Shown here: positions 1-64,000 of the stretch, piece by piece
How positions within the stretch are numbered: the stretch's first letter is position 1
Layout: the number at the start of each line of letters is the position of its first letter
Source of the DNA: a virus
Virus record (IMG/VR): IMGVR_UViG_3300017987_000009
Location: 1 to 64,000 of that record
Reading direction: 5' to 3' (one strand)
DNA length: 64,000 bases
Notes under the pieces: generated by a model
What the model was told of the DNA's origin: nothing
Seen by the model: the letters and a program-made list of their open reading frames with translations, nothing else
Database searches by the model: none
Program-made: the position numbers and the translations under genes

Positions 1-1
1 C

Positions 2-3000
2 GGCGAGCCGAAGGAGGGCGGCGACCCGATGCACCCGCCGATGAAGGACTTGCCGACCAACGTCAAGAACGCGATCAAGAAGGGGAAGCCCGGCGACGGG
101 CTGGCGAACCACGTGCCCGCTGCCGGGCACTACGCGGCGTGGCTCGCGGCCGACAAGCCGTCGAGGACCGTCCTGACCGGGCGGCACCTCGTCCACCCGA
201 GCGGGAAGCGGTGGATCACCGCGCGCGAGGCCGCGCGGATCCAGGAGATCCCCGACGACTACAAGTTCGCGGTCGGCGAGCCCGGGGCGTGGAAGCTGCT
301 TGGCGACTGCGTGCCCGTTAGCCTGGGCACTGCGGTGTCGAAGAGGCTGCTGTCGTTCGTGTCCAAGGCGGTCGAGCCCCAGGTCGACGCGGCCGAGCTC
401 GCCGCCGGCCTCGAGGAGCTGGAGAAGGGGCTGTGGACCTGCGACGACATGGCGAAGGCCGACCCCGGTCTGCAGGGCCAGGCGCGTCGCGCCGAGCGGT
501 CGGACAAGCTGACGGTCGGCGAGTTCTTCCACATGCCTAAGCCGACGCGGCCGGCGCGGCCGGAGGAACTGCAGACGGTCGAGAACCTGCTCTCGCTGTA
601 CAGGGAGCGCGCGGAGAAGTGGCTGCCGACCTTCGTGCAGAAGAAGTACGACGGCGCCAACCACCAGGCGCACGTCGACGGCGACGACGTCAAGATCTTC
701 TCCGAGGACGGCGACGACAACACCGACCGCCTGCCGGGGATCGTCGAGGCGCTGAAGGCGCTCAAGCCCGACAAGCTGGTCGTGCCGATGGAGATCGAGG
801 CCTGGGCCGGGTCGCAGCACCTCCCGCGCGAGGCCGTCGCCGGCTATCTCAACTCGAAGGACGAGCCGGACGACTCGCACCTGGTCGCGAACATCTACGA
901 CGTCATGTGGGACGGCGACGCCGGCGACATCCACAAGTCGCCTACCGAGGAGAGGCTCGAGCGCCTGGCGGAGCTCGGCGTCCCGCAGAGCACGATGGGC
1001 GCGCCCAGCCTCAAGCACCGGCTGAACGCCGCGCCGAGCGTGAAGGCCGACGACCTCGAGGAGCTCGAGCGCGCGACCCGCAGGATCCGCAAGCTGCCCG
1101 GCTCCGAAGGCGTGGTGTGCAAGCACGCCGACGCGCCGTACCCGCTCGCGGAGACGACACCGGACTCGTGGGTCAAGTACCACAACGCGACGACGATCAA
1201 CGCGGTCGTAGTCGACCGCGAGAAGACGGCGGGAGGCGCATGGGTCTACCACTACGCCGTGAGGCCCGGGAAGGACGACCCGGCCGAGACTGTCGAGGTC
1301 AATGGCGAGAAGCTCGTGCCCGTCGGCCTGACGTTCGCGACCTCGCTCGACATCGGCGACGGCGACGGCATCTTGGTCGAGGCGGAGACCGTGAACCTGG
1401 AGCGGTCGCCAGACGGCGCGAAGCTGTCGGCTTGGGTGCCGCGCGCGATCTCCGAGCACGGCCGCGAGCCGGACACCGTCGACGCGGTCGCGTCGCGCGC
1501 ACGGAAGAACCTCGTCCTGCAGGAGAAGGACGTCGACGACGAAGGGAACGTCGAGTACCGCCCGACGCGAAAGGCGGAGAAGCAGCAGGACCCCTACCTC
1601 GAGGTGCCGCCCGACGAGGACCGGTACAGGTTCTCGGTCCAGCACCACTGGCGCGGCCGGAGCGTTCATGCGGACGTGCGTGTCGAGCTCAAGCCGCGGA
1701 AGCTGCTGATCGGCTGGACGATGAACACGCAGATCAAGGGCGCGGTGAAGGAGCCGGTCACCACGCTGGCGGAGGCGAAGCGGTGGTCGTCGGCGCAGAA
1801 CATCGACAAGGTCTCGAAGGTCGACTGGCGCACCGGCGAGTGGGCGTCGCGCCCGAAGGCCGGCACCGACAAGCTGGTCCGCGCGGAGATCCTGTCCGAG
1901 CGGAAGGCGCCCGAGCCGTGGGCGTGGCTCGACGTCGAGGGCAAGACGAAGGACCCCGAGCCCGGCAAGGCGCCGCCCGTCGGCGGGACGCGCCAGTTCC
2001 CGGGCGTGTTCGACCAGGTCGACGAGGGTTGGGTGGAGTTCGGCGCGCAGAAGCCGTGGTTCCACGAGTACTTCTTCCACGGCGGCGGGCTGAACTACCG
2101 GATGTTCTTCCGGCAGCTGCGGCTGTCGAAGTCGGAGGGGGCGGAGGTGTGCGAGGCGTGCGGGAAGGCCGCGGCTGCGCTGGTCGCGTGGGAGGACGCG
2201 CAGCCCACCGCCCTCTGCCGCGCCTGCGTGGACAGCGCGCTCGAGAAGGCCGACGTCGTCTTGCCGCCGAGCGAGGAGCAGTCGATGCCAGAGGGCGCGG
2301 CGTGGCTCGCGATCTACCCGGACGACCAGCAGCCGTACGTGCTGGACACGGACGCGGTCAAGAAGAAGTGGATGCCGCCCGACGGGCGCTCCGCCATGCC
2401 GAAGGCGGTCCGCTCGCAGGTCCCGGCCGAGCACCGGTTCTGGAAGAAGCGCGGTGAGGCGGCGCGGTCCGCGCGCGACGCGCTGGTAGAGGCGCTGCGA
2501 AAGAAGGAGGTCGAGCTCGACTACTCCGCGCCGTACAAGACGGCGAAAGCGTCGATGCTCGACGCGGACTTTGTCCTGCAGGAGCAGACCTGGAAGGGGC
2601 AGACCCAGGTCCGCGTCGGCCCGACCAGGACGAAGTGGTGGCTGCGCCTCGACGTCGGCCGGCCTGAGCTCGTGGTCGTGGAGCTCGAGCGAAACCCGCT
2701 CGACAACGAGGAGGTCGCCGCGCGGGTCGGCCGCGACCGGCACAAGAGCTCGATGAGCCTCGCCGGCGACGTCCCGCCTGGGCACTACCTCAACCCGACG
2801 AAGGAGACGCCGTCGAACGTCGAGCCGCTCGACCACGGGAAGGCGGAGGTGCTTGACCTGTCCGCCGACCTGCTGAAGGTCAAGCTCAAGGGCAAGCGGC
2901 TGAAAGGGCTGTTCACCGCGTCACGCAACGACGGCGAATGGCTGTGGGCCAGGCCGCAGGCCGCGCCAGGCACCGAGGACGCGGAGAAGCGCGTCGAGTT

Positions 3001-3445
3001 CGAGCTGACCATCCCGGTACACCACGTCGAGATCAAGAAGGCGAGGGACGGGAGGGAGAAGCGCCTGGTCACCGGGGTCGTGCTCGAGCCCGACGAGGTC
3101 GACGCGCAGGAGGACTGGGAGCGCGAGGAGACGATCGAGCGCGCGGCGCACGGTTTCCTCAAGGATTACAACAAGCCGGCGTCGGATGACGGCACCCAGC
3201 TTGGCCTGATGCACAGGGCGTTCGGCGACATCGGCCTCGAGCTAGTCGAGTCGTACGTCGCGCCGGCGGACCTCCAGCTGGGCGGGAAGTCGAAGGACAA
3301 GAAGGTCAAAAGAGGCAGCTGGGTGATGACAGTCCACGTCGTCGATGATACAAGGTGGAAAGAGGTCAAGGCCGGCAAGCTAACCGGATTCAGCGTAGGA
3401 GGCGTCGCGACGGTCGCGGGCAAGCGGAACGATGGGCAACAGTAA
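2..3445 (+). CDS. 5'-truncated multidomain head protein: C5 DNA methyltransferase C-terminus + ATP-dependent DNA ligase + LigD phosphoesterase-like domains + XkdF-type prohead serine protease
   Basis: Frame open from nt 2. HPSGKRWITAREAARIQEIPDDYKF..LLGDCVP (MTase motifs IX/X); QKKYDG, NIYDVM, EGVVCK, WVKY (ligase); FSVQHHWRGRSVHADVRVE (LigD PE); KRLVTGVVLEPDEVDAQED..GLMH..KRGSWVM..LTGFSVGG (XkdF-like). Confidence 0.85.
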   Translation, partial: GEPKEGGDPMHPPMKDLPTNVKNAIKKGKPGDGLANHVPAAGHYAAWLAADKPSRTVLTGRHLVHPSGKRWITAREAARIQEIPDDYKFAVGEPGAWKLLGDCVPVSLGTAVSKRLLSFVSKAVEPQVDAAELAAGLEELEKGLWTCDDMAKADPGLQGQARRAERSDKLTVGEFFHMPKPTRPARPEELQTVENLLSLYRERAEKWLPTFVQKKYDGANHQAHVDGDDVKIFSEDGDDNTDRLPGIVEALKALKPDKLVVPMEIEAWAGSQHLPREAVAGYLNSKDEPDDSHLVANIYDVMWDGDAGDIHKSPTEERLERLAELGVPQSTMGAPSLKHRLNAAPSVKADDLEELERATRRIRKLPGSEGVVCKHADAPYPLAETTPDSWVKYHNATTINAVVVDREKTAGGAWVYHYAVRPGKDDPAETVEVNGEKLVPVGLTFATSLDIGDGDGILVEAETVNLERSPDGAKLSAWVPRAISEHGREPDTVDAVASRARKNLVLQEKDVDDEGNVEYRPTRKAEKQQDPYLEVPPDEDRYRFSVQHHWRGRSVHADVRVELKPRKLLIGWTMNTQIKGAVKEPVTTLAEAKRWSSAQNIDKVSKVDWRTGEWASRPKAGTDKLVRAEILSERKAPEPWAWLDVEGKTKDPEPGKAPPVGGTRQFPGVFDQVDEGWVEFGAQKPWFHEYFFHGGGLNYRMFFRQLRLSKSEGAEVCEACGKAAAALVAWEDAQPTALCRACVDSALEKADVVLPPSEEQSMPEGAAWLAIYPDDQQPYVLDTDAVKKKWMPPDGRSAMPKAVRSQVPAEHRFWKKRGEAARSARDALVEALRKKEVELDYSAPYKTAKASMLDADFVLQEQTWKGQTQVRVGPTRTKWWLRLDVGRPELVVVELERNPLDNEEVAARVGRDRHKSSMSLAGDVPPGHYLNPTKETPSNVEPLDHGKAEVLDLSADLLKVKLKGKRLKGLFTASRNDGEWLWARPQAAPGTEDAEKRVEFELTIPVHHVEIKKARDGREKRLVTGVVLEPDEVDAQEDWEREETIERAAHGFLKDYNKPASDDGTQLGLMHRAFGDIGLELVESYVAPADLQLGGKSKDKKVKRGSWVMTVHVVDDTRWKEVKAGKLTGFSVGGVATVAGKRNDGQQ

Positions 3446-4415
3446 CGGCAAACCTGGAGACCTTGACAAGCAGGACGCCCGCGAGATACTAGATCTACGG
3501 GTCAGAGAGGTGTCCCTCGTAGACCGGCCGGCGATCCGGCGCAGTTTCCTGGTTGTAAAACGACAAGAGGAGGATGAGATGGGAGCTTTCCAGGGTGACA
3601 CGGGCAGCGGTGCCGAGGTCGACGAGGTCATCGAGAAGATGGACTGGCACGACATCGACGTCGAGAAGGCGCTGCCGGCCGATCTGGCCAGCGCGATCAA
3701 GGAGGCGGTGGCTTTCATGAAGAAGGCCGCGGGCGAGGAGGGGGCTCCCGCCGACGCGCTCAAGCGCGTGGCCGCGTTCCTCTCGAAGGTCGCGGGCGGC
3801 AAGTACCCGTACCCGAAGCCGGCCGGCAAGACCGACGGCGACGGCGACGGCGACGGCAAGACCGGCGACGGCGACACCTCCAAGCAGGAGAAGTGCCCGG
3901 AGTGCGGCGCGCAGATGAAGGACGGCGTCTGCCCCGAGTGCGGCTACAAGGCCAAGGCCAAGACCCAGAAGTCCGAGGGCCTGACCGTGACCGTCTTGCC
4001 GGACGGCCAGGTGCAGGTGAGCGGCGAGCCGGTCGAGAAGGGCGGCAAGCAGTTCACCGCCGAGCGCATCGCGGGTGTCGGCGCCATCGCGAAGCAGGCG
4101 ATGTCGCTGCTCGCGGAGACCGACCCCGATACGGCGAAGGCGATCATCGCCGAGCTGGTCAAGGCCACGCTGCCGGCCGACCTGAAGTGGACGCAGGGCA
4201 CGCACGCGGTCCCGGCCTCCGTCAAGAAGGAGGACATCGAGGCGGCGGTGAAGGCGGCGGTCGAGCCCATCACGAAGAAGGTCGACGACATCGGCAACAA
4301 GGTCGAGGACATCACCAAGACGCGCGGGGAGCCGAAGTCCGGTGACGGCGACGACGCCGCCGACCAGGAGCCCACGCAGAAGAGCGAGAACTTCTGGAAG
4401 GACTTGCCCCTCTAG
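3432..4415 (+). CDS. Capsid scaffolding protein with N-terminal protease strand (EVSLVDRPA) and zinc ribbon
   Basis: Lies between protease and capsid genes. LDLRVREVSLVDRPA motif, CPECG..CPECG, coiled-coil-like C-terminal half. Second in-frame ATG at 3579 with strong SD GAGGAGG at 3567-3573. Confidence 0.8.
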   Translation: MGNSNGKPGDLDKQDAREILDLRVREVSLVDRPAIRRSFLVVKRQEEDEMGAFQGDTGSGAEVDEVIEKMDWHDIDVEKALPADLASAIKEAVAFMKKAAGEEGAPADALKRVAAFLSKVAGGKYPYPKPAGKTDGDGDGDGKTGDGDTSKQEKCPECGAQMKDGVCPECGYKAKAKTQKSEGLTVTVLPDGQVQVSGEPVEKGGKQFTAERIAGVGAIAKQAMSLLAETDPDTAKAIIAELVKATLPADLKWTQGTHAVPASVKKEDIEAAVKAAVEPITKKVDDIGNKVEDITKTRGEPKSGDGDDAADQEPTQKSENFWKDLPL

Positions 4416-4474
4416 GCCAGGGCTTCCAAAGGTCAGCGAACGGCAACCTAGTCAGTCAGTTCAAGGAGGAGAGG

Positions 4475-5668
4475 ATGACAAACGAGGAGTTGATCCAGAA
4501 GGCGATCACCGTCGCGGAGGCGCTGGTCACGCAGGGGAAGCTCAACCCGGCCCAGGCCGACAAGTTCATCGACTACGTCATCGACGAGTCCGTGATGCAG
4601 AACAACGTCCGGGTCGCGCGGTTCCGGAACGAAGAGTTGCACATCGACAAGATCGGCATCGGCAAGCGCGTGATGCACCCGGCGGTCGAGTACCAGGCCC
4701 CGGAGCGGCGCCTCGGCGTGTCGACCTCGCAGGTCAAGCTGAGCCCCCAGGAGGTCATCACCGCGTTCGACATCGGGGACAGCTTCAAGGAGCTGAACCT
4801 CGAGGGCGAGTCGGTGCAGGACCGGATCATCCGCATGTTCGCCACCGGCTGGCGGAACGACGCGGAGCTCCTGGAGCTGAACGGGGACACGGTCGGCCAG
4901 GCGTCGCTCGAGGGCGACGTCTGGGACGGCGGGTCGACCACGCAGTACATCAAGGACGACCTGCTCTCGATGTTCGACGGCTGGCTGCGGCTGTCAGACG
5001 GGGCCCACCTCGTCGACGTCCAGGGCGCCAACATCGGGCTGTCCGTCTTCGGGCAGATGATCCGGGCCATGCCTCAGAAGTTCCGGAGGAACAAGAAGGA
5101 GCTGCGGTTCTTCATGAGCTCCGACCTGGCGCAGATCTACATCGAGAAGATCGCGACCCGCATGACCGACAAGGGCGACAAGGCGGCCGAGGGCGAGACC
5201 CAGACGCCGTTCGGCATCCCCATCGTCGAGGTCCCGCTGATGGACCACCAGCCGACCGTCGTGGAGAGCGTCACGCTGGACGACGTGACCCCGGTCTCGC
5301 TCCGGTACGCGCCGGTGTCGAACGTCGTGGTCCTGCCCGACGCCCTCGACAAGACGCCCACCACGCCGTACCCGAACAACCTGACGGGCGGCGCGATCGT
5401 GAACGAGGCGGCGGGCACGCTCCTGTCGTTCGACAGCGGCAGCGGCCTCGACGGCGTCACCGTCAAGGTGACGTACTCCGCGCAGCCCATGCTCATGCTG
5501 ACGCACTGGCAGAACTTCATCATCGGCATCGGTCGCGACATCCGCATCGAGAAGCAGCGGAACATCCACAAGCGCGCCGACGAGTACGTCGTGACCGGCA
5601 AGCTCTCCGTGCAGATGGAGGAGCTGGACGCCGTCGTCAAGGCCTACAACGTCGGGCTCGGGGTCTAG
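4475..5668 (+). CDS. Major capsid protein (HK97 fold, XkdG-like)
   Basis: GKLNPAQADKFIDYVIDES N-terminus, LTHWQNFIIGIGRDIRIE C-terminal motif, strong SD GGGAGGAGAGG, position after scaffold. Confidence 0.92.
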   Translation: MTNEELIQKAITVAEALVTQGKLNPAQADKFIDYVIDESVMQNNVRVARFRNEELHIDKIGIGKRVMHPAVEYQAPERRLGVSTSQVKLSPQEVITAFDIGDSFKELNLEGESVQDRIIRMFATGWRNDAELLELNGDTVGQASLEGDVWDGGSTTQYIKDDLLSMFDGWLRLSDGAHLVDVQGANIGLSVFGQMIRAMPQKFRRNKKELRFFMSSDLAQIYIEKIATRMTDKGDKAAEGETQTPFGIPIVEVPLMDHQPTVVESVTLDDVTPVSLRYAPVSNVVVLPDALDKTPTTPYPNNLTGGAIVNEAAGTLLSFDSGSGLDGVTVKVTYSAQPMLMLTHWQNFIIGIGRDIRIEKQRNIHKRADEYVVTGKLSVQMEELDAVVKAYNVGLGV

Positions 5669-5681
5669 AGCTAACCAATAA

Positions 5682-5753
5682 ACGGCGGGTGGCGGCGTCA
5701 GCGTACGGGGCGCCGCCGTCCTAGCACCTCCGTACGACGCATCCGATTGGAGG
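5682..5753 (+). promoter_or_regulatory. Structured intergenic RNA after the capsid gene (alternative stems, anti-SD)
   Basis: Stem GGCGGCGTC 5691-5699 / GGCGCCGCC 5709-5717; CCTCC 5727-5731 complementary to SD GGAGG 5749-5753. Confidence 0.45.
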
Positions 5754-5763
5754 AATCTCAAGG

Positions 5764-6054
5764 ATGGCACACGCAAACGTGGTACTGAAGGGCAGCCTCT
5801 CGCACACCGTGCGGCTGCCGGGGACCTCGAGGGAGCTGAAGCTCGAGAAGAACAAGCCGTACCCGACGGCTGACCAGGCGCTGATCGACTACTGCAAGTC
5901 CAGGAAGCAGCTGTTCCTCGTGACCGAGACGGAGCCGGCGCCGGCCGAGAAGGCGAGCGGCGGCGACAAGCCGGCCGCGCGCGGCAAGCCCGGCAAGTCC
6001 GGCAAGTCCGGCAAGCGCGGGGGCGGGAAAGAGAAGGTGACCGGTGAGGACTAG
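5764..6054 (+). CDS. Hypothetical protein with Lys/Gly-rich tail
   Basis: SD + ATG, GC3-rich codons, directly after capsid gene. Confidence 0.75.
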   Translation: MAHANVVLKGSLSHTVRLPGTSRELKLEKNKPYPTADQALIDYCKSRKQLFLVTETEPAPAEKASGGDKPAARGKPGKSGKSGKRGGGKEKVTGED

Positions 6055-6361
6055 GGCGGTCACGGTTCCGGCCACTGTCGGGCCGGTCCAGGTCGAGGGC
6101 TTCCCGAAGGAGTGCAAGCGCAGGGGCTCGCTCCACCTCCGGCCGTCTACGGTCGAGCATCTGACGGACGCCGAGATCGCGCATGTCAAGAAGGCGCGGC
6201 CAGACGTCGCGGCGAAGCTCGTGGTGCAGGGCGACGCGCCTGTTCCGAAGGTGGAGGCCGCGCCTCCGCCGCCCGCGTACGAGCCGCCCACGCCGACCGA
6301 GAACGCCTTCGGCACGGGCGGCAGAGGCAAGAAGGGCAAGCGAGGCGGGAGCTCGAGCTAA
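6044..6361 (+). CDS. Hypothetical protein with Pro-rich and Lys/Gly-rich tail
   Basis: Overlaps upstream gene end, typical codon usage. Confidence 0.7.
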   Translation: MRTRAVTVPATVGPVQVEGFPKECKRRGSLHLRPSTVEHLTDAEIAHVKKARPDVAAKLVVQGDAPVPKVEAAPPPPAYEPPTPTENAFGTGGRGKKGKRGGSSS

Positions 6362-6382
6362 GGTCCGCCGAAAGGAGGGCCG

Positions 6383-6748
6383 GTGCTCTGTGTCCACCTC
6401 GCGAGCGGCCGCACGCTCCGCTTCGACCTGGCTGACGAGGGCCAGACGCGCGAGTGGCGCGACCGCGCCGGCGATCGCTCTTTCCAGTCGGAGGTTCGCG
6501 GCCTGACCATCCGGCACAACGGGGTGCAGTACTCGCTGCCTAGGCCGGACGGCTTCGGCCGCGTGTTCATGTTCGCGGAGAGGCTCGAGCCCGACGAGGG
6601 CCAGAAGTTCAAGGGAGGCGAGCGCCTCGTTTTGCAGGCCGGCGACGTGCGGCTGGTCGTGATGGCTCACGAGGCGCAGCGCGCGTCGCGAGTTAGCCTT
6701 ACCAAGACGGGGACCGTAGTGTACAATCCTCTTGAGCGGAGAGGTTGA
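6383..6748 (+). CDS. Hypothetical protein
   Basis: SD AAAGGAGG then GTG; typical codon usage. Confidence 0.7.
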   Translation: MLCVHLASGRTLRFDLADEGQTREWRDRAGDRSFQSEVRGLTIRHNGVQYSLPRPDGFGRVFMFAERLEPDEGQKFKGGERLVLQAGDVRLVVMAHEAQRASRVSLTKTGTVVYNPLERRG

Positions 6749-6749
6749 A

Positions 6750-8630
6750 ATGGCGACGCGCGCAGACCACCCGATAGACCTGCTGACCCAGACGAACTGG
6801 GATGACGTCGCGGCGTCGGGCAAGCCGACGGCCGAGAACAAGAGCATGGCCGCGCTCGCCACCTCGGGCGACGGCGACCTCGCCTGCAACACGGCGATGG
6901 CGAAGACCCCGGTGTTCGGCGGGTACGTGGTCCCGTACATCCGCGGCATCGCTGTCACGATCGGCAACGGAACGAAGGACAAGTGCTGCTACCTGTCGGG
7001 CGATGGCGGGGCAACGGCCCGGGCGTTCGCCGACGTTGCTGCTGGCGACAAGCTGTACTGGAATCCGACGGTCGCGGGTTACAATCTACAAGCCGGATGG
7101 CGGATCGACCTGTACTACTTGGAATCGTATAGCGGGGCCATCGGCGGCGGTGGCGCGAGCGTGTCGAGCATTGTCACGACCGGCGCGATCGAGTTGTGGG
7201 TGCGACCGGTGGACGGCGACGATTCGAACAGCGGAACGAGTTCGTCTACGCCGCTCGCGACGATCCAGGCGGCGATCAACAAGATCCCGCCGATCGTGCT
7301 GCACAAGGTCGTGATCCATGTTGGGATGCACACGGGCAGCGCACACGCGGCGTGGTTGCTTGGCCCGCGCCAACTGCGCGCCAACATTTGGATTCTCTTC
7401 GATGGCGGTGGCACGGTCGGCGATGATGGATTTACCGAGCTGTTGGCAGCCGAACAGCTGTCTAGCGTCCCTACTCAGGGCCATGTCCAGTTCTTGCAGT
7501 TGAACACGATTCACGAATACCGAGGCAAGACGCTGGAGATTGTCGACGGCTCTGGTGCTGGCGATCGACGCACGATCCAAGACAGCGAACCATCCGGCGG
7601 GATCAATCAATGGCTGGAGGTCTACACGTGCGCCGACTTATCGAGCGGCGTTGCGCCTGGCGACATTGCGCGGATCGTCGAGCCGAAGGCGGCGATGTAT
7701 CTACCGCCTGCGCTCAATGGGCGTGCCAACGAGTACAGGGCGATCGTCACCGGCTGTGGGAATGGCGGCAGCGACTACTACTCCCAGGACTACAGCGGCA
7801 AGGTCTTCGTCGTGAACGCCAAGATCAAGCCGGATCCTTCTCTGGCCGTGGGAGCCGTGGCGTGCCTGGACTCGACCGTCGTGTTCCTCGGCTGCGAACT
7901 CGATCCGCTCACGCTGATCGCGACGTCGAACTCCTCGCGCATGATGTACGGCATCGAGGACGGCGCTTACGACTACTGGGTGCCGAGCGCCGTAGACGAC
8001 GGCGTTGGAGCGGTGCAGAGATCGTCCTGGTACGGGTGGGGCATCTACTGCCCAGATGGTCCGGCCGGGTACTACTTCGGAGGGGCGCCAGAGAGGGGGC
8101 ACCACCACCACGCCGGGATCATCGTGGCGTCGCAGGCGAACTTCTACTACTCCAGCGTCGAGGTGTTCGGCGGCAACTTCTTCGGCGACGCCGGGGAGAG
8201 CGGCGGGTCGGTCGACGTCGGCCTCAGCCGGGTGTCGCTCACCTCCAAGGGCGCGAACAAGACGCTTGTCTACGGTCCGCGCGCCGACAAGTCCGCGATC
8301 CGCTGCTGGCTGCGCGGTGAGCTGTTCATCCAGTACACGAAGATCACCGGCATAGGCGACGGGATAGTGGTGGAGCAGGAGAGCCTGTGCGACGGGTTCT
8401 ACAGCGCGGCCTACACCGAGATAGACGTCAGCGGGTTCGGCATCAGGATGCGGAAGTCTGGAAAGCTTGGGGTCGGCGTTAGTGGCGGTGGCGACGCCGG
8501 GGCGATCGTCGGGGCGGCTGGCGACATCTCGATGGACGACGGCGCCTCGTCGTTCGGAGGGGAAACCGTTACGAGCGGCACCAGCAAGTTCGAGGGTGAC
8601 CCGCACGGCACGGCGTTGTGGGGAAGATAG
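6750..8630 (+). CDS. Virion fibre/spike-like structural protein (beta-rich)
   Basis: SD GAGAGG + ATG 6750. WVRPVDGDDSNSGTSSSTPLATIQAAINKIP is a motif that typically precedes beta-helix domains. Gly-rich, with a lower-GC middle. Confidence 0.6.
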   Translation: MATRADHPIDLLTQTNWDDVAASGKPTAENKSMAALATSGDGDLACNTAMAKTPVFGGYVVPYIRGIAVTIGNGTKDKCCYLSGDGGATARAFADVAAGDKLYWNPTVAGYNLQAGWRIDLYYLESYSGAIGGGGASVSSIVTTGAIELWVRPVDGDDSNSGTSSSTPLATIQAAINKIPPIVLHKVVIHVGMHTGSAHAAWLLGPRQLRANIWILFDGGGTVGDDGFTELLAAEQLSSVPTQGHVQFLQLNTIHEYRGKTLEIVDGSGAGDRRTIQDSEPSGGINQWLEVYTCADLSSGVAPGDIARIVEPKAAMYLPPALNGRANEYRAIVTGCGNGGSDYYSQDYSGKVFVVNAKIKPDPSLAVGAVACLDSTVVFLGCELDPLTLIATSNSSRMMYGIEDGAYDYWVPSAVDDGVGAVQRSSWYGWGIYCPDGPAGYYFGGAPERGHHHHAGIIVASQANFYYSSVEVFGGNFFGDAGESGGSVDVGLSRVSLTSKGANKTLVYGPRADKSAIRCWLRGELFIQYTKITGIGDGIVVEQESLCDGFYSAAYTEIDVSGFGIRMRKSGKLGVGVSGGGDAGAIVGAAGDISMDDGASSFGGETVTSGTSKFEGDPHGTALWGR

Positions 8631-8634
8631 GCCG

Positions 8635-8766
8635 ATGGCGATAGACAAGGATAAAGCAGCGGAGCAGTTCCGGCGGATGCTCGAACAGCTACCCTTGTCA
8701 CCGGACGAGGTGGACGAGCGCGTGAGCAAGATGATCGAGTGGATCGAGGAACAGGAGGAGGAGTGA
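8635..8766 (+). CDS. Small acidic hypothetical protein (43 aa)
   Basis: ATG 8635 fills the gap; stop overlaps the next GTG. Confidence 0.5.
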   Translation: MAIDKDKAAEQFRRMLEQLPLSPDEVDERVSKMIEWIEEQEEE

Positions 8767-9203
8767 GCGACGAGGGCCGCATACATCCTGATCAGATAGA
8801 GTCGGGCGGCGCAAGCCTCGACGAGATCCTGGTCTGGAACGGCTCCGCATGGGTGCCCGGTCCGCAGAGCGGTGGCGCGCAGGAGCAGCACGACCTCCTC
8901 GACAACGACTCGACCTACATCGTGGTCGGTGATATCACCTCGGACAAGGTCGTCCTCGTCCACTACTCCTTTCAGCTTCCGATCTCGGGACGGCAACGGA
9001 ACGGGACGTTGACGGTATCGCACGACGGCAGCACGCCCACGATCGATGAGGACTATTACTACGAGCTGGGTGATGAGATAACTTCCGTGACGTTCGGCAC
9101 GACCATCTCGGGCAGCGAGTTGCGCGTGACCATCGTCACTTCCAGCGTGGGGGAGAACCCGAAGCTGGTTTACCGAAGGGTTAGACTAGGCATCGCAGCC
9201 TAG
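8763..9203 (+). CDS. Hypothetical virion protein
   Basis: GTG 8763 after GGAGGAG; ILVWNGSAWVPG fibre-type repeat motif. Confidence 0.65.
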   Translation: MSDEGRIHPDQIESGGASLDEILVWNGSAWVPGPQSGGAQEQHDLLDNDSTYIVVGDITSDKVVLVHYSFQLPISGRQRNGTLTVSHDGSTPTIDEDYYYELGDEITSVTFGTTISGSELRVTIVTSSVGENPKLVYRRVRLGIAA

Positions 9204-9216
9204 AAGGAGCGAGACA

Positions 9217-10023
9217 GTGGCGCACAAGGAATATGGACAGACCGGGGTCGCCTCCGAGGTAGAGTTCGGAAAGGGCGGTCCCAAACTCAAGGACGAGTCG
9301 GGTAAGCTCACGGCGTACCAGAACGACGGCGCGACGTTGCAGGAGGTGGAGGGCGCGGCGCCGACCGGCCCTAACGCTTTCGCGACGAGGGAGTACGTCG
9401 ACACCCGCTCTGGTGCGCCGGTCACCGGGCAGATCCCCGGAAGTTCGCCGCCTGCGGTGGTGGACGGTGCGTTCTACATCTGCACCGAGACCGGCGGGGC
9501 ATACACCGAGAAGAATCTGTATTACGGCAAGGGTGGTAGCTGGATCGAGAAGGTGCCCGTCGAGGGAATGACGATCCACGTTACCGACGCCCTGACCGGG
9601 TACAACCAGGAGTACCTCGCGGACCACGTTTACATCTGGGACGCCGACGCCTCGACGTGGAACGACATCGGGCCGTACAACACGAAAACCGTCAAGACGG
9701 AGCGCGTCACGTTGGCGTTCGGCGACACGGGCGTCAATAACATCGGCTCCGCGCTTCCGGCGAACGCGCGGGTGCGGTCGGTCAAGGCGAACGTCACGCA
9801 GACCTTCGACGGCACCACCCCGGTGCTGAAGGTCGGGGACGCCTCCGACGACGACCGACACATGACGGAAGCGGAGAACGACCTGGAGACGGTCGGGCTG
9901 TACCAAACCGAGGTCGCGCACCTGTACGGGTCGCAGACGCAGGTGACCGCCACGCTCACGATCGGCGGCACGCCGACACAAGGCGCGGTGGCGTTGGAGA
10001 TCGAGTACTCGTTGGTCGGGTAG
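9217..10023 (+). CDS. Hypothetical virion structural protein (possible decoration/fibre)
   Basis: SD AAGGAG + GTG. FATREYVD fibre-type motif; beta-rich C-terminal domain. Confidence 0.65.
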   Translation: MAHKEYGQTGVASEVEFGKGGPKLKDESGKLTAYQNDGATLQEVEGAAPTGPNAFATREYVDTRSGAPVTGQIPGSSPPAVVDGAFYICTETGGAYTEKNLYYGKGGSWIEKVPVEGMTIHVTDALTGYNQEYLADHVYIWDADASTWNDIGPYNTKTVKTERVTLAFGDTGVNNIGSALPANARVRSVKANVTQTFDGTTPVLKVGDASDDDRHMTEAENDLETVGLYQTEVAHLYGSQTQVTATLTIGGTPTQGAVALEIEYSLVG

Positions 10024-10034
10024 CCGTTGTAACC

Positions 10035-10065
10035 GCCGGGAGGTCGCTCGCTCCTTCCTCCCGGC
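10035..10065 (+). terminator. GC-rich intergenic hairpin (terminator or processing site)
   Basis: GCCGGGAGG...CCTCCCGGC inverted repeat after the 10023 stop; no U-tract. Confidence 0.35.
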
Positions 10066-10078
10066 ATGAGGTGAGTGC

Positions 10079-11803
10079 GTGGCGATAGATCTCACACTGT
10101 CCAATCTAGTTCGCACCCTTCGCGATCAGTTCAACATCGGGAAGGGCACGACGCACTACCTCAAGCGCGACGGCAACGACCTCAAGTTCAAGGATCCGAA
10201 TAACGCCGAGAAGACGCTGACGCAGCTTGCGGCGGCTGGCGGTGGCAGTTCCTTCGAGGACACCTACACGCAGGTCTCGCATGGCATCGCTCAATGGAAG
10301 TGGGTCTACAACAACGCCGGAACGTGGACACAGTCGATTACACCGGCTTCGATTTTGTCAAACCAACCGATTGGTCTTGTCATAGCGGTTACGACCGACA
10401 CGTTGACGATCCGTTTCGGCGGTTTGGTTAGCCGCCCATCGCACGGCAAGACAGTAGGCGCTTTGTACTACGCTACGGCTAGCGGTGACGATTCTACTAC
10501 TCCGTACATCAACTGGACTAAGCCAGTGATGATACCGGTAGACGCGGACACGTTACTGGTATGTCCGCAGCGGGAGTCGCCAACCCGTGTAGCTGTCGAC
10601 TCGCCATCTGGAGATCAAGACGATTACGAACCCGGCAACTCCACTCAATGGGCGGAGTGTGTAGCAGCTAGGCTCAATCCATCTGTGGACATGGCGATAA
10701 CCGGCTTCGGTGCTATTGCTAGGGTATATCCGCAACCGAAACTATTGTTCAACATCAGTACCGCGTATACGATAATGCTGAAGCACGAAGACAGTAGCTC
10801 GTCTGCGGCAAATAGGATCTACAACGAAGGCGGTGGAAATCACGTCATAAGGCCGCAGACAGGAGCGGTTATATTCTATGACCCGACTAGCCTTAGATGG
10901 CGCTCCATCGGCCTGTGGACGCAGCCGCTTGCGATCAGCGATACGATCGCCGCGCAGGCCGATGACTATAATCCAACGGGCATTGACTACGCCGATACGC
11001 TGCGGGTTACGCTGACCGGTGACCAGGATATTACCGGATTGGTCGCTGGCGACGGCAACCTGCGCATCTGCATCGTGAATGTGGATGACATTGACGTCCT
11101 CACGTTCAAGCACGAGGATGCCAGCTCCACGGCCGCTAACCGGTTCTTGTGTCCTGGCGGCTTCGACATCTGGCTTGGGCCTGGCGAGAGCATTACCTGG
11201 GAATATGACGGGACGACTTCGCGCTGGAGGCCGATCGGTCATGTGCCGACCGCGCCAATAGAGCGCGAGCAGCATCTCCCGCAGCCGGAGCAGCCGGTCG
11301 GTTACATTGACGTCAGCGCGTACCAGAACACGCCTGCGCCGAACGATCTGCGCGGTGCCATTTACAGGACGGACCGCGACATCGAGTTCAATAGGATAGC
11401 TTTGCGACGCTCTACCTCCGCGACCGGGACGATGCGCGTGGTTATCTACCAGGCACCGAATGGCGAGGCGATAGATGGTGACTGGAGCAAGGTCTACGAG
11501 GGCACTTTCGCGTGGGCTGGAACCGGCGTCATTGTCCATAGCACGGGCAGTCCGGTAAGGCTGCGCAAGGGGCGATTCGCCTTTCTATTTGGCATGACCA
11601 CATTGGTCTATTTCTGGATCGACTGCTACATCATCGGCGCTGTCAACATGATCAACACCACCATGCCCGCGGAGGTTTATCCTGGCAACTTCGAGACGTC
11701 GATCGATGCCGGTTCAACCGCGCCTGCGTTATTCGATCCGGTTGCCGACGCGTCGGCAGATACTGGCAACCACACCCCTATCCTTCGGTTCAGGAGCAGC
11801 TGA
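10079..11803 (+). CDS. Fibre-like virion protein with an internal tandem domain duplication
   Basis: Two copies of DDY.P...ITG...KHED.SS.AANR...YD.T..RWR.IG; visibly lower GC. Confidence 0.65.
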   Translation: MAIDLTLSNLVRTLRDQFNIGKGTTHYLKRDGNDLKFKDPNNAEKTLTQLAAAGGGSSFEDTYTQVSHGIAQWKWVYNNAGTWTQSITPASILSNQPIGLVIAVTTDTLTIRFGGLVSRPSHGKTVGALYYATASGDDSTTPYINWTKPVMIPVDADTLLVCPQRESPTRVAVDSPSGDQDDYEPGNSTQWAECVAARLNPSVDMAITGFGAIARVYPQPKLLFNISTAYTIMLKHEDSSSSAANRIYNEGGGNHVIRPQTGAVIFYDPTSLRWRSIGLWTQPLAISDTIAAQADDYNPTGIDYADTLRVTLTGDQDITGLVAGDGNLRICIVNVDDIDVLTFKHEDASSTAANRFLCPGGFDIWLGPGESITWEYDGTTSRWRPIGHVPTAPIEREQHLPQPEQPVGYIDVSAYQNTPAPNDLRGAIYRTDRDIEFNRIALRRSTSATGTMRVVIYQAPNGEAIDGDWSKVYEGTFAWAGTGVIVHSTGSPVRLRKGRFAFLFGMTTLVYFWIDCYIIGAVNMINTTMPAEVYPGNFETSIDAGSTAPALFDPVADASADTGNHTPILRFRSS

Positions 11804-12120
11804 TGATCGTGAAGCGTTACAGGATGAGACTCGCGCTGGTGTCGGAAATCGTCCGCGGTCAGTTCGACGAGTATGTTCGTGCGGATGAGATCACCGGCAT
11901 CGCCTTCGACGGACCCTATGTGGAGCAGGATCTCAAGTTGAAGGACGGCTGTGACCAGTCCATCGTAGATAACATGCACGCGAGGATGCTCGCGGCAGGC
12001 TGGGAGTACGTCGAGGACGACCCGTCCACGCAGCCGACCATCGTGTGCTGCGACGCAGATGGCAAGGAGACGCGACTGGAAGATGCCCTGAAGGACGTTG
12101 TGACGGCGCGGGAGCCGTAG
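11803..12120 (+). CDS. Hypothetical protein (possible fibre chaperone)
   Basis: TGATG overlap with the upstream gene. Confidence 0.6.
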   Translation: MIVKRYRMRLALVSEIVRGQFDEYVRADEITGIAFDGPYVEQDLKLKDGCDQSIVDNMHARMLAAGWEYVEDDPSTQPTIVCCDADGKETRLEDALKDVVTAREP

Positions 12121-12128
12121 GAGGAAGC

Positions 12129-12401
12129 GTGGCGGTATCGCATGAGAAGATCGTCGACCTGATCGGCGAGGTGAACGGGGTCAACAAGAACTTCACAACT
12201 CCCGCGGAGTTCATCGCGGGCACCGAGCGCGCGATCGTCAACGGCGTGCTGTACCACGAGTCCGACCTGTACTTCGGCTGGTCGCGCATCTCGACTACGG
12301 AGATCCAGTTCGCCAAGGCGCCGCAAGCGGGATGGGGACTTCAGCTGTTCATGCAGGAGGCCGAGATGCAGGGGAGCCCGTTCGGCCCGGGCGAGGAGTA
12401 G
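12129..12401 (+). CDS. Small virion protein
   Basis: SD AGGAGG + GTG 12129; LIGEVNGVNKNFT..VNGVL..IQFAKAP resembles small phage structural beta-domains. Confidence 0.65.
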   Translation: MAVSHEKIVDLIGEVNGVNKNFTTPAEFIAGTERAIVNGVLYHESDLYFGWSRISTTEIQFAKAPQAGWGLQLFMQEAEMQGSPFGPGEE

Positions 12402-12404
12402 ACC

Positions 12405-13502
12405 GTGCCAGCCTTCGAGCGAGAGCAGATCCTGACGCAGAACGACCTCAACTGGTACCTCGAGGTGGCCGGCACGCTGACCGACCCGTACGAGATCAGC
12501 TACCAGATCTGGGACATCGTCGACGACCCGACCGGCGGCACGCAGATATTCCCTGCCACGCCGGACGAGTGGGAGGACGTCACGGCCGGCGGCCGGTTCG
12601 GCACCGGCAAGTTCTACACCTACGACAACGCCGAGGCGCGCGGGTACCAGATACCGGCCGACGCCAGGATCGGGTCGTACCGCGTCAAGTGGAGGTGGAA
12701 GGCGGCGGAGACCAGCCCGTACCGGTACGGGCAGGAGGACTTCAACGTCGTCCTCGAGGCCGGCGGCGTCGACACCTACATTGACATCTCCGACGTGCGA
12801 GCGGCCGGCGTCGCCGTCGACGTGGCGAGCGACTCCGAGGTCCTCGCCTCGATCCTGCTCTGGCAGGAGTTCTTCGACCGCGCTTGCCGCCAGTGGTTCC
12901 TGCCGCGCGAGCTCACGATCCAGTTCGACGGGAACAACAGCGACGTGGTCCACCTGGGAGTGCCGGTCGTCTCCGTCGAGTACCTGCGGATCAACGGGTC
13001 GTCGAACGACCTGGACGCCTCGCTCTACGAAGTATACGGGAACGCGGCCAGCTACCCGATGCACCGCCGCAACCCTCGGATCAAGCTCAAGCACTCGACG
13101 CAGGTCACGGACATTCACGTCGCGCCCTACTCCTACGGCGAGCTGAAGTTCTGGAAGGGCTACAAGAACCAGGTCGTCAAGGGGATCTTCGGCTACGTCG
13201 AGCCGGACCTCAGCGCGCCCCTGCTGATCCAGCGCGGGCTCCTGAAGCTGGTCTGCGAGAAGCTGACCAGGCCCATCGTCCCCGGCGACGACGCGCCCGA
13301 GCCGTCGTCCACGACCTTCGCCGGCGTCGTCGTCGAGGAGAAGACGGATGGCCACAGCATCAAGTACGGCGGCGGCGTGACCTACAACGCGCGGCGGCCG
13401 GGGCTGTCCGGCATAACGTCCGACCCCGAGATCCTAGATATTATCAAACTGCACCGCGCGCCTCTCGGCATCGCGATGCCGTCGCACTGGTCGTACTACT
13501 AA
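12405..13502 (+). CDS. Head-tail adaptor (gp6/gp15-like) with extra N-terminal domain
   Basis: YIDISDVR..FFDRACRQWF..PVVSVEYL..NQVVKGIFGY..PLLIQRGLLKLV pattern; position after head genes. Confidence 0.7.
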   Translation: MPAFEREQILTQNDLNWYLEVAGTLTDPYEISYQIWDIVDDPTGGTQIFPATPDEWEDVTAGGRFGTGKFYTYDNAEARGYQIPADARIGSYRVKWRWKAAETSPYRYGQEDFNVVLEAGGVDTYIDISDVRAAGVAVDVASDSEVLASILLWQEFFDRACRQWFLPRELTIQFDGNNSDVVHLGVPVVSVEYLRINGSSNDLDASLYEVYGNAASYPMHRRNPRIKLKHSTQVTDIHVAPYSYGELKFWKGYKNQVVKGIFGYVEPDLSAPLLIQRGLLKLVCEKLTRPIVPGDDAPEPSSTTFAGVVVEEKTDGHSIKYGGGVTYNARRPGLSGITSDPEILDIIKLHRAPLGIAMPSHWSYY

Positions 13503-13518
13503 GGGAGAGAGGTTCCTA

Positions 13519-13932
13519 ATGGTGATGCGCCGGCCGAAGCTGATCCACCCTGTCGACGTCGTCCTCGAGCAGGTCGACGACGGCGAGACAGCGTGGGACG
13601 ACCAGGCGCGCGAGCCAGTGTTCCAGGCGGCGCACAGCGCGGCCGTCACGCTCAAGGGGCAGGCGAGCTACGGGTCGAGCGCGGACCTGTCGTTCGAGCG
13701 CGCCGGCCGGAGGGAGAACGAGAGCGGCTACGTCCTGTTCCGCACCGCCGACCTCGAGGCCGCCGGCGTGGCGCTGCGACCCAACGACCGGATCACCAAG
13801 GTCGGCAACGTCGACCACGACGTCTACATCACGAGGCTCGAGCCCAAGGGGCACTACCCGAAGTTCGGGCACACCCTGGTCAAGGCGTACTTCGCCGACC
13901 GGAAACCCGAGAAGCAGAGGAGGACAGCATGA
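13519..13932 (+). CDS. Head-tail stopper / head closure protein
   Basis: Size and position after adaptor; LRPNDRITKVG..YITRLEPKGHY. Confidence 0.65.
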   Translation: MVMRRPKLIHPVDVVLEQVDDGETAWDDQAREPVFQAAHSAAVTLKGQASYGSSADLSFERAGRRENESGYVLFRTADLEAAGVALRPNDRITKVGNVDHDVYITRLEPKGHYPKFGHTLVKAYFADRKPEKQRRTA

Positions 13933-14345
13933 TCGGACCAACTTCAACCCGGACCGTCGAGGTCCACAAGGCGGACATCCCGCTGCTGGACGGCGAGACG
14001 ATCCAGATGTACGAGCGCAAGCTGCGCGCCGACCTGCAGAAGCGGTTCGGCAAGAAGCCGACGAAGAAGAGCGAGGCGTCGGTCTACGTCTGGCCGCGCG
14101 CCGTGTTCGCGGACCGGGTGGTCATCGACAAGGACGAGCTGGGGATCGGCGACTCCAGCGAGCGCCTGTTCTCCGTGGCCTACACGCGGAAGGACGACGG
14201 CGCCTTCGACTTCGGCGAGCTCGTGGCCGTGCGCGAGCAGGTCAGCTTCGTCCCGATGGCGAAGTCCGAGGGCGGCGAGGGCGGCGCGGCCGACGAGGTC
14301 GAGACCGTGAAAGTCGACGGCCTCTGGGACAACCTGCCGCTCTGA
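13929..14345 (+). CDS. Hypothetical protein ending in the scaffold-like tag LWDNLPL (candidate capsid cargo)
   Basis: ATGA overlap at 13929, SD GAGGAGGA; C-terminus matches scaffold FWKDLPL. Confidence 0.8.
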   Translation: MIGPTSTRTVEVHKADIPLLDGETIQMYERKLRADLQKRFGKKPTKKSEASVYVWPRAVFADRVVIDKDELGIGDSSERLFSVAYTRKDDGAFDFGELVAVREQVSFVPMAKSEGGEGGAADEVETVKVDGLWDNLPL

Positions 14346-14346
14346 G

Positions 14347-14985
14347 ATGGCGACGCTGTTCCTAAAGGGCTGGAAGGGCTTCTCGAAGGCGATCGATCCG
14401 AAGCACGCGGGCCCGATCCTCAAGAAGCACGTCGGCCGCGCCACCGCGCGCAACGGGCACGCGGTGCGCAAGCTCGTCCGGCAGTACATCAAGGCGGGCG
14501 TGCCGCCGGAGAACAAGCCGCTGACCGCGCTGTTCAAGAAGGGCTCGACCCACCCGATCACCGGGACGCCCGGCGCCGACCTCTTCAACTCCATCGCCTC
14601 GGTGGTACACGACTGGCGGACCGCGTACGTCGGCGCGACCCGCGCGGAGGGCGACGCCAACATCGCCGAGATCGTCCACGAGGGCCGCGTCATCAAGGTC
14701 ACCGACAAGATGCGCGGCATGTTCTGGCTGCTCTGGCTGGTCTCGCGAGGGCGCGTCAGCCCCGAGAAGCTGACGGGCCGCGCGGCCGAGATTTACCAGC
14801 AGACCGACGGGGCCAAGGGAATCAAGCCGATCGCGAAGGCAACGCAGGCTATCGTCATCCCGAGGCGACCGTATCTGCAAGACGTGATAGAAGATCCGAC
14901 GACGCACCAGGTCCTCGACACCAACTGGACCAGGGCGGTAGCCGCCACGCTGAAAGAGATGGCGGAGAAGGGGATGAAGGTCTAG
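14347..14985 (+). CDS. Tail completion / virion morphogenesis protein
   Basis: Basic protein; NIAEIVHEG and IPRRPYL motifs; neck position. Confidence 0.65.
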   Translation: MATLFLKGWKGFSKAIDPKHAGPILKKHVGRATARNGHAVRKLVRQYIKAGVPPENKPLTALFKKGSTHPITGTPGADLFNSIASVVHDWRTAYVGATRAEGDANIAEIVHEGRVIKVTDKMRGMFWLLWLVSRGRVSPEKLTGRAAEIYQQTDGAKGIKPIAKATQAIVIPRRPYLQDVIEDPTTHQVLDTNWTRAVAATLKEMAEKGMKV

Positions 14986-16239
14986 GTGGAACTGCGCAGC
15001 TTCATAAAGCTTTTCACCTGGGAGGAGGGCGACCGCGACCGTGTCACGCTCGGCGACGGCACGCGGATCAACCCAGCCACGCACCGCGCGCAGCTCGGCT
15101 CCTACGACAGCGACGTCTACCCGACCGACGACGACCTGCACGTCAAGTCCTGGGTGGCGAACCCGCAGGCCGTCCGCCAGTGGCAGGGCTTCGAGGCGGA
15201 CGTGCGGCACAAGAGGATCGACGGCGAGACGGTCACGTCGGCGGGCTTCCGCCTGGGCGACGGCACCGACGAGTACTACTGGGACGGCGGCGCCTGGGCC
15301 GTCGCCGGCGCGAGCGACTGGAACACGGAGGTCGAGGTCGCGGCGAACATCTCGTCGTTCCCCGCCACGGCCCGCAAGCTGCAGGTGGTCGTCAACCTCA
15401 AGACGACCGACTCGTCGGCCACGCCCGAGCTCGTCTGCGTCAAGGTCCTGTTCGGCGCGCTGCTGGACGACGAGATCGAGGACATCGTGCTCCGGTCGCT
15501 GGCCCCGGCGCTGGAGGCGCTGCGGCCGGTCACGCGGCTGGACCTCAAGAAGGCGGGCGCCGACGACAAGGTCAAGCTCGGCGACTACCGGATCGACACC
15601 GGGTACGAGCTCCTCGACGTCGACGCGGTTTTCAACGAGACGGACGACCCGGACCACAACACCGACCTGTACTCCAGCCACACCTCGAACCCGGACGGTA
15701 CGATCGACGAGATCACGCTGACGGGCGCCGTCGCGGACGGCAAGCGGCTGCGGCTTCGCATGAGGTACAAGCCGGTCGTGGCGGTCTCGACCAGCCGCGA
15801 CTACCACGAGGTCGAGCACGTCCCGTCGATCCTGATCGACTCGATCGTCTACTCCGGGCGGGAGCTGTGGGGCGAAGACCACGTCGGGAACAAGGGCGAC
15901 GGCACCGCCAAGGTCATCCCGGCCCCTCTGCAGGGGCGTCTCGAGTTCGACATGACGGGGGTCGCGGCCCTGCTAGTCGACCACCTCCGCCTCCAGAAGA
16001 AGGTGACAGAGTTCTTCGGCGCCAACCACACGATAGTCTCGACAGGGCTGGACGAGTCGTATAGGCTGTGGCTTGTAGACGAGCACGAGCACAGGGCCGT
16101 CTCGAACGCGGAGGATCTACACTCTTGGCGGAAAACCTTTAGGATCGAGGACTTCAGGGTGTGGGCGAGGGGAGTCGAGGACGGCTACCTGGTCCAACGC
16201 TTCAAGCTCACTGGCGACCTGAACGCCACGGTGCAGTAG
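14986..16239 (+). CDS. Putative tail terminator with additional domains
   Basis: Immediately before sheath; the C-terminal PSILI..PAP..LEFDM..LQKKVTEFF region resembles terminators. Confidence 0.5.
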   Translation: MELRSFIKLFTWEEGDRDRVTLGDGTRINPATHRAQLGSYDSDVYPTDDDLHVKSWVANPQAVRQWQGFEADVRHKRIDGETVTSAGFRLGDGTDEYYWDGGAWAVAGASDWNTEVEVAANISSFPATARKLQVVVNLKTTDSSATPELVCVKVLFGALLDDEIEDIVLRSLAPALEALRPVTRLDLKKAGADDKVKLGDYRIDTGYELLDVDAVFNETDDPDHNTDLYSSHTSNPDGTIDEITLTGAVADGKRLRLRMRYKPVVAVSTSRDYHEVEHVPSILIDSIVYSGRELWGEDHVGNKGDGTAKVIPAPLQGRLEFDMTGVAALLVDHLRLQKKVTEFFGANHTIVSTGLDESYRLWLVDEHEHRAVSNAEDLHSWRKTFRIEDFRVWARGVEDGYLVQRFKLTGDLNATVQ

Positions 16240-16258
16240 GAAGGAAAAGGAGAGGGTC

Positions 16259-18577
16259 ATGGCAGATAAGATTTACGGTCCGGTACGTGGAGCAGGCACG
16301 CAGATCAGGGAGCGCACGGGCGACAAGCCGGTCTCTGAGGGCCAGCTCGGCTGGCGCGCGTACGCCGGCATCCTCGAGAAGGGGCCGCCCGACGAGCTCA
16401 TCTGGGCGAAGACGAAGGAGATCGCGGAGCGGAGGGTCGGGGGCTACATCGCCGATTCGCTCCTGCCGGACGCTGTCTACGACTCGTACAGGACCGGGGC
16501 GGGCGCCGGCGGCGTGCTGCTCAAGCGCGTGACCGACGGCAACGAGGTCCAGGCGCAGGCGACGCTGTACTCGCGGCGCGGCTCGCTGCTCACGCCGATG
16601 GGCACGCTCAAGGCCCACAACGGCGGGAACTGGGGCGGCAAGCTCAAGCGGTACTCTGCCGACCTCTCGGCGATCGGCAAGCTCGCCAACACCACGCTCG
16701 ACACCGAGGACACCACCTCGTTCAAGAAGGACGAGTGGAAGGGCGGCTACGTCCAGCTCAGCGGCGGGGCGAACCCCGCGAAACAGTACCCGATCGTCGG
16801 CAACACCGCCGACGGCGTCGTCACCGTGGCGTCGGACCAGACGATGCTCGACGACCTGAACGCCGGCACACCGGCCGACCTGCGCTACTACCTCGTGCGC
16901 GAGAACGAGGCGAAGGCCGTCAGCTACGTCATCCGCGACGGCGACGAGAACCCCGACAGCGAGTGGGCGCTCGACATCTACGTCGACGGCACCCTTGTCA
17001 GCTCGTACCCCAACCTGCACACCGACCCGACCCACGCGCGGTACTGGGTCAACGTCATCAACAACGACACGGCGAACTACGAGGTGGAGGCGGTCGACCT
17101 GTGGACCGGCGCCCACACCGCGGACGTGAGGCCGGCGAACATTTACGGGGTCATCGACACCGTCACCGCGACGGTCCTGACCCGCAAGCTGTACGACTTC
17201 ACGGTCAACTCGCCCGGCGGTGGCGATCCGACTTTCGCGCTGGGCACGACCGCCGACGAGATGGTCGCGCAGAAGATCACGGTCACCATGTCGGACGCCA
17301 CTACCGGCGTGGCCGTCAGCGACAAGTTCGGCGCGCTGGGGACCGTCACGCTGGGCACGCTGTTCGACCCTCCTGGCGGCGCCGGCGGCGCGGACAAGAA
17401 CAAGTGGGTCCCGCCCTTCACCGTGACGGCTGGTGCCTCGCCGCTCGTCGCGACCGACACGCTGGTCTTCAACTACAAGCCGTTCATCGTGGACGCGCTG
17501 ATCGGCGGGTACGTCTACCCGGACAAACCCAACTCGAAGCGGGAGAAGTACCGGATCGTCGACAACGACCACGAGAGCCTGACCGCGGCGGACGGCTCCG
17601 ACCTGACCGCGAGCGGCGCGATCGGCGACGAGTTCCTGGTCGAGGCGCCGCTGGAGCTCGAGGGCGGCCGCGACGGCAACGCCGACGTGGGCGACTCCGA
17701 GTACATCCAGGCGTGGGATCCGGACACCTGCCTGTTCAACCGGGTGCGGGACCGCGGCATGGGCCTGCTCAAGCTGGCGACGCCGGGCGTCACGGCGACC
17801 GCGGTGCAGAAGGCCGGGCTGGCCTACGCCGACGCCAAGAACCACCAGTACCGGATCGAGATCCCGGACAACGTCACGACCGACGAGGCGGCCGACGCCT
17901 ACGTCAACGAGACGATCGGGCGCAGCAACTACGAGGCGGTCGCGTTCCCGTCCTACTCGTACGTGGTCGACCCCGAGGCCGGCACCTCCGTCAAGCTGAA
18001 GCTGACCTCGAGGACCGGCGAGATCCACGGCCGCGAGGCGCGGATGGCCGTCGACAACGAGGGCTACCACAAGGCCGCGGCCGGCGTGGACGCCACCCTG
18101 CCGTCCGTCGTGAAGCTGACGACGGGCGAGCGGATCATCGACGAGGAGCTGCTCAACCCGCGCGGCCTGCAGGTCCTGCGGAAGAAACAGGGCAACTTCG
18201 TCATCTGGGGCGACCGCATTCCGGCGTCAGACCCGACGTGGACCTGGAAGCACCAGCGCGAGCAGTTGTCGTACTACGAGCAGGTTCTGATCGAGAGCTA
18301 CGACTGGATCGTCTTCGCGCTGCACAACCTCGAGACGCGTCAGCGCGGGCTCCAGTCGATCCGCGAGTTCTTCCGGCGGGAGTACAAGCGGCAGGCGCTG
18401 GACAACGACTACGACTTCTCGGAGGCCGCGGTCATCAAGCTCGACGCGGAGCTCAACACGCAGGACGTCAAGGAGGCCGGCGACATGCTGTGCCACATCG
18501 CGCTGCGGCTGGTCGGGACCGTCGAGCGGTTCATCATCAGCATCGGCAAGCAGGGGATCTTCGAGTCTGTGGGGTAG
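16259..18577 (+). CDS. Contractile tail sheath protein
   Basis: YAGILEKGP N-terminus, LEGGRDG, and LNPRGLQVLRKKQGNFVIWGDR..WIVFALHN sheath C-terminal motifs. Confidence 0.92.
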   Translation: MADKIYGPVRGAGTQIRERTGDKPVSEGQLGWRAYAGILEKGPPDELIWAKTKEIAERRVGGYIADSLLPDAVYDSYRTGAGAGGVLLKRVTDGNEVQAQATLYSRRGSLLTPMGTLKAHNGGNWGGKLKRYSADLSAIGKLANTTLDTEDTTSFKKDEWKGGYVQLSGGANPAKQYPIVGNTADGVVTVASDQTMLDDLNAGTPADLRYYLVRENEAKAVSYVIRDGDENPDSEWALDIYVDGTLVSSYPNLHTDPTHARYWVNVINNDTANYEVEAVDLWTGAHTADVRPANIYGVIDTVTATVLTRKLYDFTVNSPGGGDPTFALGTTADEMVAQKITVTMSDATTGVAVSDKFGALGTVTLGTLFDPPGGAGGADKNKWVPPFTVTAGASPLVATDTLVFNYKPFIVDALIGGYVYPDKPNSKREKYRIVDNDHESLTAADGSDLTASGAIGDEFLVEAPLELEGGRDGNADVGDSEYIQAWDPDTCLFNRVRDRGMGLLKLATPGVTATAVQKAGLAYADAKNHQYRIEIPDNVTTDEAADAYVNETIGRSNYEAVAFPSYSYVVDPEAGTSVKLKLTSRTGEIHGREARMAVDNEGYHKAAAGVDATLPSVVKLTTGERIIDEELLNPRGLQVLRKKQGNFVIWGDRIPASDPTWTWKHQREQLSYYEQVLIESYDWIVFALHNLETRQRGLQSIREFFRREYKRQALDNDYDFSEAAVIKLDAELNTQDVKEAGDMLCHIALRLVGTVERFIISIGKQGIFESVG

Positions 18578-18603
18578 AACGCCCCGTTCACTAGGAGGAG
18601 ACA

Positions 18604-19065
18604 ATGACGGCAACACTGAAGAAGGATCTAGGGAAGGCCGGGGCGTTCCTCGGGGACGAGTCCGGCGGGTACTTGAACAGCGCGCTCCGCGACTCGCTCG
18701 TGGAGATGGCGCTCGGTCCGCGCGACCTGAACGGGCACCAGGACACGGTCGCCACCGCGACTATCGCGGGTATGCTGGCGAAGCGCGCCGGGTTCCTGAC
18801 GGGGCTGCGCACCTCGGTCGGCACCTGCGGCACCGCCGACTCGACGACCGTGCAGGTCCACAAGAACGGCGCGGCCGTGACCGGGCTGGAGCTGAGTACG
18901 GCGCACGACGAGGCGGACGGCACGAAGAAGGCGGTCGCGCTGGACACGCCGGTCGCGATCGCGGCCGGGGACCTCGTGGAGCTGGTCGTGTCGGCCGCGC
19001 CCACCGCCGGGTCGGCGCTCGACGCCACCGCGGAGGTCATGCCGGACATCACGGTCGAGACGTAG
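18604..19065 (+). CDS. Hypothetical virion protein between sheath and tube
   Basis: Strong SD AGGAGGAG; Ala/Thr-rich, beta-type sequence. Confidence 0.7.
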   Translation: MTATLKKDLGKAGAFLGDESGGYLNSALRDSLVEMALGPRDLNGHQDTVATATIAGMLAKRAGFLTGLRTSVGTCGTADSTTVQVHKNGAAVTGLELSTAHDEADGTKKAVALDTPVAIAAGDLVELVVSAAPTAGSALDATAEVMPDITVET

Positions 19066-19129
19066 GCCGCGCGGCCTGCGGTAGCGATAGGCGCTGTCAA
19101 GGGGCGAACTAGCTGCAAGGAGCAGAGAC

Positions 19130-19570
19130 ATGACGCTGAAGGGAAAGATCAAGGACAACCACATCCCGCTCAACAAGTTCGAGCTGCTGGTGGCGGGGCT
19201 CCCGCAGATCACGCTGATTACCACCGACGACATCGAGGAGTCGATCAACGTGATCGAGATGCCCGACCGGACGAAGCGCAGCGGCGGGCAGACCTCCGCG
19301 GTCGAGTTCACCGGCACGATCCCGATGCACCACGACGTCGAGGTCGCGGCGCTCGAGGCCTGGTACAAGCAGGGCCAGGACCCGGTGCAGGAGGGCTACC
19401 TCAAGGCGGGGTCGATGATGTGGTACCGGAACGACGGCAGCCCGAGGCCGTTCGAGCTGATCAACCTCTGGGTCTCCGGCCGGACCATACCGGGCGGGGA
19501 CATGGAGAACGACGGAGAGCCGGCGATGCTCACGTTCACCTTCCAGGCGGACGAGGTCACGCCGGTATAG
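19130..19570 (+). CDS. Tail tube protein (T4 gp19-like)
   Basis: 146 aa after sheath; IPLNKFELLV..LEAWY..FELINLWVS pattern. Confidence 0.85.
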   Translation: MTLKGKIKDNHIPLNKFELLVAGLPQITLITTDDIEESINVIEMPDRTKRSGGQTSAVEFTGTIPMHHDVEVAALEAWYKQGQDPVQEGYLKAGSMMWYRNDGSPRPFELINLWVSGRTIPGGDMENDGEPAMLTFTFQADEVTPV

Positions 19571-19634
19571 CAGTCAAACCGACAGCCCCGGCGGCGGGGC
19601 CTATCAAGGCCGCTAGGCCGATTGGAGGTGCGCC

Positions 19635-20600
19635 GTGACAGAATCGGAGACAGTGGGCGGCATCCCGTCCCACGACGGCAACGTGAAGGACGGTCCCGAG
19701 CAGGCGGCCGGCCTGGCCCAGACGACCCTCGGGGGGCGCGGGCCGGTCCTCGCCATGGGCGTGCCGGGCCCAGGCGGCAAGCTCGCGCGTGACATCGAGC
19801 TCCGACCGTGGAAGGGCAGGCAGATGCGCGAGCTCGGCAGGCTCCGCGAGGAGAACGAGAACGCGAACATGTCCGAGCACATCGGGCTGGTCCTGTCGTC
19901 GATGTGCTCGCGCCTCGGCGGGCAGGACTTCTCGAAGCTGCAGGCGAAGGAGCGGAAGCTGTTCGTCTCGCGGATGTACATGGGCGACGTGTTCCACGCG
20001 TACTGCTACGCGCGGCTCAAGTCGCTCGGCCCAGACTTGCACGTGAACTTGACGTGCCCAGCCTGCCGGCTCGAGTTCCCGTGGACCGGCGACCTCGAGA
20101 CGCTGACGGTCGCGACGGCTGAGAGGGTCGAGGACGCCATGTGGGAGTACGAGCTGTTGTCGCCGGTCGAGCTGCGCGGGCAGGCCGTCGAGAGGCTGTC
20201 GATGGGGCCGCCGTACTGGCACCACGTCGAGCGCGCCCAGGTGGAGGGGAGCCTCGACCTCGAGGGCGGCAAGCTCGCGCTTGTCGCCGGCGCGGTGTAC
20301 GGGATCGTAGGCCGCGACGCGCAGACGCCGCTGACCGACGCGGAGATCGACGAGCTGGAGGGCCGTGACATCGAGGGGATCATCGCGCGGCTCGACGACC
20401 ACCACGTCGGGCCGGACATGCGGATCGAGACGCGCTGCGAGCGGAAGGGCTGTCGCAGCCGGATCCTCCGCCCGATCGACTGGAGCTACCAATCTTTTTT
20501 CGGAAGTTCTTCCCGCTCCCCGACGCCAAGGAGCTCTTCGACCGGATGTTCGCGATCACCTTTCACTCTAAGGGCGCGGTCGGCTGGGGCGACGCCCTAG
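19635..20600 (+). CDS. Tail assembly chaperone (T4 gp26-like)
   Basis: Between tube and tape measure; RLKSLG..LTCPAC..GDL and a second Cys-containing unit ending in SFF. Confidence 0.7.
   Translation: MTESETVGGIPSHDGNVKDGPEQAAGLAQTTLGGRGPVLAMGVPGPGGKLARDIELRPWKGRQMRELGRLREENENANMSEHIGLVLSSMCSRLGGQDFSKLQAKERKLFVSRMYMGDVFHAYCYARLKSLGPDLHVNLTCPACRLEFPWTGDLETLTVATAERVEDAMWEYELLSPVELRGQAVERLSMGPPYWHHVERAQVEGSLDLEGGKLALVAGAVYGIVGRDAQTPLTDAEIDELEGRDIEGIIARLDDHHVGPDMRIETRCERKGCRSRILRPIDWSYQSFFGSSSRSPTPRSSSTGCSRSPFTLRARSAGATP
20495..20501 (+). promoter_or_regulatory. -1 ribosomal frameshift slippery site T TTT TTC
   Basis: X XXY YYZ heptamer in the chaperone frame; the -1 frame is open to 20734. Confidence 0.8.
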
Positions 20601-20734
20601 ACATGACGCTCGAGGACCAGGAGGAGTACTTGCGGCGGATGGAGGAGCAGCAGAAGCTGGAGGAGCGGGAGGCCGAGAGGCTGCGCAGGAGGCTGAAGCT
20701 GCGGAGGCCGCGGACCAGGAGGTTCAGGAGGTAG
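20495..20734 (+). CDS. Frameshift extension of the tail chaperone (gp51-like / 'T' part)
   Basis: -1 frame reads FFRKFFPLPDAKELFDRMFAITFHSKGAVGWGDALDMTLEDQEEYL; ends just before the tape measure gene. Confidence 0.75.
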   Translation, partial: FFRKFFPLPDAKELFDRMFAITFHSKGAVGWGDALDMTLEDQEEYLRRMEEQQKLEEREAERLRRRLKLRRPRTRRFRR

Positions 20735-20738
20735 GGCG

Positions 20739-23051
20739 ATGCCGGCCGGCGGGAGCATGCTACTGAAGGCGATCCTCGAGTTCGACGTCGGGCGCGCGAT
20801 GGCGAACATGGGGAAGGCCTCGGTCGGCTTCCGCAGGATGCAGTCGAGCGCCAACCGCGTCACCGGCGGGATGGGCAAGATGGGCGGCGCCTTCGGCCGG
20901 GCGGCGCTTGGCCTCGCGCCGCTCGCTGTCGGCTTCGGCCTGGCCGTCCACCACGCGCGCCAGTTCGGGCGCGGCGTGTCGGAGGTCGCGACGATCGCGG
21001 ACGAGGCCGAGTTCCCGATCTCGAAGATCGAGGCGACGACGCTCGACCTGGCCAAGACCTTCGGGACGGCGCCGGTCGAGCAGACCAAGGGCCTGTACCA
21101 GGCGATCTCCGCCGGCGCGACGTCCGCGGCGGAGGCGACCGGCCTGCTGGACGCGGCGAACAAGCTGGCGATCGGCGGCGTGTCCGACACCTTCACGTCC
21201 ATCGACGTGCTGACCACGGCGCTGAACGCGTACAAGCAGCAGGAGCTCGAGGCGACGGACGCGACGGACACGCTGTTCACCGCGGTTCGCCTGGGCAAGA
21301 CGACGGTCGACGAGCTCGGAGCCGGCCTCGGGCAGGTCATCCCGACAGCGGCGCAGCTCGGCATCAAGTTCTCCGACCTGAACGCGGCGGTCGCGGCCAT
21401 TACCACGCAGGGCATCGTGACCGCGCAGGCGACGACCGGCCTGAACGCGGCCCTCGCCAACATCATCAAGCCGAGCGACCAGGCCAAAGAGGCGGCGGCG
21501 GGGCTGGGGATCGAGTTCACCTCGACCGCGCTCAAGTCGAAGGGGCTGGTCCAGTTCATGGGCGAGATCGTCGACAGGGCCGGCGGGGACGAGGTCGCGC
21601 TGTCCAAGCTGTTCGGGTCGATCCGCGGCGTGCGCGCCATCATGGCGCTGACCAACGCGGAGGGGCAGAAGTTCAACGAGATCGTCGCCGCCATGGAGGA
21701 CCGCGCCGGCGCGGCGGACAAGGCGTTCCAGAAGATGGCGGGGACCGCCGGCTTCCAGATGCGCAAGCTGAACGCGCTGCGCGTGGTGGCGTCGACGGTG
21801 CTTGGCCAGGTCATGACCGGATCGCTGGTGCGGATGGCCGCGCCGCTGGCCGACGTCCTCGAGGGCTTCGTCGGGATACTGGAGGCCGTGAAGTCGGGCG
21901 ACATGAAGGGGCTCGGGCCGACGTCGGCCGCGATCGCGAGCGGGATGCGCGACGCCTTCGACGCGATCAACGCCGGCGTCGACTCGCTCGTCTCGTCGTT
22001 CCGATCAGCCGGCGGCTGGCTGACGAAGGTGCTCGGCCCCGACGCGTGGCAGAAGATCGCCAAGTTCGGGACTGTCCTCGGCATCGCGGCCGCGGCCATC
22101 GCGCCGATCGGGCTCGCCCTCGCCGGCGTCGGCTTCATCGTCCCGGCGGTCGTCACCGCTGTGACGGGCCTCGCCACCGTGATCTCCGGCGCGTTCGGCC
22201 TGATCCTCGGGCCTATCGGCATCGCCATCGCCGCGGTTATCGTGTTCCGCGAGCAGCTGTGGAGCGCGTTCCAGGGGCTGCTCGAGGTGGTCGGCCCGGT
22301 GTTCGAGGACATCAAGGCGATATTCTGGGACCTCGTCGACACCGTGATGCGCGCGTTCGGCGTCATCACCGGCCAGTTCGACCAGGGCACTGGCGCCGCC
22401 AAGGCGGACTGGAGGGAGGTCGGCCGGGTGGTCGGCGCGGTGCTGGGCGCCATCCTGACCAGCGTGGCGAAAGTCGCCGCGTTCGTTGTGAAGCTCGGGG
22501 TCTGGGGTACTGTCGCGTTCAAGTCCGTGGGCGAGGCGATCGGCGAGCTCGGCGGCATTATCGTCAGCATGGCGCTGAGCCCGCTCCGCACGTTGGCCCG
22601 CGGGCTGGTGGCCTTCATGGAGTTCTCGGGGATGGAGGTCCCGTTCTCCATCCGCGCGTACGCCGGCGGCGGCGCCGCGCCGCGGGCGGCCGGCCGCGGG
22701 GTCGGGGGCGGGCAGGCGCGCGGCCTGGGCGAGCGCGTCGCGCAGTTCGGCAAGGCCGAAGCCCGCGCGTCGGCGGAGGAGAAGGTCGCGGCGGAGGAGC
22801 ACCGCGGCGCGCTCGCCTCCGTGCTCGACGAGGTCAAGAACGCGGCGAACAGCGCGGCGGACGGAGCGCACTCAGCCGCCGACGCCGCCAAGAAGAAGCC
22901 TTGCGCGTCCGTCAACCTCGACGGCCGCGAGGTCGCGCGCTCCAACCGCAAGGCGGAGGATGAGATCAAGGAGCGGTCCGGCTTCACCGCGACGCCGTGG
23001 CAGCGGCGGATGGCGGTCGAGCACGGGGCCGTACCGGTGACAAGGAGCTGA
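20739..23051 (+). CDS. Tape measure protein (TP901-family core)
   Basis: Ala/Gly-rich helical sequence; GLYQAISAG..LAIGG..AVRLGKTT..ATTGL core, hydrophobic segments. Confidence 0.92.
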   Translation: MPAGGSMLLKAILEFDVGRAMANMGKASVGFRRMQSSANRVTGGMGKMGGAFGRAALGLAPLAVGFGLAVHHARQFGRGVSEVATIADEAEFPISKIEATTLDLAKTFGTAPVEQTKGLYQAISAGATSAAEATGLLDAANKLAIGGVSDTFTSIDVLTTALNAYKQQELEATDATDTLFTAVRLGKTTVDELGAGLGQVIPTAAQLGIKFSDLNAAVAAITTQGIVTAQATTGLNAALANIIKPSDQAKEAAAGLGIEFTSTALKSKGLVQFMGEIVDRAGGDEVALSKLFGSIRGVRAIMALTNAEGQKFNEIVAAMEDRAGAADKAFQKMAGTAGFQMRKLNALRVVASTVLGQVMTGSLVRMAAPLADVLEGFVGILEAVKSGDMKGLGPTSAAIASGMRDAFDAINAGVDSLVSSFRSAGGWLTKVLGPDAWQKIAKFGTVLGIAAAAIAPIGLALAGVGFIVPAVVTAVTGLATVISGAFGLILGPIGIAIAAVIVFREQLWSAFQGLLEVVGPVFEDIKAIFWDLVDTVMRAFGVITGQFDQGTGAAKADWREVGRVVGAVLGAILTSVAKVAAFVVKLGVWGTVAFKSVGEAIGELGGIIVSMALSPLRTLARGLVAFMEFSGMEVPFSIRAYAGGGAAPRAAGRGVGGGQARGLGERVAQFGKAEARASAEEKVAAEEHRGALASVLDEVKNAANSAADGAHSAADAAKKKPCASVNLDGREVARSNRKAEDEIKERSGFTATPWQRRMAVEHGAVPVTRS

Positions 23052-23053
23052 CT

Positions 23054-23254
23054 ATGAGCAAAGAGAACGGAAACCTGGGGGCTGGCGCTGGCGGGCTAGG
23101 CCTCGGGCCAGGCGGGAAGTGCGTGTGCCCCAAATGCGGCACGAAGGTCGACCACGAGACCGGCAAGACGTGCCTGGACCAGAAGTGCCCGAAGTGCGGG
23201 GCGTCGATGTCCCGCGAGGTGAAGAAGGGCTTCTGGGGCGGGCTCCCACTGTAG
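23054..23254 (+). CDS. Small Cys-rich zinc-ribbon protein ending in the scaffold-like tag FWGGLPL
   Basis: SD AAGGAG + ATG 23054; GPGGKCVCPKCG..C..KCPKCG. Confidence 0.8.
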   Translation: MSKENGNLGAGAGGLGLGPGGKCVCPKCGTKVDHETGKTCLDQKCPKCGASMSREVKKGFWGGLPL

Positions 23255-23263
23255 GCGGCCGGA

Positions 23264-24100
23264 ATGACGCTCGTCCGAGACCTGGCGCAGATCGCGGCCG
23301 GCCCCCTGGCCTCGATCATCAACGCGCTCGGCGCGAAGAAGGTCCACCGCTGGACCATCACCAACCTCGACACGGGAGGCAAGGTCGAGGGGCAGTTCGC
23401 GCCGATCAACCCGCGCGAGACGCCAGGAGGGTCCGAGTTCGCGGAGCATATCTCGCTCAACCGCGACAAGCCAATCACGCAGTTCCTCCACGGGGGCGCG
23501 GACTCGTTCTCCTTCACGGCCATGTGGTTCGCGGTGTTCGAGGCGGACGACACGCCCGAGAAGCGGATACGCACCCTGAGGTCCTGGGGCCGGCGGTTCA
23601 CCGACCTGCAGCGCCCGCCGCGGGTGTCGTTCACCGTCGGCGACGGCACGCTCCTCCCGGGCGAGTGGTTCCTGAAGGTTGGCGAGATCGCCTACTTCGA
23701 CCCGCCGAAGGACGCTGGCGGCATACGCGGGGTGACGGCCGCCGTGGCGCTGCGGGAGTACACGCCGTGGGCGCTGACGTCCGAGCCGGCGCCCGAGACG
23801 CGCTACCACCGCGCGAAGCAGGGCGACTACTACGAGCTCATCGCCTGGTTCGAGTACCGCGACACGACGCGCGGCGACGTGATCCGAAAGCGGAACCCCG
23901 AGAAGCTGTCGCTCGAGATCGGCGACGTCGTGCCGCTGCCGTCGCTCGCGGCGATCCGCACGGTCGCCCGCGTGCCGACGTCCACCACGTTCAAGGGCGT
24001 GACAAAGCAGAAGGCCTCCGACCAGAAGGCGCTGCGCCAGCTGGTGCAGGACCGCAACGACCGGGCGTACGCGTCGGGCACGGTGCCGGAGGGGCTGTAG
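23264..24100 (+). CDS. Baseplate tube-initiator protein with LysM-like domain
   Basis: PITQFLHGG..RPPRVSF, then KQGDYYELIAWFEY..IRKRNP..IGDVVPLP. Confidence 0.75.
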   Translation: MTLVRDLAQIAAGPLASIINALGAKKVHRWTITNLDTGGKVEGQFAPINPRETPGGSEFAEHISLNRDKPITQFLHGGADSFSFTAMWFAVFEADDTPEKRIRTLRSWGRRFTDLQRPPRVSFTVGDGTLLPGEWFLKVGEIAYFDPPKDAGGIRGVTAAVALREYTPWALTSEPAPETRYHRAKQGDYYELIAWFEYRDTTRGDVIRKRNPEKLSLEIGDVVPLPSLAAIRTVARVPTSTTFKGVTKQKASDQKALRQLVQDRNDRAYASGTVPEGL

Positions 24101-25275
24101 TGCCGGGGCGCGACGAGCACAGGGACCTCGCGCCCGGGTTCGAGGTCGAGATCGCGGGCTCCCGCCTCGGCGCGGGCCTGACCGAGCTCGTGCAGTCGCT
24201 GGAGTACGAGAGCGTCGACGGCATCGCGGACGAGGCGCGACTGACTATCGCCAACCCCGACTACGCGCTGAGCAACTCCCCGCTCTGGCAGCCCGGCAAC
24301 GAGATGTCGCTCTGGTTCGGGTACGGCGCGGAGCTCGGCTTCGTCGGGCGCGTCATCACCGTCAAGCCCGAGCCGGCCTTCATGCAGAGCGCGCTGCCGA
24401 CCATCACGCTCAAGGGCTACACCAAGGACCAGCTGATGATGCAGAACAAGCCGTCGCGCGAGAAGGCCGACACCCGGAACTTCGAGGTCGACTCGATCCG
24501 CGACGCGGTCGAGCGCGTCGCCGCCAGGCAGTCGCCGACCGGCGAGAGCGTTTACGCCTTCCAGCACCTCGACATCGACGAGACGCCGCGCAACCGGTTC
24601 GCCGCGCCGCAGAAGGCGGACATGTCAGACTACAACTACGTCAAGGGGCTGGCGAACCTCCTCGGCTGGCTGTTCTGGGTCGACTACCTCGAGGGCCGCG
24701 GCTGGTCCCTGCACTTCAAGGACCCAGAGAACCTCGACGTCCAAGAGAGGAAGTACACCTTCGAGCACAACGCCGGCGACGCGAGCTCGCTGCTCGAGTT
24801 CTACCCCGAGCTCGCGCTGACGGGCGCCGTCACCAAGCTGCAGGTCCAGTCGCGGAACCCCGACACCGGCGAGTCGTTCGTCGAGGAGTTCGAGGACACG
24901 GAGGACGCGCCGGACGCGAAGTACACCGGCGACCCGGCGAAGACCGTCGACGAGCAGTACACGACCGCCGGCGCGGTGGTGAAGCTGTTCTTCGGCGACT
25001 ACGCCGTCGACGTCGTCAGCGACAAGAAGTTCCAGAGCGCCGCGGACATGAAGATCTGGGCGCAGCAGTGGTGGCGCCGCAAGCGGGAGAACTTCGTCGT
25101 CGGCCGCGGCAAGACGGTCGGCGTCGAGGACCTGTTCGCGCGGCAGACGCACCGCCTAGTCCTGCCCGTGGCCAGCCTGACCGGCGACTACTACTTCCCG
25201 CGCGTGCGGCACGTGTTCAACGGCACCGACGGGTACGTCTGCGACGTGAACGCCAGGAAGGAGACGCCGTCGTGA
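24100..25275 (+). CDS. Baseplate hub protein (late control D / gp27-like)
   Basis: GTG 24100; WFGYG..FVG, QKADMSDYNYVKGLA, LTGDYY..VRHVF. Confidence 0.82.
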   Translation: MPGRDEHRDLAPGFEVEIAGSRLGAGLTELVQSLEYESVDGIADEARLTIANPDYALSNSPLWQPGNEMSLWFGYGAELGFVGRVITVKPEPAFMQSALPTITLKGYTKDQLMMQNKPSREKADTRNFEVDSIRDAVERVAARQSPTGESVYAFQHLDIDETPRNRFAAPQKADMSDYNYVKGLANLLGWLFWVDYLEGRGWSLHFKDPENLDVQERKYTFEHNAGDASSLLEFYPELALTGAVTKLQVQSRNPDTGESFVEEFEDTEDAPDAKYTGDPAKTVDEQYTTAGAVVKLFFGDYAVDVVSDKKFQSAADMKIWAQQWWRRKRENFVVGRGKTVGVEDLFARQTHRLVLPVASLTGDYYFPRVRHVFNGTDGYVCDVNARKETPS

Positions 25276-26084
25276 TCTCGTACGAGAAGTACGACGCGGT
25301 GGTGGCGGACACTGCCGACCCGGAGCAGAGGTTCCGCGTCAAGGTGAAGTGCGCCGCGCTGCTCGGCACCGAGGACGTGGTGCTGAACCGGTGGGTGACG
25401 CCGAAGCTGCCGTGGGGCTTCGTCGTGGTGCCGGACGAGGGCGAGCAGATCGAGATCGAGGTCCCGACGCAGGGCGACACCGACGAGGTCCCCGGCCAGT
25501 CGTTCCTCGAGAACCTCGACATCCGGTGGACGGGGAAGAGGTACCAGGGGCCGGGCGCGTACGAGTCGATGTTCTCGTCGAGCAACTACGGCAAGCGGCG
25601 CGGGTTCGTCACGCCGCGCGGCCACATCCTGATGTGGGACGACACCGAGGGGCAGGAGAAGGTCAACCTCGTCTGGCACAGCGCGGACGACGGGTTCTGC
25701 GTGCTCTCGTTCGACGAGGACGGGTCCGTCGTCGTCGCCAACAAGAAGGGCTCGCTGATCTACCTGAACGCCGCGCTGGGCGAGACGTCGTTCGTCGACG
25801 AGCACGGCAACTCGCTCTCAAGCAACAAGGACGGGATGAAGCTGGTCGACCACGCCGGCGGCTTCGTCGACCTCGACGCGAAGAACAAGCTGATCCAGGT
25901 GATGCAGGGGACCGTGTACCTGGGCGGGCTGACCGGCACCGAGCCCGGCGTGCTGGCGGGCCAGCTGCTCACCCACTTCCGGGCGCACGTCCACCCGACC
26001 GGGACGGGGCCGAGCGGCCCGCCGACCGAGACGCCGCCGCTCGCGTTCGACTCCATGAAGTCCGCAGTACTGCAACTGAAATGA
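25272..26084 (+). CDS. Baseplate central spike (gpV/gp5 OB-fold)
   Basis: DPEQRFRVKV, VVPDEGEQI, TPRGHILMWDD, terminal HVH metal-binding motif. Confidence 0.88.
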   Translation: MISYEKYDAVVADTADPEQRFRVKVKCAALLGTEDVVLNRWVTPKLPWGFVVVPDEGEQIEIEVPTQGDTDEVPGQSFLENLDIRWTGKRYQGPGAYESMFSSSNYGKRRGFVTPRGHILMWDDTEGQEKVNLVWHSADDGFCVLSFDEDGSVVVANKKGSLIYLNAALGETSFVDEHGNSLSSNKDGMKLVDHAGGFVDLDAKNKLIQVMQGTVYLGGLTGTEPGVLAGQLLTHFRAHVHPTGTGPSGPPTETPPLAFDSMKSAVLQLK

Positions 26085-26087
26085 CCG

Positions 26088-26423
26088 ATGACAAGCAAGT
26101 GCACGTTCCCGACCCTGCCGACACCGGGCATCCCGGTGCCGCCGTTCCCGCCGCCGGTCCCGTCGCTGCCGACCATGCCGTCGCTGCCGGTCCTCGACGT
26201 GCCGATCCCGCTGCCGACGCTACCGACCCTTGGCGCGCCGATCCCGCCGTTCCCGCCGCCGCTGCCGGCGCTGCCGTCGCTGCCGTCGCTCCCGCCGATC
26301 GACCCGGACATCGACATCGACCTGCCGGTGCTGCCGTCGCTGGCACCGCCTGTCCCGCCGTTCCCGCCGCCGCTGCCGGCGCTGCCCGCGATGCCGCAGC
26401 TGCCGCCGTGCCCGCTGGACTGA
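26088..26423 (+). CDS. Proline-rich repeat protein
   Basis: Fills the gap between spike and next gene; three PPFPPP units; Cys near both ends. Confidence 0.6.
   Translation: MTSKCTFPTLPTPGIPVPPFPPPVPSLPTMPSLPVLDVPIPLPTLPTLGAPIPPFPPPLPALPSLPSLPPIDPDIDIDLPVLPSLAPPVPPFPPPLPALPAMPQLPPCPLD
26242..26386 (+). repeat. 34-bp direct repeat within the proline-rich gene
   Basis: TCCCGCCGTTCCCGCCGCCGCTGCCGGCGCTGCC at 26242-26275 and 26353-26386. Confidence 0.85.
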
Positions 26424-26432
26424 GGTGACGCC

Positions 26433-26915
26433 GTGACAATGAGCCAGGGCACACTGAAGGACGAGCTGGTCGGCATGGGGCTGTTCGGCGAAGAAGCGCC
26501 CGCGATCGCGGCCTGGGCGGCTGCGTTCCGCGCGTACATGGCGGACGCCGAGGCGCCGCTGGGCGGCGTGCCGATCAACACGGCCGCGCTCGGCGCGCCA
26601 GAGACCGCGATGGCCGGCGCGATGGCGGGCCTGTCGAACGCGGGGCAGGCGGCCGCGAAGATCGCGGCGGGCATAACCGCGTTCTGGGGCGCGATGGCGG
26701 CCTCGCCCGCGGTCTACTTTACAGGAGCCACCGCCATCACTCCGCCGGCCGCGCTGACTGGACTAGCGGCCGCGCTGGCTGCTACCTTTGCGGCTAACGT
26801 CTCGAGCGAGGCGTCGGCGTCGGAGGCGTACGACGCGATCGCGACAGACATCGACACGGCCAACACCGGCGGAACCGCAACCTTCCCAGGACCCGTAGTG
26901 CAGACGATCGAGTGA
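26433..26915 (+). CDS. Ala-rich baseplate-associated hypothetical protein
   Basis: SD GAGGT; position in the baseplate operon. Confidence 0.65.
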   Translation: MTMSQGTLKDELVGMGLFGEEAPAIAAWAAAFRAYMADAEAPLGGVPINTAALGAPETAMAGAMAGLSNAGQAAAKIAAGITAFWGAMAASPAVYFTGATAITPPAALTGLAAALAATFAANVSSEASASEAYDAIATDIDTANTGGTATFPGPVVQTIE

Positions 26916-26916
26916 C

Positions 26917-27294
26917 ATGGCAAAGGGACTGAAGATACCGGTCGGAGTGACAGCCACAGGCGGCACCGCGGCAGTCGAGGGGGAGGAGCACAACCTCCAG
27001 CTGATCGGCACGTCCCTGTCGAGCAGCGAGAGCGCGAACGCCTGGCAGCAGGAGGTCAACCTCGGGGAGGACATGATCTTCGGCCTGGACGAGTCGACGC
27101 TGCGCACGACTATCCTCCGCAGGCTGTACCAGATATTCGAGGCGTTCGAGGCCAACAAGCTGTACCAGCTAGACCGCGACTCGATCGAGTGGTCGAGGGA
27201 GCAGGATGGCGAGCTCACCCTGGAGCTCCGGTACATCGACCTCGAGACCGACGAGCCGCGGACCTTCCGCAAGACCTTCACCACGGGAGCGTGA
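26917..27294 (+). CDS. Baseplate wedge protein (gp25-like)
   Basis: 125 aa before the J-like gene; LGEDMIF..LELRYIDLET. Confidence 0.7.
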   Translation: MAKGLKIPVGVTATGGTAAVEGEEHNLQLIGTSLSSSESANAWQQEVNLGEDMIFGLDESTLRTTILRRLYQIFEAFEANKLYQLDRDSIEWSREQDGELTLELRYIDLETDEPRTFRKTFTTGA

Positions 27295-27295
27295 C

Positions 27296-29521
27296 ATGGG
27301 GCAGATTGAGATTCCCTCGTTCGACTGGTCGGCCTACTACTACGGCGAGATCCTCGAGGCGCTGCTGGCCTTCAAGCGCGTTCACGCGCCGGAGTTCACC
27401 GACGAGTCGCCGCAGGACCCGCTGATCCAGGCGCTGCGCGCCTACGCCTGTGTCGGCCACCTGAACAGCTGCGACCTCGACGTGCTCGGCAACGAGAACA
27501 CGCTGCCGACCTCGCGGCTCCCCGAGAACGTCCGGAACATGCTGCGGCTGATCGACTACGAGATGGCGTCGGCGTCGCCGTCGGAGGCCGACGTGGTGCT
27601 CAAACTGCGGGCCGCGCTCGCGGCCGCGACCACTGTCGTGTTCGAGCGGTCGCAGGTGTCGACCAGGCGGACGGCGGACGAGGCCGCGGTCGTGTTCGAG
27701 GTGCTGGAGGAGCTGGCCGCGACGCGCAGCGACCTCGGGCACATCACGAAAGTGCTGGCGCTGTACAACGTGACGTCGGCTTTCACCGACTACACGGCGG
27801 AGGCGAACAGCGCGCCGGGAGACGACTTCGCCCCCTGGCCGGCCCCGCCGGACGGCGGCGACATGCTGTACATCGGGCACGCCGACGTGATGTTCGACCA
27901 GATCGGCGTGGAGCTGGACACGAACGGCGACGACTACGACGGGCGCTGGGAGTACTACAACGGCGAGGTCCTAGACGGGAAGCCCGACTCTGTCGAGCGG
28001 GTCGGCTCGACGCTTCGCTTCGTCGTGAACGGGGTGGTCGGGGTGTCGGAGGCGCTGGGGCTGGTCGTGCGCGTGCAGCTCGACAAGACCGGCGCGTACG
28101 AGGACTGCGTCTCGCAGTGGGGCGATCTCGGATCCGGCGACGTGAACTACATTGTCACCTCCACCCTGCTCGGGCAGACGATCGGCGAGGCCGACCTGAC
28201 GAGCGTCGCGGACTACACGGTCGGCAGCGAGTGGAACGAGGTGCCCGACCTCGACGACGGGACCGACGCCGGGACCGGCGGGATGCAGACGCCCCTAAGC
28301 CAGCCGGGCGACGTCAAGTTCTCGCTGCCCGAGTCGCTGGTCGACAAGTGGCAGAAGACCACGATTGAGGAGGTCGAGGCGTACTGGGTCAGGATGCGCG
28401 TCGTCGCGAACGGAACACCGACCACCCCGGTCATCGACAGGCTGCGGATCGACCAGGGCGGACAGTACGTCAAGACGACCGCGGTGCAGGGTCAGACGCA
28501 GAACGACCCGAACCTCGGGACGGCGGACGGAGTCACGCCGAACCAGTCGTTCGAGACCACGCGCGACGGCTTCATCGACGGCAGCGAGACGGTCACGGTC
28601 GGCGGCACCGTGTGGACGCGCGTGTCGAACTTCCTGCAGAGCAAGCCGACAGACCGGCACTACAAGGTCGCCCTCGGCGAGCGCGACCGCGCGTCCTACA
28701 AGTTCGGCAACGGCGTGAACGGCGCGATCCCGTCCGGCCAAGTCGCGTCGGTCTATCGGTACGGCGTCGAGACCGACGGCAACGTGGGCGCGGGAACAAT
28801 CACGCAGGACAAGTCGGGGCTGGCGAGCGTAGCCTCGCTCTGGAACCCGCGGCCGGCGGTCGGCTGGCAGCAGGCGGAGAGCGCGACGGAGGCGACGCGC
28901 GAGCGCGCCAAGGTTGCGGGGCCGGCGTCCCTGCGGTCGGGCGAGGTCGCGCTGGGGCCGGAGGACGTCGAGGACTTCACGGTCAACAGGTACACCGACC
29001 CCGACACTGGCGCCAAGCCGTTCACCCGCTCGACCGTGATCGAGGGGTCCTTCGGCCCGAAGACGATGGAGAACGTGGTGGTCGGCGCGGGCGGGAACCC
29101 TGCGACTGCGGCGCAGCTGGCCGCCCTCGACCTGTGGCTCAACGGCGACAAGTACGCATCGCCGCCAGTGCGCAGCCGGGTGGTCGCCAACCAGGAAGTG
29201 ACGTCGACGAACTTCGCGCCGCGGACGATCGGCGTGCGGGCCGACGTCTACGGCGCGAGCAGCACGAGCGCGATCGAAGACGCGCTCGAGGCGCTGCTCC
29301 AGCCAGAGACCAGGCAGGAGGACGGCGTCAGCTTCGAGTGGGAGTTCGGCGGCGACATATTCCTGAGTCGCATAACGCACGAGATATTCGCGGCCGACCC
29401 CGGCGTGACGCGAGTCGAGAACCTCGAGCTCCACGACGGCACGAGCTGGGTAGCGGCCAACGTACCGCTTGGCAGCCGCGAGCTCCCGGTGGCCGGGACT
29501 GTCACCATCACGGCGGCGTAG
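27296..29521 (+). CDS. Baseplate J-like wedge protein
   Basis: PEFTDESPQDP..LIDY, LGTADG.PNQSF, YKFGNGVNGAIP, GNVGAGTI. Confidence 0.88.
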   Translation: MGQIEIPSFDWSAYYYGEILEALLAFKRVHAPEFTDESPQDPLIQALRAYACVGHLNSCDLDVLGNENTLPTSRLPENVRNMLRLIDYEMASASPSEADVVLKLRAALAAATTVVFERSQVSTRRTADEAAVVFEVLEELAATRSDLGHITKVLALYNVTSAFTDYTAEANSAPGDDFAPWPAPPDGGDMLYIGHADVMFDQIGVELDTNGDDYDGRWEYYNGEVLDGKPDSVERVGSTLRFVVNGVVGVSEALGLVVRVQLDKTGAYEDCVSQWGDLGSGDVNYIVTSTLLGQTIGEADLTSVADYTVGSEWNEVPDLDDGTDAGTGGMQTPLSQPGDVKFSLPESLVDKWQKTTIEEVEAYWVRMRVVANGTPTTPVIDRLRIDQGGQYVKTTAVQGQTQNDPNLGTADGVTPNQSFETTRDGFIDGSETVTVGGTVWTRVSNFLQSKPTDRHYKVALGERDRASYKFGNGVNGAIPSGQVASVYRYGVETDGNVGAGTITQDKSGLASVASLWNPRPAVGWQQAESATEATRERAKVAGPASLRSGEVALGPEDVEDFTVNRYTDPDTGAKPFTRSTVIEGSFGPKTMENVVVGAGGNPATAAQLAALDLWLNGDKYASPPVRSRVVANQEVTSTNFAPRTIGVRADVYGASSTSAIEDALEALLQPETRQEDGVSFEWEFGGDIFLSRITHEIFAADPGVTRVENLELHDGTSWVAANVPLGSRELPVAGTVTITAA

Positions 29522-29524
29522 GCG

Positions 29525-30691
29525 ATGACCGTACCCCGAGACATCTACGACTTCTTCATCGAGCCGATCCGGCGCGAGGACCAGCGCAAGGGGCACCAGT
29601 TCCTGCAGCGTTACCTGCGCGGGCACCAGCACGTGTGGGAGACGCTGCACGAGAAGATCCACTCGGTCACGGACCTCTGGTCGGTCGAGGACTGCCCGGA
29701 CGAGCAGCTGAAGTACTTGAAGTGGATCGTCGGCTGGACGAGCGCGCTCGACTACGTCACGCGGGAGCTAGGCTTCGACGAGCTGCGCCGGCTGATCTCG
29801 ATCTCCGGCCGGCTGTGGAAGGAGCGCGGCGCGGAGAGCGCGATCGTGGACGTGATGTTCTTCGCCACCGGGGCGCGCAACCGGACGTGGAACTGGTTCG
29901 ACTTCCGCTGGATCGTCGGCGAGACGTCGCTCGCGGAGGACCACCAGGGGTGGGACCCTTGGATCGTCGGCACGGACGAGGAGACGGAGTCCAACCTTCG
30001 CATCGTCGACGATGGCGCGCTGAACCGCGCCCTTGTGGCCAACCTCCTCAAGCTCATGCGGGCGGCTAACGAGAAGTGGGAGATCACGTACCTGCACTTC
30101 CTCGACCAGTTCCTGCAGGACGGCGACATTACCCAGTGGCGTGTCGACGCGACCGACTGCCCGACGCTCGCCGTAGAGGGCGGCGTCATGTCTATGACCG
30201 ACAGCTCCCAGGTCGAGCGGACACGCGCCGCCGCCGGGACGTTCGGCAACGAGTTCTCCGCGTTCTTCCGACTACGCGGCGTCGGCAACACGACCAAAGG
30301 CTTCGGCTTCGAGTGGAATGTGGACCCGACGTCCGGGGTCGGGCGGTACTTCGCGCGCTGCGCGCCGGGGTCGAAGAAGATCAGCTTCTACTACATGAGC
30401 GGGGCGACGCCGGTCTGGTTCGGCGAGGCGAACCTGGCCGGGGAGGCGTACTACGGCCGCGTCTGGTACGGCTACCGCGTCACCTCCACGATCGAGGAGA
30501 CGACGAAGCGGCGCTTCCGGGTCTACCTGGACGGGTCGCTCGTGTTCTCGTTCCTCTGGACTACCGCGCCTCACTCGGGCGGCACAATCGGTGTCTTCCA
30601 CGAGGACGCTACCAACCGTTACGTGGAGTGCAGCGAGGCGGAGGTGGCGAGGCTGCCCGCCGACTACGACTACATCGGCATCAACCCGTAG
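29525..30691 (+). CDS. Baseplate wedge protein (P2 gpI-like) with C-terminal beta-sandwich
   Basis: CPDEQLKYLKWIVGW..RRLI..LWKERG; lectin-like FRVYLDG..GGTIGV tail. Confidence 0.78.
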   Translation: MTVPRDIYDFFIEPIRREDQRKGHQFLQRYLRGHQHVWETLHEKIHSVTDLWSVEDCPDEQLKYLKWIVGWTSALDYVTRELGFDELRRLISISGRLWKERGAESAIVDVMFFATGARNRTWNWFDFRWIVGETSLAEDHQGWDPWIVGTDEETESNLRIVDDGALNRALVANLLKLMRAANEKWEITYLHFLDQFLQDGDITQWRVDATDCPTLAVEGGVMSMTDSSQVERTRAAAGTFGNEFSAFFRLRGVGNTTKGFGFEWNVDPTSGVGRYFARCAPGSKKISFYYMSGATPVWFGEANLAGEAYYGRVWYGYRVTSTIEETTKRRFRVYLDGSLVFSFLWTTAPHSGGTIGVFHEDATNRYVECSEAEVARLPADYDYIGINP

Positions 30692-30700
30692 GAGACGACG

Positions 30701-32575
30701 ATGGCGACAAAGAATGAGTACACCAATATAATCCTCAAGCGGCTGCTCGATTGGGACCACCTCGGGGCCTACCTCTTCGACTACATGATGGACGAGCTGC
30801 GCGCCGCCTTCGCTCGCGTCTACGACAAGGACGGCACGTTCGGCAGCACGAAAGTCACGATCGCGGCGAGCGGCAACGATGAGTTCGATCTGTCGTCGCA
30901 GCAAGGGACCGACGGGCGAGGCTGGTTCCTGGAGAGCGGGCTGCTGTACAGCTCGGTCGACTACGAGCAGAACGTGCCGTTCGAGAATACCAACACCGTC
31001 ATCTATGACATCGGCCTTCGGCGCGCCCTTGTGCCCATCGGCGTTCACAACGGCTCGCGCTCTGGCGTGCCGGAGTACAAGCGGTGGCAGGAGCGCATCG
31101 GGAAAGTCGGAACCCCCGACAGCATTGGCACCGGTCTCTCGTCCAACGTGTACCTCAACCTCCCCGCCTCCATCTGCGACAACGACCGCACGCACGCTGG
31201 CCGGAAGGTCTTGGCGTGGAAGGTCGACCCGCTGTCGAGCGAGGAGGCCGTCGCGATCCAGTTGCTCACCGTCGAGTTCACGGGCAGCGTGAACCGCGTT
31301 CTTTCCAACGACTTCTTCGGAGGCGACTCGAAGGACTCCACGGCCGCGAACTACCGCGTCTGCCTTCTCGGCCCGCGCGTGACGCGGCAGAGCGAGACGC
31401 CGCTCCAGAGCGAAAGCAACACGTGGTATGTGGGGCAGATCGTCGGCGCCGGGGCTGGCAACCCGCCGACAAGCCCTTCGGTGGCAAACCAGCGGTTGAT
31501 CGAGTACTCGCTCTCCGACTGGATCGCGCAAGTGGACACGAACAAAGCGCTGTCCGAGGGGAACTTCGGCGTGCGGCAAGCGGCGTCGATCGGCAACTGG
31601 TTCCTCGGCGCCGAGGCCGCGTCCGGCGGCGACTACAGCGCGAACGACGCGGCGGGTGGTCGCACCGGTAGCGCCACGACCGCTGGCGGGACTTACTGGG
31701 TCGTCGTCGGCGACGACGACGGGTCGGACGCTTTGTTGTTTTACTCGAACCGCGGACGCGAGTGGACGGAGAAGGCGAACCCGAAGGCGTACGACCTCAA
31801 CGGCGTCGTCTACGATCCCTCCAACGACATCTGGATTTCCGTTGGCGACGCAGACGGCGCCGACGCTTACATCATCACATGTCCGTCGTCGCCGAACCAG
31901 ACGTGGACCGAGCGCGCGAACGCCAAGAACGTGTCCCTGAACAAGATCGCCACGGACGGTTCGGGCACCTCGATCGCGGTCGGCGCGAACGACGGTTCGG
32001 ACGTCTACGCGTTGAAGACGACGAACGGCACCTCGTTCAGCGAGCTGTCCCTCGGCGGCTCTGGAGACGTCGGCAACGACATTGCCTACGGCGAGCCGGG
32101 CGGCGTGCCGACCTGGGTGGTCTGCGGGCGGAACGGTTCGACGCCGAAAGTTTGGTACAGCATTGACGGCGGTTCGTCCTGGAGCTCGGCTACCGTGCCG
32201 GGGTCCTTCGCCGACCCGTGCAAGACCATTGCCTGGAACGGGCGCAAGTTCGTGGTCGGCGGCGACAGCGGCGACATGATGAATAGCGCCGACGGGCAGA
32301 CTTGGGCGTTCATCCACGACCAGTGGGGCGACCTCAACAACGTCGAGGGCGACACGCTGAACCATGTATTCCTCGGATCGACCGGTGCGCAGTTCTTCGC
32401 CTCGCTTGACGACGGCGACACCTGGCAACGCTTGCCGCACTATCCGCATCGGGCGGGCGACGAGACGAATGCCCCGGCGCGCGTGGCGCATGACGGCTAC
32501 GCGTGGCTCGGCTACGAGGTGGACTTTACCGACGACAAGCTCTGGACGGCGTTCTCGGGCAACACGAACTTCTAA
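30701..32575 (+). CDS. Tail fibre / receptor-binding protein with BNR/Asp-box beta-propeller
   Basis: YSIDGGSSW, SADGQTW and SLDDGDTW Asp-box-like repeats; last baseplate gene; lower GC. Confidence 0.72.
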   Translation: MATKNEYTNIILKRLLDWDHLGAYLFDYMMDELRAAFARVYDKDGTFGSTKVTIAASGNDEFDLSSQQGTDGRGWFLESGLLYSSVDYEQNVPFENTNTVIYDIGLRRALVPIGVHNGSRSGVPEYKRWQERIGKVGTPDSIGTGLSSNVYLNLPASICDNDRTHAGRKVLAWKVDPLSSEEAVAIQLLTVEFTGSVNRVLSNDFFGGDSKDSTAANYRVCLLGPRVTRQSETPLQSESNTWYVGQIVGAGAGNPPTSPSVANQRLIEYSLSDWIAQVDTNKALSEGNFGVRQAASIGNWFLGAEAASGGDYSANDAAGGRTGSATTAGGTYWVVVGDDDGSDALLFYSNRGREWTEKANPKAYDLNGVVYDPSNDIWISVGDADGADAYIITCPSSPNQTWTERANAKNVSLNKIATDGSGTSIAVGANDGSDVYALKTTNGTSFSELSLGGSGDVGNDIAYGEPGGVPTWVVCGRNGSTPKVWYSIDGGSSWSSATVPGSFADPCKTIAWNGRKFVVGGDSGDMMNSADGQTWAFIHDQWGDLNNVEGDTLNHVFLGSTGAQFFASLDDGDTWQRLPHYPHRAGDETNAPARVAHDGYAWLGYEVDFTDDKLWTAFSGNTNF

Positions 32576-32592
32576 CTCGGCAAGGAGGCTTC

Positions 32593-33258
32593 ATGAGCAA
32601 CGCGATCATAGTCAACGGGAAGTGCTATCCGGTGAACGTGCCGGTGAAGCTGTGGGACGAGACGGGGCTGGAGGTCGTACCGTGGCGCGGCGCCCGCAAA
32701 CGCCGTCGCTCGATCACCGTCGGCGTATGGCATTGGACCGGCGGGGAAGGAGGAGCGGCCGGACTGTTCCGCGTCCTTCGCAACAAGGGGTACGGCGTCG
32801 AGTTCTACATCGACCAAGCGGGAACCATCTGGCAGTTCTGCGATCCCGCGCTCGTCGACACCTTCGATGCTGGGTGGATGAACTCACGCTCGTTCGGCGT
32901 GGAGATCGCCAACTACGGCTTCCGACGTCGCGGCGTGCTGCCGCCGAAGAGGGGACGAGGGCGCCCGACCTACCTCTGCAAGCTCAACGGACGGCGCCGG
33001 GAGTTCGCCCACTTCTGGCCTGCGCAGTTCGCCGCCGCGATGGCGCTGGCCGACGCGATGTCCAACGCGTGTCCGGTGCCGCGCAGCGTGCCGACGATCG
33101 GCGGGCAGGTGGTCAACCCGAACACCCTCGAACCGGAGGAGGCGCAGCACTTCGCCGGACACCTCGGCCACTTCCACATCACCAAGCGCAAGAGCGATCC
33201 GGGCCTTGACCTGCTCTCGATGTTCGCCGCGCAGTTCGCCCAGACCATTAGGAGCTGA
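32593..33258 (+). CDS. Endolysin, N-acetylmuramoyl-L-alanine amidase (Amidase_2)
   Basis: VWHWT, FYIDQAGTIWQ, NSRSFGVEIAN, GHFH..KSDPG; SD AAGGAGG + ATG 32593. Confidence 0.88.
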   Translation: MSNAIIVNGKCYPVNVPVKLWDETGLEVVPWRGARKRRRSITVGVWHWTGGEGGAAGLFRVLRNKGYGVEFYIDQAGTIWQFCDPALVDTFDAGWMNSRSFGVEIANYGFRRRGVLPPKRGRGRPTYLCKLNGRRREFAHFWPAQFAAAMALADAMSNACPVPRSVPTIGGQVVNPNTLEPEEAQHFAGHLGHFHITKRKSDPGLDLLSMFAAQFAQTIRS

Positions 33259-33289
33259 CGCTCCTGTGTGGTAGCCTGACGAGGAGAGG

Positions 33290-33568
33290 TTGCACGTGAA
33301 ACGACCTGACTTCAGCGCGCTGCGTGGCCTGCTCGACCGCGTCCTCGAGAGGTGGGACAAGGCGAAGGCGGAGCGCCGCAAGAAGGAGGAGCTGAGGCGT
33401 CGCGCGGACGAGATCCTCGCCAAGCACGAGGCGGCGCTGAGAGCCGGGGTCCTGGGCGCGCGCGACCGGCTGGAGCTGGCGGACATCATGCGGGTCAAGG
33501 ACGTCGACGAGCGGCGGCGCAGGCTGGTCGAGTTCGACGAGCGCGGGCGCCGCCCCCGTCCGAGGTGA
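33290..33568 (+). CDS. Hypothetical helical protein in the lysis region
   Basis: SD GAGGAGAGG; GC3-rich codons. Confidence 0.6.
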   Translation: MHVKRPDFSALRGLLDRVLERWDKAKAERRKKEELRRRADEILAKHEAALRAGVLGARDRLELADIMRVKDVDERRRRLVEFDERGRRPRPR

Positions 33569-33587
33569 CAAGTCGGGAGGTGTAGTT

Positions 33588-34100
33588 ATGTTGGGCACTA
33601 TGTCGCACGCGAAGAGGGCGGCCCTCGTTCTCCTGCTGTACGTGGTTGTGACAACGCTCGCCAGCTGGTCGATCCTGGCCATGTCGGCCCGGGCCCAGCC
33701 CGCCGCCGGCGGGGAGCCCGCGGCGGGAGTCGAGGCGGACGGCGGTTCTGCCGCGACGGAGGCGCCAGGCGGGCCCAGGACGCCCGCCGCCGGCGGAGGC
33801 GACGGACCGCTCGTCGTCGTCGCCCGCGGCGACACGGCGCCGTTTGGCGGCCTCCTGCTGCGCGACGAGAGGTACGCCGAGCTGAAGGACGCCGAGCTGC
33901 TGGTGAACGACGCCGAGTTCCGGGCGCGGCAAGCGGCCAGGGCGCAGGCGGACCTCGAGAAGGTCCTGAGCGCGTGCCTCCAGGTGGAGGAGGAGTCGTT
34001 CTTCGGACCGAGCTTCTGGATCGGGACCGCGGTCGGGGTCGTGGCCGCGGTCGCCGTCGGCTGGCTCGGCTTCAAGATCCTCGACGACGAAGGAGGCTAA
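33588..34100 (+). CDS. Membrane protein with N- and C-terminal hydrophobic segments (lysis accessory candidate)
   Basis: Hydrophobic ALVLLLYVVVTTLASWSILAM and FWIGTAVGVVAAVAVGWLGF flanking a coiled region. Confidence 0.65.
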   Translation: MLGTMSHAKRAALVLLLYVVVTTLASWSILAMSARAQPAAGGEPAAGVEADGGSAATEAPGGPRTPAAGGGDGPLVVVARGDTAPFGGLLLRDERYAELKDAELLVNDAEFRARQAARAQADLEKVLSACLQVEEESFFGPSFWIGTAVGVVAAVAVGWLGFKILDDEGG

Positions 34101-34103
34101 CCG

Positions 34104-34595
34104 ATGCCCGCGCACGACTCGCAGTACCCGGACGAGCACAAGCCGCGGTCGTTCCGCGTGGACCCGTCCGGCATCTCCATGAACTGGCGGTACACGTCGG
34201 TGGCCGTCGGGGCGATCTTCGCCGCGTTCGCCGGGACCGGCGGCTACGCCTCCTTCCGGCTGGTGACCGAGGCGCAAGTGAACCAGAAGATCGTCGCCAG
34301 CGAGAGCAGGACCACCAGGGAGGTCAAGGCGGTGGACGACAAGGTCGAGGTGCTCAAGACCGAGATCAGCGGGCCCGCCGGGCTGAAGGCGACGATCGGC
34401 GACCTGCAGCACGTCCAGCACAGCGACATCGCGATCCGCGAGGCAAGGCGCGTGGTCGACGAGGAGGTCGCGTGCCGGCGCAACGACGACGAGTGCCAGG
34501 AGCGGAAGGACTACCAGCGGGAGCGGCTGCGCCGGACGAACATGGAGCGGCTGAAGAACAAGCGGGAGCCGTGCGCCTCGCTCGTATGCGACTGA
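34104..34595 (+). CDS. Membrane-anchored coiled-coil protein (holin/spanin candidate)
   Basis: One hydrophobic segment then a coiled coil with Cys pairs; SD AAGGAGG. Confidence 0.6.
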   Translation: MPAHDSQYPDEHKPRSFRVDPSGISMNWRYTSVAVGAIFAAFAGTGGYASFRLVTEAQVNQKIVASESRTTREVKAVDDKVEVLKTEISGPAGLKATIGDLQHVQHSDIAIREARRVVDEEVACRRNDDECQERKDYQRERLRRTNMERLKNKREPCASLVCD

Positions 34596-34627
34596 GCGCG
34601 GGGAACCGGGTGTCCTGACGCCGGAGT

Positions 34628-34646
34628 TCCGGGTACAATACCCGGA
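34628..34646 (+). promoter_or_regulatory. -10-like TACAAT embedded in an inverted repeat before the helicase gene
   Basis: TCCGGGTA-CAA-TACCCGGA; TACAAT at 34634-34639, ATG at 34649, no SD. Confidence 0.45.
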
Positions 34647-34648
34647 CG

Positions 34649-37114
34649 ATGGCGACGCTGACAGTAGACAACAGGCACGCGTACGTGGAGGGCGCCCCGC
34701 TCCACGCGCAGCGCGCGATCGCGCGCGAGACCAGCTACCTGCAGGCCGGGTACAAGCACACCGCCGGGTTCAAGACGAAGCGGTGGGACGGCAAGCGGAA
34801 GCTGGCGTCGATGCTGAAGGACGGGCGAATCAAGGTCCCGGCCGGGCTGGCGCAGGCGGTGGCCGACACGCTGTGCGACGAGGGCGTGCCCGTGCGGACG
34901 GTCGACGAGCGCCGCCGCCAGGAGCGCAGCGTGGCCTACGGCTGGGACCCGGGGTGCTCGCTGCGCCCGTACCAGGAGCGGGCGGTCGCGCTCGCGACGA
35001 CGCCGCGCGGCACGCTCGGCCTGGTCGGCCGCGGGATCCTGAAGCTGCCGCCGCGCAGTGGCAAGACGCTGGTCACCGCCGCCATCGTCCGCGAGCTGGG
35101 CGCCCGCGCGCTGTTCATCGTCCCGTCAAAGTACCTGCTGCACCAGGCGAGGGCCGCCATCGGCGACGCGCTCCAGGCCGAGGTGGGGCAGGCGGGCGAC
35201 GGCGAGTGGGAGCCGCGCGACGTGACGGTCGCGACGGTACAGACGCTGTGCAGCCGGCGCGGGAAGAACACCAAGAGGGAGCCGGCCGCGCCGGAGTACA
35301 CCGAGCTGCTCGCTCGCTCCGACCTGGTCGTGTTCGACGAGTGCTTCCCGGCGGGGACCATAGTCGGCGACAAGCGAATCGAAAAGATCCGAATCGGGGA
35401 CGAAGTCCCGTCCTTCGACGAAGGTAGCCGACGAGCAGTGAGCGGGCGGGTCGTACGCCTGTTCAAGAAGCGGTGCGTCGAGTTGGTCAGGGTTCGTTTT
35501 ATCTGCGGGAGGTCGCTGGTCTGCACTCCTAACCACCCCTTGTACTCGTCGCGCGGGTGGGTCCGCGCCGACAGCTTGACTGAAGGATCGGAGGTGCTGC
35601 GTGTCGATGACAACGATGGCGTGCACCGGCTGCGGACAGCCGGTGATCAAGACCAGAAAGAGACCGACCGCCTATTGCGAAGCGTGCCAGGCGGCGCGGC
35701 GATTGGCCCGGCGAAAGAAGGTCCAAACCGAGTGCGCCTGGTGCGGGGCGCAGATCCAGTTGAGCGGGCGCCTCGGTCTGCAAGCGGCGAATCGGGGACG
35801 GGGGTACTGCTCGAAACAGTGCAAAAAGAAGTGGATGAAGCGGCGCTGGTCGGAAACGATGGCGGCGACGAACCGGAAGCACGCGTCAGCTCGGATGAAG
35901 AAGAACAACCCGTCAAGGAGACCGGATGTGCGAGCGAAGATATCGCGAACGCTGCGACTCATCGGACACCGTCCGCCGTGGACCGGCGGCAAGGGGCGAG
36001 GGACGACACGACCGCAGCGAGCGCTTCTAGCGGCGCTAACGAGAATCCAAGACGGGTGGACGGCCGAGCTGCCGATCGGCGTCAGAGGAGTCTCGGGGCT
36101 ACCGAGGTGCGTCTACGTGGACCTGGCGCACGAGGCGAGCAAGACGGCGGTGGAGGTGGACGGCGGAAGCCACTGCACGCTCAAAGCTCAAGCGTCGGAC
36201 CGGAAAAAGGAGCGGTTCTTAGCTGGTCGCGGGTGGACCGTGTTGAGGTTCTCGAACCGGGAAGTGACGGAAGGTTTGGAGGCGTGTGTCCGGACGGTCA
36301 CGTCTACAACCTCGAAGTCGACCGGTTCCACACGTACACGGCCGACGGCTTCGTAGTCCACAACTGCCACCACCTCTCGTCCGACGAGTGGCGCAAGGTC
36401 GTGCGCGAGAGCGACGCGCCGTACAAGATCGGGCTGAGCGCGACCGCGTTCGTCGACCGCGAGGAGGAGGCGGAGCTTGGCGTGATCTGGCTGCGCGCCT
36501 GCACGGGCGAGGTCCTGGTCGACCTGTCGTGCAGCGACCTGATCAGGCAGGGCTACCTCGTCCGCCCGGAGATCCGCGTCCACGCGATCCGCGAGCCCGA
36601 CCTCCGGCGGCGCGGCTGGAGCACGAAGCTGCACCGCGACGCGATCTACAGGAACGAGCACCGCAACCGGAAGATCGCCGAGCTCGCGTGCGGGCACGCG
36701 GCCGCCGGCCGGCGGACCGTCGTCGTCACCAGCAGGCTCGAGCAGGTCGGCGCCATCACGCGCTTGCTTGGACAGACGCGTGTCCGCTTTGCGCGCGTGG
36801 TCGGGCAGACGCCTCAGTCGACACGCGACCGACAGGTCTCGCGCCTGCGGCGCGGCGAGCTCGACGCGCTCGTCGGCACTGTGCTGGACGAGGGCGTCGA
36901 CATCCCCGAGGTCGACGCGGTGGTCAACGCCGAGGGCGGCGCCGACGACAAGACCACGTACCAGCGCCTGCGCTGCCTGACGCCGCACCCAGGCAAGGCG
37001 CGCGCGTACGTCGACGACTTCGTCGACCTGACGCACCCGTACTTCGCGGCGCACTCGCTCAAGCGGCTGGCCGTGTACCGGTCCGAGCCCGAGTTCCGCG
37101 TCGCGGTCCGCTGA
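34649..37114 (+). CDS. SF2 DExH helicase (XPB/UvsW-like), intein-containing
   Basis: LRPYQ, PPRSGKT, DE|intein|CHH, GLSAT, DEGVDIP, YQR.R.L motifs. Confidence 0.92.
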   Translation: MATLTVDNRHAYVEGAPLHAQRAIARETSYLQAGYKHTAGFKTKRWDGKRKLASMLKDGRIKVPAGLAQAVADTLCDEGVPVRTVDERRRQERSVAYGWDPGCSLRPYQERAVALATTPRGTLGLVGRGILKLPPRSGKTLVTAAIVRELGARALFIVPSKYLLHQARAAIGDALQAEVGQAGDGEWEPRDVTVATVQTLCSRRGKNTKREPAAPEYTELLARSDLVVFDECFPAGTIVGDKRIEKIRIGDEVPSFDEGSRRAVSGRVVRLFKKRCVELVRVRFICGRSLVCTPNHPLYSSRGWVRADSLTEGSEVLRVDDNDGVHRLRTAGDQDQKETDRLLRSVPGGAAIGPAKEGPNRVRLVRGADPVERAPRSASGESGTGVLLETVQKEVDEAALVGNDGGDEPEARVSSDEEEQPVKETGCASEDIANAATHRTPSAVDRRQGARDDTTAASASSGANENPRRVDGRAADRRQRSLGATEVRLRGPGARGEQDGGGGGRRKPLHAQSSSVGPEKGAVLSWSRVDRVEVLEPGSDGRFGGVCPDGHVYNLEVDRFHTYTADGFVVHNCHHLSSDEWRKVVRESDAPYKIGLSATAFVDREEEAELGVIWLRACTGEVLVDLSCSDLIRQGYLVRPEIRVHAIREPDLRRRGWSTKLHRDAIYRNEHRNRKIAELACGHAAAGRRTVVVTSRLEQVGAITRLLGQTRVRFARVVGQTPQSTRDRQVSRLRRGELDALVGTVLDEGVDIPEVDAVVNAEGGADDKTTYQRLRCLTPHPGKARAYVDDFVDLTHPYFAAHSLKRLAVYRSEPEFRVAVR
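35342..36364 (+). mobile_element. Intein (341 aa) inserted in the helicase DExH motif
   Basis: Starts CFPAGTIV; block B CTPNHPL; ends VYNLEV..HTYTADGFVVHN followed by Cys. Removing it restores DECHH. Confidence 0.95.
35601..36356 (+). CDS. Vsr/DUF559-like endonuclease with zinc-binding N-terminus, nested in the +1 frame of the intein
   Basis: Own SD GGAGGT at 35590-35595. CxxC pairs, YCSKQC, NP..RPDVRAKIS, YVDLA..AVEVDGGSH..DRKKERFL..GWTVLRFSNREV. Confidence 0.88.
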   Translation: MSMTTMACTGCGQPVIKTRKRPTAYCEACQAARRLARRKKVQTECAWCGAQIQLSGRLGLQAANRGRGYCSKQCKKKWMKRRWSETMAATNRKHASARMKKNNPSRRPDVRAKISRTLRLIGHRPPWTGGKGRGTTRPQRALLAALTRIQDGWTAELPIGVRGVSGLPRCVYVDLAHEASKTAVEVDGGSHCTLKAQASDRKKERFLAGRGWTVLRFSNREVTEGLEACVRTVTSTTSKSTGSTRTRPTAS

Positions 37115-37123
37115 GCTTTCCTG

Positions 37124-37153
37124 TTTACTCCGGCCGGCCGGCGGCGGTATTAT
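37124..37153 (+). promoter_or_regulatory. Sigma70-like promoter
   Basis: TTTACT-N18-TATTAT in the intergenic gap before the replication genes. Confidence 0.55.
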
Positions 37154-37312
37154 ACCGGCTCGCGCGCTGTTTGGAGAAGAACGGGAACGTGCCTACAATC
37201 AAACTACCCCCGCCCCTCGCGGCAGTTAGACCGGTTCCGGTTGGTCCCGGGTCCCGTTCTTCGGCTGCGCGCGAAGCGAGGGGCGGGCGGCTCCAACTCG
37301 AGGAGGTGGGAC

Positions 37313-37621
37313 GTGGCTAAGCGCAAGCGGCCGGACGAGTGGGTCCGGCTGGACGAGGCGTACGACGCGCTGACGCGAGAGGCGTACGCGGTGTGGGTCA
37401 GGATGATGCTGGTGCCGTCGTCGTCGCTGGAGGGCGCCGGCCTGGCTGGGCTCGCGCGGGTGTTCCGGTACAAGGAGCGCGGGTTCCGCGAGGTCCTGCG
37501 CGAGCTGCGCAACAAGGGGTACCTGCGAGTGGTCACCCCGCCGCGGCCGGGGCAGAAGGCGGCGATCGAGATCGTCAAGAAGCCGGTGCTGGTCGGCGCT
37601 GACAGGTTCGTCAGGTTCTAG
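37313..37621 (+). CDS. Winged-helix DNA-binding protein
   Basis: SD AGGAGGT + GTG 37313; LAGLARVF..FREVLRELRNKGYL. Confidence 0.7.
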   Translation: MAKRKRPDEWVRLDEAYDALTREAYAVWVRMMLVPSSSLEGAGLAGLARVFRYKERGFREVLRELRNKGYLRVVTPPRPGQKAAIEIVKKPVLVGADRFVRF

Positions 37622-37630
37622 GAGGGCGGC

Positions 37631-38932
37631 GTGCGCGAGAGGCAGTCGAGGAAGTACCGGAAAGTCAGCGCGCGGCTGTGGAACGACCCGAGGTTCAGGT
37701 CGCTATCGCTGCCCGGACCGAGCGGGCAGTTCCTCTACTGGTTCCTGCGGACGGGGCCGCAGGCGAGCATCGTGCCGGGCCTGTTCGAGGCGCGGGCGCC
37801 GGGCTTGGCGGATCGGCTCGGCTGGAGCGTCGACGACTTCAAGCGGGAGTTCAAGTCGCTGTCGTCGACGTCGCCGCCGCTGGCGCTCGCCGACTGGGAC
37901 GCGGGGCTCGTGTGGATCCCCGACGCCGTCGACGACGACCGGCCGCAGTCTGTCAACACAGTCAAGTCGTGGCAGAACTCGTGGGACGAGCTGCCCGACT
38001 GCGAGCTGAAACTTGAAGCGTATCAAGCACTTAGAAATTGCATGTCACATGCCATGTCACATGCTTTTGCAGAAGCATGTCGCCGACCATGTAACACTCA
38101 GACACAGACACAGACACAGACGCAGACACAGACGCAGACACACCGCGCTATGCGCGGTGACGCGCGTACGCGCGAGGCGCAGGCGCAAGCGCGTGAGGAG
38201 AAACCTCGGCAGGCCGGCGTCGACCACTCCCGCCTGCGAGAGGCGCTCGTCGCCGCGAAGGGGAAGAAGTCGACCGGCCGGCCGGCGCCCGTCGACGATA
38301 GCCCGTCAAACCCCGAGCTGTTCGGCCTGCGGTTCAAGGATCGATCCAAGCTGATCCGGTTCCTGGAGTCCGAATACGCGAAGGGCGCGGACCTGCGGCG
38401 GCAGAGAACGCTGCTCGCGAAGATCGAGGACGAAGTCGTCCGCGTGTACCGCGCCGCGAGGTGGCGCGCGACGGGCAACGACTACGTGAAGCTCGGCGAG
38501 GCCGGGCGGAAGGCGGCGCGCGCGATCGGAGTAGCGTGCGTCGGGCACGGCCTGGCGCCCGAGCAGGTGGTCGCGTACTGGCAGGACCCGGAGAACAACT
38601 TCACCAACATGGCGTTCCCGTCGCTCTCGTTCATGGGCGGCGAGAAGAACATCGAGCGGGCGGCGGCGGCGCTCAAGCCGGCGAGGGCCGGGCGGTCGAC
38701 GGCGGCGAGGCGCGGGCACAGCTACGACGACGGCGGCGAGCTGCACCCGCGGCTGCGCGAGGCGCTGGTCGAGGCCGGCCTGCTCGAGGTCGCGCGGTCG
38801 ACGACGAACCGCGAGCTGATGACGGTGCAGAACGCGGCGCTCGCGGTCCTCGAGGGCCGCGACCCGGGGATGAGCCACTTCCTGCGCAGGCAGGCGGAGG
38901 CGGTCGTCCACCTGTTCAAGGAGGGAGGCTGA
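37631..38932 (+). CDS. Phage replication initiator protein
   Basis: YRKVSARLWNDPRFRSLS..FLYWFLRTGP N-terminus; low-complexity TQ linker; upstream of DnaC/DnaB. Confidence 0.72.
   Translation: MRERQSRKYRKVSARLWNDPRFRSLSLPGPSGQFLYWFLRTGPQASIVPGLFEARAPGLADRLGWSVDDFKREFKSLSSTSPPLALADWDAGLVWIPDAVDDDRPQSVNTVKSWQNSWDELPDCELKLEAYQALRNCMSHAMSHAFAEACRRPCNTQTQTQTQTQTQTQTHRAMRGDARTREAQAQAREEKPRQAGVDHSRLREALVAAKGKKSTGRPAPVDDSPSNPELFGLRFKDRSKLIRFLESEYAKGADLRRQRTLLAKIEDEVVRVYRAARWRATGNDYVKLGEAGRKAARAIGVACVGHGLAPEQVVAYWQDPENNFTNMAFPSLSFMGGEKNIERAAAALKPARAGRSTAARRGHSYDDGGELHPRLREALVEAGLLEVARSTTNRELMTVQNAALAVLEGRDPGMSHFLRRQAEAVVHLFKEGG
38010..38140 (+). repeat. Putative replication origin: AT-rich tract, CATGTC iterons and (CAGAC[A/G])x7
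   Basis: CATGTCACATGC x2 at 38041-38064; CATGTC 38076; CATGTA 38088; hexamer array 38099-38140. Confidence 0.6.
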
Positions 38933-38933
38933 C

Positions 38934-39158
38934 GTGACGAGAGGCAACTACGACTGGCAGAGGCGAGCGACGGTGCGCGAGTTCCCGTCGTACGGGTCGC
39001 ACGGCGACGTGGAGTGCTTCAACTGCGGCGAGGCGACGGGAGGAGAGCCGCTCGACACCGAGTACCCGGACGGCGTCGGCAGGTTCCGGCAGACGTGCCC
39101 GGCGTGCGGCTACCACACGTACTACGACTTGAGGGACGGTCGGAAGGAGGAGGGCTGA
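38934..39158 (+). CDS. Small zinc-ribbon protein
   Basis: CFNC..CPAC; SD GGGAGG. Confidence 0.65.
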   Translation: MTRGNYDWQRRATVREFPSYGSHGDVECFNCGEATGGEPLDTEYPDGVGRFRQTCPACGYHTYYDLRDGRKEEG

Positions 39159-39234
39159 CGCGGCGAAGCGACGAGAGCGGCGGCAAGCCGAATAGGCAGG
39201 ACCGGGTAACGAAGAACAAGGAAAGGAGTGAGCA

Positions 39235-39441
39235 ATGACCTACGAGGAAGCGAAGGCGGCGTGTGACGATCGTTGCGGCATCTACCGCACGGCGACGAAG
39301 GTGATGTACTGGAAGCGGGCCGACACCGACCTGGACGGCCGCGTGTCGTCGGGCGACAAGGCCGAGACGGACTGGTGCGTCTACGACCCGCGGTCCGACG
39401 AGAACACGGACATCGGGTTGACGCCCGAAGAGGAGAGCTAG
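39235..39441 (+). CDS. Hypothetical protein
   Basis: SD AAGGAG + ATG. Confidence 0.6.
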   Translation: MTYEEAKAACDDRCGIYRTATKVMYWKRADTDLDGRVSSGDKAETDWCVYDPRSDENTDIGLTPEEES

Positions 39442-39548
39442 TGGCGAACAGGTACATCACGACGGAGAAGGAACTCAGGGATGACCTCACCAACCTCCGC
39501 GCCTCGCACGAGGCGGCGGCGCGGCGGGCCGTGCTGCCCGGAGGATAG
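39441..39548 (+). CDS. Very small hypothetical protein
   Basis: TAGTG overlap, SD GAGGAG. Confidence 0.4.
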   Translation: MANRYITTEKELRDDLTNLRASHEAAARRAVLPGG

Positions 39549-39552
39549 ATCG

Positions 39553-39810
39553 ATGAAAGAGAAGACCAGACGATTTTACCTGGACAACAGCGAGTTGCTG
39601 AGCGCAGCCGAGTGCCTGGAGAGCTACGCCCAGGCGCTCGACGACGATGGAGAGCCGGACGCCGCCGGGGTCGAACGCGACACAGCCGAGACCATGCGGC
39701 ACATCGCCTTCCAGGCGCAGGGAGGCAAGCCCGTTCGAAACGCGGCCGGGCTATTGTTGCCCACGATCGAGATCATGGTGCGCGCCACGGTGGAAGTGGA
39801 GGATGTGTAA
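39553..39810 (+). CDS. Hypothetical protein
   Basis: SD GGAGGA + ATG 39553. Confidence 0.55.
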   Translation: MKEKTRRFYLDNSELLSAAECLESYAQALDDDGEPDAAGVERDTAETMRHIAFQAQGGKPVRNAAGLLLPTIEIMVRATVEVEDV

Positions 39811-40217
39811 TGCGTGGGAGCTATTTGAACGACCCGTGCCGCGAGCTGCGTACCGGCGAACCAGACGACGGACCAACCAGGCCGGCACCTGGAACGCGAC
39901 TATTGAGGCGGCGCGGTGACACCACCTGGTCGTCGTTGGTTATCGAGATCTGCACGGTGCAGCATCGAGGCGGTCTCGAGGTCGAGGAGGTCTATGCCTT
40001 GCACGAGTCGGGCTTGACGTTCAGCTGGTCCCCACTGTCGGGCTGGCCCGGGCGCTGGACGGTGCGGGTGATGGAGCCCGCCGAGCCGGTTGTCGGTAAC
40101 GGGCCGATGTCGGGCAAGACGCCGGTAGAGGCTCTGCGCGCCGCTGTCGAGAGGTACAGGTCTCCGGCCTGGTCGGCCGAGGTGAAGTTGTTGGAGAGGT
40201 TGGAACAAGGAGGATAG
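39810..40217 (+). CDS. Hypothetical protein
   Basis: TAATG overlap, SD GGAGGA. Confidence 0.55.
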   Translation: MRGSYLNDPCRELRTGEPDDGPTRPAPGTRLLRRRGDTTWSSLVIEICTVQHRGGLEVEEVYALHESGLTFSWSPLSGWPGRWTVRVMEPAEPVVGNGPMSGKTPVEALRAAVERYRSPAWSAEVKLLERLEQGG

Positions 40218-40221
40218 ACAG

Positions 40222-40653
40222 ATGAAAGAGAAACTATTGTTTGCTGTGCACCTGGGCTTGGTGGGCGACCGCCCTGCCGGGATAATCATGCAGAACCATT
40301 GCCTGCCGATCGCGTTTTCGCACGCGTCGTGGGAAGGAGATGACGGCCGGGTGCACGCCGAGGCGGGTTTCGCCGCGTGTTGGGAAGCCACGGCCGACGT
40401 GGAGGAGTTCTTCGCGTACCTGGGCCTGTCGAGCATCGAGAACGGGCTGCTACGCCCGGGCTCCAAGGATGTGAGGCCGAACGGGATGCACGTCTACGAG
40501 GTGGAGTACGATGAGGAGGGCGTATCCGACGATGAGGACGACGAGGAGTTCTGGTGGGTTCACCTCTCAGGCGGTACCCTTCGTAGACCGACGGCGGAAG
40601 AACTGGAGCCGCTCACGCGCGGACAGGCCCCGTGGGGAGGGATGGTGCTGTGA
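40222..40653 (+). CDS. Hypothetical acidic protein
   Basis: SD AAGGAGG + ATG. Confidence 0.6.
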   Translation: MKEKLLFAVHLGLVGDRPAGIIMQNHCLPIAFSHASWEGDDGRVHAEAGFAACWEATADVEEFFAYLGLSSIENGLLRPGSKDVRPNGMHVYEVEYDEEGVSDDEDDEEFWWVHLSGGTLRRPTAEELEPLTRGQAPWGGMVL

Positions 40654-40799
40654 AACCAAGTGTTAGCGTATTGTTGGAGCCGGTCATGGGTACGACGAGC
40701 GCGATGAATGAGTTGCGGAGTTTGCTGGAGGATTACGGTTACCTCGCCTCCGAACTCGCCGCCCCCGGTGAGGCGGTCGGCACCGAGGAGAAGAGGTGA
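40650..40799 (+). CDS. Small hypothetical protein (49 aa, not in ORF track)
   Basis: GTGA overlaps at both ends; fills the gap. Confidence 0.4.
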   Translation: MKPSVSVLLEPVMGTTSAMNELRSLLEDYGYLASELAAPGEAVGTEEKR

Positions 40800-41467
40800 G
40801 GACCCACGACGAGGTCGAGGACTTCAAGGTCCGGACGAAGAAGGATGGCGACACCTTCACCCGGGCGAAGCACGTCTCGCTGTACCGCGCCTGCGTGCCG
40901 CGCGACTTCTGGGACGTGCGGCCCGACGACGTCGCCCACAACGTCGAGGCGTTCCGGTCGTACGTCGTGCCGTACTGCACGCGGCTGGACCGCGCGCGGG
41001 CCAGCGGCTACGGCCTGTTCTTCGAGGGCGACAACGGGGTCGGCAAGACGATGTTCCTGTCGTACGTCCTGGGCTACGCGGTCGAGCGCGGGTACCTCGC
41101 GTACTACACGACGGTCCTCGACCTGGACTTCGACCTTAAGCGCGGGTTCGGCGACCGCGAGATCATGGGCCGGATGGACCAGCTGCTCGACTCCGACTTC
41201 CTCGCGCTGGACGAGCTGAGCAAGGAGCAGTTCAGGTCGGGCGACTCGTGGATCCGGACGCAGGTCGAGCGCGTGCTGAAGCGGAGGCACGACAACAACA
41301 TGCCGACGCTGGTGGCGTCGAACGCCAGCGCGAAGAAGGTCGGGCAGGCCTACGGCGCGACCGTCGCGTCGGTCCTGGCCGGGAAGTACCAGCACGTCGT
41401 GTTCGACGCCGGCGACTACCGGGACCGGCTGAGGTCGCGGATGCGGGAGGACATGGGCTATGAGTGA
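40796..41467 (+). CDS. dnaC: DnaC/IstB-like helicase loader ATPase
   Basis: GDNGVGKT Walker A, FLALDEL Walker B, R..NNMPTLVASN. Confidence 0.85.
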   Translation: MRTHDEVEDFKVRTKKDGDTFTRAKHVSLYRACVPRDFWDVRPDDVAHNVEAFRSYVVPYCTRLDRARASGYGLFFEGDNGVGKTMFLSYVLGYAVERGYLAYYTTVLDLDFDLKRGFGDREIMGRMDQLLDSDFLALDELSKEQFRSGDSWIRTQVERVLKRRHDNNMPTLVASNASAKKVGQAYGATVASVLAGKYQHVVFDAGDYRDRLRSRMREDMGYE

Positions 41468-41639
41468 GGGGCGGCGCAGGTTCGCGGTCGACTACTACGC
41501 CGGCGCGTACAGCGGGACGCGCGTCGTGCTGGCGCGCGACGCTGCGGAGGCGGTCGAGATCGTCCGCGCGTGGGTACGCCGGCAGATGTCGTCGCCGATG
41601 TACGCGGACGGCTACGAGGCGCGGGAGTGCGATGGCTGA
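41460..41639 (+). CDS. Small hypothetical protein (59 aa, not in ORF track)
   Basis: MSEGRRRFAVDYYAGAY...; GC3-rich codons; overlaps dnaC stop and dnaB start. Confidence 0.55.
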   Translation: MSEGRRRFAVDYYAGAYSGTRVVLARDAAEAVEIVRAWVRRQMSSPMYADGYEARECDG

Positions 41640-42990
41640 CTACGACCGCGACTTCGAGCTCGAGGTCCTGGCGCAGTGCCTCAAGGACCCGAAGTACCTG
41701 CGCGAGGCGTCGCGGGTGCTGGACCGCCGGCACTTCGTCGTGCCGGAGCACGCGTGGGTGTGGCGGCTGATCAAGGAGACCTGGGCGGCCGCGAGCGAGG
41801 TGCCGAAGCCCGCGCTGTTCAAGGCGCGCGCCGACGCGGACTTCCGAGACACCGACGAGCGGCGCGGGTACTTCGACGTGGTGGTCGCGATGTTCCGCCA
41901 CGACACGCCGGCGCCGCGCACCGCGCTGGAGGAGCTGCGGCGGTTCGTCCGCACCGCCGACCTGCAGATCGCCATCGAGGAGTCGGTCAAGCTGCAGGAG
42001 CGCGGCGAGTGGGACGAGGCGTGGGACCCGATACGGAGCCTGGTCCGGACGGACGTGCGCCGCACGGGCTACCGCGTGTCGCGCTGGATCGAGGAGTTCG
42101 ACGAGCGGCAGCGGCAGCGGCGCCACCGGCGCGAGCACCCGGAGATGTACCGCTCCATCCCGACCGGGTTCCGCGCGCTGGACCGCGTCATCACCGGCGC
42201 GCAGGAGGGCGAGCTGTGCGGCGTGATGGCCACGACCAACCGCGGCAAGTCCGCGATGGCGGTCAACCTCGGGTTCAACGCGATCTCCCGCGGGTACAAC
42301 GTCGTGCACTTCTCGACGGAGATGGGGCACCTGAAGGTGGCGCAGCGGTACGACAGCCGGTTCACGCAGTACGAGTACCGCAAGTTCAAGCGGTTCGACT
42401 TCACCGACGAGGACCTGGCCAAGATCGACGAGATGGTCGCGCGCAGCACGCGGAAGTACCGCGGCCGGCTGCGGATCATCTCGACGCCGCTGCGCTCCTG
42501 CGACATCGACCTGATACGCGGGGTGGTCGAGGACATGCGCGTCGAGATGCCGAGCGTCGACATGGTCGTCGTCGACAGCGGCGACCACCTGCAGGCGCGC
42601 GGCCGGTTCGAGAAGAAGTACGAGGCGGAGGGCTCGAACTTCTGGGACCTGAAGGACTTGGCGGAGGACCTGGAGATCCCGGTCTGGGTGACGCTGCAGG
42701 CGAAGCAGGAGTTCGAGACCAAGCTCGCGACGACGCGCGCGTCCGGCGGCGCGTACGCCAAGTCGCAGATCGTGGACTTGCTCATCTCTATCAACGAGCC
42801 CGGCGAGCGGTCGCGTGTCGCCGCCGTGACGTCGGACAGCGCGGACGTGCCGGCGCCCACGCACCGCGCGGACCTCGAGCTGTTCGTCGCGAAGTACCGG
42901 GACGACGAGAGCAAGTTCTTCATCCCGATCGAGACCGACCTCAAGCGGATGCTGATCAAGGAGTTCGACGCGATGGGTGGCGCGGAGTGA
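41632..42990 (+). CDS. dnaB: DnaB-like replicative helicase
   Basis: IPTGF..LD, ATTNRGKS, HFSTEM, VVVDSGDHL, VAKYRD; real start MADYD at 41632. Confidence 0.9.
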   Translation: MADYDRDFELEVLAQCLKDPKYLREASRVLDRRHFVVPEHAWVWRLIKETWAAASEVPKPALFKARADADFRDTDERRGYFDVVVAMFRHDTPAPRTALEELRRFVRTADLQIAIEESVKLQERGEWDEAWDPIRSLVRTDVRRTGYRVSRWIEEFDERQRQRRHRREHPEMYRSIPTGFRALDRVITGAQEGELCGVMATTNRGKSAMAVNLGFNAISRGYNVVHFSTEMGHLKVAQRYDSRFTQYEYRKFKRFDFTDEDLAKIDEMVARSTRKYRGRLRIISTPLRSCDIDLIRGVVEDMRVEMPSVDMVVVDSGDHLQARGRFEKKYEAEGSNFWDLKDLAEDLEIPVWVTLQAKQEFETKLATTRASGGAYAKSQIVDLLISINEPGERSRVAAVTSDSADVPAPTHRADLELFVAKYRDDESKFFIPIETDLKRMLIKEFDAMGGAE

Positions 42991-43226
42991 CGGGCAGGGT
43001 GTTCGACTTCGGCCGGCTGTCGTCGGTCGCCGAGATACAGGGCAGCGCGCGCGACTACCTGAGGCTGTGCCGAGCGGCGCCGACCAGGATGGCGAAGTCG
43101 CTGATCGGGTCGATCGCCCTGGTGCCGAACCCTCGCCTGCCGCCGGGGACCGTCGTGATGCGCGACGCGCAGGTCCGGCTCGTCGAGATCGTCAACCTCG
43201 ACGACGAGGGCGTGGATGCCGATTGA
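42987..43226 (+). CDS. Hypothetical protein
   Basis: GTGA overlap; fills the gap. Confidence 0.5.
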   Translation: MTGRVFDFGRLSSVAEIQGSARDYLRLCRAAPTRMAKSLIGSIALVPNPRLPPGTVVMRDAQVRLVEIVNLDDEGVDAD

Positions 43227-44337
43227 CCCCTCGTCGTGGGTGGAGGAGAACCTCGACGGCGCGCGCAGGCGCGGCGGCTCGTACGAGGCGACGTGCCCGT
43301 TCTGCGGGAAGGCCGGCCACCTGTACGTCAACGGCGAGGAGGGCTACTTCACCTGCTTCAAGTGCGGCGAGAGCGGGCGCGACCTGGTCAAGCTGATCGC
43401 GGAGGTCGAGGGGATCACCGCGAGGGAGGCGCGGCGACGGATGTTCCGCGACGCCGTCAAGTTCAAGCGGCGCCCCGAGTCGGCGGCCGAGGTGGGCGGG
43501 CGGCTGGCCGCGTTGCGCGGCCGCGAGCCCGAGGGGAGCGTCGACATCCCGCCGCCGGCGACGCTCAACCTCGTGTGGGACGGGGCGCGCTGGCGGATGC
43601 CGCGCTACCTGTCGGACCGCGGCGTGTCGCGCAGGCTGGCGCGCCGGCTCGGCCTCGGCTGGTGCGGAGCCGGCCTGTGCGCGGAGGCGCCGTCCGCGTG
43701 CGAGTTCCCGGAGGGGACGCGAGACTGCGTTGAGCAGGACCGCTGCCGGTACGCGCACCGGATCGTGCTGCCGTTCTCTTGCCCTAACGGGCGCAGCTTC
43801 ACGACCAGGTCGACGGCACCCGACGTCGAGCCTAAGTACCTCAACCCGCCCGGGCCGAAGGGGCGGCTGCTCTACGGCTGGCCGCTCGTCGAGCCCGGCG
43901 CGGACGTCGTGCTGGTCGAGGGGCCGTTCGACACGATCCGCCTCGCGTCGCACGGGCTGGCGTCGCTCGCGGTGATGGGCCTGTCGCTGAGCGGCGCGCA
44001 GCGGTCCTTGTTGGCACAGCTGCGTCCGTCGTCAGTGACGCTGATGCTTGACGCGGGTGTCGAGACAGAGGCGCAGGGGATGGCGGCCGCGCTCGTCGGT
44101 GTCGCCGGCGAGGTGCTCGTCGCGCGGCTGCCGGACGGCGTCGACCCCGGCGAAAGCACGCGGGAACAGGCGTGGTCCGCGTTCCGCGGCGCCGAGCGGT
44201 ACAGGGCGTCGCTGGCGGGGCGCGCCGCCTCGATCGGCAGGAAGCTTCGGGCTGTCGCTTCGGAGTTTACTCGCCGACGCGGCGGTGGTAGATTAGACGA
44301 TCCGGGCTACGGTCCGGGGACAAGGAGGCAGGCGTGA
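43216..44337 (+). CDS. dnaG: DnaG-like DNA primase
   Basis: CPFC..H..CFKC zinc finger, KYLNP, LVEGPFD TOPRIM, LPDGVDPG. Confidence 0.88.
   Translation: MPIDPSSWVEENLDGARRRGGSYEATCPFCGKAGHLYVNGEEGYFTCFKCGESGRDLVKLIAEVEGITAREARRRMFRDAVKFKRRPESAAEVGGRLAALRGREPEGSVDIPPPATLNLVWDGARWRMPRYLSDRGVSRRLARRLGLGWCGAGLCAEAPSACEFPEGTRDCVEQDRCRYAHRIVLPFSCPNGRSFTTRSTAPDVEPKYLNPPGPKGRLLYGWPLVEPGADVVLVEGPFDTIRLASHGLASLAVMGLSLSGAQRSLLAQLRPSSVTLMLDAGVETEAQGMAAALVGVAGEVLVARLPDGVDPGESTREQAWSAFRGAERYRASLAGRAASIGRKLRAVASEFTRRRGGGRLDDPGYGPGTRRQA
44266..44294 (+). promoter_or_regulatory. Sigma70-like promoter in the primase 3' end
   Basis: TTTACT-N17-TAGATT with extended TG; shares TTTACTC and GCGGCGGT with the 37124 promoter. 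Confidence 0.5.
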
Positions 44338-45068
44338 AGGTTCCGAGCTGCGCCGGGACGTACGAGCCCGGCAACGTGGACTGCGACGGCGGCGGGCGCA
44401 AGAGGGAGAAGCCGTGCGCCTGGCGCGACGGCTGCCGGGACTTCAAGGACTGGTGCGCGGACCAGGACGTCGACCGCGAGGAGGCGGTCGCGGGGTGCGA
44501 GTCGATCGAGGCGCTCGAGGCGCGGATGCGCGGCGTCGACCTCGACGAGGAGACGGGGCAGGCGAAGGGCACGCTCGCTCAGGTGTTCGCGCGCGAGGAG
44601 GCGCGCGCCGTCGAGATCCCCGTCGAGTGCTGGCAGCTGCACCTGCACTGGGAGAACCTACTCCGCGACCGGTTCGGAGACGCTCGCGTGTACTCGCACC
44701 TCCACCGGCAGGGGATCCCCAAGGTCGTCGTGACGCCGGGCTCGTTCTACCCGGTCGACCGCGCCGCCCGCTCGCGGTACGTGGTCTGGTATTGCAAGGC
44801 CGAGCGCGGGCTCGACGTCGGGCTGGCGGTCGTGCACCTGGTCGCCACGTTCCGCGACGTCGCGATCCAGCTGCCGTTCGACGAGGAGCTGCTGCGCAAG
44901 AGGCTCAGCGCCGCGACGCTGTCGAAGCTCCGGCCGGAGGGGAAGCCGGACGGGCAGTTCAAGACGATCTGCCGGAGGCTCGGCCACGAGGGCGTCGGGC
45001 TGGCGGTCGGCGTCGTCCAGAAGCTAGTCGAGCGCGGCGACTACGAGCTGCCGAAGTACGAGGGGTAG
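44334..45068 (+). CDS. Hypothetical protein with N-terminal Cys cluster
   Basis: SD AAGGAGG; PSCAGTY..C..PC..C. Confidence 0.7.
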   Translation: MKVPSCAGTYEPGNVDCDGGGRKREKPCAWRDGCRDFKDWCADQDVDREEAVAGCESIEALEARMRGVDLDEETGQAKGTLAQVFAREEARAVEIPVECWQLHLHWENLLRDRFGDARVYSHLHRQGIPKVVVTPGSFYPVDRAARSRYVVWYCKAERGLDVGLAVVHLVATFRDVAIQLPFDEELLRKRLSAATLSKLRPEGKPDGQFKTICRRLGHEGVGLAVGVVQKLVERGDYELPKYEG

Positions 45069-45070
45069 GA

Positions 45071-45775
45071 ATGAAGCCAGTGGATCAAGACAGGTTCGGC
45101 GACGGCCACGGCAACTGTTTCGCGGCGTGCGTCGCGTCGGTGCTCGAGTTGCCGATCGATGAGGTGCCGAACTTCTGCGAGGGGTGGAACGAGGAGTGGT
45201 TCGACGAGTTCCTCGGCTGGCTAGCCGAGCGCGGCCTGTCGGCGGTCGAGCTGTGGGTGACGTCGGAGTGGAGGCCGAACCCGGGGCAGGTCTGCATCCT
45301 GTCTGGCAAGTCGCCGCGCGGCGACTTCGACCACGCCGTCGTCGGCGAGTGGACCGGCGAGGAGTTCCGCGTCACGCACGACCCGCACCCGTCGCGCGAC
45401 GGTCTCAAGGGGGCGTTCCTGCAGGCCGCGTACTTCATACCGCTGGACCCCCGGCCGTTCTTCGCGAGCAGCTGGAGGCCCACTGGCTGCGGCCGATCGC
45501 AGGTTGCCGTTGTTTCTTGTGCGCGAGATACGAGGCGAGCGATGAAGCAAGGTGACTGGACAACGATCTACCCGACCAGCAGGCAGGACCCGAAGAACCA
45601 CCTCGCCACGATCGTCACCATGCTGGAACAAAGCACGGTCGTCTACAGCGTGACGACGCGGTGCGGGAGACAGTTCTACTACCCTGGCAAGCTGAAGAAG
45701 GACGGCCGGGGACGGCGTCTGTTCGCCGACTGCAAGGTCTGCCGCATGGCCGCTGAGAGCGACGGGAGGCGCTAG
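45071..45775 (+). CDS. Papain/C39-like cysteine peptidase-fold protein with C-terminal Cys-containing extension
   Basis: Q..GNCFAACVAS..HAVV..HDPHP; ATG 45071; possible internal start at 45542. Confidence 0.55.
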   Translation: MKPVDQDRFGDGHGNCFAACVASVLELPIDEVPNFCEGWNEEWFDEFLGWLAERGLSAVELWVTSEWRPNPGQVCILSGKSPRGDFDHAVVGEWTGEEFRVTHDPHPSRDGLKGAFLQAAYFIPLDPRPFFASSWRPTGCGRSQVAVVSCARDTRRAMKQGDWTTIYPTSRQDPKNHLATIVTMLEQSTVVYSVTTRCGRQFYYPGKLKKDGRGRRLFADCKVCRMAAESDGRR

Positions 45776-46545
45776 TGATGTTCTCTCGTAAAACGTCCGG
45801 GGTGTATCGAATCCTTTGCACGATAACCGGTAAAGAGTACGTCGGCAGTTCCGAAAGCGTCGGTAGGCGGTGGAGCCAGCATCGGACAGACTTGCGCGGC
45901 GGATACCACGCGAATCCGCACTTACAACGAGCATGGGACAAGTATGGGGAGCGAGGTTTTAGGTTGGAGGTTTTGGAGAAGTGCGCGCCAGCGGATCTTC
46001 AGAACCGCGAGCAGGCGTGGATTGACGAGCGTAGTCCGGAGTTGAACATCTCGCCCAACGCCGGACCGCCGTTACGCGGGCGGAAGATGTCGAAGGCGCA
46101 GCGCGAGAAGCTGCGGCCGTACTGGGACTCGCAGAAAGGGAAGCCGGTAAATCCGCCAGGCGAGCCGTTGTCTCCGCAGCACCGGGCGAGCATAAGCGAA
46201 TCGATGAAGGGTAACACCTATCGGCGCGGGAAGGAGTCGAGCGCAGAGGCGAAAGTTAAGTTGAGTGCGTCGCTGAAGAAACATAATCAGGAAGTTCCTC
46301 GGAGCGAGGAGTGGAGAGGCCGTCTTAGTCGATCGCTGAATGGACACATTGTGTCGGAAGAAACGAAGCGTAAGTTGTCGCTGACGCAGAAAGCGCACCA
46401 GGCGAAGCACGGCAACCCGATGGAAGGCAAGGCGCGACCTGATCTTGCAGAGCGTAATCGTCAACGAGTGTGGGATAAGGAGGCTAGAGAGGCGGCGAGG
46501 AGGCGAACTGCGGCAAGAGAACGAATCGACGGGAGGTTAGCGTGA
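45775..46545 (+). CDS. Free-standing GIY-YIG homing endonuclease with NUMOD3-like repeats
   Basis: SGVYRI..YVGSS..RWSQH..HANPHLQRAWDKYG..REQAWI; S.E.K.KLS repeats; lower GC. Confidence 0.9.
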   Translation: MMFSRKTSGVYRILCTITGKEYVGSSESVGRRWSQHRTDLRGGYHANPHLQRAWDKYGERGFRLEVLEKCAPADLQNREQAWIDERSPELNISPNAGPPLRGRKMSKAQREKLRPYWDSQKGKPVNPPGEPLSPQHRASISESMKGNTYRRGKESSAEAKVKLSASLKKHNQEVPRSEEWRGRLSRSLNGHIVSEETKRKLSLTQKAHQAKHGNPMEGKARPDLAERNRQRVWDKEAREAARRRTAARERIDGRLA

Positions 46546-49500
46546 CCACGAAGCGATCGCCCGAAGGTTTTGTGCACCTCCATACGCATTCGGATTACAG
46601 CACTTTGGACGGCTGCGCGAAGGTGGACGACTACGTCAAGGCGGCGGCGGAGCGCGGCAACCCGGCGGTGGCGCTGACCGACCACGGCACGATGCGCGGC
46701 GCGTTCGCCCTGACCGAGTCGTGCAAGAAGCGCGGCGTCAAGCCGGTCTACGGGGTCGAGCTCTACGTCTGCGACGACATGGCGCGTAGGGGCCTTACTG
46801 ACGCGGAGAAGAACGCGGTCGCCGGCGGCGAGCAGAACAAGGCGCGGCGTCGCGAGCTGATCAAGGCGGAGGAGGAGCGGGCCGGCGTGCGTCGCACCGC
46901 GCACCTGACCGCGTGGGCGCTGACCAACGAGGGGCTGCGCAACCTGTACCGGCTGACGAGCAAGGCGTGGGACGGCGGCTACTACTACCGGCCGCGCGTC
47001 GACGTCGACGCGATCTGCGCGCACGCCGACGGCGTCGCGGTCGGCACGGGCTGCGTCGGCTCGGCGATCTACGGGGCCGTGTTCGAGAAGAGGCCGCGCA
47101 AGGCCGACGCGATCTTCGGCAAGCTTGACGACGCTTTCGGCGACAGGCTGTACCTCGAGGTGATGCCGCACAGCCTCCGCGACTACCGCCAGCACAAGGC
47201 GAACCGGCACGCGCTGTTCCTCCGGCAGTTCGCGAAGCACCGGCTGCTCGCCACCCAGGACGCGCACTACATTGCGCAGAAGGACGCGCGCCACCACGAC
47301 GTCCTGCTGGCGATCGGCACGCACGACGTGCTCGGCGACCCGGAGCGGTTCCGGTTCGACGGCTCGCAGTTCTGGTTCAAGACGCGCGAGGAGATGGCGC
47401 AGTCGTTCGCGCGCGACCACCCGTACATCGAGCCCTCGGAGCTGGAGGAGGCGCTCGAGTCGACGGTCGAGCTGGCCGGGCGGTGCGACGCGCTGATCGG
47501 GATCAACCCGCTGAAGTGCCTGCTCCCGCCGGTCGAGCTGCCCGACGGGTTCGCCGACGAGTACAAGTACCTCGAGCACCTGGTCGTGCTCGGGAAGTCG
47601 GAGCGCGGCATGTCGGAGCGGGTGAAGCGGCTGGCTGAGAGGGAGGGCGTGTCGTACCGGCACGCGCACCGCCGGTACGTGGAGCGCGCCGGCCACGAGC
47701 TGAACGTCCTGCGCAAGTCCGGCTTCGTCGCGTACTTCCTGATCCTGCGCGACCTCTACCAGTGGGTGCGCAAGGAGGGGATCGCGCGCGGGCCGGGGCG
47801 CGGTAGCGCGGCCGGCTCGCTCGTCGCCTTCCTGCTCGGCATAACCGACGTCGACCCGATCGAGCACCGCCTGCTGTTCGAGCGGTTCATCGCGCCGGGC
47901 CGGATCAACATGCCCGACATCGACTGCGACTTCGCGGACGACCGGCGCGCCGAGATCGTCGAGTACCTCCGCGAGAAGTACGGCGAGGACAAGGTCGCCG
48001 GCATCTCGACGATGGGCGAGATGAAGGGGAGGCAGGCGCTGAGAGACGTGGCGCGCGTGTACGAGATCCCGTTCCAGCGGGCGGCGGTCGCGGCCGGCGC
48101 GATACCCGATGAGCCCGGTGGCGATAGCGCGATCGAGGAGGCGGTGCAGCGGTCCGAGCACTTCCGCAAGTTCCGCGAGGAGTACCCGACCGTGGTGCGC
48201 CACGCGGCCGCGCTAGAGGGGATAACCAAGACGATCGCGCAGCACGCCGCCGGCGTCGTCACCTCGCCGGTCCCGCTCGTCGACGTGGTGCCGGTGGAGG
48301 TGCGCCGCCCGCCCGGCGGCGAGGTCCGCGTCACGGCGTTCGACATGAGGGGCGTCGAGGGGATCGGCCTGCTGAAGATCGACGTGCTCGGGCTCAAGAC
48401 GGTCACGCTCCTCGAGGACGCGCGGCGGATGGTCGAGTCGCGGACCGGCCGCGAGTGGGACCTGCTCGACCTGCCGCTCGACGACCGCGAGACCCTCGAC
48501 GCCTTCACCGCGCGGGACTTCGTCGGCGTGTTCCAGTTCGACACGCCCTCGTCCCACTCCGTCTGCGACGGAATGAAGTTCGAGGTGTTCGACGACATCG
48601 CGGCGGTGAACGCCATCAACCGGCCGGGGGCGCTCGCCTTCGCGGACGAGTTCAAGAAGCGGCGGAAGGACGCGGCCCTGGCCAGGCGCGACGTGTTCCA
48701 CCCGAAGGTCAGCGAGATCACGAGGGACAGCCTCGGCCTGATGATCTACCAGGAGCACGTCATCCGGGTCCTGACCGACGTGGCCGGGTACTCGCCGGCC
48801 GACGCGGACAAGCTGCGCAAGAAGATCGGCAAGAGCGAGGGCGAGGCCGCGCTCGAGGTCGAGCGCGGGGTGTTCACGCAGGGGTGCCGCGAGACGACGA
48901 AGGACATGGACCGCGACACGGCGGAGCGGCTGTTCGACGCGATCGTCAAGTTCGGGCGGTACGGCTTCAACCGCGCGCACGCCGTCTGCTACTCGATGCT
49001 CGCGTACTGGACGATGTACCTGAAGCGGCACCACCCAATCGAGTTCTACTGCGCGCTGATGCGGAGGGAGAGCGACGCGCAGAAGATCCAGCGGTACGCG
49101 AAGGACGCGAAGGGGCACGGCGTTGACACGCTCCTGCCGGACGTCAACGTGTCCGGCGCGGGGTTCTCGGTCGACTACGGGGCGAGCGCCGTGCGCGGGT
49201 CGCTGATAGAGATCAAGGGCCTGGGCGAGGCGGCGGTCGGCGCGATCGTGGAGGAGCGCGAGAGGGGCGGGCCGTTCAAGGACGCGGTCGACTTCGTCGC
49301 GCGGTGCCGCAGCAAGAAGGTCACCAAGCGGACCGTCGACGCGCTCGCCAGGTCGGGCGCGCTCGACTCGCTCGTGCCGAACCCGCGGTGGTTCGCGCAG
49401 CGGCTCGGCGAGCAGTGGAAGCACTTCGAGCGCGGCCGGTCCGAGCAGGTCCGCATGGCGATGGAGCGGTCGGCGAGCGCGCACCAGTGGACGGAGAAGC

Positions 49501-50363
49501 AGCGGCTGATCGAGGCGGCGGAGGTGAACCCGCTCGCGACGCCGCCGCACCCGCTAATAGACTGGGAGCCGTGGCTGCGGAGGAACGTGAAGGTTCCGCT
49601 CTCCGAGCTGAGCGCGGAGCTGCTCGCCGAGCAGCGTTCCGTGTTCGTCGCCGGCGCGGTGACGGAGCTGGAGGAGCGCGAGGTCGGCGACACCAAGTCC
49701 CTCGACGAGTTCCCCGACGAGGAGGTCCGCGAGGCGATCGGGTGGGGCAAGCCGTGGCTGCGGCTGACGCTGGCCGGCCTGAACTTCTCGTGCTGGGTGA
49801 AGCTCGACTGGCAGCTCGTCGACGAGTTCCGCGACGCGGTCGACCGGCCGGGGCGCGAGGCGCCGGTCGTGCTCGTGAGCGCGCGCACGCGGCCGGACTG
49901 GCAGAACCTCGACGCGCACTTCGTCGCCGGCCTCGACCGGCTGGCGGACGGCGACGGCGTGGCCGCGCTCGACGGACTGACGCTGTGGGAGCGGATGTTC
50001 GTCAGCCACCCCGCCGAGACGTACCCGTTCGACAGCAAGGCGGACCGGCGCCTCGCGCAGAAGAACTTGGTCGGGGCGGCGAGGCGGGCGACCGGCTGGT
50101 TCTCGGTCATCGGCGTGGTGTCCCGCCTGTTCGAGCGGCGGGACAAGCGGCGGCGGCTGATGGCTTGGCTGGGGATCTCCGGGCCGCGCGACTACATCGA
50201 CGTGGTCTGCTTCGGCTCGGCCTGGCCGGAGTACCGCGCGCACATCAAGCGCGGCGCGCTCGTCAAGCTGCGGCTGAAGAAGCTGGACGACGGGACGGTC
50301 GTCCTCGAGGACAGGCCGGGATCGGTGAGGCTTTACGAGAAGGAGGCGACATGCCGGGAGTGA
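46542..50363 (+). CDS. dnaE: DNA polymerase III alpha subunit
   Basis: FVHLHTHSDYSTLDG, ALTDHG, QDAHY, GRGSAAGS, MPDIDCDF, HAAGVV, KIDVLGL, YGFNRAHA. Confidence 0.97.
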   Translation: MTTKRSPEGFVHLHTHSDYSTLDGCAKVDDYVKAAAERGNPAVALTDHGTMRGAFALTESCKKRGVKPVYGVELYVCDDMARRGLTDAEKNAVAGGEQNKARRRELIKAEEERAGVRRTAHLTAWALTNEGLRNLYRLTSKAWDGGYYYRPRVDVDAICAHADGVAVGTGCVGSAIYGAVFEKRPRKADAIFGKLDDAFGDRLYLEVMPHSLRDYRQHKANRHALFLRQFAKHRLLATQDAHYIAQKDARHHDVLLAIGTHDVLGDPERFRFDGSQFWFKTREEMAQSFARDHPYIEPSELEEALESTVELAGRCDALIGINPLKCLLPPVELPDGFADEYKYLEHLVVLGKSERGMSERVKRLAEREGVSYRHAHRRYVERAGHELNVLRKSGFVAYFLILRDLYQWVRKEGIARGPGRGSAAGSLVAFLLGITDVDPIEHRLLFERFIAPGRINMPDIDCDFADDRRAEIVEYLREKYGEDKVAGISTMGEMKGRQALRDVARVYEIPFQRAAVAAGAIPDEPGGDSAIEEAVQRSEHFRKFREEYPTVVRHAAALEGITKTIAQHAAGVVTSPVPLVDVVPVEVRRPPGGEVRVTAFDMRGVEGIGLLKIDVLGLKTVTLLEDARRMVESRTGREWDLLDLPLDDRETLDAFTARDFVGVFQFDTPSSHSVCDGMKFEVFDDIAAVNAINRPGALAFADEFKKRRKDAALARRDVFHPKVSEITRDSLGLMIYQEHVIRVLTDVAGYSPADADKLRKKIGKSEGEAALEVERGVFTQGCRETTKDMDRDTAERLFDAIVKFGRYGFNRAHAVCYSMLAYWTMYLKRHHPIEFYCALMRRESDAQKIQRYAKDAKGHGVDTLLPDVNVSGAGFSVDYGASAVRGSLIEIKGLGEAAVGAIVEERERGGPFKDAVDFVARCRSKKVTKRTVDALARSGALDSLVPNPRWFAQRLGEQWKHFERGRSEQVRMAMERSASAHQWTEKQRLIEAAEVNPLATPPHPLIDWEPWLRRNVKVPLSELSAELLAEQRSVFVAGAVTELEEREVGDTKSLDEFPDEEVREAIGWGKPWLRLTLAGLNFSCWVKLDWQLVDEFRDAVDRPGREAPVVLVSARTRPDWQNLDAHFVAGLDRLADGDGVAALDGLTLWERMFVSHPAETYPFDSKADRRLAQKNLVGAARRATGWFSVIGVVSRLFERRDKRRRLMAWLGISGPRDYIDVVCFGSAWPEYRAHIKRGALVKLRLKKLDDGTVVLEDRPGSVRLYEKEATCRE

Positions 50364-50668
50364 GACAGATGTGCCAGGACGTGCGGGCCCGGTGCCCGTA
50401 CTGCGCGAGGTCGCTGGACCTGAGCGACTTCGGCGTCGAGCTGTTCCGCCGAATGCTCCGGGCCCTGGGCCGCGGCGAGCGTGTAGAGGTCGAGGGGTTC
50501 GGCGCGTTCCGCGCGCCGGTCGTGAAGGGCCGCAAGGTGCGGGGGTTGAAGGGCAACGTCCGGCTGACCGCGGACAAGCGGATCATCCGGTTTAGGGCGT
50601 CGGCGCGGGCGAAGGCGCTCGTCAACCAGGCGCAGGCAGAGGACAAGGACAAGGAGGCGACGAAATGA
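50351..50668 (+). CDS. HU/IHF-like DNA-binding protein with N-terminal CxxC
   Basis: GERVEVEGFGAF..R..IRFRAS..K motif; SD AGGAGG + ATG 50351. Confidence 0.75.
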   Translation: MPGVRQMCQDVRARCPYCARSLDLSDFGVELFRRMLRALGRGERVEVEGFGAFRAPVVKGRKVRGLKGNVRLTADKRIIRFRASARAKALVNQAQAEDKDKEATK

Positions 50669-51174
50669 AGACTGGCAAGAAGGGGATGCCGTCGGTCGAG
50701 AAGCTGACCATCGGCGAGGAGACGTTCGAGATTGATGTGGTGGCGGAGTGTAGGATCACCGATCTCGACAAGGACATGGCGGAGGTCGCGGCGCGGATCG
50801 CCTACTGGGGCGCGGTGCTCGGCGCCGCTATCGAGGAGCGCGATCTGTGCGAGGCGCGCTACCGGGCGTGGCGCGCGAAGATCAACACGGCCGCGCTAGA
50901 GGAGGACCCGAAGATCGCGGAGTGGAAAGTCAAGGCCACCATCGAGGCGGACAAGACTTTCATGCAGTACAAGGAGGCGTCGGCGCGCGCCGAGCACAAC
51001 GTCGCCACTCTGAACTACCTGATCCGGGCGCTGATGGAGAAGTCGCCAAACCTTCGGAGCAAGGGGGCGCGCGAGCGCGCCGAGCTCGACGCTACCGACA
51101 TGAGCACCCCGTCCGATAGGACGGCTGCCGGCCACAAGCGACAGCTGCGGTCGCAGAAAGATGGGGGCCGCTAG
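50665..51174 (+). CDS. UvsY-like recombination mediator
   Basis: Helical 169 aa with YWG..IEAD..ALMEK..LRS; adjacent to SSB and RecA. Confidence 0.6.
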   Translation: MKTGKKGMPSVEKLTIGEETFEIDVVAECRITDLDKDMAEVAARIAYWGAVLGAAIEERDLCEARYRAWRAKINTAALEEDPKIAEWKVKATIEADKTFMQYKEASARAEHNVATLNYLIRALMEKSPNLRSKGARERAELDATDMSTPSDRTAAGHKRQLRSQKDGGR

Positions 51175-51216
51175 GCCCCGCAACCAAGCAACCAAGTCCC
51201 GATAGGAGGGAACGAC

Positions 51217-52521
51217 ATGCCAATGGACACCAAGAGAATGAACCAGAAGCGGGAGCAGGTTCGGCGCACGTCCGGACGCGGCGCCGGCGGCGACCTGTGG
51301 ACCATCAAGGAGGGCGAGTGGCTCGTGTTCGTACACGGGCAGACGTACCCCGACGACGACAACGAGCTGACGCGCGGGTACAACTTCATCGAGGTGGTGC
51401 AGCACTACGGCGTCGGCGGCAAGCGCGGCGGGCGCATGTGCCTGGACCCGACGGTGAACCCGGCGATCTTGCACCCGATTGTGCAGGAGTTCCTCGCCAA
51501 GCGGAAGAACTCCTTCAAGGTCACGGAGGACACGCGCTGCCCCGTCGACGACGGCATCAGCGCCGGCGAGATCTCCGGGGCCGACGCAGAGCGGCAGACC
51601 GGTCAGACCAAGTGGCTGTTCGGCGTGACGCCGATGTTCTTCCGCGCCGACAGCAACGACGACTGGGCGAAAGTGAAGTTCGAGCCTCGCGTCCTGATCG
51701 CCGGCATCCAGATCTTCAACCAGCTGACGGGGAAGATCATCGACATGGCGCCGGCCGACCCGACCGACCCTAACGCGGCGACGCTGTTCAAGGTCGTGCG
51801 GACGGGCAGCGGCTTCGGCGACACCGAGTACGAGATCGACGTGCACACGCCGACGGTGCGCGAGCCGCTCCGCTTGGACAAGGCGCAGCGCAAGGCGGTC
51901 GAGGAGGCCACGAAGCCGGGCGGGTCGTGCGACCTGTTCCGCGTCCTGGCCAACCTGATGTCGTCGCCCACCGCGCTCAAGGCGCAGATGGCGGGCGTGG
52001 CCGTCGACGAGAGCGACGCGTCCGAGGACGCCGACGACGGCAAGCGCGACTGCTTCGGGCAGGACTGGGCGGACGACGACGAGTGCCGCGCCTGCCCGGA
52101 CAGCGACGAGTGCAGGGAGGCGTGCGGCGGTGCCGGCAAGGGCGCCGGCGGCGCCGAGCCTGCCAACGACCGGGAGCCGGCCGACGACGAGTCGGCGGAC
52201 GACGACGCGGGCGGGGACGACGGCGACCGCGAGCGCCCGCCCTGTTACGGCGACTACGAGGCCGACGATACCGGCTGCCGGAGGTGCGAGATCGCCGGCG
52301 ACTGCGAGGTCGCGACCCAGAACGCGGACGCGGAGCAGGCCGACATGGCCGGGGCCGCGGACGGCGACGAGCCCGAGCCCGAGCCGACCGGCGGAGAAGG
52401 CGAGGATCCGGCGCTGGCCCGCATGGAGGAGGAGGCCGCGCGCCTCGCCTCCGAGAAGCGTGGCGGCAGAGGCAAGGCGGGAACTCGCGGTAAGACTGGC
52501 AAGTCCGGCAAGGGGAAGTAA
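51217..52521 (+). CDS. Single-stranded DNA-binding protein (gp32-like) with acidic, Cys-repeat C-terminus
   Basis: QHY..C..CP..DPTDP..VRTGSGFGDTEY; long acidic tail; between UvsY-like and RecA. Confidence 0.68.
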   Translation: MPMDTKRMNQKREQVRRTSGRGAGGDLWTIKEGEWLVFVHGQTYPDDDNELTRGYNFIEVVQHYGVGGKRGGRMCLDPTVNPAILHPIVQEFLAKRKNSFKVTEDTRCPVDDGISAGEISGADAERQTGQTKWLFGVTPMFFRADSNDDWAKVKFEPRVLIAGIQIFNQLTGKIIDMAPADPTDPNAATLFKVVRTGSGFGDTEYEIDVHTPTVREPLRLDKAQRKAVEEATKPGGSCDLFRVLANLMSSPTALKAQMAGVAVDESDASEDADDGKRDCFGQDWADDDECRACPDSDECREACGGAGKGAGGAEPANDREPADDESADDDAGGDDGDRERPPCYGDYEADDTGCRRCEIAGDCEVATQNADAEQADMAGAADGDEPEPEPTGGEGEDPALARMEEEAARLASEKRGGRGKAGTRGKTGKSGKGK

Positions 52522-52523
52522 CC

Positions 52524-53561
52524 GTGGCGAAGTCCGGAAGCACGCCCGCGAAGAAGCGGGCCGCTGCGGCCGGGCGCGAGAGGGAGCTGCTCGAGGAGCT
52601 GAACAAGGGCGAGGACAACGCGCCCGCGCAGTTCCTCGGCAGCGACCTCCAGGCGCTCAAGATCCGCGGCGTCATCTCCACGCAGTGCGTCACGCTCGAC
52701 CGCGCGATAGGGCGCGGCGGCGTGCCGCTCGGCCGCCTCACCCTGCTGCACGGCAAGGAGGGCAGCGGCAAGACGACTATCGCGCTGCACCTGATCGCGG
52801 AGGCCCAGAAGCGCGGCGGCCTCTGCGTCTACATCGACGCCGAGCACAAGCTCGACCCCGACTACGCCGAGCGCATCGGCGTCGACATCGCGCGGCTGCT
52901 GCTGGTGCAGCCAGACTACGTCGAGAAGATGTTCCCGATGGTGGAGAAGGCCGTCGCTATCGCGAAGAAGTACCGCGAGCAGGGCGAGCCGTTCCCGATC
53001 CTGTTCGTGCTCGACTCTATCAACGCGCTGCCGACGAAGGAGGAGTTCGAGGCTGGTTGGGAGGACCACCACGTCGCGCCCGACGCGAGGGCGTACAGCT
53101 CCAAGCTGAAGAAGCTGATGCCGATACTGAAGCGGGAGGACGTCGCGCTGGTGTTCGTGTCGCAGGTCCGCGAGAAGGTCGGGGTGATGTTCGGGTCGAA
53201 GGAGCGGACGGGCGGCGGCAACGCGCCGAAGTTCTACTCGTCGCTGATCCTCGAGACCACGCGGACCGGCGCCGTCAAGGACGGAGACAGGGAGATCGGC
53301 AACCTGACGAACGTGCGGTGCAGCAAGAACCAGATCGCCCCGCCCTTCAAGCACGCCGAGTTCAAGCTCGTGTGGGGCAGGGGCATCGACTACGAGGACT
53401 CGCTCCTGCAGGAGGCGCTGCGCGCCGGCGTCGTTGAGAAGGCCGGCGCGTGGTTCAGCCACAAGGGCGAGCGGCTCGGGCAGGGCGCGGCGAACGCGGC
53501 GAGCACGCTGCGCGGCAACCCGGAGTGGGCCGCGCGGATACTGGAGGAGGTGTCGCCGTGA
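52524..53561 (+). CDS. recA: RecA/UvsX recombinase
   Basis: LDRAIGRGGVPLGR, GKEGSGKTT, YIDAEH.LDP.YA, GGNAPKFYSS, KNQIAPPFK. Confidence 0.96.
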   Translation: MAKSGSTPAKKRAAAAGRERELLEELNKGEDNAPAQFLGSDLQALKIRGVISTQCVTLDRAIGRGGVPLGRLTLLHGKEGSGKTTIALHLIAEAQKRGGLCVYIDAEHKLDPDYAERIGVDIARLLLVQPDYVEKMFPMVEKAVAIAKKYREQGEPFPILFVLDSINALPTKEEFEAGWEDHHVAPDARAYSSKLKKLMPILKREDVALVFVSQVREKVGVMFGSKERTGGGNAPKFYSSLILETTRTGAVKDGDREIGNLTNVRCSKNQIAPPFKHAEFKLVWGRGIDYEDSLLQEALRAGVVEKAGAWFSHKGERLGQGAANAASTLRGNPEWAARILEEVSP

Positions 53562-56500
53562 CGGCTCGGAAGAAGAAGGCTGGCGCGCACACGTACCGCG
53601 CGCTGTTCACCGCGGACTGGCAGCTGTGCAACTCGCTGCCGCACTCTAAGCCCAGGTCGCTCGACGCGGAGCTCTCGGCGAAGCCCGGACTGACGGACAG
53701 GTTCTGCGACCAGCTCGACGTTGTCGCGCAGATCGAGGTGCTCGCGCAGAAGGAGAAGGTCGACGCGGTGTTCTTCCTCGGGGACCTATTCGAGAAGTCG
53801 CTGCTCGACGCGGTCACGCTGACCCACGGGGTCGGCGCCGTCGTCAACCTGTCGAAGGTCTGCCCGGTCTACGTCCTGCCCGGGAACCACGACGCGCACG
53901 GCTCGGCCGGCGTGCGGTTCACGCCGGAGGTGTTCGACGAGATCGGCGCGGACATTAAGTTCCTCGGAGGCAAGGAGGTGCTGCGCCCGAGCGGGCAGGT
54001 CAAGGTCGCGTTCCACCCGCTGCCGTGGCGCCCGCCTGGCGAGGTGATGCCGAGGGTCGAGGACTTGCGCGCGGCGGCGAAGAAGGGCGAGACGAACGTC
54101 CTGCTCCTGCACAACAGCGTCGTCGGCTGCCGGCACCAGGGCTGGGTGTGCGACGACGGCGTCGACGCGGAGCGGCTGTGCGTCGGGTGGGAGCTGGTCC
54201 TGGCCGGGCACTTCCACGACCCGCAGCGGTTCGGCGAGTCGGTTCCCGGCCGGTACGTCGGCGCCCCGATGCAGCACGACTTCCGCGATGCGGACTCGCC
54301 GGATCGCGGGGTGTGGATCTACGAGTTCGAGAAGGGCGGTCAGTTCAACGGCAAGTTCCACGAGCTGGAGTCGCCGAAGTTCCACATCGCGAAGTGGGAG
54401 CTGCCGCACCTGGTCGAGTGCGCCGAGCAGGCGGATGAAGGCGACTACATCCGAGTGGTCGCGGAGATGACGCACTCCGAGTGGACCGCGATGTCGAAGG
54501 AGATCGAGGTCCGGTGCAAGGAGCTGGCGGACGAGCGGAACGTCCGCGTCCTGCCGCTGCACAAGCCGGTCTACCACCACGAGGTCCGGCTTGACACGGA
54601 CGGCGGGGTAATCTTGCCGGAGGAGGCCGTGTCGAAGTACCTGGCGATCGCGAATACCGACGGGCTGAGCGACGACAAGCTGAAGGAGATCGCGCTCGGC
54701 GCGCTGCGGGAGGTCGGCCGCAACGAGCCGGGCGCGGCGATGGGCGCGGCTGCGAACGTCGTCCACCTGAAGGCCACCGACTTCTGTTGCCTCAAGGAGG
54801 TGTCGCTCGGCTTGTACCGGATCGGCTTGGTCCTCGTCATCGGCGAGAACCGCGACACTGACGCGGCCGATAACAACGGCGCTGGCAAGTCCACGATCTT
54901 CAAGGCCGTGACGTGGTGCCTGTTCGGCGAGACGATCGACGGCGACCGGTACGACGAGGTGATCCGGTGGGGCGCCAAGCGGGCGGAGGTCGCCGTGCTG
55001 CTGGCCGCGGGCGACGAGACGTGGATCGTCCGGCGCTGGAGGACGAAGGGCAAGCCCGGCCTGTCGCTCCACATCATGCGGTCGAAGAAGGACGGCGAGC
55101 GCCGCGTGTCCACGGTCGAGGAGCCGTGGCCCGGCGACACCAAGGCGGTGCAGGCCAAGGTCGTTGAGCTCGTCGGTCTGGATTTTCGCGGCTTCTGCAA
55201 CACGGTGCTCTACGGCCAGGGCGACGTCGACAGGTTCTTCTCGTCGACGGACACGGCGCAGAAGGAGACGCTGCACCGCGCGCTCCGCACCGACGTCTAC
55301 CGCAAGGCCGAGCTCTGGCTGCGCGACGTCCTGAACAAGTCGCTTAGGCCGAAGGTCGAGGGCGCCCAGCGCGACCTCGACAAGGCCGACGCAAGGTACG
55401 AGGAGCACGACGTCGAGGAGATCGAGCGCGCGTTCGACGAGTGGGAGGCGGAGCACGACCGCGAGGTCAAGGAGAGGGCCGACGAGGTCATCGACCTGAC
55501 GAGGCGCGCGCGCGCCGTCGACGACGCCGCAGCGGCGAGGCGGGAGGAGCTGGAGGCCGAGCGGGCCGAGCTCGAGGCGGCGCTCGCCGCCGCCGCCGAG
55601 AAGGACGCCGAGCTCGACAAGGTGGTCGGCCTGCGGGAGGAGGCGCAGGAGAAGCTGACCGCCGCCGGCCGCGCGCGCAACGCGAAGGACGAGGAGCTTA
55701 AGTCCGCGCAGCGCCAGCTCGCCCTCCTAGACGGCGACAGATGCCCGACCTGCACGGCGCCGCTCGCGCGCGGCGCGCCGGCCAAGTTCGCCAAGCAGCT
55801 CAAGACGCGGAGCGGGCAGCTGGCCGGCGAGCTCGAGGCCGCGAGCATCGAGGTCGAGCGGCTGGACGGCGAGGTCGAGCGGCTGACGAGGGAGCGCGAC
55901 GGTATCCGCGACTGGCTCTACGAGAACGCCGTGCCCGACGGCAAGCTAGCCGACGTGAAGGCGGACATCGCCGCCCTGGGCGCGGAGGCCAAGACGGAGA
56001 AAGCCTCGCTGAAGCGGCAGGCCGCCGAGGCGCTCGCCGCGGCGGGGGCCCTCGCGAAGAAGGAGAACCCGCACAGGCGGTCGCTCGACCAGGCGCACGA
56101 GCGCGCGAAGGAGCTGTCGCGCCTGCTCCACGAGGCGACGTCCAAGCGCGACGCGGCGCAGCTCGACGTGGCGCACCACGAGTTCTGGGTGCGCGGCTTC
56201 GGCGTGCAGGGCCTGCCGTCGATCCTGCTGGACGGCACGATGCCGTACCTGACGGAGCGCGCGAACCACTACCTCGAGACGCTGTCGGACGGCGACATCG
56301 CGGTCTGCTTCGACACGCAGCGCGAGCTGAAGTCGAAGAAGGGCGAGAAGCGCGACGAGCTGGAGATCGCGTGGACGATCGAGGGCGTGCCCGGCGCGAC
56401 GCCGAGCAACGGGCAGAAGCGGAAGCTCGAGGTCGCAACCGACCTCGCGCTGATGGACCTGGTCTCGTCGCGCGAGGGCGAGCTCGACCTGCTGCTGATG

Positions 56501-56686
56501 GACGAGGTCCTCGACGGCCTCGACCGCGAGGGGGTGGCGCGCGTGCTCCAGCTCCTGCAGCAGCTCCGGGCCAAGCGCGGGAGCGTGCTCGTCGTCACGC
56601 ACGAGCCGGGGCTCGCGGAGTCGTTCGAGCGCGTGGTACACGTCGTCAAGTCGGGCGGAGCCTCGACGCTGAAGGAGGTTAGCTGA
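53558..56686 (+). CDS. Fused SbcD (Mre11 nuclease) - SbcC (Rad50 ATPase)
   Basis: ADWQ, GDLF, GNHD, GHFH phosphoesterase motifs; then NGAGKST, YGQG, CPTC hook, SNGQ, MDEVLDGLD, VTH, all in one frame. Confidence 0.92.
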   Translation: MTARKKKAGAHTYRALFTADWQLCNSLPHSKPRSLDAELSAKPGLTDRFCDQLDVVAQIEVLAQKEKVDAVFFLGDLFEKSLLDAVTLTHGVGAVVNLSKVCPVYVLPGNHDAHGSAGVRFTPEVFDEIGADIKFLGGKEVLRPSGQVKVAFHPLPWRPPGEVMPRVEDLRAAAKKGETNVLLLHNSVVGCRHQGWVCDDGVDAERLCVGWELVLAGHFHDPQRFGESVPGRYVGAPMQHDFRDADSPDRGVWIYEFEKGGQFNGKFHELESPKFHIAKWELPHLVECAEQADEGDYIRVVAEMTHSEWTAMSKEIEVRCKELADERNVRVLPLHKPVYHHEVRLDTDGGVILPEEAVSKYLAIANTDGLSDDKLKEIALGALREVGRNEPGAAMGAAANVVHLKATDFCCLKEVSLGLYRIGLVLVIGENRDTDAADNNGAGKSTIFKAVTWCLFGETIDGDRYDEVIRWGAKRAEVAVLLAAGDETWIVRRWRTKGKPGLSLHIMRSKKDGERRVSTVEEPWPGDTKAVQAKVVELVGLDFRGFCNTVLYGQGDVDRFFSSTDTAQKETLHRALRTDVYRKAELWLRDVLNKSLRPKVEGAQRDLDKADARYEEHDVEEIERAFDEWEAEHDREVKERADEVIDLTRRARAVDDAAAARREELEAERAELEAALAAAAEKDAELDKVVGLREEAQEKLTAAGRARNAKDEELKSAQRQLALLDGDRCPTCTAPLARGAPAKFAKQLKTRSGQLAGELEAASIEVERLDGEVERLTRERDGIRDWLYENAVPDGKLADVKADIAALGAEAKTEKASLKRQAAEALAAAGALAKKENPHRRSLDQAHERAKELSRLLHEATSKRDAAQLDVAHHEFWVRGFGVQGLPSILLDGTMPYLTERANHYLETLSDGDIAVCFDTQRELKSKKGEKRDELEIAWTIEGVPGATPSNGQKRKLEVATDLALMDLVSSREGELDLLLMDEVLDGLDREGVARVLQLLQQLRAKRGSVLVVTHEPGLAESFERVVHVVKSGGASTLKEVS

Positions 56687-56787
56687 TGACGGAGATTCTC
56701 GTGGGGATAGTCGCGATCGGGACTACGCTGGTCGGAGTCGCGGTCTTGACGGTCGTCGCCGTCGGTTGGGCGATTCGGAGGCTCTGA
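56686..56787 (+). CDS. 33-aa single-pass membrane peptide (not in ORF track)
   Basis: SD AAGGAGG; TGATG overlaps at both ends; hydrophobic. Confidence 0.55.
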   Translation: MTEILVGIVAIGTTLVGVAVLTVVAVGWAIRRL

Positions 56788-57275
56788 TGCCGAGGTCAAT
56801 CTTGTTAGAGCCGCTGCCGGCCGATGGCATGTACGCGCTGCACCTGCCGGTGTCGTTCCAGGTCGGCGACCGGCTGTACCACATACCCAAGGGGTTCAAG
56901 ACCGACGGCGCGTCGATCCCGCGGTTCGCGTGGTTCACGACCGGCACGCCGTTCGACCCGCGCCACATCCGGGCGGCGGTCATCCACGACTTCATGTACC
57001 AGCACGGGGCGATCTCGCGGCAGCTCGCCGACGCGCTGTTCCGCGAGATGCTGCTCGAGGACGGCGTGCCGGAGTACCTGGCCGGGAAGATGTACTGGTC
57101 GCTCCGCCTGTTCGGGTGGGCGGCCTGGCGCGCGTACCGCAGGAACAAGCGGCGACGCTACACGGAGTTCTGCCCGGACTGCGACGTGCCGATGACCAAG
57201 GTGCCGGGCCCGCTCGGCGAGAACCAGCGGGTGATGTGCGAGCAGTGCGGCCGGACGCACAAGGTGTTCGAGTGA
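56787..57275 (+). CDS. DUF1353 family protein with C-terminal zinc ribbon
   Basis: GFKTDGASIPR..AAVIHDFMY..ADALFREML; CPDC..CEQC. Confidence 0.85.
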   Translation: MPRSILLEPLPADGMYALHLPVSFQVGDRLYHIPKGFKTDGASIPRFAWFTTGTPFDPRHIRAAVIHDFMYQHGAISRQLADALFREMLLEDGVPEYLAGKMYWSLRLFGWAAWRAYRRNKRRRYTEFCPDCDVPMTKVPGPLGENQRVMCEQCGRTHKVFE

Positions 57276-57976
57276 TGGCGCGCGTCGGCAACAGGGTGCT
57301 CGGCGTCGACATCTCGCCGAACCACGCGGGGTTCGTCCTACTGAGCGACGGCGAGCCGACCCACTACCGGTACGTGGCCGAGCGGCAGGCTGTCGCGAAG
57401 AAGTCGAAGGCGCTCGGCGCCTATGTCGACTTCTCGAAGGTCAAGGACCTCCACGAGCGCGGGTGTCGGCGTGTCGCGTTCTGGTGGGACTATCTCCAGC
57501 GGGTGCTCGTCGACTGCGAGCCGGAGTACGTCGGGATCGAGGACTACGCCTACGGCGCGGGGCGGAACGCGCACCAGATCGGCGAGGTCGGCGGGCTGCT
57601 GCGGCTCCTCGCCTGGCGGCGCGGCGTCAGACTACGGCTGCACGACCCGTCCAGCCTCAAGATGTTCGTCGCGCACGACGGCACGGCGGACAAGCGCGAA
57701 GTCGCGCACTTCGCGAAGGAGCGGTGGCACGACTGCCGTACGTTCGAGCGGTTCTCGTACGACACGCCGAAAGGCAGGCACACCACGACGGAGGAGGACC
57801 TGTGCGAGGCGTTCGCGCTGGCCGAGCTCGTCTGGCTGGAGGTGCGCCTGCGCGACGGTCGCGCCAGGCTGGGCGACCTCCACCCGAAGGAGGTGCAGGT
57901 GTTCAACCGCGTGACCCACCGGTGGCAGTCCAACCTGCTCGACCGCGACTGGCTGCAGAGGAGGGACGCGCTGTGA
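57275..57976 (+). CDS. RuvC-like Holliday junction resolvase
   Basis: VLGVDIS, VGIEDYAY, IGEVGG, SLKMFV..GTADK, EDLCEA. Confidence 0.82.
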   Translation: MARVGNRVLGVDISPNHAGFVLLSDGEPTHYRYVAERQAVAKKSKALGAYVDFSKVKDLHERGCRRVAFWWDYLQRVLVDCEPEYVGIEDYAYGAGRNAHQIGEVGGLLRLLAWRRGVRLRLHDPSSLKMFVAHDGTADKREVAHFAKERWHDCRTFERFSYDTPKGRHTTTEEDLCEAFALAELVWLEVRLRDGRARLGDLHPKEVQVFNRVTHRWQSNLLDRDWLQRRDAL

Positions 57977-58581
57977 GCGACGCGGCTTCCAAGCTGGACA
58001 GAGTCGTCCGCCGCTGGCGGAACTGCGAGGCGTGCCGGCTGTGCAAGGAGCGGACACGCGTCGTGTTCTGGCGCGGCAACCACATCGGCAAGCTGGCCGT
58101 GGTCGGCGAGGCGCCGGGCGCGGTCGAGGACGAGAGGGGCGAGCCGTTCCTCGGCGACGCCGGCGCGCTGTTCGACGAGCTCTGCGAGAGCGTGCTCGGG
58201 CCGGAGCCGTGGGACATGTTCGTCTGCAACACGGTCGGCTGCCGGCCGCCAGGCAACCGCAAGCCAAGGCCGGACGAGTTTCGGGCCTGCCGCGCCAGAC
58301 TGTACGCGATGCTCGCGGCGGTCCGGCCAAACGCTGCGCTCCTGCTCGGCGCGTCGCCGCTCGAGTTCCTGACGCCGCACCGCAGGATCACAGAGTGGCG
58401 TGGGCGGCAGGTGCGCGTGTCGTTCCCGTGGAAGGGGGGTAAGATTGAGATCCCCGCGGTGCCGACGCTGCACCCGGGGTTCCTGCTGAGGACGCGCGAC
58501 GCGCGGCTGAACAGGGCGGTGGCTGCGGACATCAGAGAGGCTTGGTCGCTGGCCGCGGACAGCTACTTGAAAGGAGACTGA
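57973..58581 (+). CDS. Uracil-DNA glycosylase, family 4
   Basis: CEACRLC, VGEAPG..ED..G.PF.G.AG, N.V.CRPP.NR.P, TLHP. Confidence 0.9.
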   Translation: MSDAASKLDRVVRRWRNCEACRLCKERTRVVFWRGNHIGKLAVVGEAPGAVEDERGEPFLGDAGALFDELCESVLGPEPWDMFVCNTVGCRPPGNRKPRPDEFRACRARLYAMLAAVRPNAALLLGASPLEFLTPHRRITEWRGRQVRVSFPWKGGKIEIPAVPTLHPGFLLRTRDARLNRAVAADIREAWSLAADSYLKGD

Positions 58582-58582
58582 C

Positions 58583-58840
58583 ATGGGAGACTACATCGAG
58601 AACTTGGTCGAGCAGTTGCTCGGCAGCACGTGCAGGCTGGAGACGACGGACGGGTCTACCCGGATCGAGACCGTCTACTCGGTCGGCTGGAAGGAGATCG
58701 AGTTCAACGGCGAGACGGTCAGGTTCCCCGTCACGCTGTTCTTCGACCAGGGCGAGGTCGACGGCGTCGAGCTCCACCTGCTCAAGAGCGCGGAGGTCCT
58801 GGACCGAGACGCCGCGGACGACGGGGCGGAGGTGGCGTGA
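58583..58840 (+). CDS. Hypothetical protein
   Basis: SD AAGGAG + ATG. Confidence 0.65.
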   Translation: MGDYIENLVEQLLGSTCRLETTDGSTRIETVYSVGWKEIEFNGETVRFPVTLFFDQGEVDGVELHLLKSAEVLDRDAADDGAEVA

Positions 58841-59517
58841 CAGAGAGGTCGTACCTGGCGTGGGTCGGCGTCGAGTACGCGCCGACGATCGCGGACTTCG
58901 TGCGCGAGGCCGGGGAGGTCGGAGCGGCCAAGCGGCTGCCGAACCTCGGCGTCGCGCGCGGGCTCGCCAAGGACGGCGCGGTTATGTACCTCGCGCATTC
59001 GCAGGGCGTCGGGCGCGTGTGCCTGGCCTGCGCCGAGCAGGTCCCGTGCCCGTTCTGCAAGGGCGACGGAGGCGAGGACTGTCGCCGGTGCCGCGGGCTC
59101 GGCGCGGTCGAGGTCGGCACCGGCGGGTACGCGGTCGTCGACGGCGAGCGGTGGTTCTACGTACGGTACATCAAGCTGAAGCGGCACACGTCGCACCCGT
59201 TCTGGGACGACGAGCACGAGATCGGAGAGGTGTCGTACTGCCGCGAGTGCGGCGGGCGCGGGTCGATCCCGCAGGGCCTGGTGTTCGCGAGGTTCAGGCC
59301 GGAGGTCCTGGCCGTCGGAATCCCGGGCGACGAGCCCGGCGTCCGGTACGTCGCGCTGGCGGAGTCGGCGTCGATGCCGCGTCTGGGCGGCGAGCTGAGG
59401 GCCGGGTACTACGCCGACGTGACGGAGCTCGAGCTTCTCGAGGAGCCGGTCCCGTACCTCGGCAAGCACTTCCGCGGCGTGAAGCGGTGGTCGCCGGACT
59501 TGGAGGGCGAGAGCTGA
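58837..59517 (+). CDS. Hypothetical protein with multiple CxxC(xGxG) motifs
   Basis: CLAC, CPFCKGDG, CRRCRGLG, CRECGGRG; GTGA overlap. Confidence 0.7.
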   Translation: MTERSYLAWVGVEYAPTIADFVREAGEVGAAKRLPNLGVARGLAKDGAVMYLAHSQGVGRVCLACAEQVPCPFCKGDGGEDCRRCRGLGAVEVGTGGYAVVDGERWFYVRYIKLKRHTSHPFWDDEHEIGEVSYCRECGGRGSIPQGLVFARFRPEVLAVGIPGDEPGVRYVALAESASMPRLGGELRAGYYADVTELELLEEPVPYLGKHFRGVKRWSPDLEGES

Positions 59518-59652
59518 TGCTGTATATTGCAGGACGGGCGCCGAGCCTTCTCGCCTTCTTGTCCAAGGGGCGTCGCCACGTCCCTCTAGCCGGGCAACCC
59601 CACCGCCCGTCGAAAAGAGAGGCGCGGCGCCCCCTTACTTCGGGAGACGGCG
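59500..59652 (+). promoter_or_regulatory. Putative promoter and structured leader upstream of SAM decarboxylase
   Basis: TTGGAG-N17-TATATT (59500-59528), then several complementary segments. Confidence 0.45.
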
Positions 59653-60060
59653 ATGCGCGAGCACGGCAAGCACATCAAGATCCAGGTGTACGGCGTCGAG
59701 TTCGGGAAGCTGAAGGACGTCGCGCTGATGGAGCGGCTGCTCGTCGACCTGGTCCGCGCGACCGGGATGCGCGAGCTCGACGAGCCGTGGGTGTACGACA
59801 TCAGGGAACAGCTGGAAACGCGGGGCGAGGAGCCGGACCCGGACGAGCCGGAGGGTGTGACCGGAATCGTCGTCCTGTCGACGTCGCACGTCGCGGTTCA
59901 CACGTGGCCGCACCGCGGGTACGCCGTGTTCGACGTATACTCCTGCAGGGACTTCGACTCGGCACCGGCGACGCAGGAGATCGCGCGGACGCTTGTGCCG
60001 AGGCACGACAAGGTCGACGACCTGAGCTACTCGCTCGAGATGCCGGAGGCGCCGACCTGA
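59653..60060 (+). CDS. speD: S-adenosylmethionine decarboxylase proenzyme
   Basis: GKH, GVTGIVVLSTSHVAVHTWP..Y..FDVYSC. Confidence 0.88.
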   Translation: MREHGKHIKIQVYGVEFGKLKDVALMERLLVDLVRATGMRELDEPWVYDIREQLETRGEEPDPDEPEGVTGIVVLSTSHVAVHTWPHRGYAVFDVYSCRDFDSAPATQEIARTLVPRHDKVDDLSYSLEMPEAPT

Positions 60061-60073
60061 AAGGGGCCTGGCT

Positions 60074-60733
60074 GTGAGGTGCTTAGCTTTGTTGATACTG
60101 GCCGCGCTCGTCGCGTCGACCGCGGCCGCGCGGCCGACGCCGCTGCCGCTCGACCAGTGGACGCCGAGGGCGCACGTGTGGCTCGCGCGGGGGATGGTTG
60201 CCGAGGCCGGCTGGCTGGCGGAGCGGGACCACGTGGCTATCGCGTACGTGCTGGCGCGGCGGTGGAACGCTCGCGTGAGGAGGTACCCGCGCATAAGGTT
60301 CGTCGACATCATCCGGGCGTACTGCGCGGGGCTGGAGCCGGGGCTGCACTCGCCGACGCGACGTCAGCGGTGGCTGCGCTCGCTGTCGTTCGACTTCGCG
60401 CAGCCTGAGGCGTGGCCGAAGAAGGCGTCTTGGAGGCGCCACAAGCCGCTCTGGAGGGCCGCGCTTCAGCGGTCGCACGACTGGTCGCGCGGCAAGTTCC
60501 GCGACCCGTGCCGCGGCTTGGCGTGGCACTGGGGCGGGTACATCGACCCCGCCCGCGGCAAGATGGTTCCCGTGGCGTGCGGCGACACGCGCAACACGTT
60601 CTACGGGCTGGACAACGGACAAGGAGGTGGAGACCATGAAGACGGGAAAGAAGACGGGGAAGACGACGGCGGCGGGCGAGACGAGCGTGACCAGGTCGCT
60701 GAAGCGCAGTGGGCGGAACGCCGGAGCGGATAG
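60074..60733 (+). CDS. Secreted SleB/Hydrolase_2-like cell-wall hydrolase candidate
   Basis: Signal-peptide-like N-terminus; LARGMVAEAG..VAIAYVL..R and DPC.G..HW..N.FY pattern. Confidence 0.55.
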   Translation: MRCLALLILAALVASTAAARPTPLPLDQWTPRAHVWLARGMVAEAGWLAERDHVAIAYVLARRWNARVRRYPRIRFVDIIRAYCAGLEPGLHSPTRRQRWLRSLSFDFAQPEAWPKKASWRRHKPLWRAALQRSHDWSRGKFRDPCRGLAWHWGGYIDPARGKMVPVACGDTRNTFYGLDNGQGGGDHEDGKEDGEDDGGGRDERDQVAEAQWAERRSG

Positions 60734-60968
60734 CGGCTCGCAGTCGACGACGCCCGAGGAGATCGAAGGGGCGGTCGCGGAGGCGAGCTGCAGCGTAGGC
60801 CGGACCGTGCAGCCCGCGCAGTTCGAGGCGCTGAAGGTCGAGGTCGGCGTGAGGCTGCCGTGCTCGGTCGAGGACGCGACCAGCGGCGAGGCGCACCGCA
60901 GGGCGTTCGAGCTGTGCCGGCGCGAGCTGCGAGACCAGCTCGAGCGCGGCACCGAGGGACTGGAGTGA
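60636..60968 (+). CDS. Hypothetical protein
   Basis: SD AAGGAGGT + ATG 60636. Confidence 0.6.
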   Translation: MKTGKKTGKTTAAGETSVTRSLKRSGRNAGADSGSQSTTPEEIEGAVAEASCSVGRTVQPAQFEALKVEVGVRLPCSVEDATSGEAHRRAFELCRRELRDQLERGTEGLE

Positions 60969-61312
60969 TGGCCCGCCGCAAGCGGATATCCAAGAGCGTC
61001 GCGAAGCTGTCGACGCTCGCGGAGCTCGAGGAGTCGAAGCTGAGAGCGTGCCTCGGGCGGGTGGTCGCTGGCGCGACCGAGGCGTTGGCCGGCGAGGGCC
61101 GGGTCTCGCTCGCGAACATGAACGCGATGCACGAGGCGACGCGCTCGGCGACTCATTGCGCGGGGCGCTTGCACGGGTTCCGCGTCGCGATCGCCGCGCT
61201 GTCCGAGCTCGACGAGCCGGTCGTCGCCGGCGTCACGATCTCGGCCAAGGACGCCGCGTCCGGCGTGTCCGGGCGGGCCGGCGACGACGACGACCTGGGC
61301 GAGGTGCGCTGA
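60968..61312 (+). CDS. Hypothetical protein
   Basis: TGATG overlap. Confidence 0.6.
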   Translation: MARRKRISKSVAKLSTLAELEESKLRACLGRVVAGATEALAGEGRVSLANMNAMHEATRSATHCAGRLHGFRVAIAALSELDEPVVAGVTISAKDAASGVSGRAGDDDDLGEVR

Positions 61313-61506
61313 TGGCCTTCGAGATCGAGGGCGCGCGGTGCATCCACGAGAAGGGCGACGCGATCCTAGTCGAGGCGCCAGACTTTGACGAGCCCGAGTG
61401 GATCCCGCAGTCGCAGATCGACGACGACAGCGAGGTCTACAAGCGCGGGACGGAGGGCACGCTTATCGTGACCGACTGGCTCGCGGAGAAGCGGGGCTGG
61501 CTGTGA
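61312..61506 (+). CDS. Small hypothetical phage protein
   Basis: TGATG overlap; AILV..WIPQSQI..WLA..G motif common in small phage proteins. Confidence 0.7.
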   Translation: MAFEIEGARCIHEKGDAILVEAPDFDEPEWIPQSQIDDDSEVYKRGTEGTLIVTDWLAEKRGWL

Positions 61507-61733
61507 GCGTCGACGCCGAGATGAACACGCGCTGGCTGAAGGCCGTGAGCTGCATGTCGCTCGCGGTCGCGGTCGGCTACCTCCTTGACTACGCGCTGCA
61601 CGGCGAGGTGACAAGCGACGGCGTCGTGGTGTTCCTGCTGATGTTGCTGGTCGCGTTCGAGTTCGACAAGCTGCTGCGCGAGCGCGACCGCCGGAGGCGC
61701 GAGGAGATGGAGAGGCGCGGGGTGTCGGAGTGA
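61503..61733 (+). CDS. Small two-TM membrane protein
   Basis: Two hydrophobic segments; GTGA overlap. Confidence 0.6.
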   Translation: MSVDAEMNTRWLKAVSCMSLAVAVGYLLDYALHGEVTSDGVVVFLLMLLVAFEFDKLLRERDRRRREEMERRGVSE

Positions 61734-61996
61734 GCCGCGAGCGAATGGAGTCTAGCGTCAGGCGCGCGATCGGCAGCAAGCCGGAGCTGCACGGCTGTTG
61801 CGTCGCCGCGAGGCGGTACCTGCGGACCTCGTGCGACTCGCTCCAGTGGACGTGGCACTTCGTCGATCCGTTCGTCCGCGTGCGGTCGGGCGCGCAGGAC
61901 CCGATCGTCGTCTACTGCCCGTGGTGCGGCGAGAAGCTGCCGGAGCGCGGGCGCCTGCGGGTGACGGAGGTGGGAGATGAACGCCAAGACGGCTAA
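61730..61996 (+). CDS. Hypothetical protein with CC and YCPWCG
   Basis: GTGA overlap; zinc-binding motif. Confidence 0.6.
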   Translation: MSRERMESSVRRAIGSKPELHGCCVAARRYLRTSCDSLQWTWHFVDPFVRVRSGAQDPIVVYCPWCGEKLPERGRLRVTEVGDERQDG

Positions 61997-62318
61997 GCTG
62001 CTGAGGGAGTACGCGGCCGCCGCGCTGCCGCAGCCGGTACGGCGGAAGTACCCGGCGATGGTCGGCCAGCTGCAGCGCGCGCTGAAGGTATGGTGGAACG
62101 CTTACCTGAGCGCGAAGGAGCGCGAGGAGTTCCGCAGGCTCGCGGAGAGGCTGGGGCCGCTGCCGGACCGGCTCAAGCGGTTCGCCCGCGACCGCGGGAT
62201 CATCGTCGAGTGGCCGCGGCTGATGGAGAGGGGCGAGCCAAAGAAACCGCGCCGCCGCGACTGGGGCAAGCCGAAGTCGTGGCGGCACAGGCAGTACGGG
62301 CCGAGGAGGGCGCGATGA
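61977..62318 (+). CDS. Hypothetical basic protein
   Basis: SD GGAGGT; typical codons. Confidence 0.6.
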   Translation: MNAKTAKLLREYAAAALPQPVRRKYPAMVGQLQRALKVWWNAYLSAKEREEFRRLAERLGPLPDRLKRFARDRGIIVEWPRLMERGEPKKPRRRDWGKPKSWRHRQYGPRRAR

Positions 62319-62552
62319 AGGAGCGAGGCGACGTCGAGGTGTTGGAGTCGGACCTCACCGATGGTCGTTGGACTCTGAAGATTCGAGTCCACGACGACCG
62401 GTTGTGGAAGATAATCAAGGGAGAGTACCGACCGTGGTGGCTACGAGTGGTCAACTTTTTCCGGTGGCTGTTTCGCTTGCCGCCTATCCACGGACGTCGC
62501 GTGGGGGCGTTCTCGATCGGCGGCAAGGTGGAAGGAAGGGCGCGATGAAGGA
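62307..62552 (+). repeat. 16-bp direct repeat flanking a small gene
   Basis: AGGGCGCGATGAAGGA at 62307-62322 and 62537-62552. Confidence 0.85.
62315..62548 (+). CDS. Hypothetical protein (lower GC)
   Basis: ATGA overlap, SD GAGGAGG. Confidence 0.55.
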   Translation: MKERGDVEVLESDLTDGRWTLKIRVHDDRLWKIIKGEYRPWWLRVVNFFRWLFRLPPIHGRRVGAFSIGGKVEGRAR

Positions 62553-62829
62553 AGGCGGGAAGCTGACGGAGGAGCAGGCGGACCGGTTCATCGAGCTGGC
62601 TTGCGACGAGTCGAAGGTGCTGCGGGACATCAAGGCCGTGTGGACGTGCCCGCACTGGCAGATTCCGATACGCGCGACGATCGGGCGCCTCGCCTTCGAG
62701 CTGAAGTTCCACGCGAGGCGCTGGGAGTACCTGGACGCGGGCGAGGAGCCGAGGCACGCGGAGCTGGTGCGGTCGCTCGCCGACAAGCTGGAGCGGCTGG
62801 AGCGGTTCCTGTGTGGAGGTCTGCGATGA
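62545..62829 (+). CDS. Hypothetical protein
   Basis: ATGA overlap. Confidence 0.6.
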   Translation: MKEGGKLTEEQADRFIELACDESKVLRDIKAVWTCPHWQIPIRATIGRLAFELKFHARRWEYLDAGEEPRHAELVRSLADKLERLERFLCGGLR

Positions 62830-63128
62830 GCGAAGAGAAGAGCGAAGAGAAGGTCGACGACCTGCTCGACCGCCTCGGCCGGTTCGAGGTGATCAGCGTG
62901 TTCATGGAGGAGAATACCCGCGACGTGCTCCGCGTCATGGCGCGCTGCGTCGTGCTGCGGTGCGAGTACTCGTACCACGAGCGCGTGTTCAAGTACGTCG
63001 CGTACTCGCCGGACTTCGACCCGATCCCGGAGGGCGCGCGGGCGCCGGAGTACGCGTGGCAGTTCGACACCGTGGCGGGGACGCTGCGCGCGATCCGCCT
63101 GTCGGCGGGAGGCTCCGGTGGACCTTGA
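62826..63128 (+). CDS. Hypothetical protein
   Basis: ATGA overlap, SD GGAGGT. Confidence 0.62.
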   Translation: MSEEKSEEKVDDLLDRLGRFEVISVFMEENTRDVLRVMARCVVLRCEYSYHERVFKYVAYSPDFDPIPEGARAPEYAWQFDTVAGTLRAIRLSAGGSGGP

Positions 63129-63408
63129 GCGCGTGAGGCGGTACCGCGACGGCCTGCCGCGCCGGCACGTGAAGCTCGCGCGGATACGGGCGCACGACGC
63201 GTTCGACGTGCTGTGGCGGCGCGGGTACATGAGCCGGCCGGCGGCGTACGCCTGGCTGTCGCGCGAGATGGGCGTCGACGAGGCGCACATGAAGACGATG
63301 GGCTGCGAGGAGTGCGAGCGCGTGGTCGAGCTCGTCGAGGAGCTGCTCCGAGACCTGGCTGTGGAGACGATGCCGCCAGAGTCGTTCGAGGGCTTGGAGG
63401 GACAATAG
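63118..63408 (+). CDS. DUF3268-like protein (C-terminal part only)
   Basis: R.RAH.AFD.LW..MSR..AYAWL..MG..H motif. Confidence 0.6.
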   Translation: MDLERVRRYRDGLPRRHVKLARIRAHDAFDVLWRRGYMSRPAAYAWLSREMGVDEAHMKTMGCEECERVVELVEELLRDLAVETMPPESFEGLEGQ

Positions 63409-63642
63409 ATGGCGAAGCGGATACAGGCGGCTAACAGCTTCACGAAGGACCAGGTGCAGATTCTCGCGTTCGTCGTAGACACGCTGCTGCGCGGCGGCGA
63501 CGCGCGCATGGCGGTCAGGCACAAGGCGTTCGCTGGCCTGGCGGCGAAGGTCCACAAGATGAGGGACACGGTCCGCTCGCTCGAGCGGAAGAGACAAGGA
63601 GGCAAGGATGGGACAGTCAAAAATGGCGAAGGCGACGGCTAG
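63409..63642 (+). CDS. Hypothetical protein
   Basis: SD GGAGGG + ATG. Confidence 0.6.
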   Translation: MAKRIQAANSFTKDQVQILAFVVDTLLRGGDARMAVRHKAFAGLAAKVHKMRDTVRSLERKRQGGKDGTVKNGEGDG

Positions 63643-64000
63643 GCGTGCGGTCTTGGCGGTTGTCGGCTGGATCAGCGAGAACGGGCCGCTCGCCGGCCGG
63701 TGGGACCGGATGGGCGCGAGCGACCGAGCAGCGGTGGTCGACGACCTGGTCGACGTCGTCGCGCCGCTGTGCGAGTCGCTAGTCGACAGGGCTGGCGAGC
63801 TGGCCGACGACGAGGTCGCCACGCTGCTGTCGGCACTGGCCGGCGCGCGCGGCCACCGGAACCTGGCCGAGACGCTGGCGGAGCTGCATCGCGGCATGCT
63901 CGGTGAGGCGACGCGCGGCGGGTTCGAGATCGTCGGAGCGCGCGAACTCGCGGAGCTGAAGGCCGTGTGGGCGGATAGGGTTGAAGTGGGCGAGGCGCCG
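63608..64000 (+). CDS. Hypothetical protein, 3'-truncated
   Basis: ATG 63608 after AAGGAGG; frame open to the window end. Confidence 0.55.
   Translation, partial: MGQSKMAKATARRAVLAVVGWISENGPLAGRWDRMGASDRAAVVDDLVDVVAPLCESLVDRAGELADDEVATLLSALAGARGHRNLAETLAELHRGMLGEATRGGFEIVGARELAELKAVWADRVEVGEAP

What the first reader, a model, noticed from the sequence alone, without database searches (positions are those of the whole stretch)
2..3445. Prohead protease is the last domain of a polyprotein of DNA-modifying and repair enzymes
Seen: one uninterrupted frame encodes C5-MTase motifs IX/X (~190-320), an ATP-dependent ligase with OB region (KYDG at 644-655), a LigD phosphoesterase-like domain (QHH..H.D.R, ~1630-1690), a CxxC..CxxC knuckle, a second degenerate PE-like unit (~2560-2960) and an XkdF-type protease (~3040-3445), directly upstream of scaffold and capsid. 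Established: prohead proteases are built into the procapsid. Inference: the enzymes are carried into the head, released by the protease and possibly ejected with the DNA to heal and seal ends, circularise the genome or counter restriction before any gene expression. Some catalytic positions deviate (ligase motif III PME, motif V WVKYH; PE distal His/Tyr appear replaced), so activity is not assured.
Basis: partly seen in the sequence, partly recalled or inferred. Interest (0 to 1): 0.87.

Follow-up and report, generated by a model that had tools for sequence, protein, structure and literature searches.

The report
Enzyme-loaded prohead protease polyprotein
A virus has fused a DNA methylase, a DNA ligase and two DNA-end-cleaning domains to its only capsid-maturation protease, and many related viruses do the same, which suggests (unproven) that the protease carries enzymes into the capsid for the next infection.

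Summary
The frame continues across the circular junction of a complete 91.6-kb viral record, giving a 1341-aa protein. In order, it contains:
- a complete C5-MTase
- an ATP-dependent ligase (nucleotidyltransferase plus OB domain)
- a LigD-type phosphoesterase barrel (PE1) that keeps the H..H.D.R metal site
- a variable Zn knuckle and a conserved helical segment
- a second PE barrel (PE2) without the metal site
- a C-terminal XkdF protease

Scaffold and capsid genes follow directly.

XkdF is the only recognisable prohead protease in the genome. About 70 homologous proteins and 80 viral loci share the ligase-PE-PE core. The N-terminal enzymes vary: Dam, UDG, 2H phosphoesterases and an ASCH-NTase module.

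In all 150 nearest XkdF representatives the protease lies at the extreme C-terminus, behind 0 to about 2000 residues.

This matches the published "polyvalent protein" idea (Iyer et al. 2017). That paper covers neither XkdF nor a ligase/PE module. Loading into the capsid and ejection with the DNA are plausible but inferred, not shown. A divergent vsr gene beside the methylase suggests that the virus methylates its own DNA.

Verdict: a real feature and a new variant of a known kind. Interest 0.65.

The parts
1..123 (.). Terminal repeat of the assembled record (identical to its last 123 bp). It marks the circular junction inside the MTase-coding part of the gene.
   Evidence: 100% identity of window 1-123 with G000 91466-91588. 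The frame is continuous across the junction.
2..454 (+). C-terminal half of the C5 cytosine DNA methyltransferase domain (target-recognition region, motifs IX and X). The N-terminal half (motifs I, IV, VI, VIII) lies upstream of the junction at genome 90885-91465.
   Evidence: PF00145 scores 1.7e-42 over residues 4-310 of the full protein. Motifs were read.
467..1564 (+). ATP-dependent ligase: nucleotidyltransferase domain (nt 629-1180, KYDG at 644-655) plus OB domain.
   Evidence: PF01068 scores 5e-17. It is the only PF01068 hit in the genome. A family profile matches archaeal DNA ligases 4eq5/3rr5/3gde at E about 1e-20 across the NTase and OB domains.
1622..2131 (+). PE1: a LigD-type 3'-phosphoesterase barrel. 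It keeps the His..His-x-Asp-x-Arg site and adds an invariant His-Glu-Tyr.
   Evidence: AF2 pLDDT 91.9. Matches 3p4h at Z 12.2 and 3n9b at Z 10.4; the next hit is Z 3.7. Profile versus PDB: 3p43 4.5e-4, 3p4h 7.9e-4. Invariant residues.
2150..2248 (+). CxxC...CxxC zinc-knuckle insertion, present only in the closest relatives.
   Evidence: Weak Zn_ribbon_8 hit, E 0.15. The alignment shows it as a variable insertion.
2291..2539 (+). Conserved Pro/Trp-rich helical segment between the two PE barrels. Its fold was not identified.
   Evidence: High pLDDT (96-98) and invariant Trp and Pro columns.
2561..2962 (+). PE2: a second LigD-PE-fold barrel that lacks the His/Asp/Arg site.
   Evidence: Matches 3p4h at Z 15.6 (rmsd 2.0 A, 115 residues) and 3p43 at Z 15.5. 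Profile versus PDB: 3p43 6.7e-8.
3038..3445 (+). XkdF-type (Peptidase_S78_2) putative prohead serine protease, the last domain, followed by the stop codon.
   Evidence: PF14550 scores 1e-25. It is the only hit above cut-off in the genome. Asp, His and Ser are invariant across 31 homologues.
3432..4415 (+). Scaffold-like protein. Its start overlaps the polyprotein stop by 14 nt. It has its own Zn ribbon and ends in FWKDLPL.
   Evidence: Matches the C-terminal part of phrog_3017, a protease-scaffold fusion family. Sequence.
4475..5668 (+). Major capsid protein.
   Evidence: phrog_1623 scores 3.5e-75. About 33% identity to major capsid proteins of Streptomyces phages.

Best explanation
The ORF is a real 1341-aa 'polyvalent' head protein. 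It sits where a prohead protease gene normally sits: after terminase, portal, a MuF-fusion protein and an ASCH-NTase gene, and directly before scaffold and capsid.

Its C-terminal XkdF domain is the virus's only recognisable maturation protease. That domain therefore has to enter the procapsid.

Inferred: the 1200 residues fused in front of it go in with it. These are the C5-MTase, the ligase with its OB domain, a probably active LigD-like phosphoesterase barrel, and a second barrel that is probably non-catalytic.

Inferred: once activated, the protease digests the scaffold and cuts the inter-domain linkers. The folded enzyme domains are too large to escape the shell. They stay in the head and enter the next host with the DNA.

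Inferred: in the new host, the PE domain would clean 3' ends (3'-phosphate or ribonucleotide ends) and the ligase would seal them. The methylase would protect the genome before any viral gene is expressed.

Shown here: the architecture, the folds, the gene position, the absence of any other recognisable protease, the modular family, and XkdF as a strictly C-terminal domain behind variable enzyme modules.
For: Architecture and folds.

Gene order TerL-portal-MuF-[ASCH-NTase]-polyprotein-scaffold-MCP. The same order holds in about 20 related loci.

XkdF is the only prohead-protease family found in the complete genome. No S78, ClpP or S49 was found; the S77 search rang in no control genome and is uninformative.

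The putative catalytic Asp, His and Ser are invariant in 31 homologues.

In all 150 nearest XkdF representatives the domain ends within 15 residues of the C-terminus. N-terminal extensions are <100 aa in 20, 100-600 in 70 and >600 in 60.

Stand-alone XkdF proteins of about 150 aa, followed by a separate scaffold gene, occur in cultured phages such as Pseudomonas phage NoPa. The domain therefore needs no covalent scaffold tail.

The cargo is swappable and of counter-defence type: Dam, C5-MTase, UDG, 2H/LigT/Acb1-like, InPase. It varies between close relatives. L024 has a 72%-identical MCP but lacks the ligase.

Late-operon expression of counter-defence enzymes makes most sense if they are stored for the next infection (inference).

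Precedent in print: polyvalent proteins with C-terminal head peptidases, inferred to be packaged (PMC5512222).
Against: There is no direct evidence that the enzyme domains are in virions.

XkdF is only a 'putative' protease in Pfam. No experimental work on its cleavage was found in the papers searched here.

The polyprotein lacks the [FL]WxxLPL C-terminal tail carried by the scaffold.

No frameshift signal that would join the polyprotein to the scaffold was seen.

The candidate Lys cleavage motifs in the linkers are not statistically separable from shared ancestry. [EQ]K also occurs inside domains.

The conserved vsr partner of the MTase points to methylation of the viral genome. That could take place in the cytoplasm.

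The ligase-PE-PE unit also exists without XkdF. In ANMV-1 it is not flanked by recognisable head genes; a terminase gene lies about 4 kb away on the opposite strand.

Ligase motif V (WxKxH) and the PE1 counterparts of LigD His84 and Tyr88 deviate from characterised enzymes.
Confidence: 0.5

Rival explanations
1. Late cytoplasmic enzymes. The polyprotein acts before or during packaging: the MTase methylates progeny DNA and the ligase/PE heals nicks in concatemers. The fusion to the protease only provides late co-expression or brings the enzymes near assembling heads. Whatever enters the procapsid is degraded with the scaffold.
For: The divergent vsr gene next to the C5-MTase is conserved in the two other C5-MTase-bearing loci recovered. 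This implies the virus's own DNA is 5mC-methylated and maintained.

The polyprotein holds the only ATP-dependent ligase domain in the genome.

The ligase-PE-PE unit also occurs unfused to any protease.
Against: This does not explain why 130 of the 150 nearest XkdF proteins carry N-terminal extensions of at least 100 aa with interchangeable counter-defence enzymes.

It does not explain why the ligase is dispensable in close relatives.

Folded 15-40 kDa domains are unlikely to diffuse out of a closed shell (general knowledge).
Confidence: 0.3
2. The phosphoesterase barrels, with or without the ligase, do not act on the viral genome's ends. They act on RNA ends or on nucleotide second messengers. 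Examples are healing and sealing of tRNAs cut by host anticodon nucleases, or hydrolysis of cyclic or 2',3'-cyclic-phosphate signalling molecules. This question is independent of whether the protein is packaged.
For: 2H/LigT/Acb1-like phosphoesterases fill the same N-terminal cargo position in sister XkdF proteins. They also co-occur with the ligase in 5 of 31 polyproteins.

The PE1-PE2 pair often occurs with XkdF but without a ligase.

An ASCH domain (usually RNA-binding) plus a Pol-beta nucleotidyltransferase is a conserved partner.

LigD PE domains act on 3' ribonucleotide and 3'-phosphate ends (from memory of the Shuman laboratory's work).
Against: In nearly all of the 80 loci the PE pair is fused to, or adjacent to, a ligase. 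That ligase's best structural relatives are replicative DNA ligases.

The co-fused domains are DNA enzymes: C5 and Dam MTases and UDG.
Confidence: 0.2
3. Artefact: a chimeric assembly, missed stop codons, or a decayed fusion of dead domains.
For: The gene spans the junction of the assembled contig. Some catalytic positions deviate from characterised enzymes.
Against: The same 1341-aa protein is recorded on three contigs. A 77%-identical homologue is collinear over its full length. More than 30 further homologues share the same domain order.

The deviating positions are themselves conserved across the family, as expected under selection.
Confidence: 0.01

Closest known systems
Polyvalent proteins of phages and conjugative elements (Iyer, Burroughs, Anand, de Souza, Aravind 2017; PMC5512222)
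   Same: One polypeptide carries many unrelated enzymatic domains. It is encoded in the head module next to MuF and portal genes. It contains an embedded peptidase thought to separate the domains. MTases, 2H, InPase and Pol-beta NTase domains are shared with that set. The paper states that an 'assemblin-like' head peptidase is always C-terminal in such proteins.
   Different: XkdF does not occur in that paper's text. The same laboratory later calls XkdF unrelated to the assemblin (SH) superfamily. No DNA ligase or LigD-PE domain is in their domain set. They state that their 2H domains never co-occur with RNA ligases, whereas 2H domains and an ATP-dependent ligase share one polypeptide here.
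Bacterial LigD (NHEJ ligase: PrimPol + PE + ligase, working with Ku)
   Same: A ligase is combined with a 3'-phosphoesterase barrel of the same fold (Z 12-16 against solved PE domains). PE1 keeps the His-His-Asp-Arg metal and phosphate site.
   Different: There is no AEP PrimPol domain and no Ku in the genome. The ligase is closer to archaeal replicative ligases (E about 1e-20) than to the LigD ligase domain (about 1e-7). There are two PE barrels, one without the active site. The counterparts of LigD His84 and Tyr88 are replaced. A Pol-beta NTase (upstream gene, fused in relatives) may stand in for the polymerase; this is inference.
Protease-scaffold fusion of cultured relatives (Streptomyces phage Yaboi gp51, phrog_3017) and stand-alone XkdF (Pseudomonas phage NoPa gp3)
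   Same: The XkdF domain is the same. The position between portal and MCP is the same.
   Different: In Yaboi, XkdF is N-terminal and followed by about 300 aa of scaffold-like sequence. In NoPa, XkdF stands alone at 154 aa. In the window it is the C-terminal 10% of a 1341-aa enzyme polyprotein, and the scaffold is a separate overlapping gene.
Head-packaged anti-restriction and internal proteins: phage P1 DarB (MTase/helicase) and T4 IPI* (from memory, plus PMC5512222 for P1 Dar)
   Same: Enzymes or inhibitors are loaded into the head during assembly. They are processed by a head protease (T4) and injected with the DNA to act before gene expression.
   Different: Those proteins are targeted by separate signals or partner proteins. 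They are not covalently fused to the maturation protease. None is a ligase or an end-healing enzyme.
ANMV-1 virus 'ATP-dependent DNA ligase' AJP62006 (867 aa)
   Same: It has the same ligase-PE1-helical-PE2 unit, at 28% identity over 815 residues, E 1e-66.
   Different: It stands alone, has no XkdF, and is not flanked by recognisable head genes; a terminase gene lies about 4 kb away on the opposite strand.

Membership tests
C5 cytosine DNA methyltransferase (PF00145) | Full-length profile match with motifs I (FxGxG), IV (PC), VI (ENV), VIII (QxRxR), IX and X | tested here: met
   PF00145 scores 1.7e-42 over profile positions 2-322 of 324. FCGIGG, PCEPFS, ENV and QARKR were read. Motifs IX/X were read. 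A vsr partner gene is adjacent.
ATP-dependent DNA ligase | Nucleotidyltransferase motifs I (KxDGxR), III, IIIa and IV | tested here: met
   KYDG lies at nt 644-655. The family consensus shows KKxDGxR, ExExW, DVL and EGxVxK. PF01068 scores 5e-17.
ATP-dependent DNA ligase | Motif V WxKxK (two lysines) | tested here: not met
   The family consensus is WxKxHN. The second Lys is His throughout. The change is conserved, so it is probably a variant rather than decay.
ATP-dependent DNA ligase | OB domain following the NTase domain | tested here: met
   The profile alignment to 4eq5 covers chain residues 258-557 of 571, spanning the adenylation and OB domains. Motif VI was not clearly identified.
LigD 3'-phosphoesterase (PE) superfamily | Eight-stranded PE barrel fold | tested here: met
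   PE1: Z 12.2, rmsd 2.2 A over 110 of 118 residues against 3p4h. PE2: Z 15.6, rmsd 2.0 A over 115 residues. LigD PE structures are the only significant Foldseek hits.
LigD 3'-phosphoesterase (PE) superfamily | Metal and phosphate site His42/His48/Asp50/Arg52 (P. aeruginosa numbering, from memory) | tested here: met
   PE1 has the second His, the Asp and the Arg invariant and the first His nearly invariant. They align with the LigD motif. PE2 lacks them.
LigD 3'-phosphoesterase (PE) superfamily | Distal His84 and Tyr88 | tested here: not met
   The HMM alignment places Glu at the His84 position and an invariant Trp at the Tyr88 position in PE1. A family-specific invariant His-Glu-Tyr sits on a later strand.
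LigD 3'-phosphoesterase (PE) superfamily | Mn-dependent 3'-phosphatase and 3'-ribonuclease activity | not testable with these tools
   This requires a biochemical assay.
Bacterial LigD / Ku NHEJ system | AEP PrimPol domain and a Ku partner | tested here: not met
   There is no PrimPol Pfam hit in the polyprotein. There is no Ku in the complete genome.
XkdF / Peptidase_S78_2 prohead protease | Profile match above the curated cut-off and conserved putative catalytic residues | tested here: met
   90.6 bits against a cut-off of 24, covering profile positions 7-123 of 126. Asp, His and Ser are invariant in 31 and in 46 homologues.
XkdF / Peptidase_S78_2 prohead protease | Gene position between portal and scaffold/MCP, and role as the virus's prohead protease | tested here: met
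   Gene order. No other protease family was found in the genome. Proteolytic activity itself was not tested.
Polyvalent proteins (Iyer et al. 2017) | At least two disparate catalytic domains in one polypeptide, an embedded peptidase, and a head-module context next to MuF and portal | tested here: met
   Definition from PMC5512222.
Polyvalent proteins (Iyer et al. 2017) | Packaging into the virion and delivery into the host | not testable with these tools
   This requires virion proteomics or infection experiments.

The most novel reading that the evidence does not exclude
XkdF is a general C-terminal anchor that loads cargo into the capsid. This virus uses it to deliver a self-contained kit that heals and seals DNA ends. 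The kit is a non-orthologous analogue of LigD. A Pol-beta NTase from the neighbouring gene (fused in relatives) would add nucleotides. PE1 would trim ends. The ligase would seal them. The kit would repair or circularise the injected genome, and the methylase would protect it, before any viral gene is expressed.
Probability: 0.3. Interest if true: 0.82.

Novelty: new variant of a known kind. Interest (0 to 1): 0.65.

Why it matters
If the cargo reading is right, a small protease domain of about 130 aa is enough to load proteins of up to about 2000 residues into tailed-phage capsids. That would be a natural, modular packaging handle. It could be tested directly and reused to load foreign proteins into capsids.

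It would also show a counter-defence strategy that is not described in the papers I could search. The virus would bring its own ligase and 3'-end-cleaning enzyme along with the DNA. Nicks or breaks made by host nucleases, or the genome ends themselves, could then be repaired before transcription starts.

Independently of packaging, the ligase-PE-PE unit is a widespread viral enzyme combination (80 loci recovered in one capped scan; about 70 proteins in the protein search). It has a variant active site and conserved partners (ASCH and Pol-beta NTase). It extends the LigD-PE superfamily into viruses.

The survey also explains a recurrent misannotation. Small XkdF proteases of cultured phages are labelled "DNA methyltransferase". 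The label probably spread from fusion proteins such as this one.

Tried and rejected
1. Pfam on the single sequence gave no LigD PE hit at E <= 1. The PE assignment needed family profiles and structure models.

2. I looked for a programmed frameshift that would join the polyprotein to the scaffold. The scaffold is in the +1 frame and is open only from nt 3399. I saw no slippery or prfB-like site by eye, so I dropped the idea.

3. I looked for a protease cleavage motif. Conserved Lys-containing motifs sit at the four module boundaries: VEKQ..RAAS, VEKQ.DPY, K-AS.LDA and AEK-R.EFE. However, [EQ]K also occurs inside domains. The pre-PE1 motif is part of the PE fold. Conservation cannot be separated from shared ancestry. 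I keep these only as candidate sites.

4. The 'DNA methyltransferase/prohead protease' labels in cultured Rhizobium, Lactococcus and Pseudomonas phages looked like MTase-XkdF fusions. The proteins are 154-349 aa and have no MTase-sized extra region. I judge the labels to be annotation artefacts; I did not scan these proteins against Pfam.

5. I tried to establish the context of the distant ligase / PE-PE gene pairs (L062-L088). PHROGs recognised almost nothing there. A terminase lies 14-25 kb away on the same strand in 3 of 5 records. This is suggestive only.

6. An Rfam scan of the about 600-nt 'gap' upstream of the gene found nothing credible. The gap holds a minus-strand vsr gene instead.

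7. The ESM Atlas feature search on the upstream protein returned nothing usable.

8. A BLAST comparison of Yaboi gp51 with the window's scaffold was too weak to align the scaffold parts.

9. Host assignment failed. Some homologues sit in Thorarchaeota and Hodarchaeales MAGs. The nearest cultured capsid proteins are from Streptomyces and Rhodococcus phages, and the window has 68% G+C. The host remains open.

Full report
**What is there.**

The window is the first 64 kb of a 91,588-bp IMG/VR viral record. Its first 123 bp are repeated at its end.

The open frame at 2..3445 continues upstream across that junction. It reaches an ATG preceded by GGAGGA, 582 nt before window position 2.

The complete product is 1341 aa. 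Exactly this protein is on record from three contigs (longest 91,609 bp). A 77%-identical 1336-aa homologue is collinear over the whole length. The frame is therefore neither truncated in the replicating genome nor chimeric.

**Domains.**

The recovered N-terminus supplies C5-MTase motifs I (FCGIGG), IV (PCEPFS), VI (ENV) and VIII (QARKR). Together with the window part, it gives a full-length PF00145 match at 1.7e-42.

The ligase nucleotidyltransferase domain scores 5e-17 against PF01068. A family profile aligns to archaeal DNA ligases at E about 1e-20 across both the adenylation and OB domains. The match to the M. tuberculosis LigD ligase domain is much weaker, at about 1e-7. Motif V is WxKxH throughout the family.

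Pfam did not recognise the middle 480 residues. Three results identified them:
- A profile of 36 homologues finds only LigD 3'-phosphoesterase structures (3p43 at 6.7e-8, 3p4h at 2.5e-7).
- An AlphaFold model of the region (pLDDT 85.8) places the second unit on 3p4h at Z 15.6, rmsd 2.0 A over 115 residues.
- A separate model of the first unit (pLDDT 91.9) gives Z 12.2 against 3p4h and Z 10.4 against P. aeruginosa LigD PE. The next hit is Z 3.7.

PE1 keeps the His..His-x-Asp-x-Arg site. The second His, the Asp and the Arg are invariant and the first His is nearly invariant. The counterparts of LigD His84 and Tyr88 are replaced by Glu and an invariant Trp. PE1 also has an invariant His-Glu-Tyr on a later strand. 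PE2 has the fold but not the site.

Between the two barrels lie a CxxC..CxxC knuckle, found only in the closest relatives, and a strongly conserved helical segment of unknown fold.

The last 130 residues match PF14550 (XkdF) at 1e-25.

**Context.**

Upstream lie:
- terminase
- portal
- a 1248-aa MuF fusion with a weak HipA-like kinase hit
- a gene whose real product (about 526 aa) is an ASCH domain plus a helical region plus a Pol-beta-type nucleotidyltransferase motif. The ASCH assignment rests on PDB 2dp9 at 3e-7.

Downstream, a scaffold-like gene overlaps the stop codon by 14 nt. The major capsid protein follows.

XkdF is the only prohead-protease family detectable in the complete genome. 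S78, ClpP and S49 are absent. The S77 search rang in no control genome either, so it says nothing.

The polyprotein also carries the only ATP-dependent ligase domain in the genome. There is no Ku.

The apparent 600-nt gap before the gene holds a minus-strand vsr gene (Pfam Vsr at 7e-20). The same vsr/C5-MTase pair precedes the two other C5-MTase-bearing polyprotein loci recovered.

In relatives that lack this cassette, the ASCH-NTase sequence is fused to the N-terminus of the polyprotein. A dcm-vsr cassette therefore appears to have split an ancestral, longer polyprotein.

**The family.**

A search with the ligase-to-PE2 region found 71 proteins. BLAST breakpoints define separable modules: variable N-terminus, ligase, PE1 plus helical segment, PE2, and XkdF. 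Insertions occur at the linkers.

A scan of IMG/VR returned 80 loci, which is the cap for one scan. In nearly all of them the PE1-PE2 unit is fused to a ligase or lies immediately downstream of one. XkdF is appended in one subset. In all of those loci that extend downstream, scaffold (and, where the contig continues, MCP) follow directly. Where upstream sequence is held, portal and MuF precede.

Among 31 XkdF-bearing members, Pfam finds:

| Domain | Members |
|---|---|
| Ligase | 23 |
| Dam | 12 |
| 2H phosphoesterase | 5 |
| C5-MTase | 3 |
| UDG | 3 |
| Intein/LAGLIDADG | 1 |
| PLP enzyme | 1 |

The relative with the most similar capsid (72% identity) lacks the ligase. The ligase is therefore accessory.

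**XkdF as an anchor.**

A search with the XkdF domain alone against 1.84 billion representatives gave 4522 hits. In all 150 best hits the domain ends within 15 residues of the C-terminus. N-terminal extensions are under 30 aa in 6, 30-100 in 14, 100-300 in 37, 300-600 in 33, 600-1000 in 30 and over 1000 in 30.

Forty-six of these without a ligase or PE domain carry Dam (12), 2H-type phosphoesterases including Acb1-like (11), InPase (4) and unknown domains.

Cultured phages show the two other states:
- XkdF at the N-terminus with a scaffold-like tail (Streptomyces phage Yaboi gp51)
- a stand-alone 154-aa XkdF followed by a separate scaffold gene (Pseudomonas phage NoPa)

The domain therefore needs no covalent scaffold tail, and it tolerates anything from nothing to 2000 residues in front of it.

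**Mechanism.**

Shown: the architecture, the folds, the position, the absence of any other recognisable protease, and the modular cargo pattern.

Inferred:
- The protease domain takes the fused enzymes into the procapsid.
- It digests the scaffold and cuts the linkers.
- The folded enzymes remain in the head and enter the next cell with the DNA.

Two arguments support this. Counter-defence enzymes made only from the late operon are of little use in the current cycle. [quoted passage not shown]

Conserved Lys-containing motifs at the four module boundaries are candidate cleavage sites but are unproven.

The likely chemistry is 3'-end cleaning by PE1 and sealing by the ligase. PE2 may be a non-catalytic DNA-binding copy. 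The neighbouring Pol-beta NTase may be a functional stand-in for the LigD polymerase. These last points are speculative.

The vsr partner suggests the MTase targets the virus's own DNA. That is compatible both with action in the cytoplasm before packaging and with action after injection.

**Comparison and novelty.**

The protein works like a polyvalent head protein, and its repair core works like LigD.

It is not a LigD. It has no PrimPol domain and no Ku partner, and its ligase is of a different type.

The 2017 polyvalent-protein survey does not mention XkdF. The same laboratory later called XkdF unrelated to the assemblin superfamily. The survey's domain set contains no DNA ligase and no PE domain. 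It states that its 2H domains never accompany RNA ligases.

I found no paper linking LigD-type PE domains to phages or virions. The literature library I could search is incomplete.

I therefore rate this a new variant of a known kind, with interest 0.65. The concept is published. The XkdF anchor rule and the viral ligase-PE-PE kit appear not to be. Both are directly testable.

Noticed in passing
L003:14216-14680 (minus strand; genome about 90215-90679, just upstream of the window across the junction): A vsr (very-short-patch repair endonuclease) gene lies divergent from the C5-MTase start of the polyprotein. The same pair occurs in L020 and L021. It looks like a dcm-vsr cassette inserted into an ancestral longer polyprotein.
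   Followed up: yes
L003:12700-14280 (the listed ORF starts at 12007, but its first 230 codons look like out-of-frame high-GC noise): The upstream gene encodes an ASCH domain, a helical region and a Pol-beta-type nucleotidyltransferase motif (GG..GDxDILV). Homologous segments are fused to the N-terminus of the polyprotein in relatives. In distant loci they are fused to the ligase gene.
   Followed up: partly
L003:8185-11931: A second large head-module fusion protein (1248 aa) has a MuF domain, a weak HipA-like kinase hit and about 650 further unassigned residues. This virus therefore has two polyvalent-type head proteins.
   Followed up: no
L094:3857-4906, L095:3003-3467, L005:6007-6645: XkdF proteases of cultured Lactococcus, Pseudomonas and Rhizobium phages, and PHROG 1530, are labelled 'DNA methyltransferase'. 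They are too short (154-349 aa) to hold an MTase domain. The label has probably spread from fusion proteins like the one in this window.
   Followed up: partly
L014:4602-9830 (also P0023): In this relative the ligase domain is interrupted right after the KYDG motif by an intein with a LAGLIDADG nuclease (about 350 aa).
   Followed up: no
window 3432-4415: The scaffold-like protein has its own CPECG..CPECG zinc ribbon and ends in FWKDLPL. The polyprotein has a zinc knuckle but no such tail.
   Followed up: partly
window 62306-62428: There is a weak partial match to the XkdF profile (E 0.006, below cut-off, profile positions 72-113) in a 183-aa open frame. It is probably chance.
   Followed up: no
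P0106: This 592-aa representative protein carries two XkdF domains (about residues 144-286 and 467-578).
   Followed up: no
P0014, P0053: Homologous polyproteins are filed under Thorarchaeota and Hodarchaeales MAGs, and the ligase-PE-PE unit occurs in the ANME-1 virus ANMV-1. The window itself has 68% G+C, and its capsid is closest to those of Streptomyces and Rhodococcus phages. The family may span bacterial and archaeal viruses, or viral contigs may have been mis-binned.
   Followed up: no

Follow-up and report, generated by a model that had tools for sequence, protein, structure and literature searches.

A scaffold-type C-terminal peptide on two small proteins of an uncultured tailed phage, a candidate label for the capsid interior

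The head module and three genes with a common ending

The genome described here is that of an uncultured tailed phage, a circular contig of 91,588 bases of which a stretch of 64,000 nucleotides (the window) was analysed. It carries sheath, tape-measure and Neck1-like genes together with a head module near the start of the window. The features discussed below are:

3038..3412, + strand: XkdF-type prohead protease domain, Peptidase_S78_2 (Pfam PF14550, E 1e-25)
3432..4415, + strand: scaffolding protein, 327 aa, between the protease polyprotein and the major capsid protein; GC3 0.91
4392..4412, + strand: tag 1, FWKDLPL, at the scaffold end; stop codon at 4413-4415; Lys three residues upstream
4475..5668, + strand: major capsid protein, HK97 fold, 397 aa (phrog_1623, E 3.5e-75)
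13929..14345, + strand: tagged protein P0002, 138 aa, in the neck module ahead of a Neck1-like gene (14347-14985); GC3 0.96
14322..14342, + strand: tag 2, LWDNLPL, at the P0002 end; stop codon at 14343-14345
23054..23254, + strand: tagged protein P0003, 66 aa, directly after the tape-measure gene (20739-23051); GC3 0.88
23231..23251, + strand: tag 3, FWGGLPL, at the P0003 end; stop codon at 23252-23254

The head module is of the XkdF/XkdG type, with Peptidase_S78_2 upstream, an XkdG-related HK97-fold capsid protein and a Trp-centred scaffold tail. In the translation of 29-3445 the PF14550 match covers residues 1004-1128 and scores 90.6 bits, the cut-off being 24; the protease is the last domain of a 1341-aa polyprotein reading frame that wraps the circular contig, starting at contig position 90885 and ending at window position 3445. 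The scaffold has a strand motif at its N-terminus, a zinc ribbon in the centre and the tag at its C-terminus; over residues 193-308 it resembles the scaffold portion of phrog_3017, 'head maturation protease' (E 7e-9). The capsid protein is about 32-33% identical to annotated major capsid proteins of Streptomyces phages and Bacillus phage PBP180, and a fold search with its AlphaFold2 model (pLDDT 78.5) returned 348 PDB matches at E<=1e-3, the best of which are phage capsid proteins (down to 2e-10); sequence searches found no solved structure for either this capsid protein family or the XkdF-like protein. Upstream of the module, open reading frames of 503 and 581 aa would fit a terminase and a portal by size and position only.

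The two small proteins are encoded outside this module. P0002 has an alpha+beta domain (residues ~14-107 in an AF2 model), an acidic disordered linker and the tag. It has no family match in Pfam or PHROGs and its model no fold match in the PDB at E<=0.001; against BFVD the best match has an E of 2e-3, the remainder being weak leads, and no P0002-like domain was found by hhalign within the phage's own polyprotein or scaffold. P0003 has a zinc ribbon with four Cys between a Gly-rich N-terminus and the tag (alignment A2), and finds only generic zinc-ribbon matches in Pfam and PHROGs. All three tagged genes have a GC3 of 0.88-0.96, and each is preceded by a Shine-Dalgarno sequence.

The shared ending is real and non-random. 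As the first-pass annotation had reported, the scaffold, P0002 and P0003 end in FWKDLPL, LWDNLPL and FWGGLPL, with a Lys placed 3, 3 and 1 residues, respectively, ahead of the hydrophobic-Trp pair; its statement that no other gene in the window ends this way extends to the whole contig, since a six-frame scan for W..LP[LIVMF] gave exactly three matches in the window and three in all 91,588 bases, every one of them abutting a stop codon. At the DNA level the pattern W-x-x-L/F-P-L/F-stop is observed three times against an expectation of 0.04 +/- 0.20 derived from 100 dinucleotide-preserving shuffles, none of which reached three. An unbiased comparison of 1071 open reading frame ends (frames of at least 40 aa) with the last eight residues of the scaffold ranked the two other tagged frames second and third, with scores of 29 and 26, the next best scoring 14. 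The codons differ among the three tags, which bears out conservation at the level of the peptide and led us to reject a DNA repeat or regulatory element as their source. The carriers also proved to be otherwise unrelated, as had been claimed: BLASTP and hhalign comparisons recover only the tag, apart from generic CPxCG knuckles common to the scaffold and P0003.

Distribution of the tail among scaffolds and small proteins

The form seen in this phage, K-x(1-3)-[F/L]-W-x-x-L-P-L at the C-terminus, is a local version of an old peptide that ends the scaffolds and protease-scaffolds of XkdF/XkdG-type heads, for which the consensus is K-S-[F/L]-W-x-G-[V/L/I]-[L/I/V], likewise C-terminal. In most of 54 related loci, reaching down to about 27% capsid identity, the open reading frame upstream of the capsid gene ends in [F/L/I/M/V]-W-x-[G/D/N] followed by two hydrophobic residues. 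The XkdF-like protease-scaffold of Bacillus phage PBP180 (ORF10) ends in ..PIWDGLL, and gp51 of Streptomyces phage Yaboi has a looser form. Both of these cultured relatives were checked whole and carry the tail on the protease-scaffold only, with no extra tagged proteins, so that the latter are known only from metagenomic contigs; a tblastn search of 50,697 phage records likewise gave no cultured-phage match to the scaffold, P0002 or P0003. A metagenome scan with alignment A3 added one distant locus (L107) with a looser tail, and a genome scan with alignment A1 added four distant loci in bacterial genome assemblies, which gave no clue to a host.

The tail is also conserved and portable among small proteins. 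The P0002 family comprises 285 clusters at E<=1e-3, and among the best 150 of their representatives 108 carry the tag in its strict pattern and about 20 more are clear variants, so that about 85% of these 150 diverse homologues are tagged. The Trp of the tag is the sole invariant column of a 49-sequence family alignment. Exactly four residues follow it in 82 of 127 members, Gly stands at +2 in 102 of the 127 and Lys at -3 in 57, and a Lys is present 2-6 residues upstream in 109. Two homologues (L022 and L026) have a second domain inserted, and the tag still stands at the extreme end. Among ribbons of the P0003 type, the tag is found on those of phages (P0008 and an 83-aa open frame of the relative G001, 76 aa from its first Met), and 19 other homologues, one of them from a Thermoplasmatota MAG, end just past the ribbon without it. 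A third family, recognized by an N-terminal PNEHAAR motif, has the tag on 32 of its 45 members, with about 11 more distant members stopping at the domain boundary. In all, the tail occurs on at least five unrelated domain types, and the cargo proteins of relatives could be assigned to no family save for a weak ChaB match of L018 (E 0.02). The first-pass annotation had made its reading depend on conservation of the tag in homologues, and such conservation is present in the scaffolds and in both small-protein families.

The tags are moreover matched to the scaffold of their own genome. A scaffold and at least one tagged open reading frame were found together in seven relatives; three proteins of G001 end in FWDGVI, where three of the study genome end in LPL. 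Within-genome tag identity is 0.62 against 0.40 when assignments are shuffled (p = 2e-4), in a test that draws on few genomes, partly related to one another. The three tags of G001 are nearly identical at the DNA level too, and recent copying could therefore contribute in that genome.

Domains that bear the tail are elsewhere fused to the prohead protease. The 509-aa protein P0059 has cargo domains directly upstream of a Peptidase_S78_2 protease (E 3.9e-17): an L020-type domain (63% identity, E 3e-24), a P0002-like domain (E 2e-9) and, as a weaker match, a PNEHAAR-type segment (E 0.003). This arrangement is in line with the P0002 model, which has weak fold matches among large 'prohead protease' proteins.

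A scaffold-derived label and its alternatives

We regard a scaffold-derived label for the capsid interior as the probable explanation of these observations. During procapsid assembly the tail would dock, Trp first, onto the inner face of the HK97-fold capsid protein, in the same way as the scaffold C-termini of P22 and 80alpha, and any protein bearing it would therefore be trapped within the shell. P0002 and P0003, both of them small late proteins, would be loaded beside the scaffold, into binding sites that the scaffold leaves free, and the XkdF-type protease would then probably cut near the conserved Lys, releasing the domains from the wall; alternatively, this Lys may be part of the binding epitope instead of a cleavage site. 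The major capsid protein is presumed to be the receptor of the tag and the XkdF-type protease the enzyme that trims it. A complex prediction for the capsid protein (alignment A1) with P0003 residues 18-66 (A2) gave an ipSAE of 0.00 in two of two runs, made without controls, and so weighs neither for nor against docking. The earlier proposal had been that the phage reuses its scaffold peptide as a portable, cleavable address label for cargo. The portable, scaffold-derived label is strongly supported by comparison, because the tail is conserved scaffold-wide and in homologues, is absent from ribbons other than the phage type, matches locally and occurs on domains fused elsewhere to the protease; binding to the capsid protein, cleavage near the Lys, packaging of the tagged proteins and a place for the polyprotein in the same system are inferences.

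The tagged small proteins might instead modulate assembly: by competing with the scaffold for its capsid-protein sites they would tune, for example, capsid size, timing or protease activation, in the manner of SaPI1 CpmB versus the 80alpha scaffold. CpmB does share the scaffold tail and redirects capsid size (PMC5644958), a P0002-like domain is joined directly to the protease in P0059, and the weak cystatin-like fold neighbours of the P0002 model would suit a protease regulator. These neighbours, however, lie far below significance (E > 0.2), the small proteins are without the dimerising coiled coil of scaffolds, and a tail found on no fewer than five unrelated types of domain is better explained as a general address than by a single regulatory role; we consider modulation unlikely.

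The tail could also be a docking or recognition signal for the XkdF-type protease, a substrate mark or C-terminal degron in place of a ligand for the capsid protein. Scaffolds are known protease substrates in other phages, and both the Lys upstream of the tag in most P0002-family members and the fusion of cargo domains to the protease would accord with such a signal. In PBP180, however, the tail ends a protease-scaffold fusion, so that the protease would bind its own end, and recruitment of a substrate would still require a route into the shell. Where structures have been solved, it is the capsid protein to which the extreme C-terminus of the scaffold binds (PMC5644958; PMC12749128), and we think that recognition by the protease is quite improbable as the role of the tail.

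Binding to the portal or the scaffold core, and not to the shell, would place a few copies of the tagged proteins at the portal vertex, for instance as head-completion or ejection helpers. Such a role would sit well with the location of P0002 among neck genes and of P0003 beside the tape-measure gene, and with the scaffold-portal contacts known in other phages, but gene position differs among relatives: the P0002-like genes of G008 and G009 are located some 8-10 kb ahead of the scaffold, on its upstream side, and the ribbon gene of G001 follows a different tail gene than in the study genome. The peptide also ends the scaffold, whose copy number far exceeds what a 12-mer portal could accommodate, and we rate this explanation as very unlikely. 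Finally, the idea that the shared ending arose by chance or was left behind when a gene split, and is functionless in itself, draws on the shortness of the motif and nothing else, and is already contradicted by the shuffles (three observed against 0.04 expected), the ranking of open reading frame ends, the family conservation and the invariant Trp of the 49-member alignment, while the splitting of a polyprotein would leave a C-terminal tail on one fragment only.

Returning to the label for the capsid interior, its broadest form is more tentative: a native, encapsulin-like C-terminal cargo code in the large group of phages with XkdF/XkdG-type heads, in which a scaffold-matched tail would lead to docking, packaging, trimming and possibly delivery to the host, is in our judgement a serious possibility, somewhat short of probable.

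Relation to known capsid-loading systems

To our knowledge, only a few model systems have revealed capsid-loading signals in tailed phages, and the T4 and P1 signals are N-terminal. Non-structural proteins are brought into the procapsid by the T4 capsid-targeting sequence (of IPI-III and Alt) and by the P1 DarB signal (PMC9024508); either signal can also carry foreign proteins, and in T4 the prohead protease cuts it away. The tag described here differs in standing at the extreme C-terminus and matching the scaffold tail, and the protease is of the S78_2 (XkdF) type, whereas that of T4 (gp21) belongs to S77. If the label operates as proposed, the sequence by itself would suffice to predict internal or injected virion proteins across a widespread and mostly uncultured group of phages, and these would make up hundreds of protein clusters drawn from five or more unrelated domain families; the tagged domains would be candidates for proteins acting at the very start of infection, and a tag of 8-10 residues could be used to load chosen or foreign proteins into phage capsids or virus-like particles.

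Encapsulins, whose shells descend from HK97-fold capsids, use a short C-terminal peptide on unrelated proteins to address them to the interior of an HK97-fold shell. The likeness lies in the short terminal peptide common to unrelated proteins, which is found here as well, and if the proposed role holds the tag would form a natural bridge between phage scaffold tails and encapsulin cargo-loading peptides. Encapsulin shells, in contrast, come without portal, terminase and tail genes, whereas sheath, tape-measure and Neck1-like genes are present in this genome; the peptide here is copied from the scaffold, has another consensus and is probably cleaved off, and its pocket on the shell is putative.

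In herpesviruses, the protease and scaffold share a C-terminal tail that binds the major capsid protein and is released by cleavage at the M-site. The shared C-terminal tail and a protease site just upstream, putative in our case, are points of likeness, but the herpesvirus proteins are products of nested genes of one protein family and not unrelated proteins with a common tail, and the sequences are not related.

The 80alpha scaffold and SaPI1 CpmB have a common C-terminal helix-and-hook that binds the N-arm of the capsid protein (PMC5644958), and the capsid:scaffold ratio of 80alpha is about 2:1 (PMC5644958; Dearborn et al. 2017). As among the tagged proteins here, two otherwise different proteins share the extreme C-terminal peptide of the scaffold, and that peptide is exchangeable between proteins and binds the inner face of an HK97-fold capsid protein (PMC5644958). 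The second 80alpha-type protein is, however, the size-changing scaffold of a parasitic island, whereas here the carriers are small non-scaffold domains of the phage itself; its motif is RIIK after an amphipathic helix, and the present one is Trp-centred ([F/L]-W-x-x-L-P-L), has no RIIK and would bind in a comparable manner.

There is a family resemblance to the PBSX-like XkdF protease-scaffolds (PF14550; PBP180 ORF10), which have the same protease family, a related capsid protein and the same tail. PBP180 combines protease, scaffold and tail in one protein and has no other tailed open reading frame, whereas the genome described here has its protease at the end of the 1341-aa polyprotein, encodes the scaffold separately and bears the tail on two additional gene products.

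The tagged genes and the head module

The window covers the first 64 kb of a 91,588-base contig. Because the ends of this contig overlap by ~123 bases, the genome is complete, circular or permuted, with a length of ~91,465 bp; its G+C content is 66-70%, and nearly all genes lie on the plus strand. The head module and the tagged genes are arranged as follows:

Contig 90885, wrapping the junction, to window 3445, plus strand: polyprotein ORF with C5 methylase and ATP-ligase domains and, at its end, a Peptidase_S78_2 (XkdF-type) prohead protease
3432-4415: scaffold, 327 aa
4475-5668: major capsid protein, 397 aa (phrog_1623 match, E 3.5e-75)
13929-14345: P0002, tagged protein, 138 aa
23054-23254: P0003, tagged protein, 66 aa
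Downstream of the head module: a Neck1-like gene (weak PHROG match), the tail sheath gene and the tape-measure gene

The polyprotein ORF is 1341 aa long when read across the junction, against 1138 aa visible in the window. An AlphaFold2 model of the capsid protein (pLDDT 78.5) matched 348 PDB chains at E<=1e-3, and the best of these are all phage capsid proteins.

The first-pass annotation described three otherwise unrelated proteins with a common C-terminal tag, conserved at the peptide level and found on no other gene, and this description holds throughout. The translations end in FWKDLPL (scaffold), LWDNLPL (P0002) and FWGGLPL (P0003), and the pattern W..LP[LIVMF] occurs three times in all six frames of the whole genome, each time immediately 5' of a stop. 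The tag DNA pattern has three matches against 0.04 expected from shuffles, and a shared ending by chance is excluded. Among all 1071 ORF ends ranked by similarity to the last residues of the scaffold, P0002 and P0003 take second and third place, far ahead of the rest. The codons differ among the three tags, so selection acts at the peptide level. GC3 values of 0.88-0.96 and Shine-Dalgarno sequences mark all three as good genes, and their products have no other similarity save for generic Cys knuckles common to the scaffold and P0003.

Distribution of the tail among scaffolds and small proteins

A scan with the capsid protein recovered 54 related viral contigs (79-22% identity), and in most of these the ORF that directly precedes the capsid gene closes with the series Lys, 1-5 residues, one hydrophobic residue, Trp, any residue, G/D/N, two hydrophobic residues and stop. 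Among cultured relatives, Bacillus phage PBP180 has TKPIWDGLL at the end of its XkdF-like protease-scaffold fusion, and Streptomyces phage Yaboi gp51 has a looser, extended form. The Trp-centred tail is an old scaffold feature and the LPL ending a local variant of it; other variants are VPLR in the closest relative, LPIVV in homologue P0007 and LPF in homologue P0008. In some relatives whose capsid proteins are 47-50% identical, G003 (L016), G004 (L011/L031), L015 and L030, the scaffolds end otherwise, with a long extension after the Trp or no Trp. Since these endings differ and were not found on any second ORF, some lineages seem to have remodelled the tail system or lost it.

A profile search placed P0002 in a large unnamed family, with 285 clusters at E<=1e-3, and the strict tail pattern is present in 108 of the 150 best representatives, with clear variants in ~20 more. 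The tail Trp is the sole invariant column in a 49-member alignment. The consensus reads K(-3) S(-2) F/L(-1) W x G V/L/I L/I/V, and in most cases exactly four residues follow the Trp. Two members, L022 and L026, have a second domain inserted and still carry the tail at the extreme C-terminus. In the predicted fold of P0002 a helix packs against a sheet of four to five strands, and a disordered acidic linker precedes the tail; the model has no significant PDB match. We note that many members have a second conserved Trp N-terminal to the tail (GGW..T.KSFW.GVL), and that position -8 from the tail Trp is occupied by Trp more often than by any other residue (27 of 127 members), a feature absent from the tags of this phage.

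In P0003 the situation is reversed. Gly/Arg-rich miniproteins, one of them from a Thermoplasmatota MAG, form the family of its zinc-ribbon core and stop directly after the ribbon, and a Lys-rich linker and tail are added only in the phage versions: P0003, P0008 and an open frame of 83 aa (76 aa from the first Met) in the related genome G001. The tail is portable, as the phage versions of the ribbon protein have it and the other members lack it. In a third family, with an N-terminal PNEHAAR motif and a tagged member in G001, 32 of 45 members are tagged, and ~11 more distant members stop at the domain boundary. Two further tagged types are a weak ChaB-like protein (L018) and a protein with a 'FINNLPD' domain (L020, L021). 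The latter proteins have a normal tail at the C-terminus and, at the N-terminus, a tail-like peptide that precedes a Lys (MWGNIL-K, MWESVL-K; L020:17487-17510 and the corresponding start of the L021 ORF).

Agreement with the resident scaffold and fusion to a protease

Seven relatives (G001, G002, G006-G009 and L026) encode a scaffold and at least one further tagged ORF. Tags of one genome share an identity of 0.62, compared with 0.40 under random reassignment (p = 2e-4), although the number of genomes is small and includes related ones. In G001 (94.9 kb; 51% identity in the capsid protein), FWDGVI is the ending of three proteins, namely scaffold, PNEHAAR protein and ribbon protein; a further caveat is that the three tags of G001 are nearly identical in DNA also.

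The P0002-family search also recovered P0059, a 509-aa protein with four segments:

Segment 1: PNEHAAR-type, cargo-like (E 0.003, weak)
Segment 2: L020-type domain (63% identity, E 3e-24)
Segment 3: P0002-like domain (E 2e-9)
Segment 4: Peptidase_S78_2 protease (E 3.9e-17)

At least two domains known in this clade as separate, scaffold-tailed proteins are thus covalently tied to the prohead protease elsewhere. The prohead protease itself must enter the procapsid, and we regard this fusion as the strongest of the indirect arguments for the tail meaning 'inside of the procapsid'. Consistent with this, the proteins that weakly resemble the P0002 model in structure are large and either are annotated as prohead protease or contain S78, S77 or DUF2213. 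P0059 is a smaller analogue of the enzyme-carrying protease polyprotein of this phage.

Candidate docking partners and scaffold features

By analogy with solved systems, the most likely docking site of the tail is the inner face of the capsid protein. In phage 80alpha the capsid N-arm is bound by the last 16-21 scaffold residues, and SaPI1 CpmB copies the C-terminal residues of that scaffold, an already known case of such residues on a second protein; the capsid:scaffold ratio of ~2:1 leaves binding sites free (PMC5644958). In P22, phi29, D3 and HK97 the contact of the scaffold ends is with the inner N-arm or the spine helix (PMC12749128). The same binding could instead serve assembly control rather than delivery; alternatively, the protease could recognise the tail as a docking signal, or the partner of the tail could be the portal or the scaffold core. 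At the conserved Lys just upstream of the tail the XkdF-type protease may cut and so release the contents, as happens at the herpesvirus M-site, or this Lys may be part of the epitope.

Engineered P22-scaffold fusions and encapsulin cargo peptides are already known, as are N-terminal capsid-targeting signals in T4 and P1 (PMC9024508). Our literature searches turned up no account of a phage in which unrelated small proteins of its own bear a copy of the scaffold C-terminal tail.

The scaffold also has an N-terminal strand-like motif (EVSLVDRPA..FLVVKR; window 3501-3566, residues ~24-45), which recurs at the N-terminus of the PBP180 XkdF-like protein, ahead of the protease domain, and directly C-terminal of the S78 protease domain in Yaboi gp51. 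In this phage one ORF closes with the protease and the next, overlapping by 14 bases in a different frame, opens with the motif; in G001 the two ORFs are separated by >200 bases, which makes a frameshift fusion unlikely. The motif might link the protease of the polyprotein to the scaffold in trans, which, if real, would account for capsid entry of the untagged polyprotein. A CPxCG...CPxCG zinc ribbon lies mid-scaffold (window 3888-3962, residues 153-177); the matching region has Cys pairs in Yaboi gp51 and none in the G001 scaffold.
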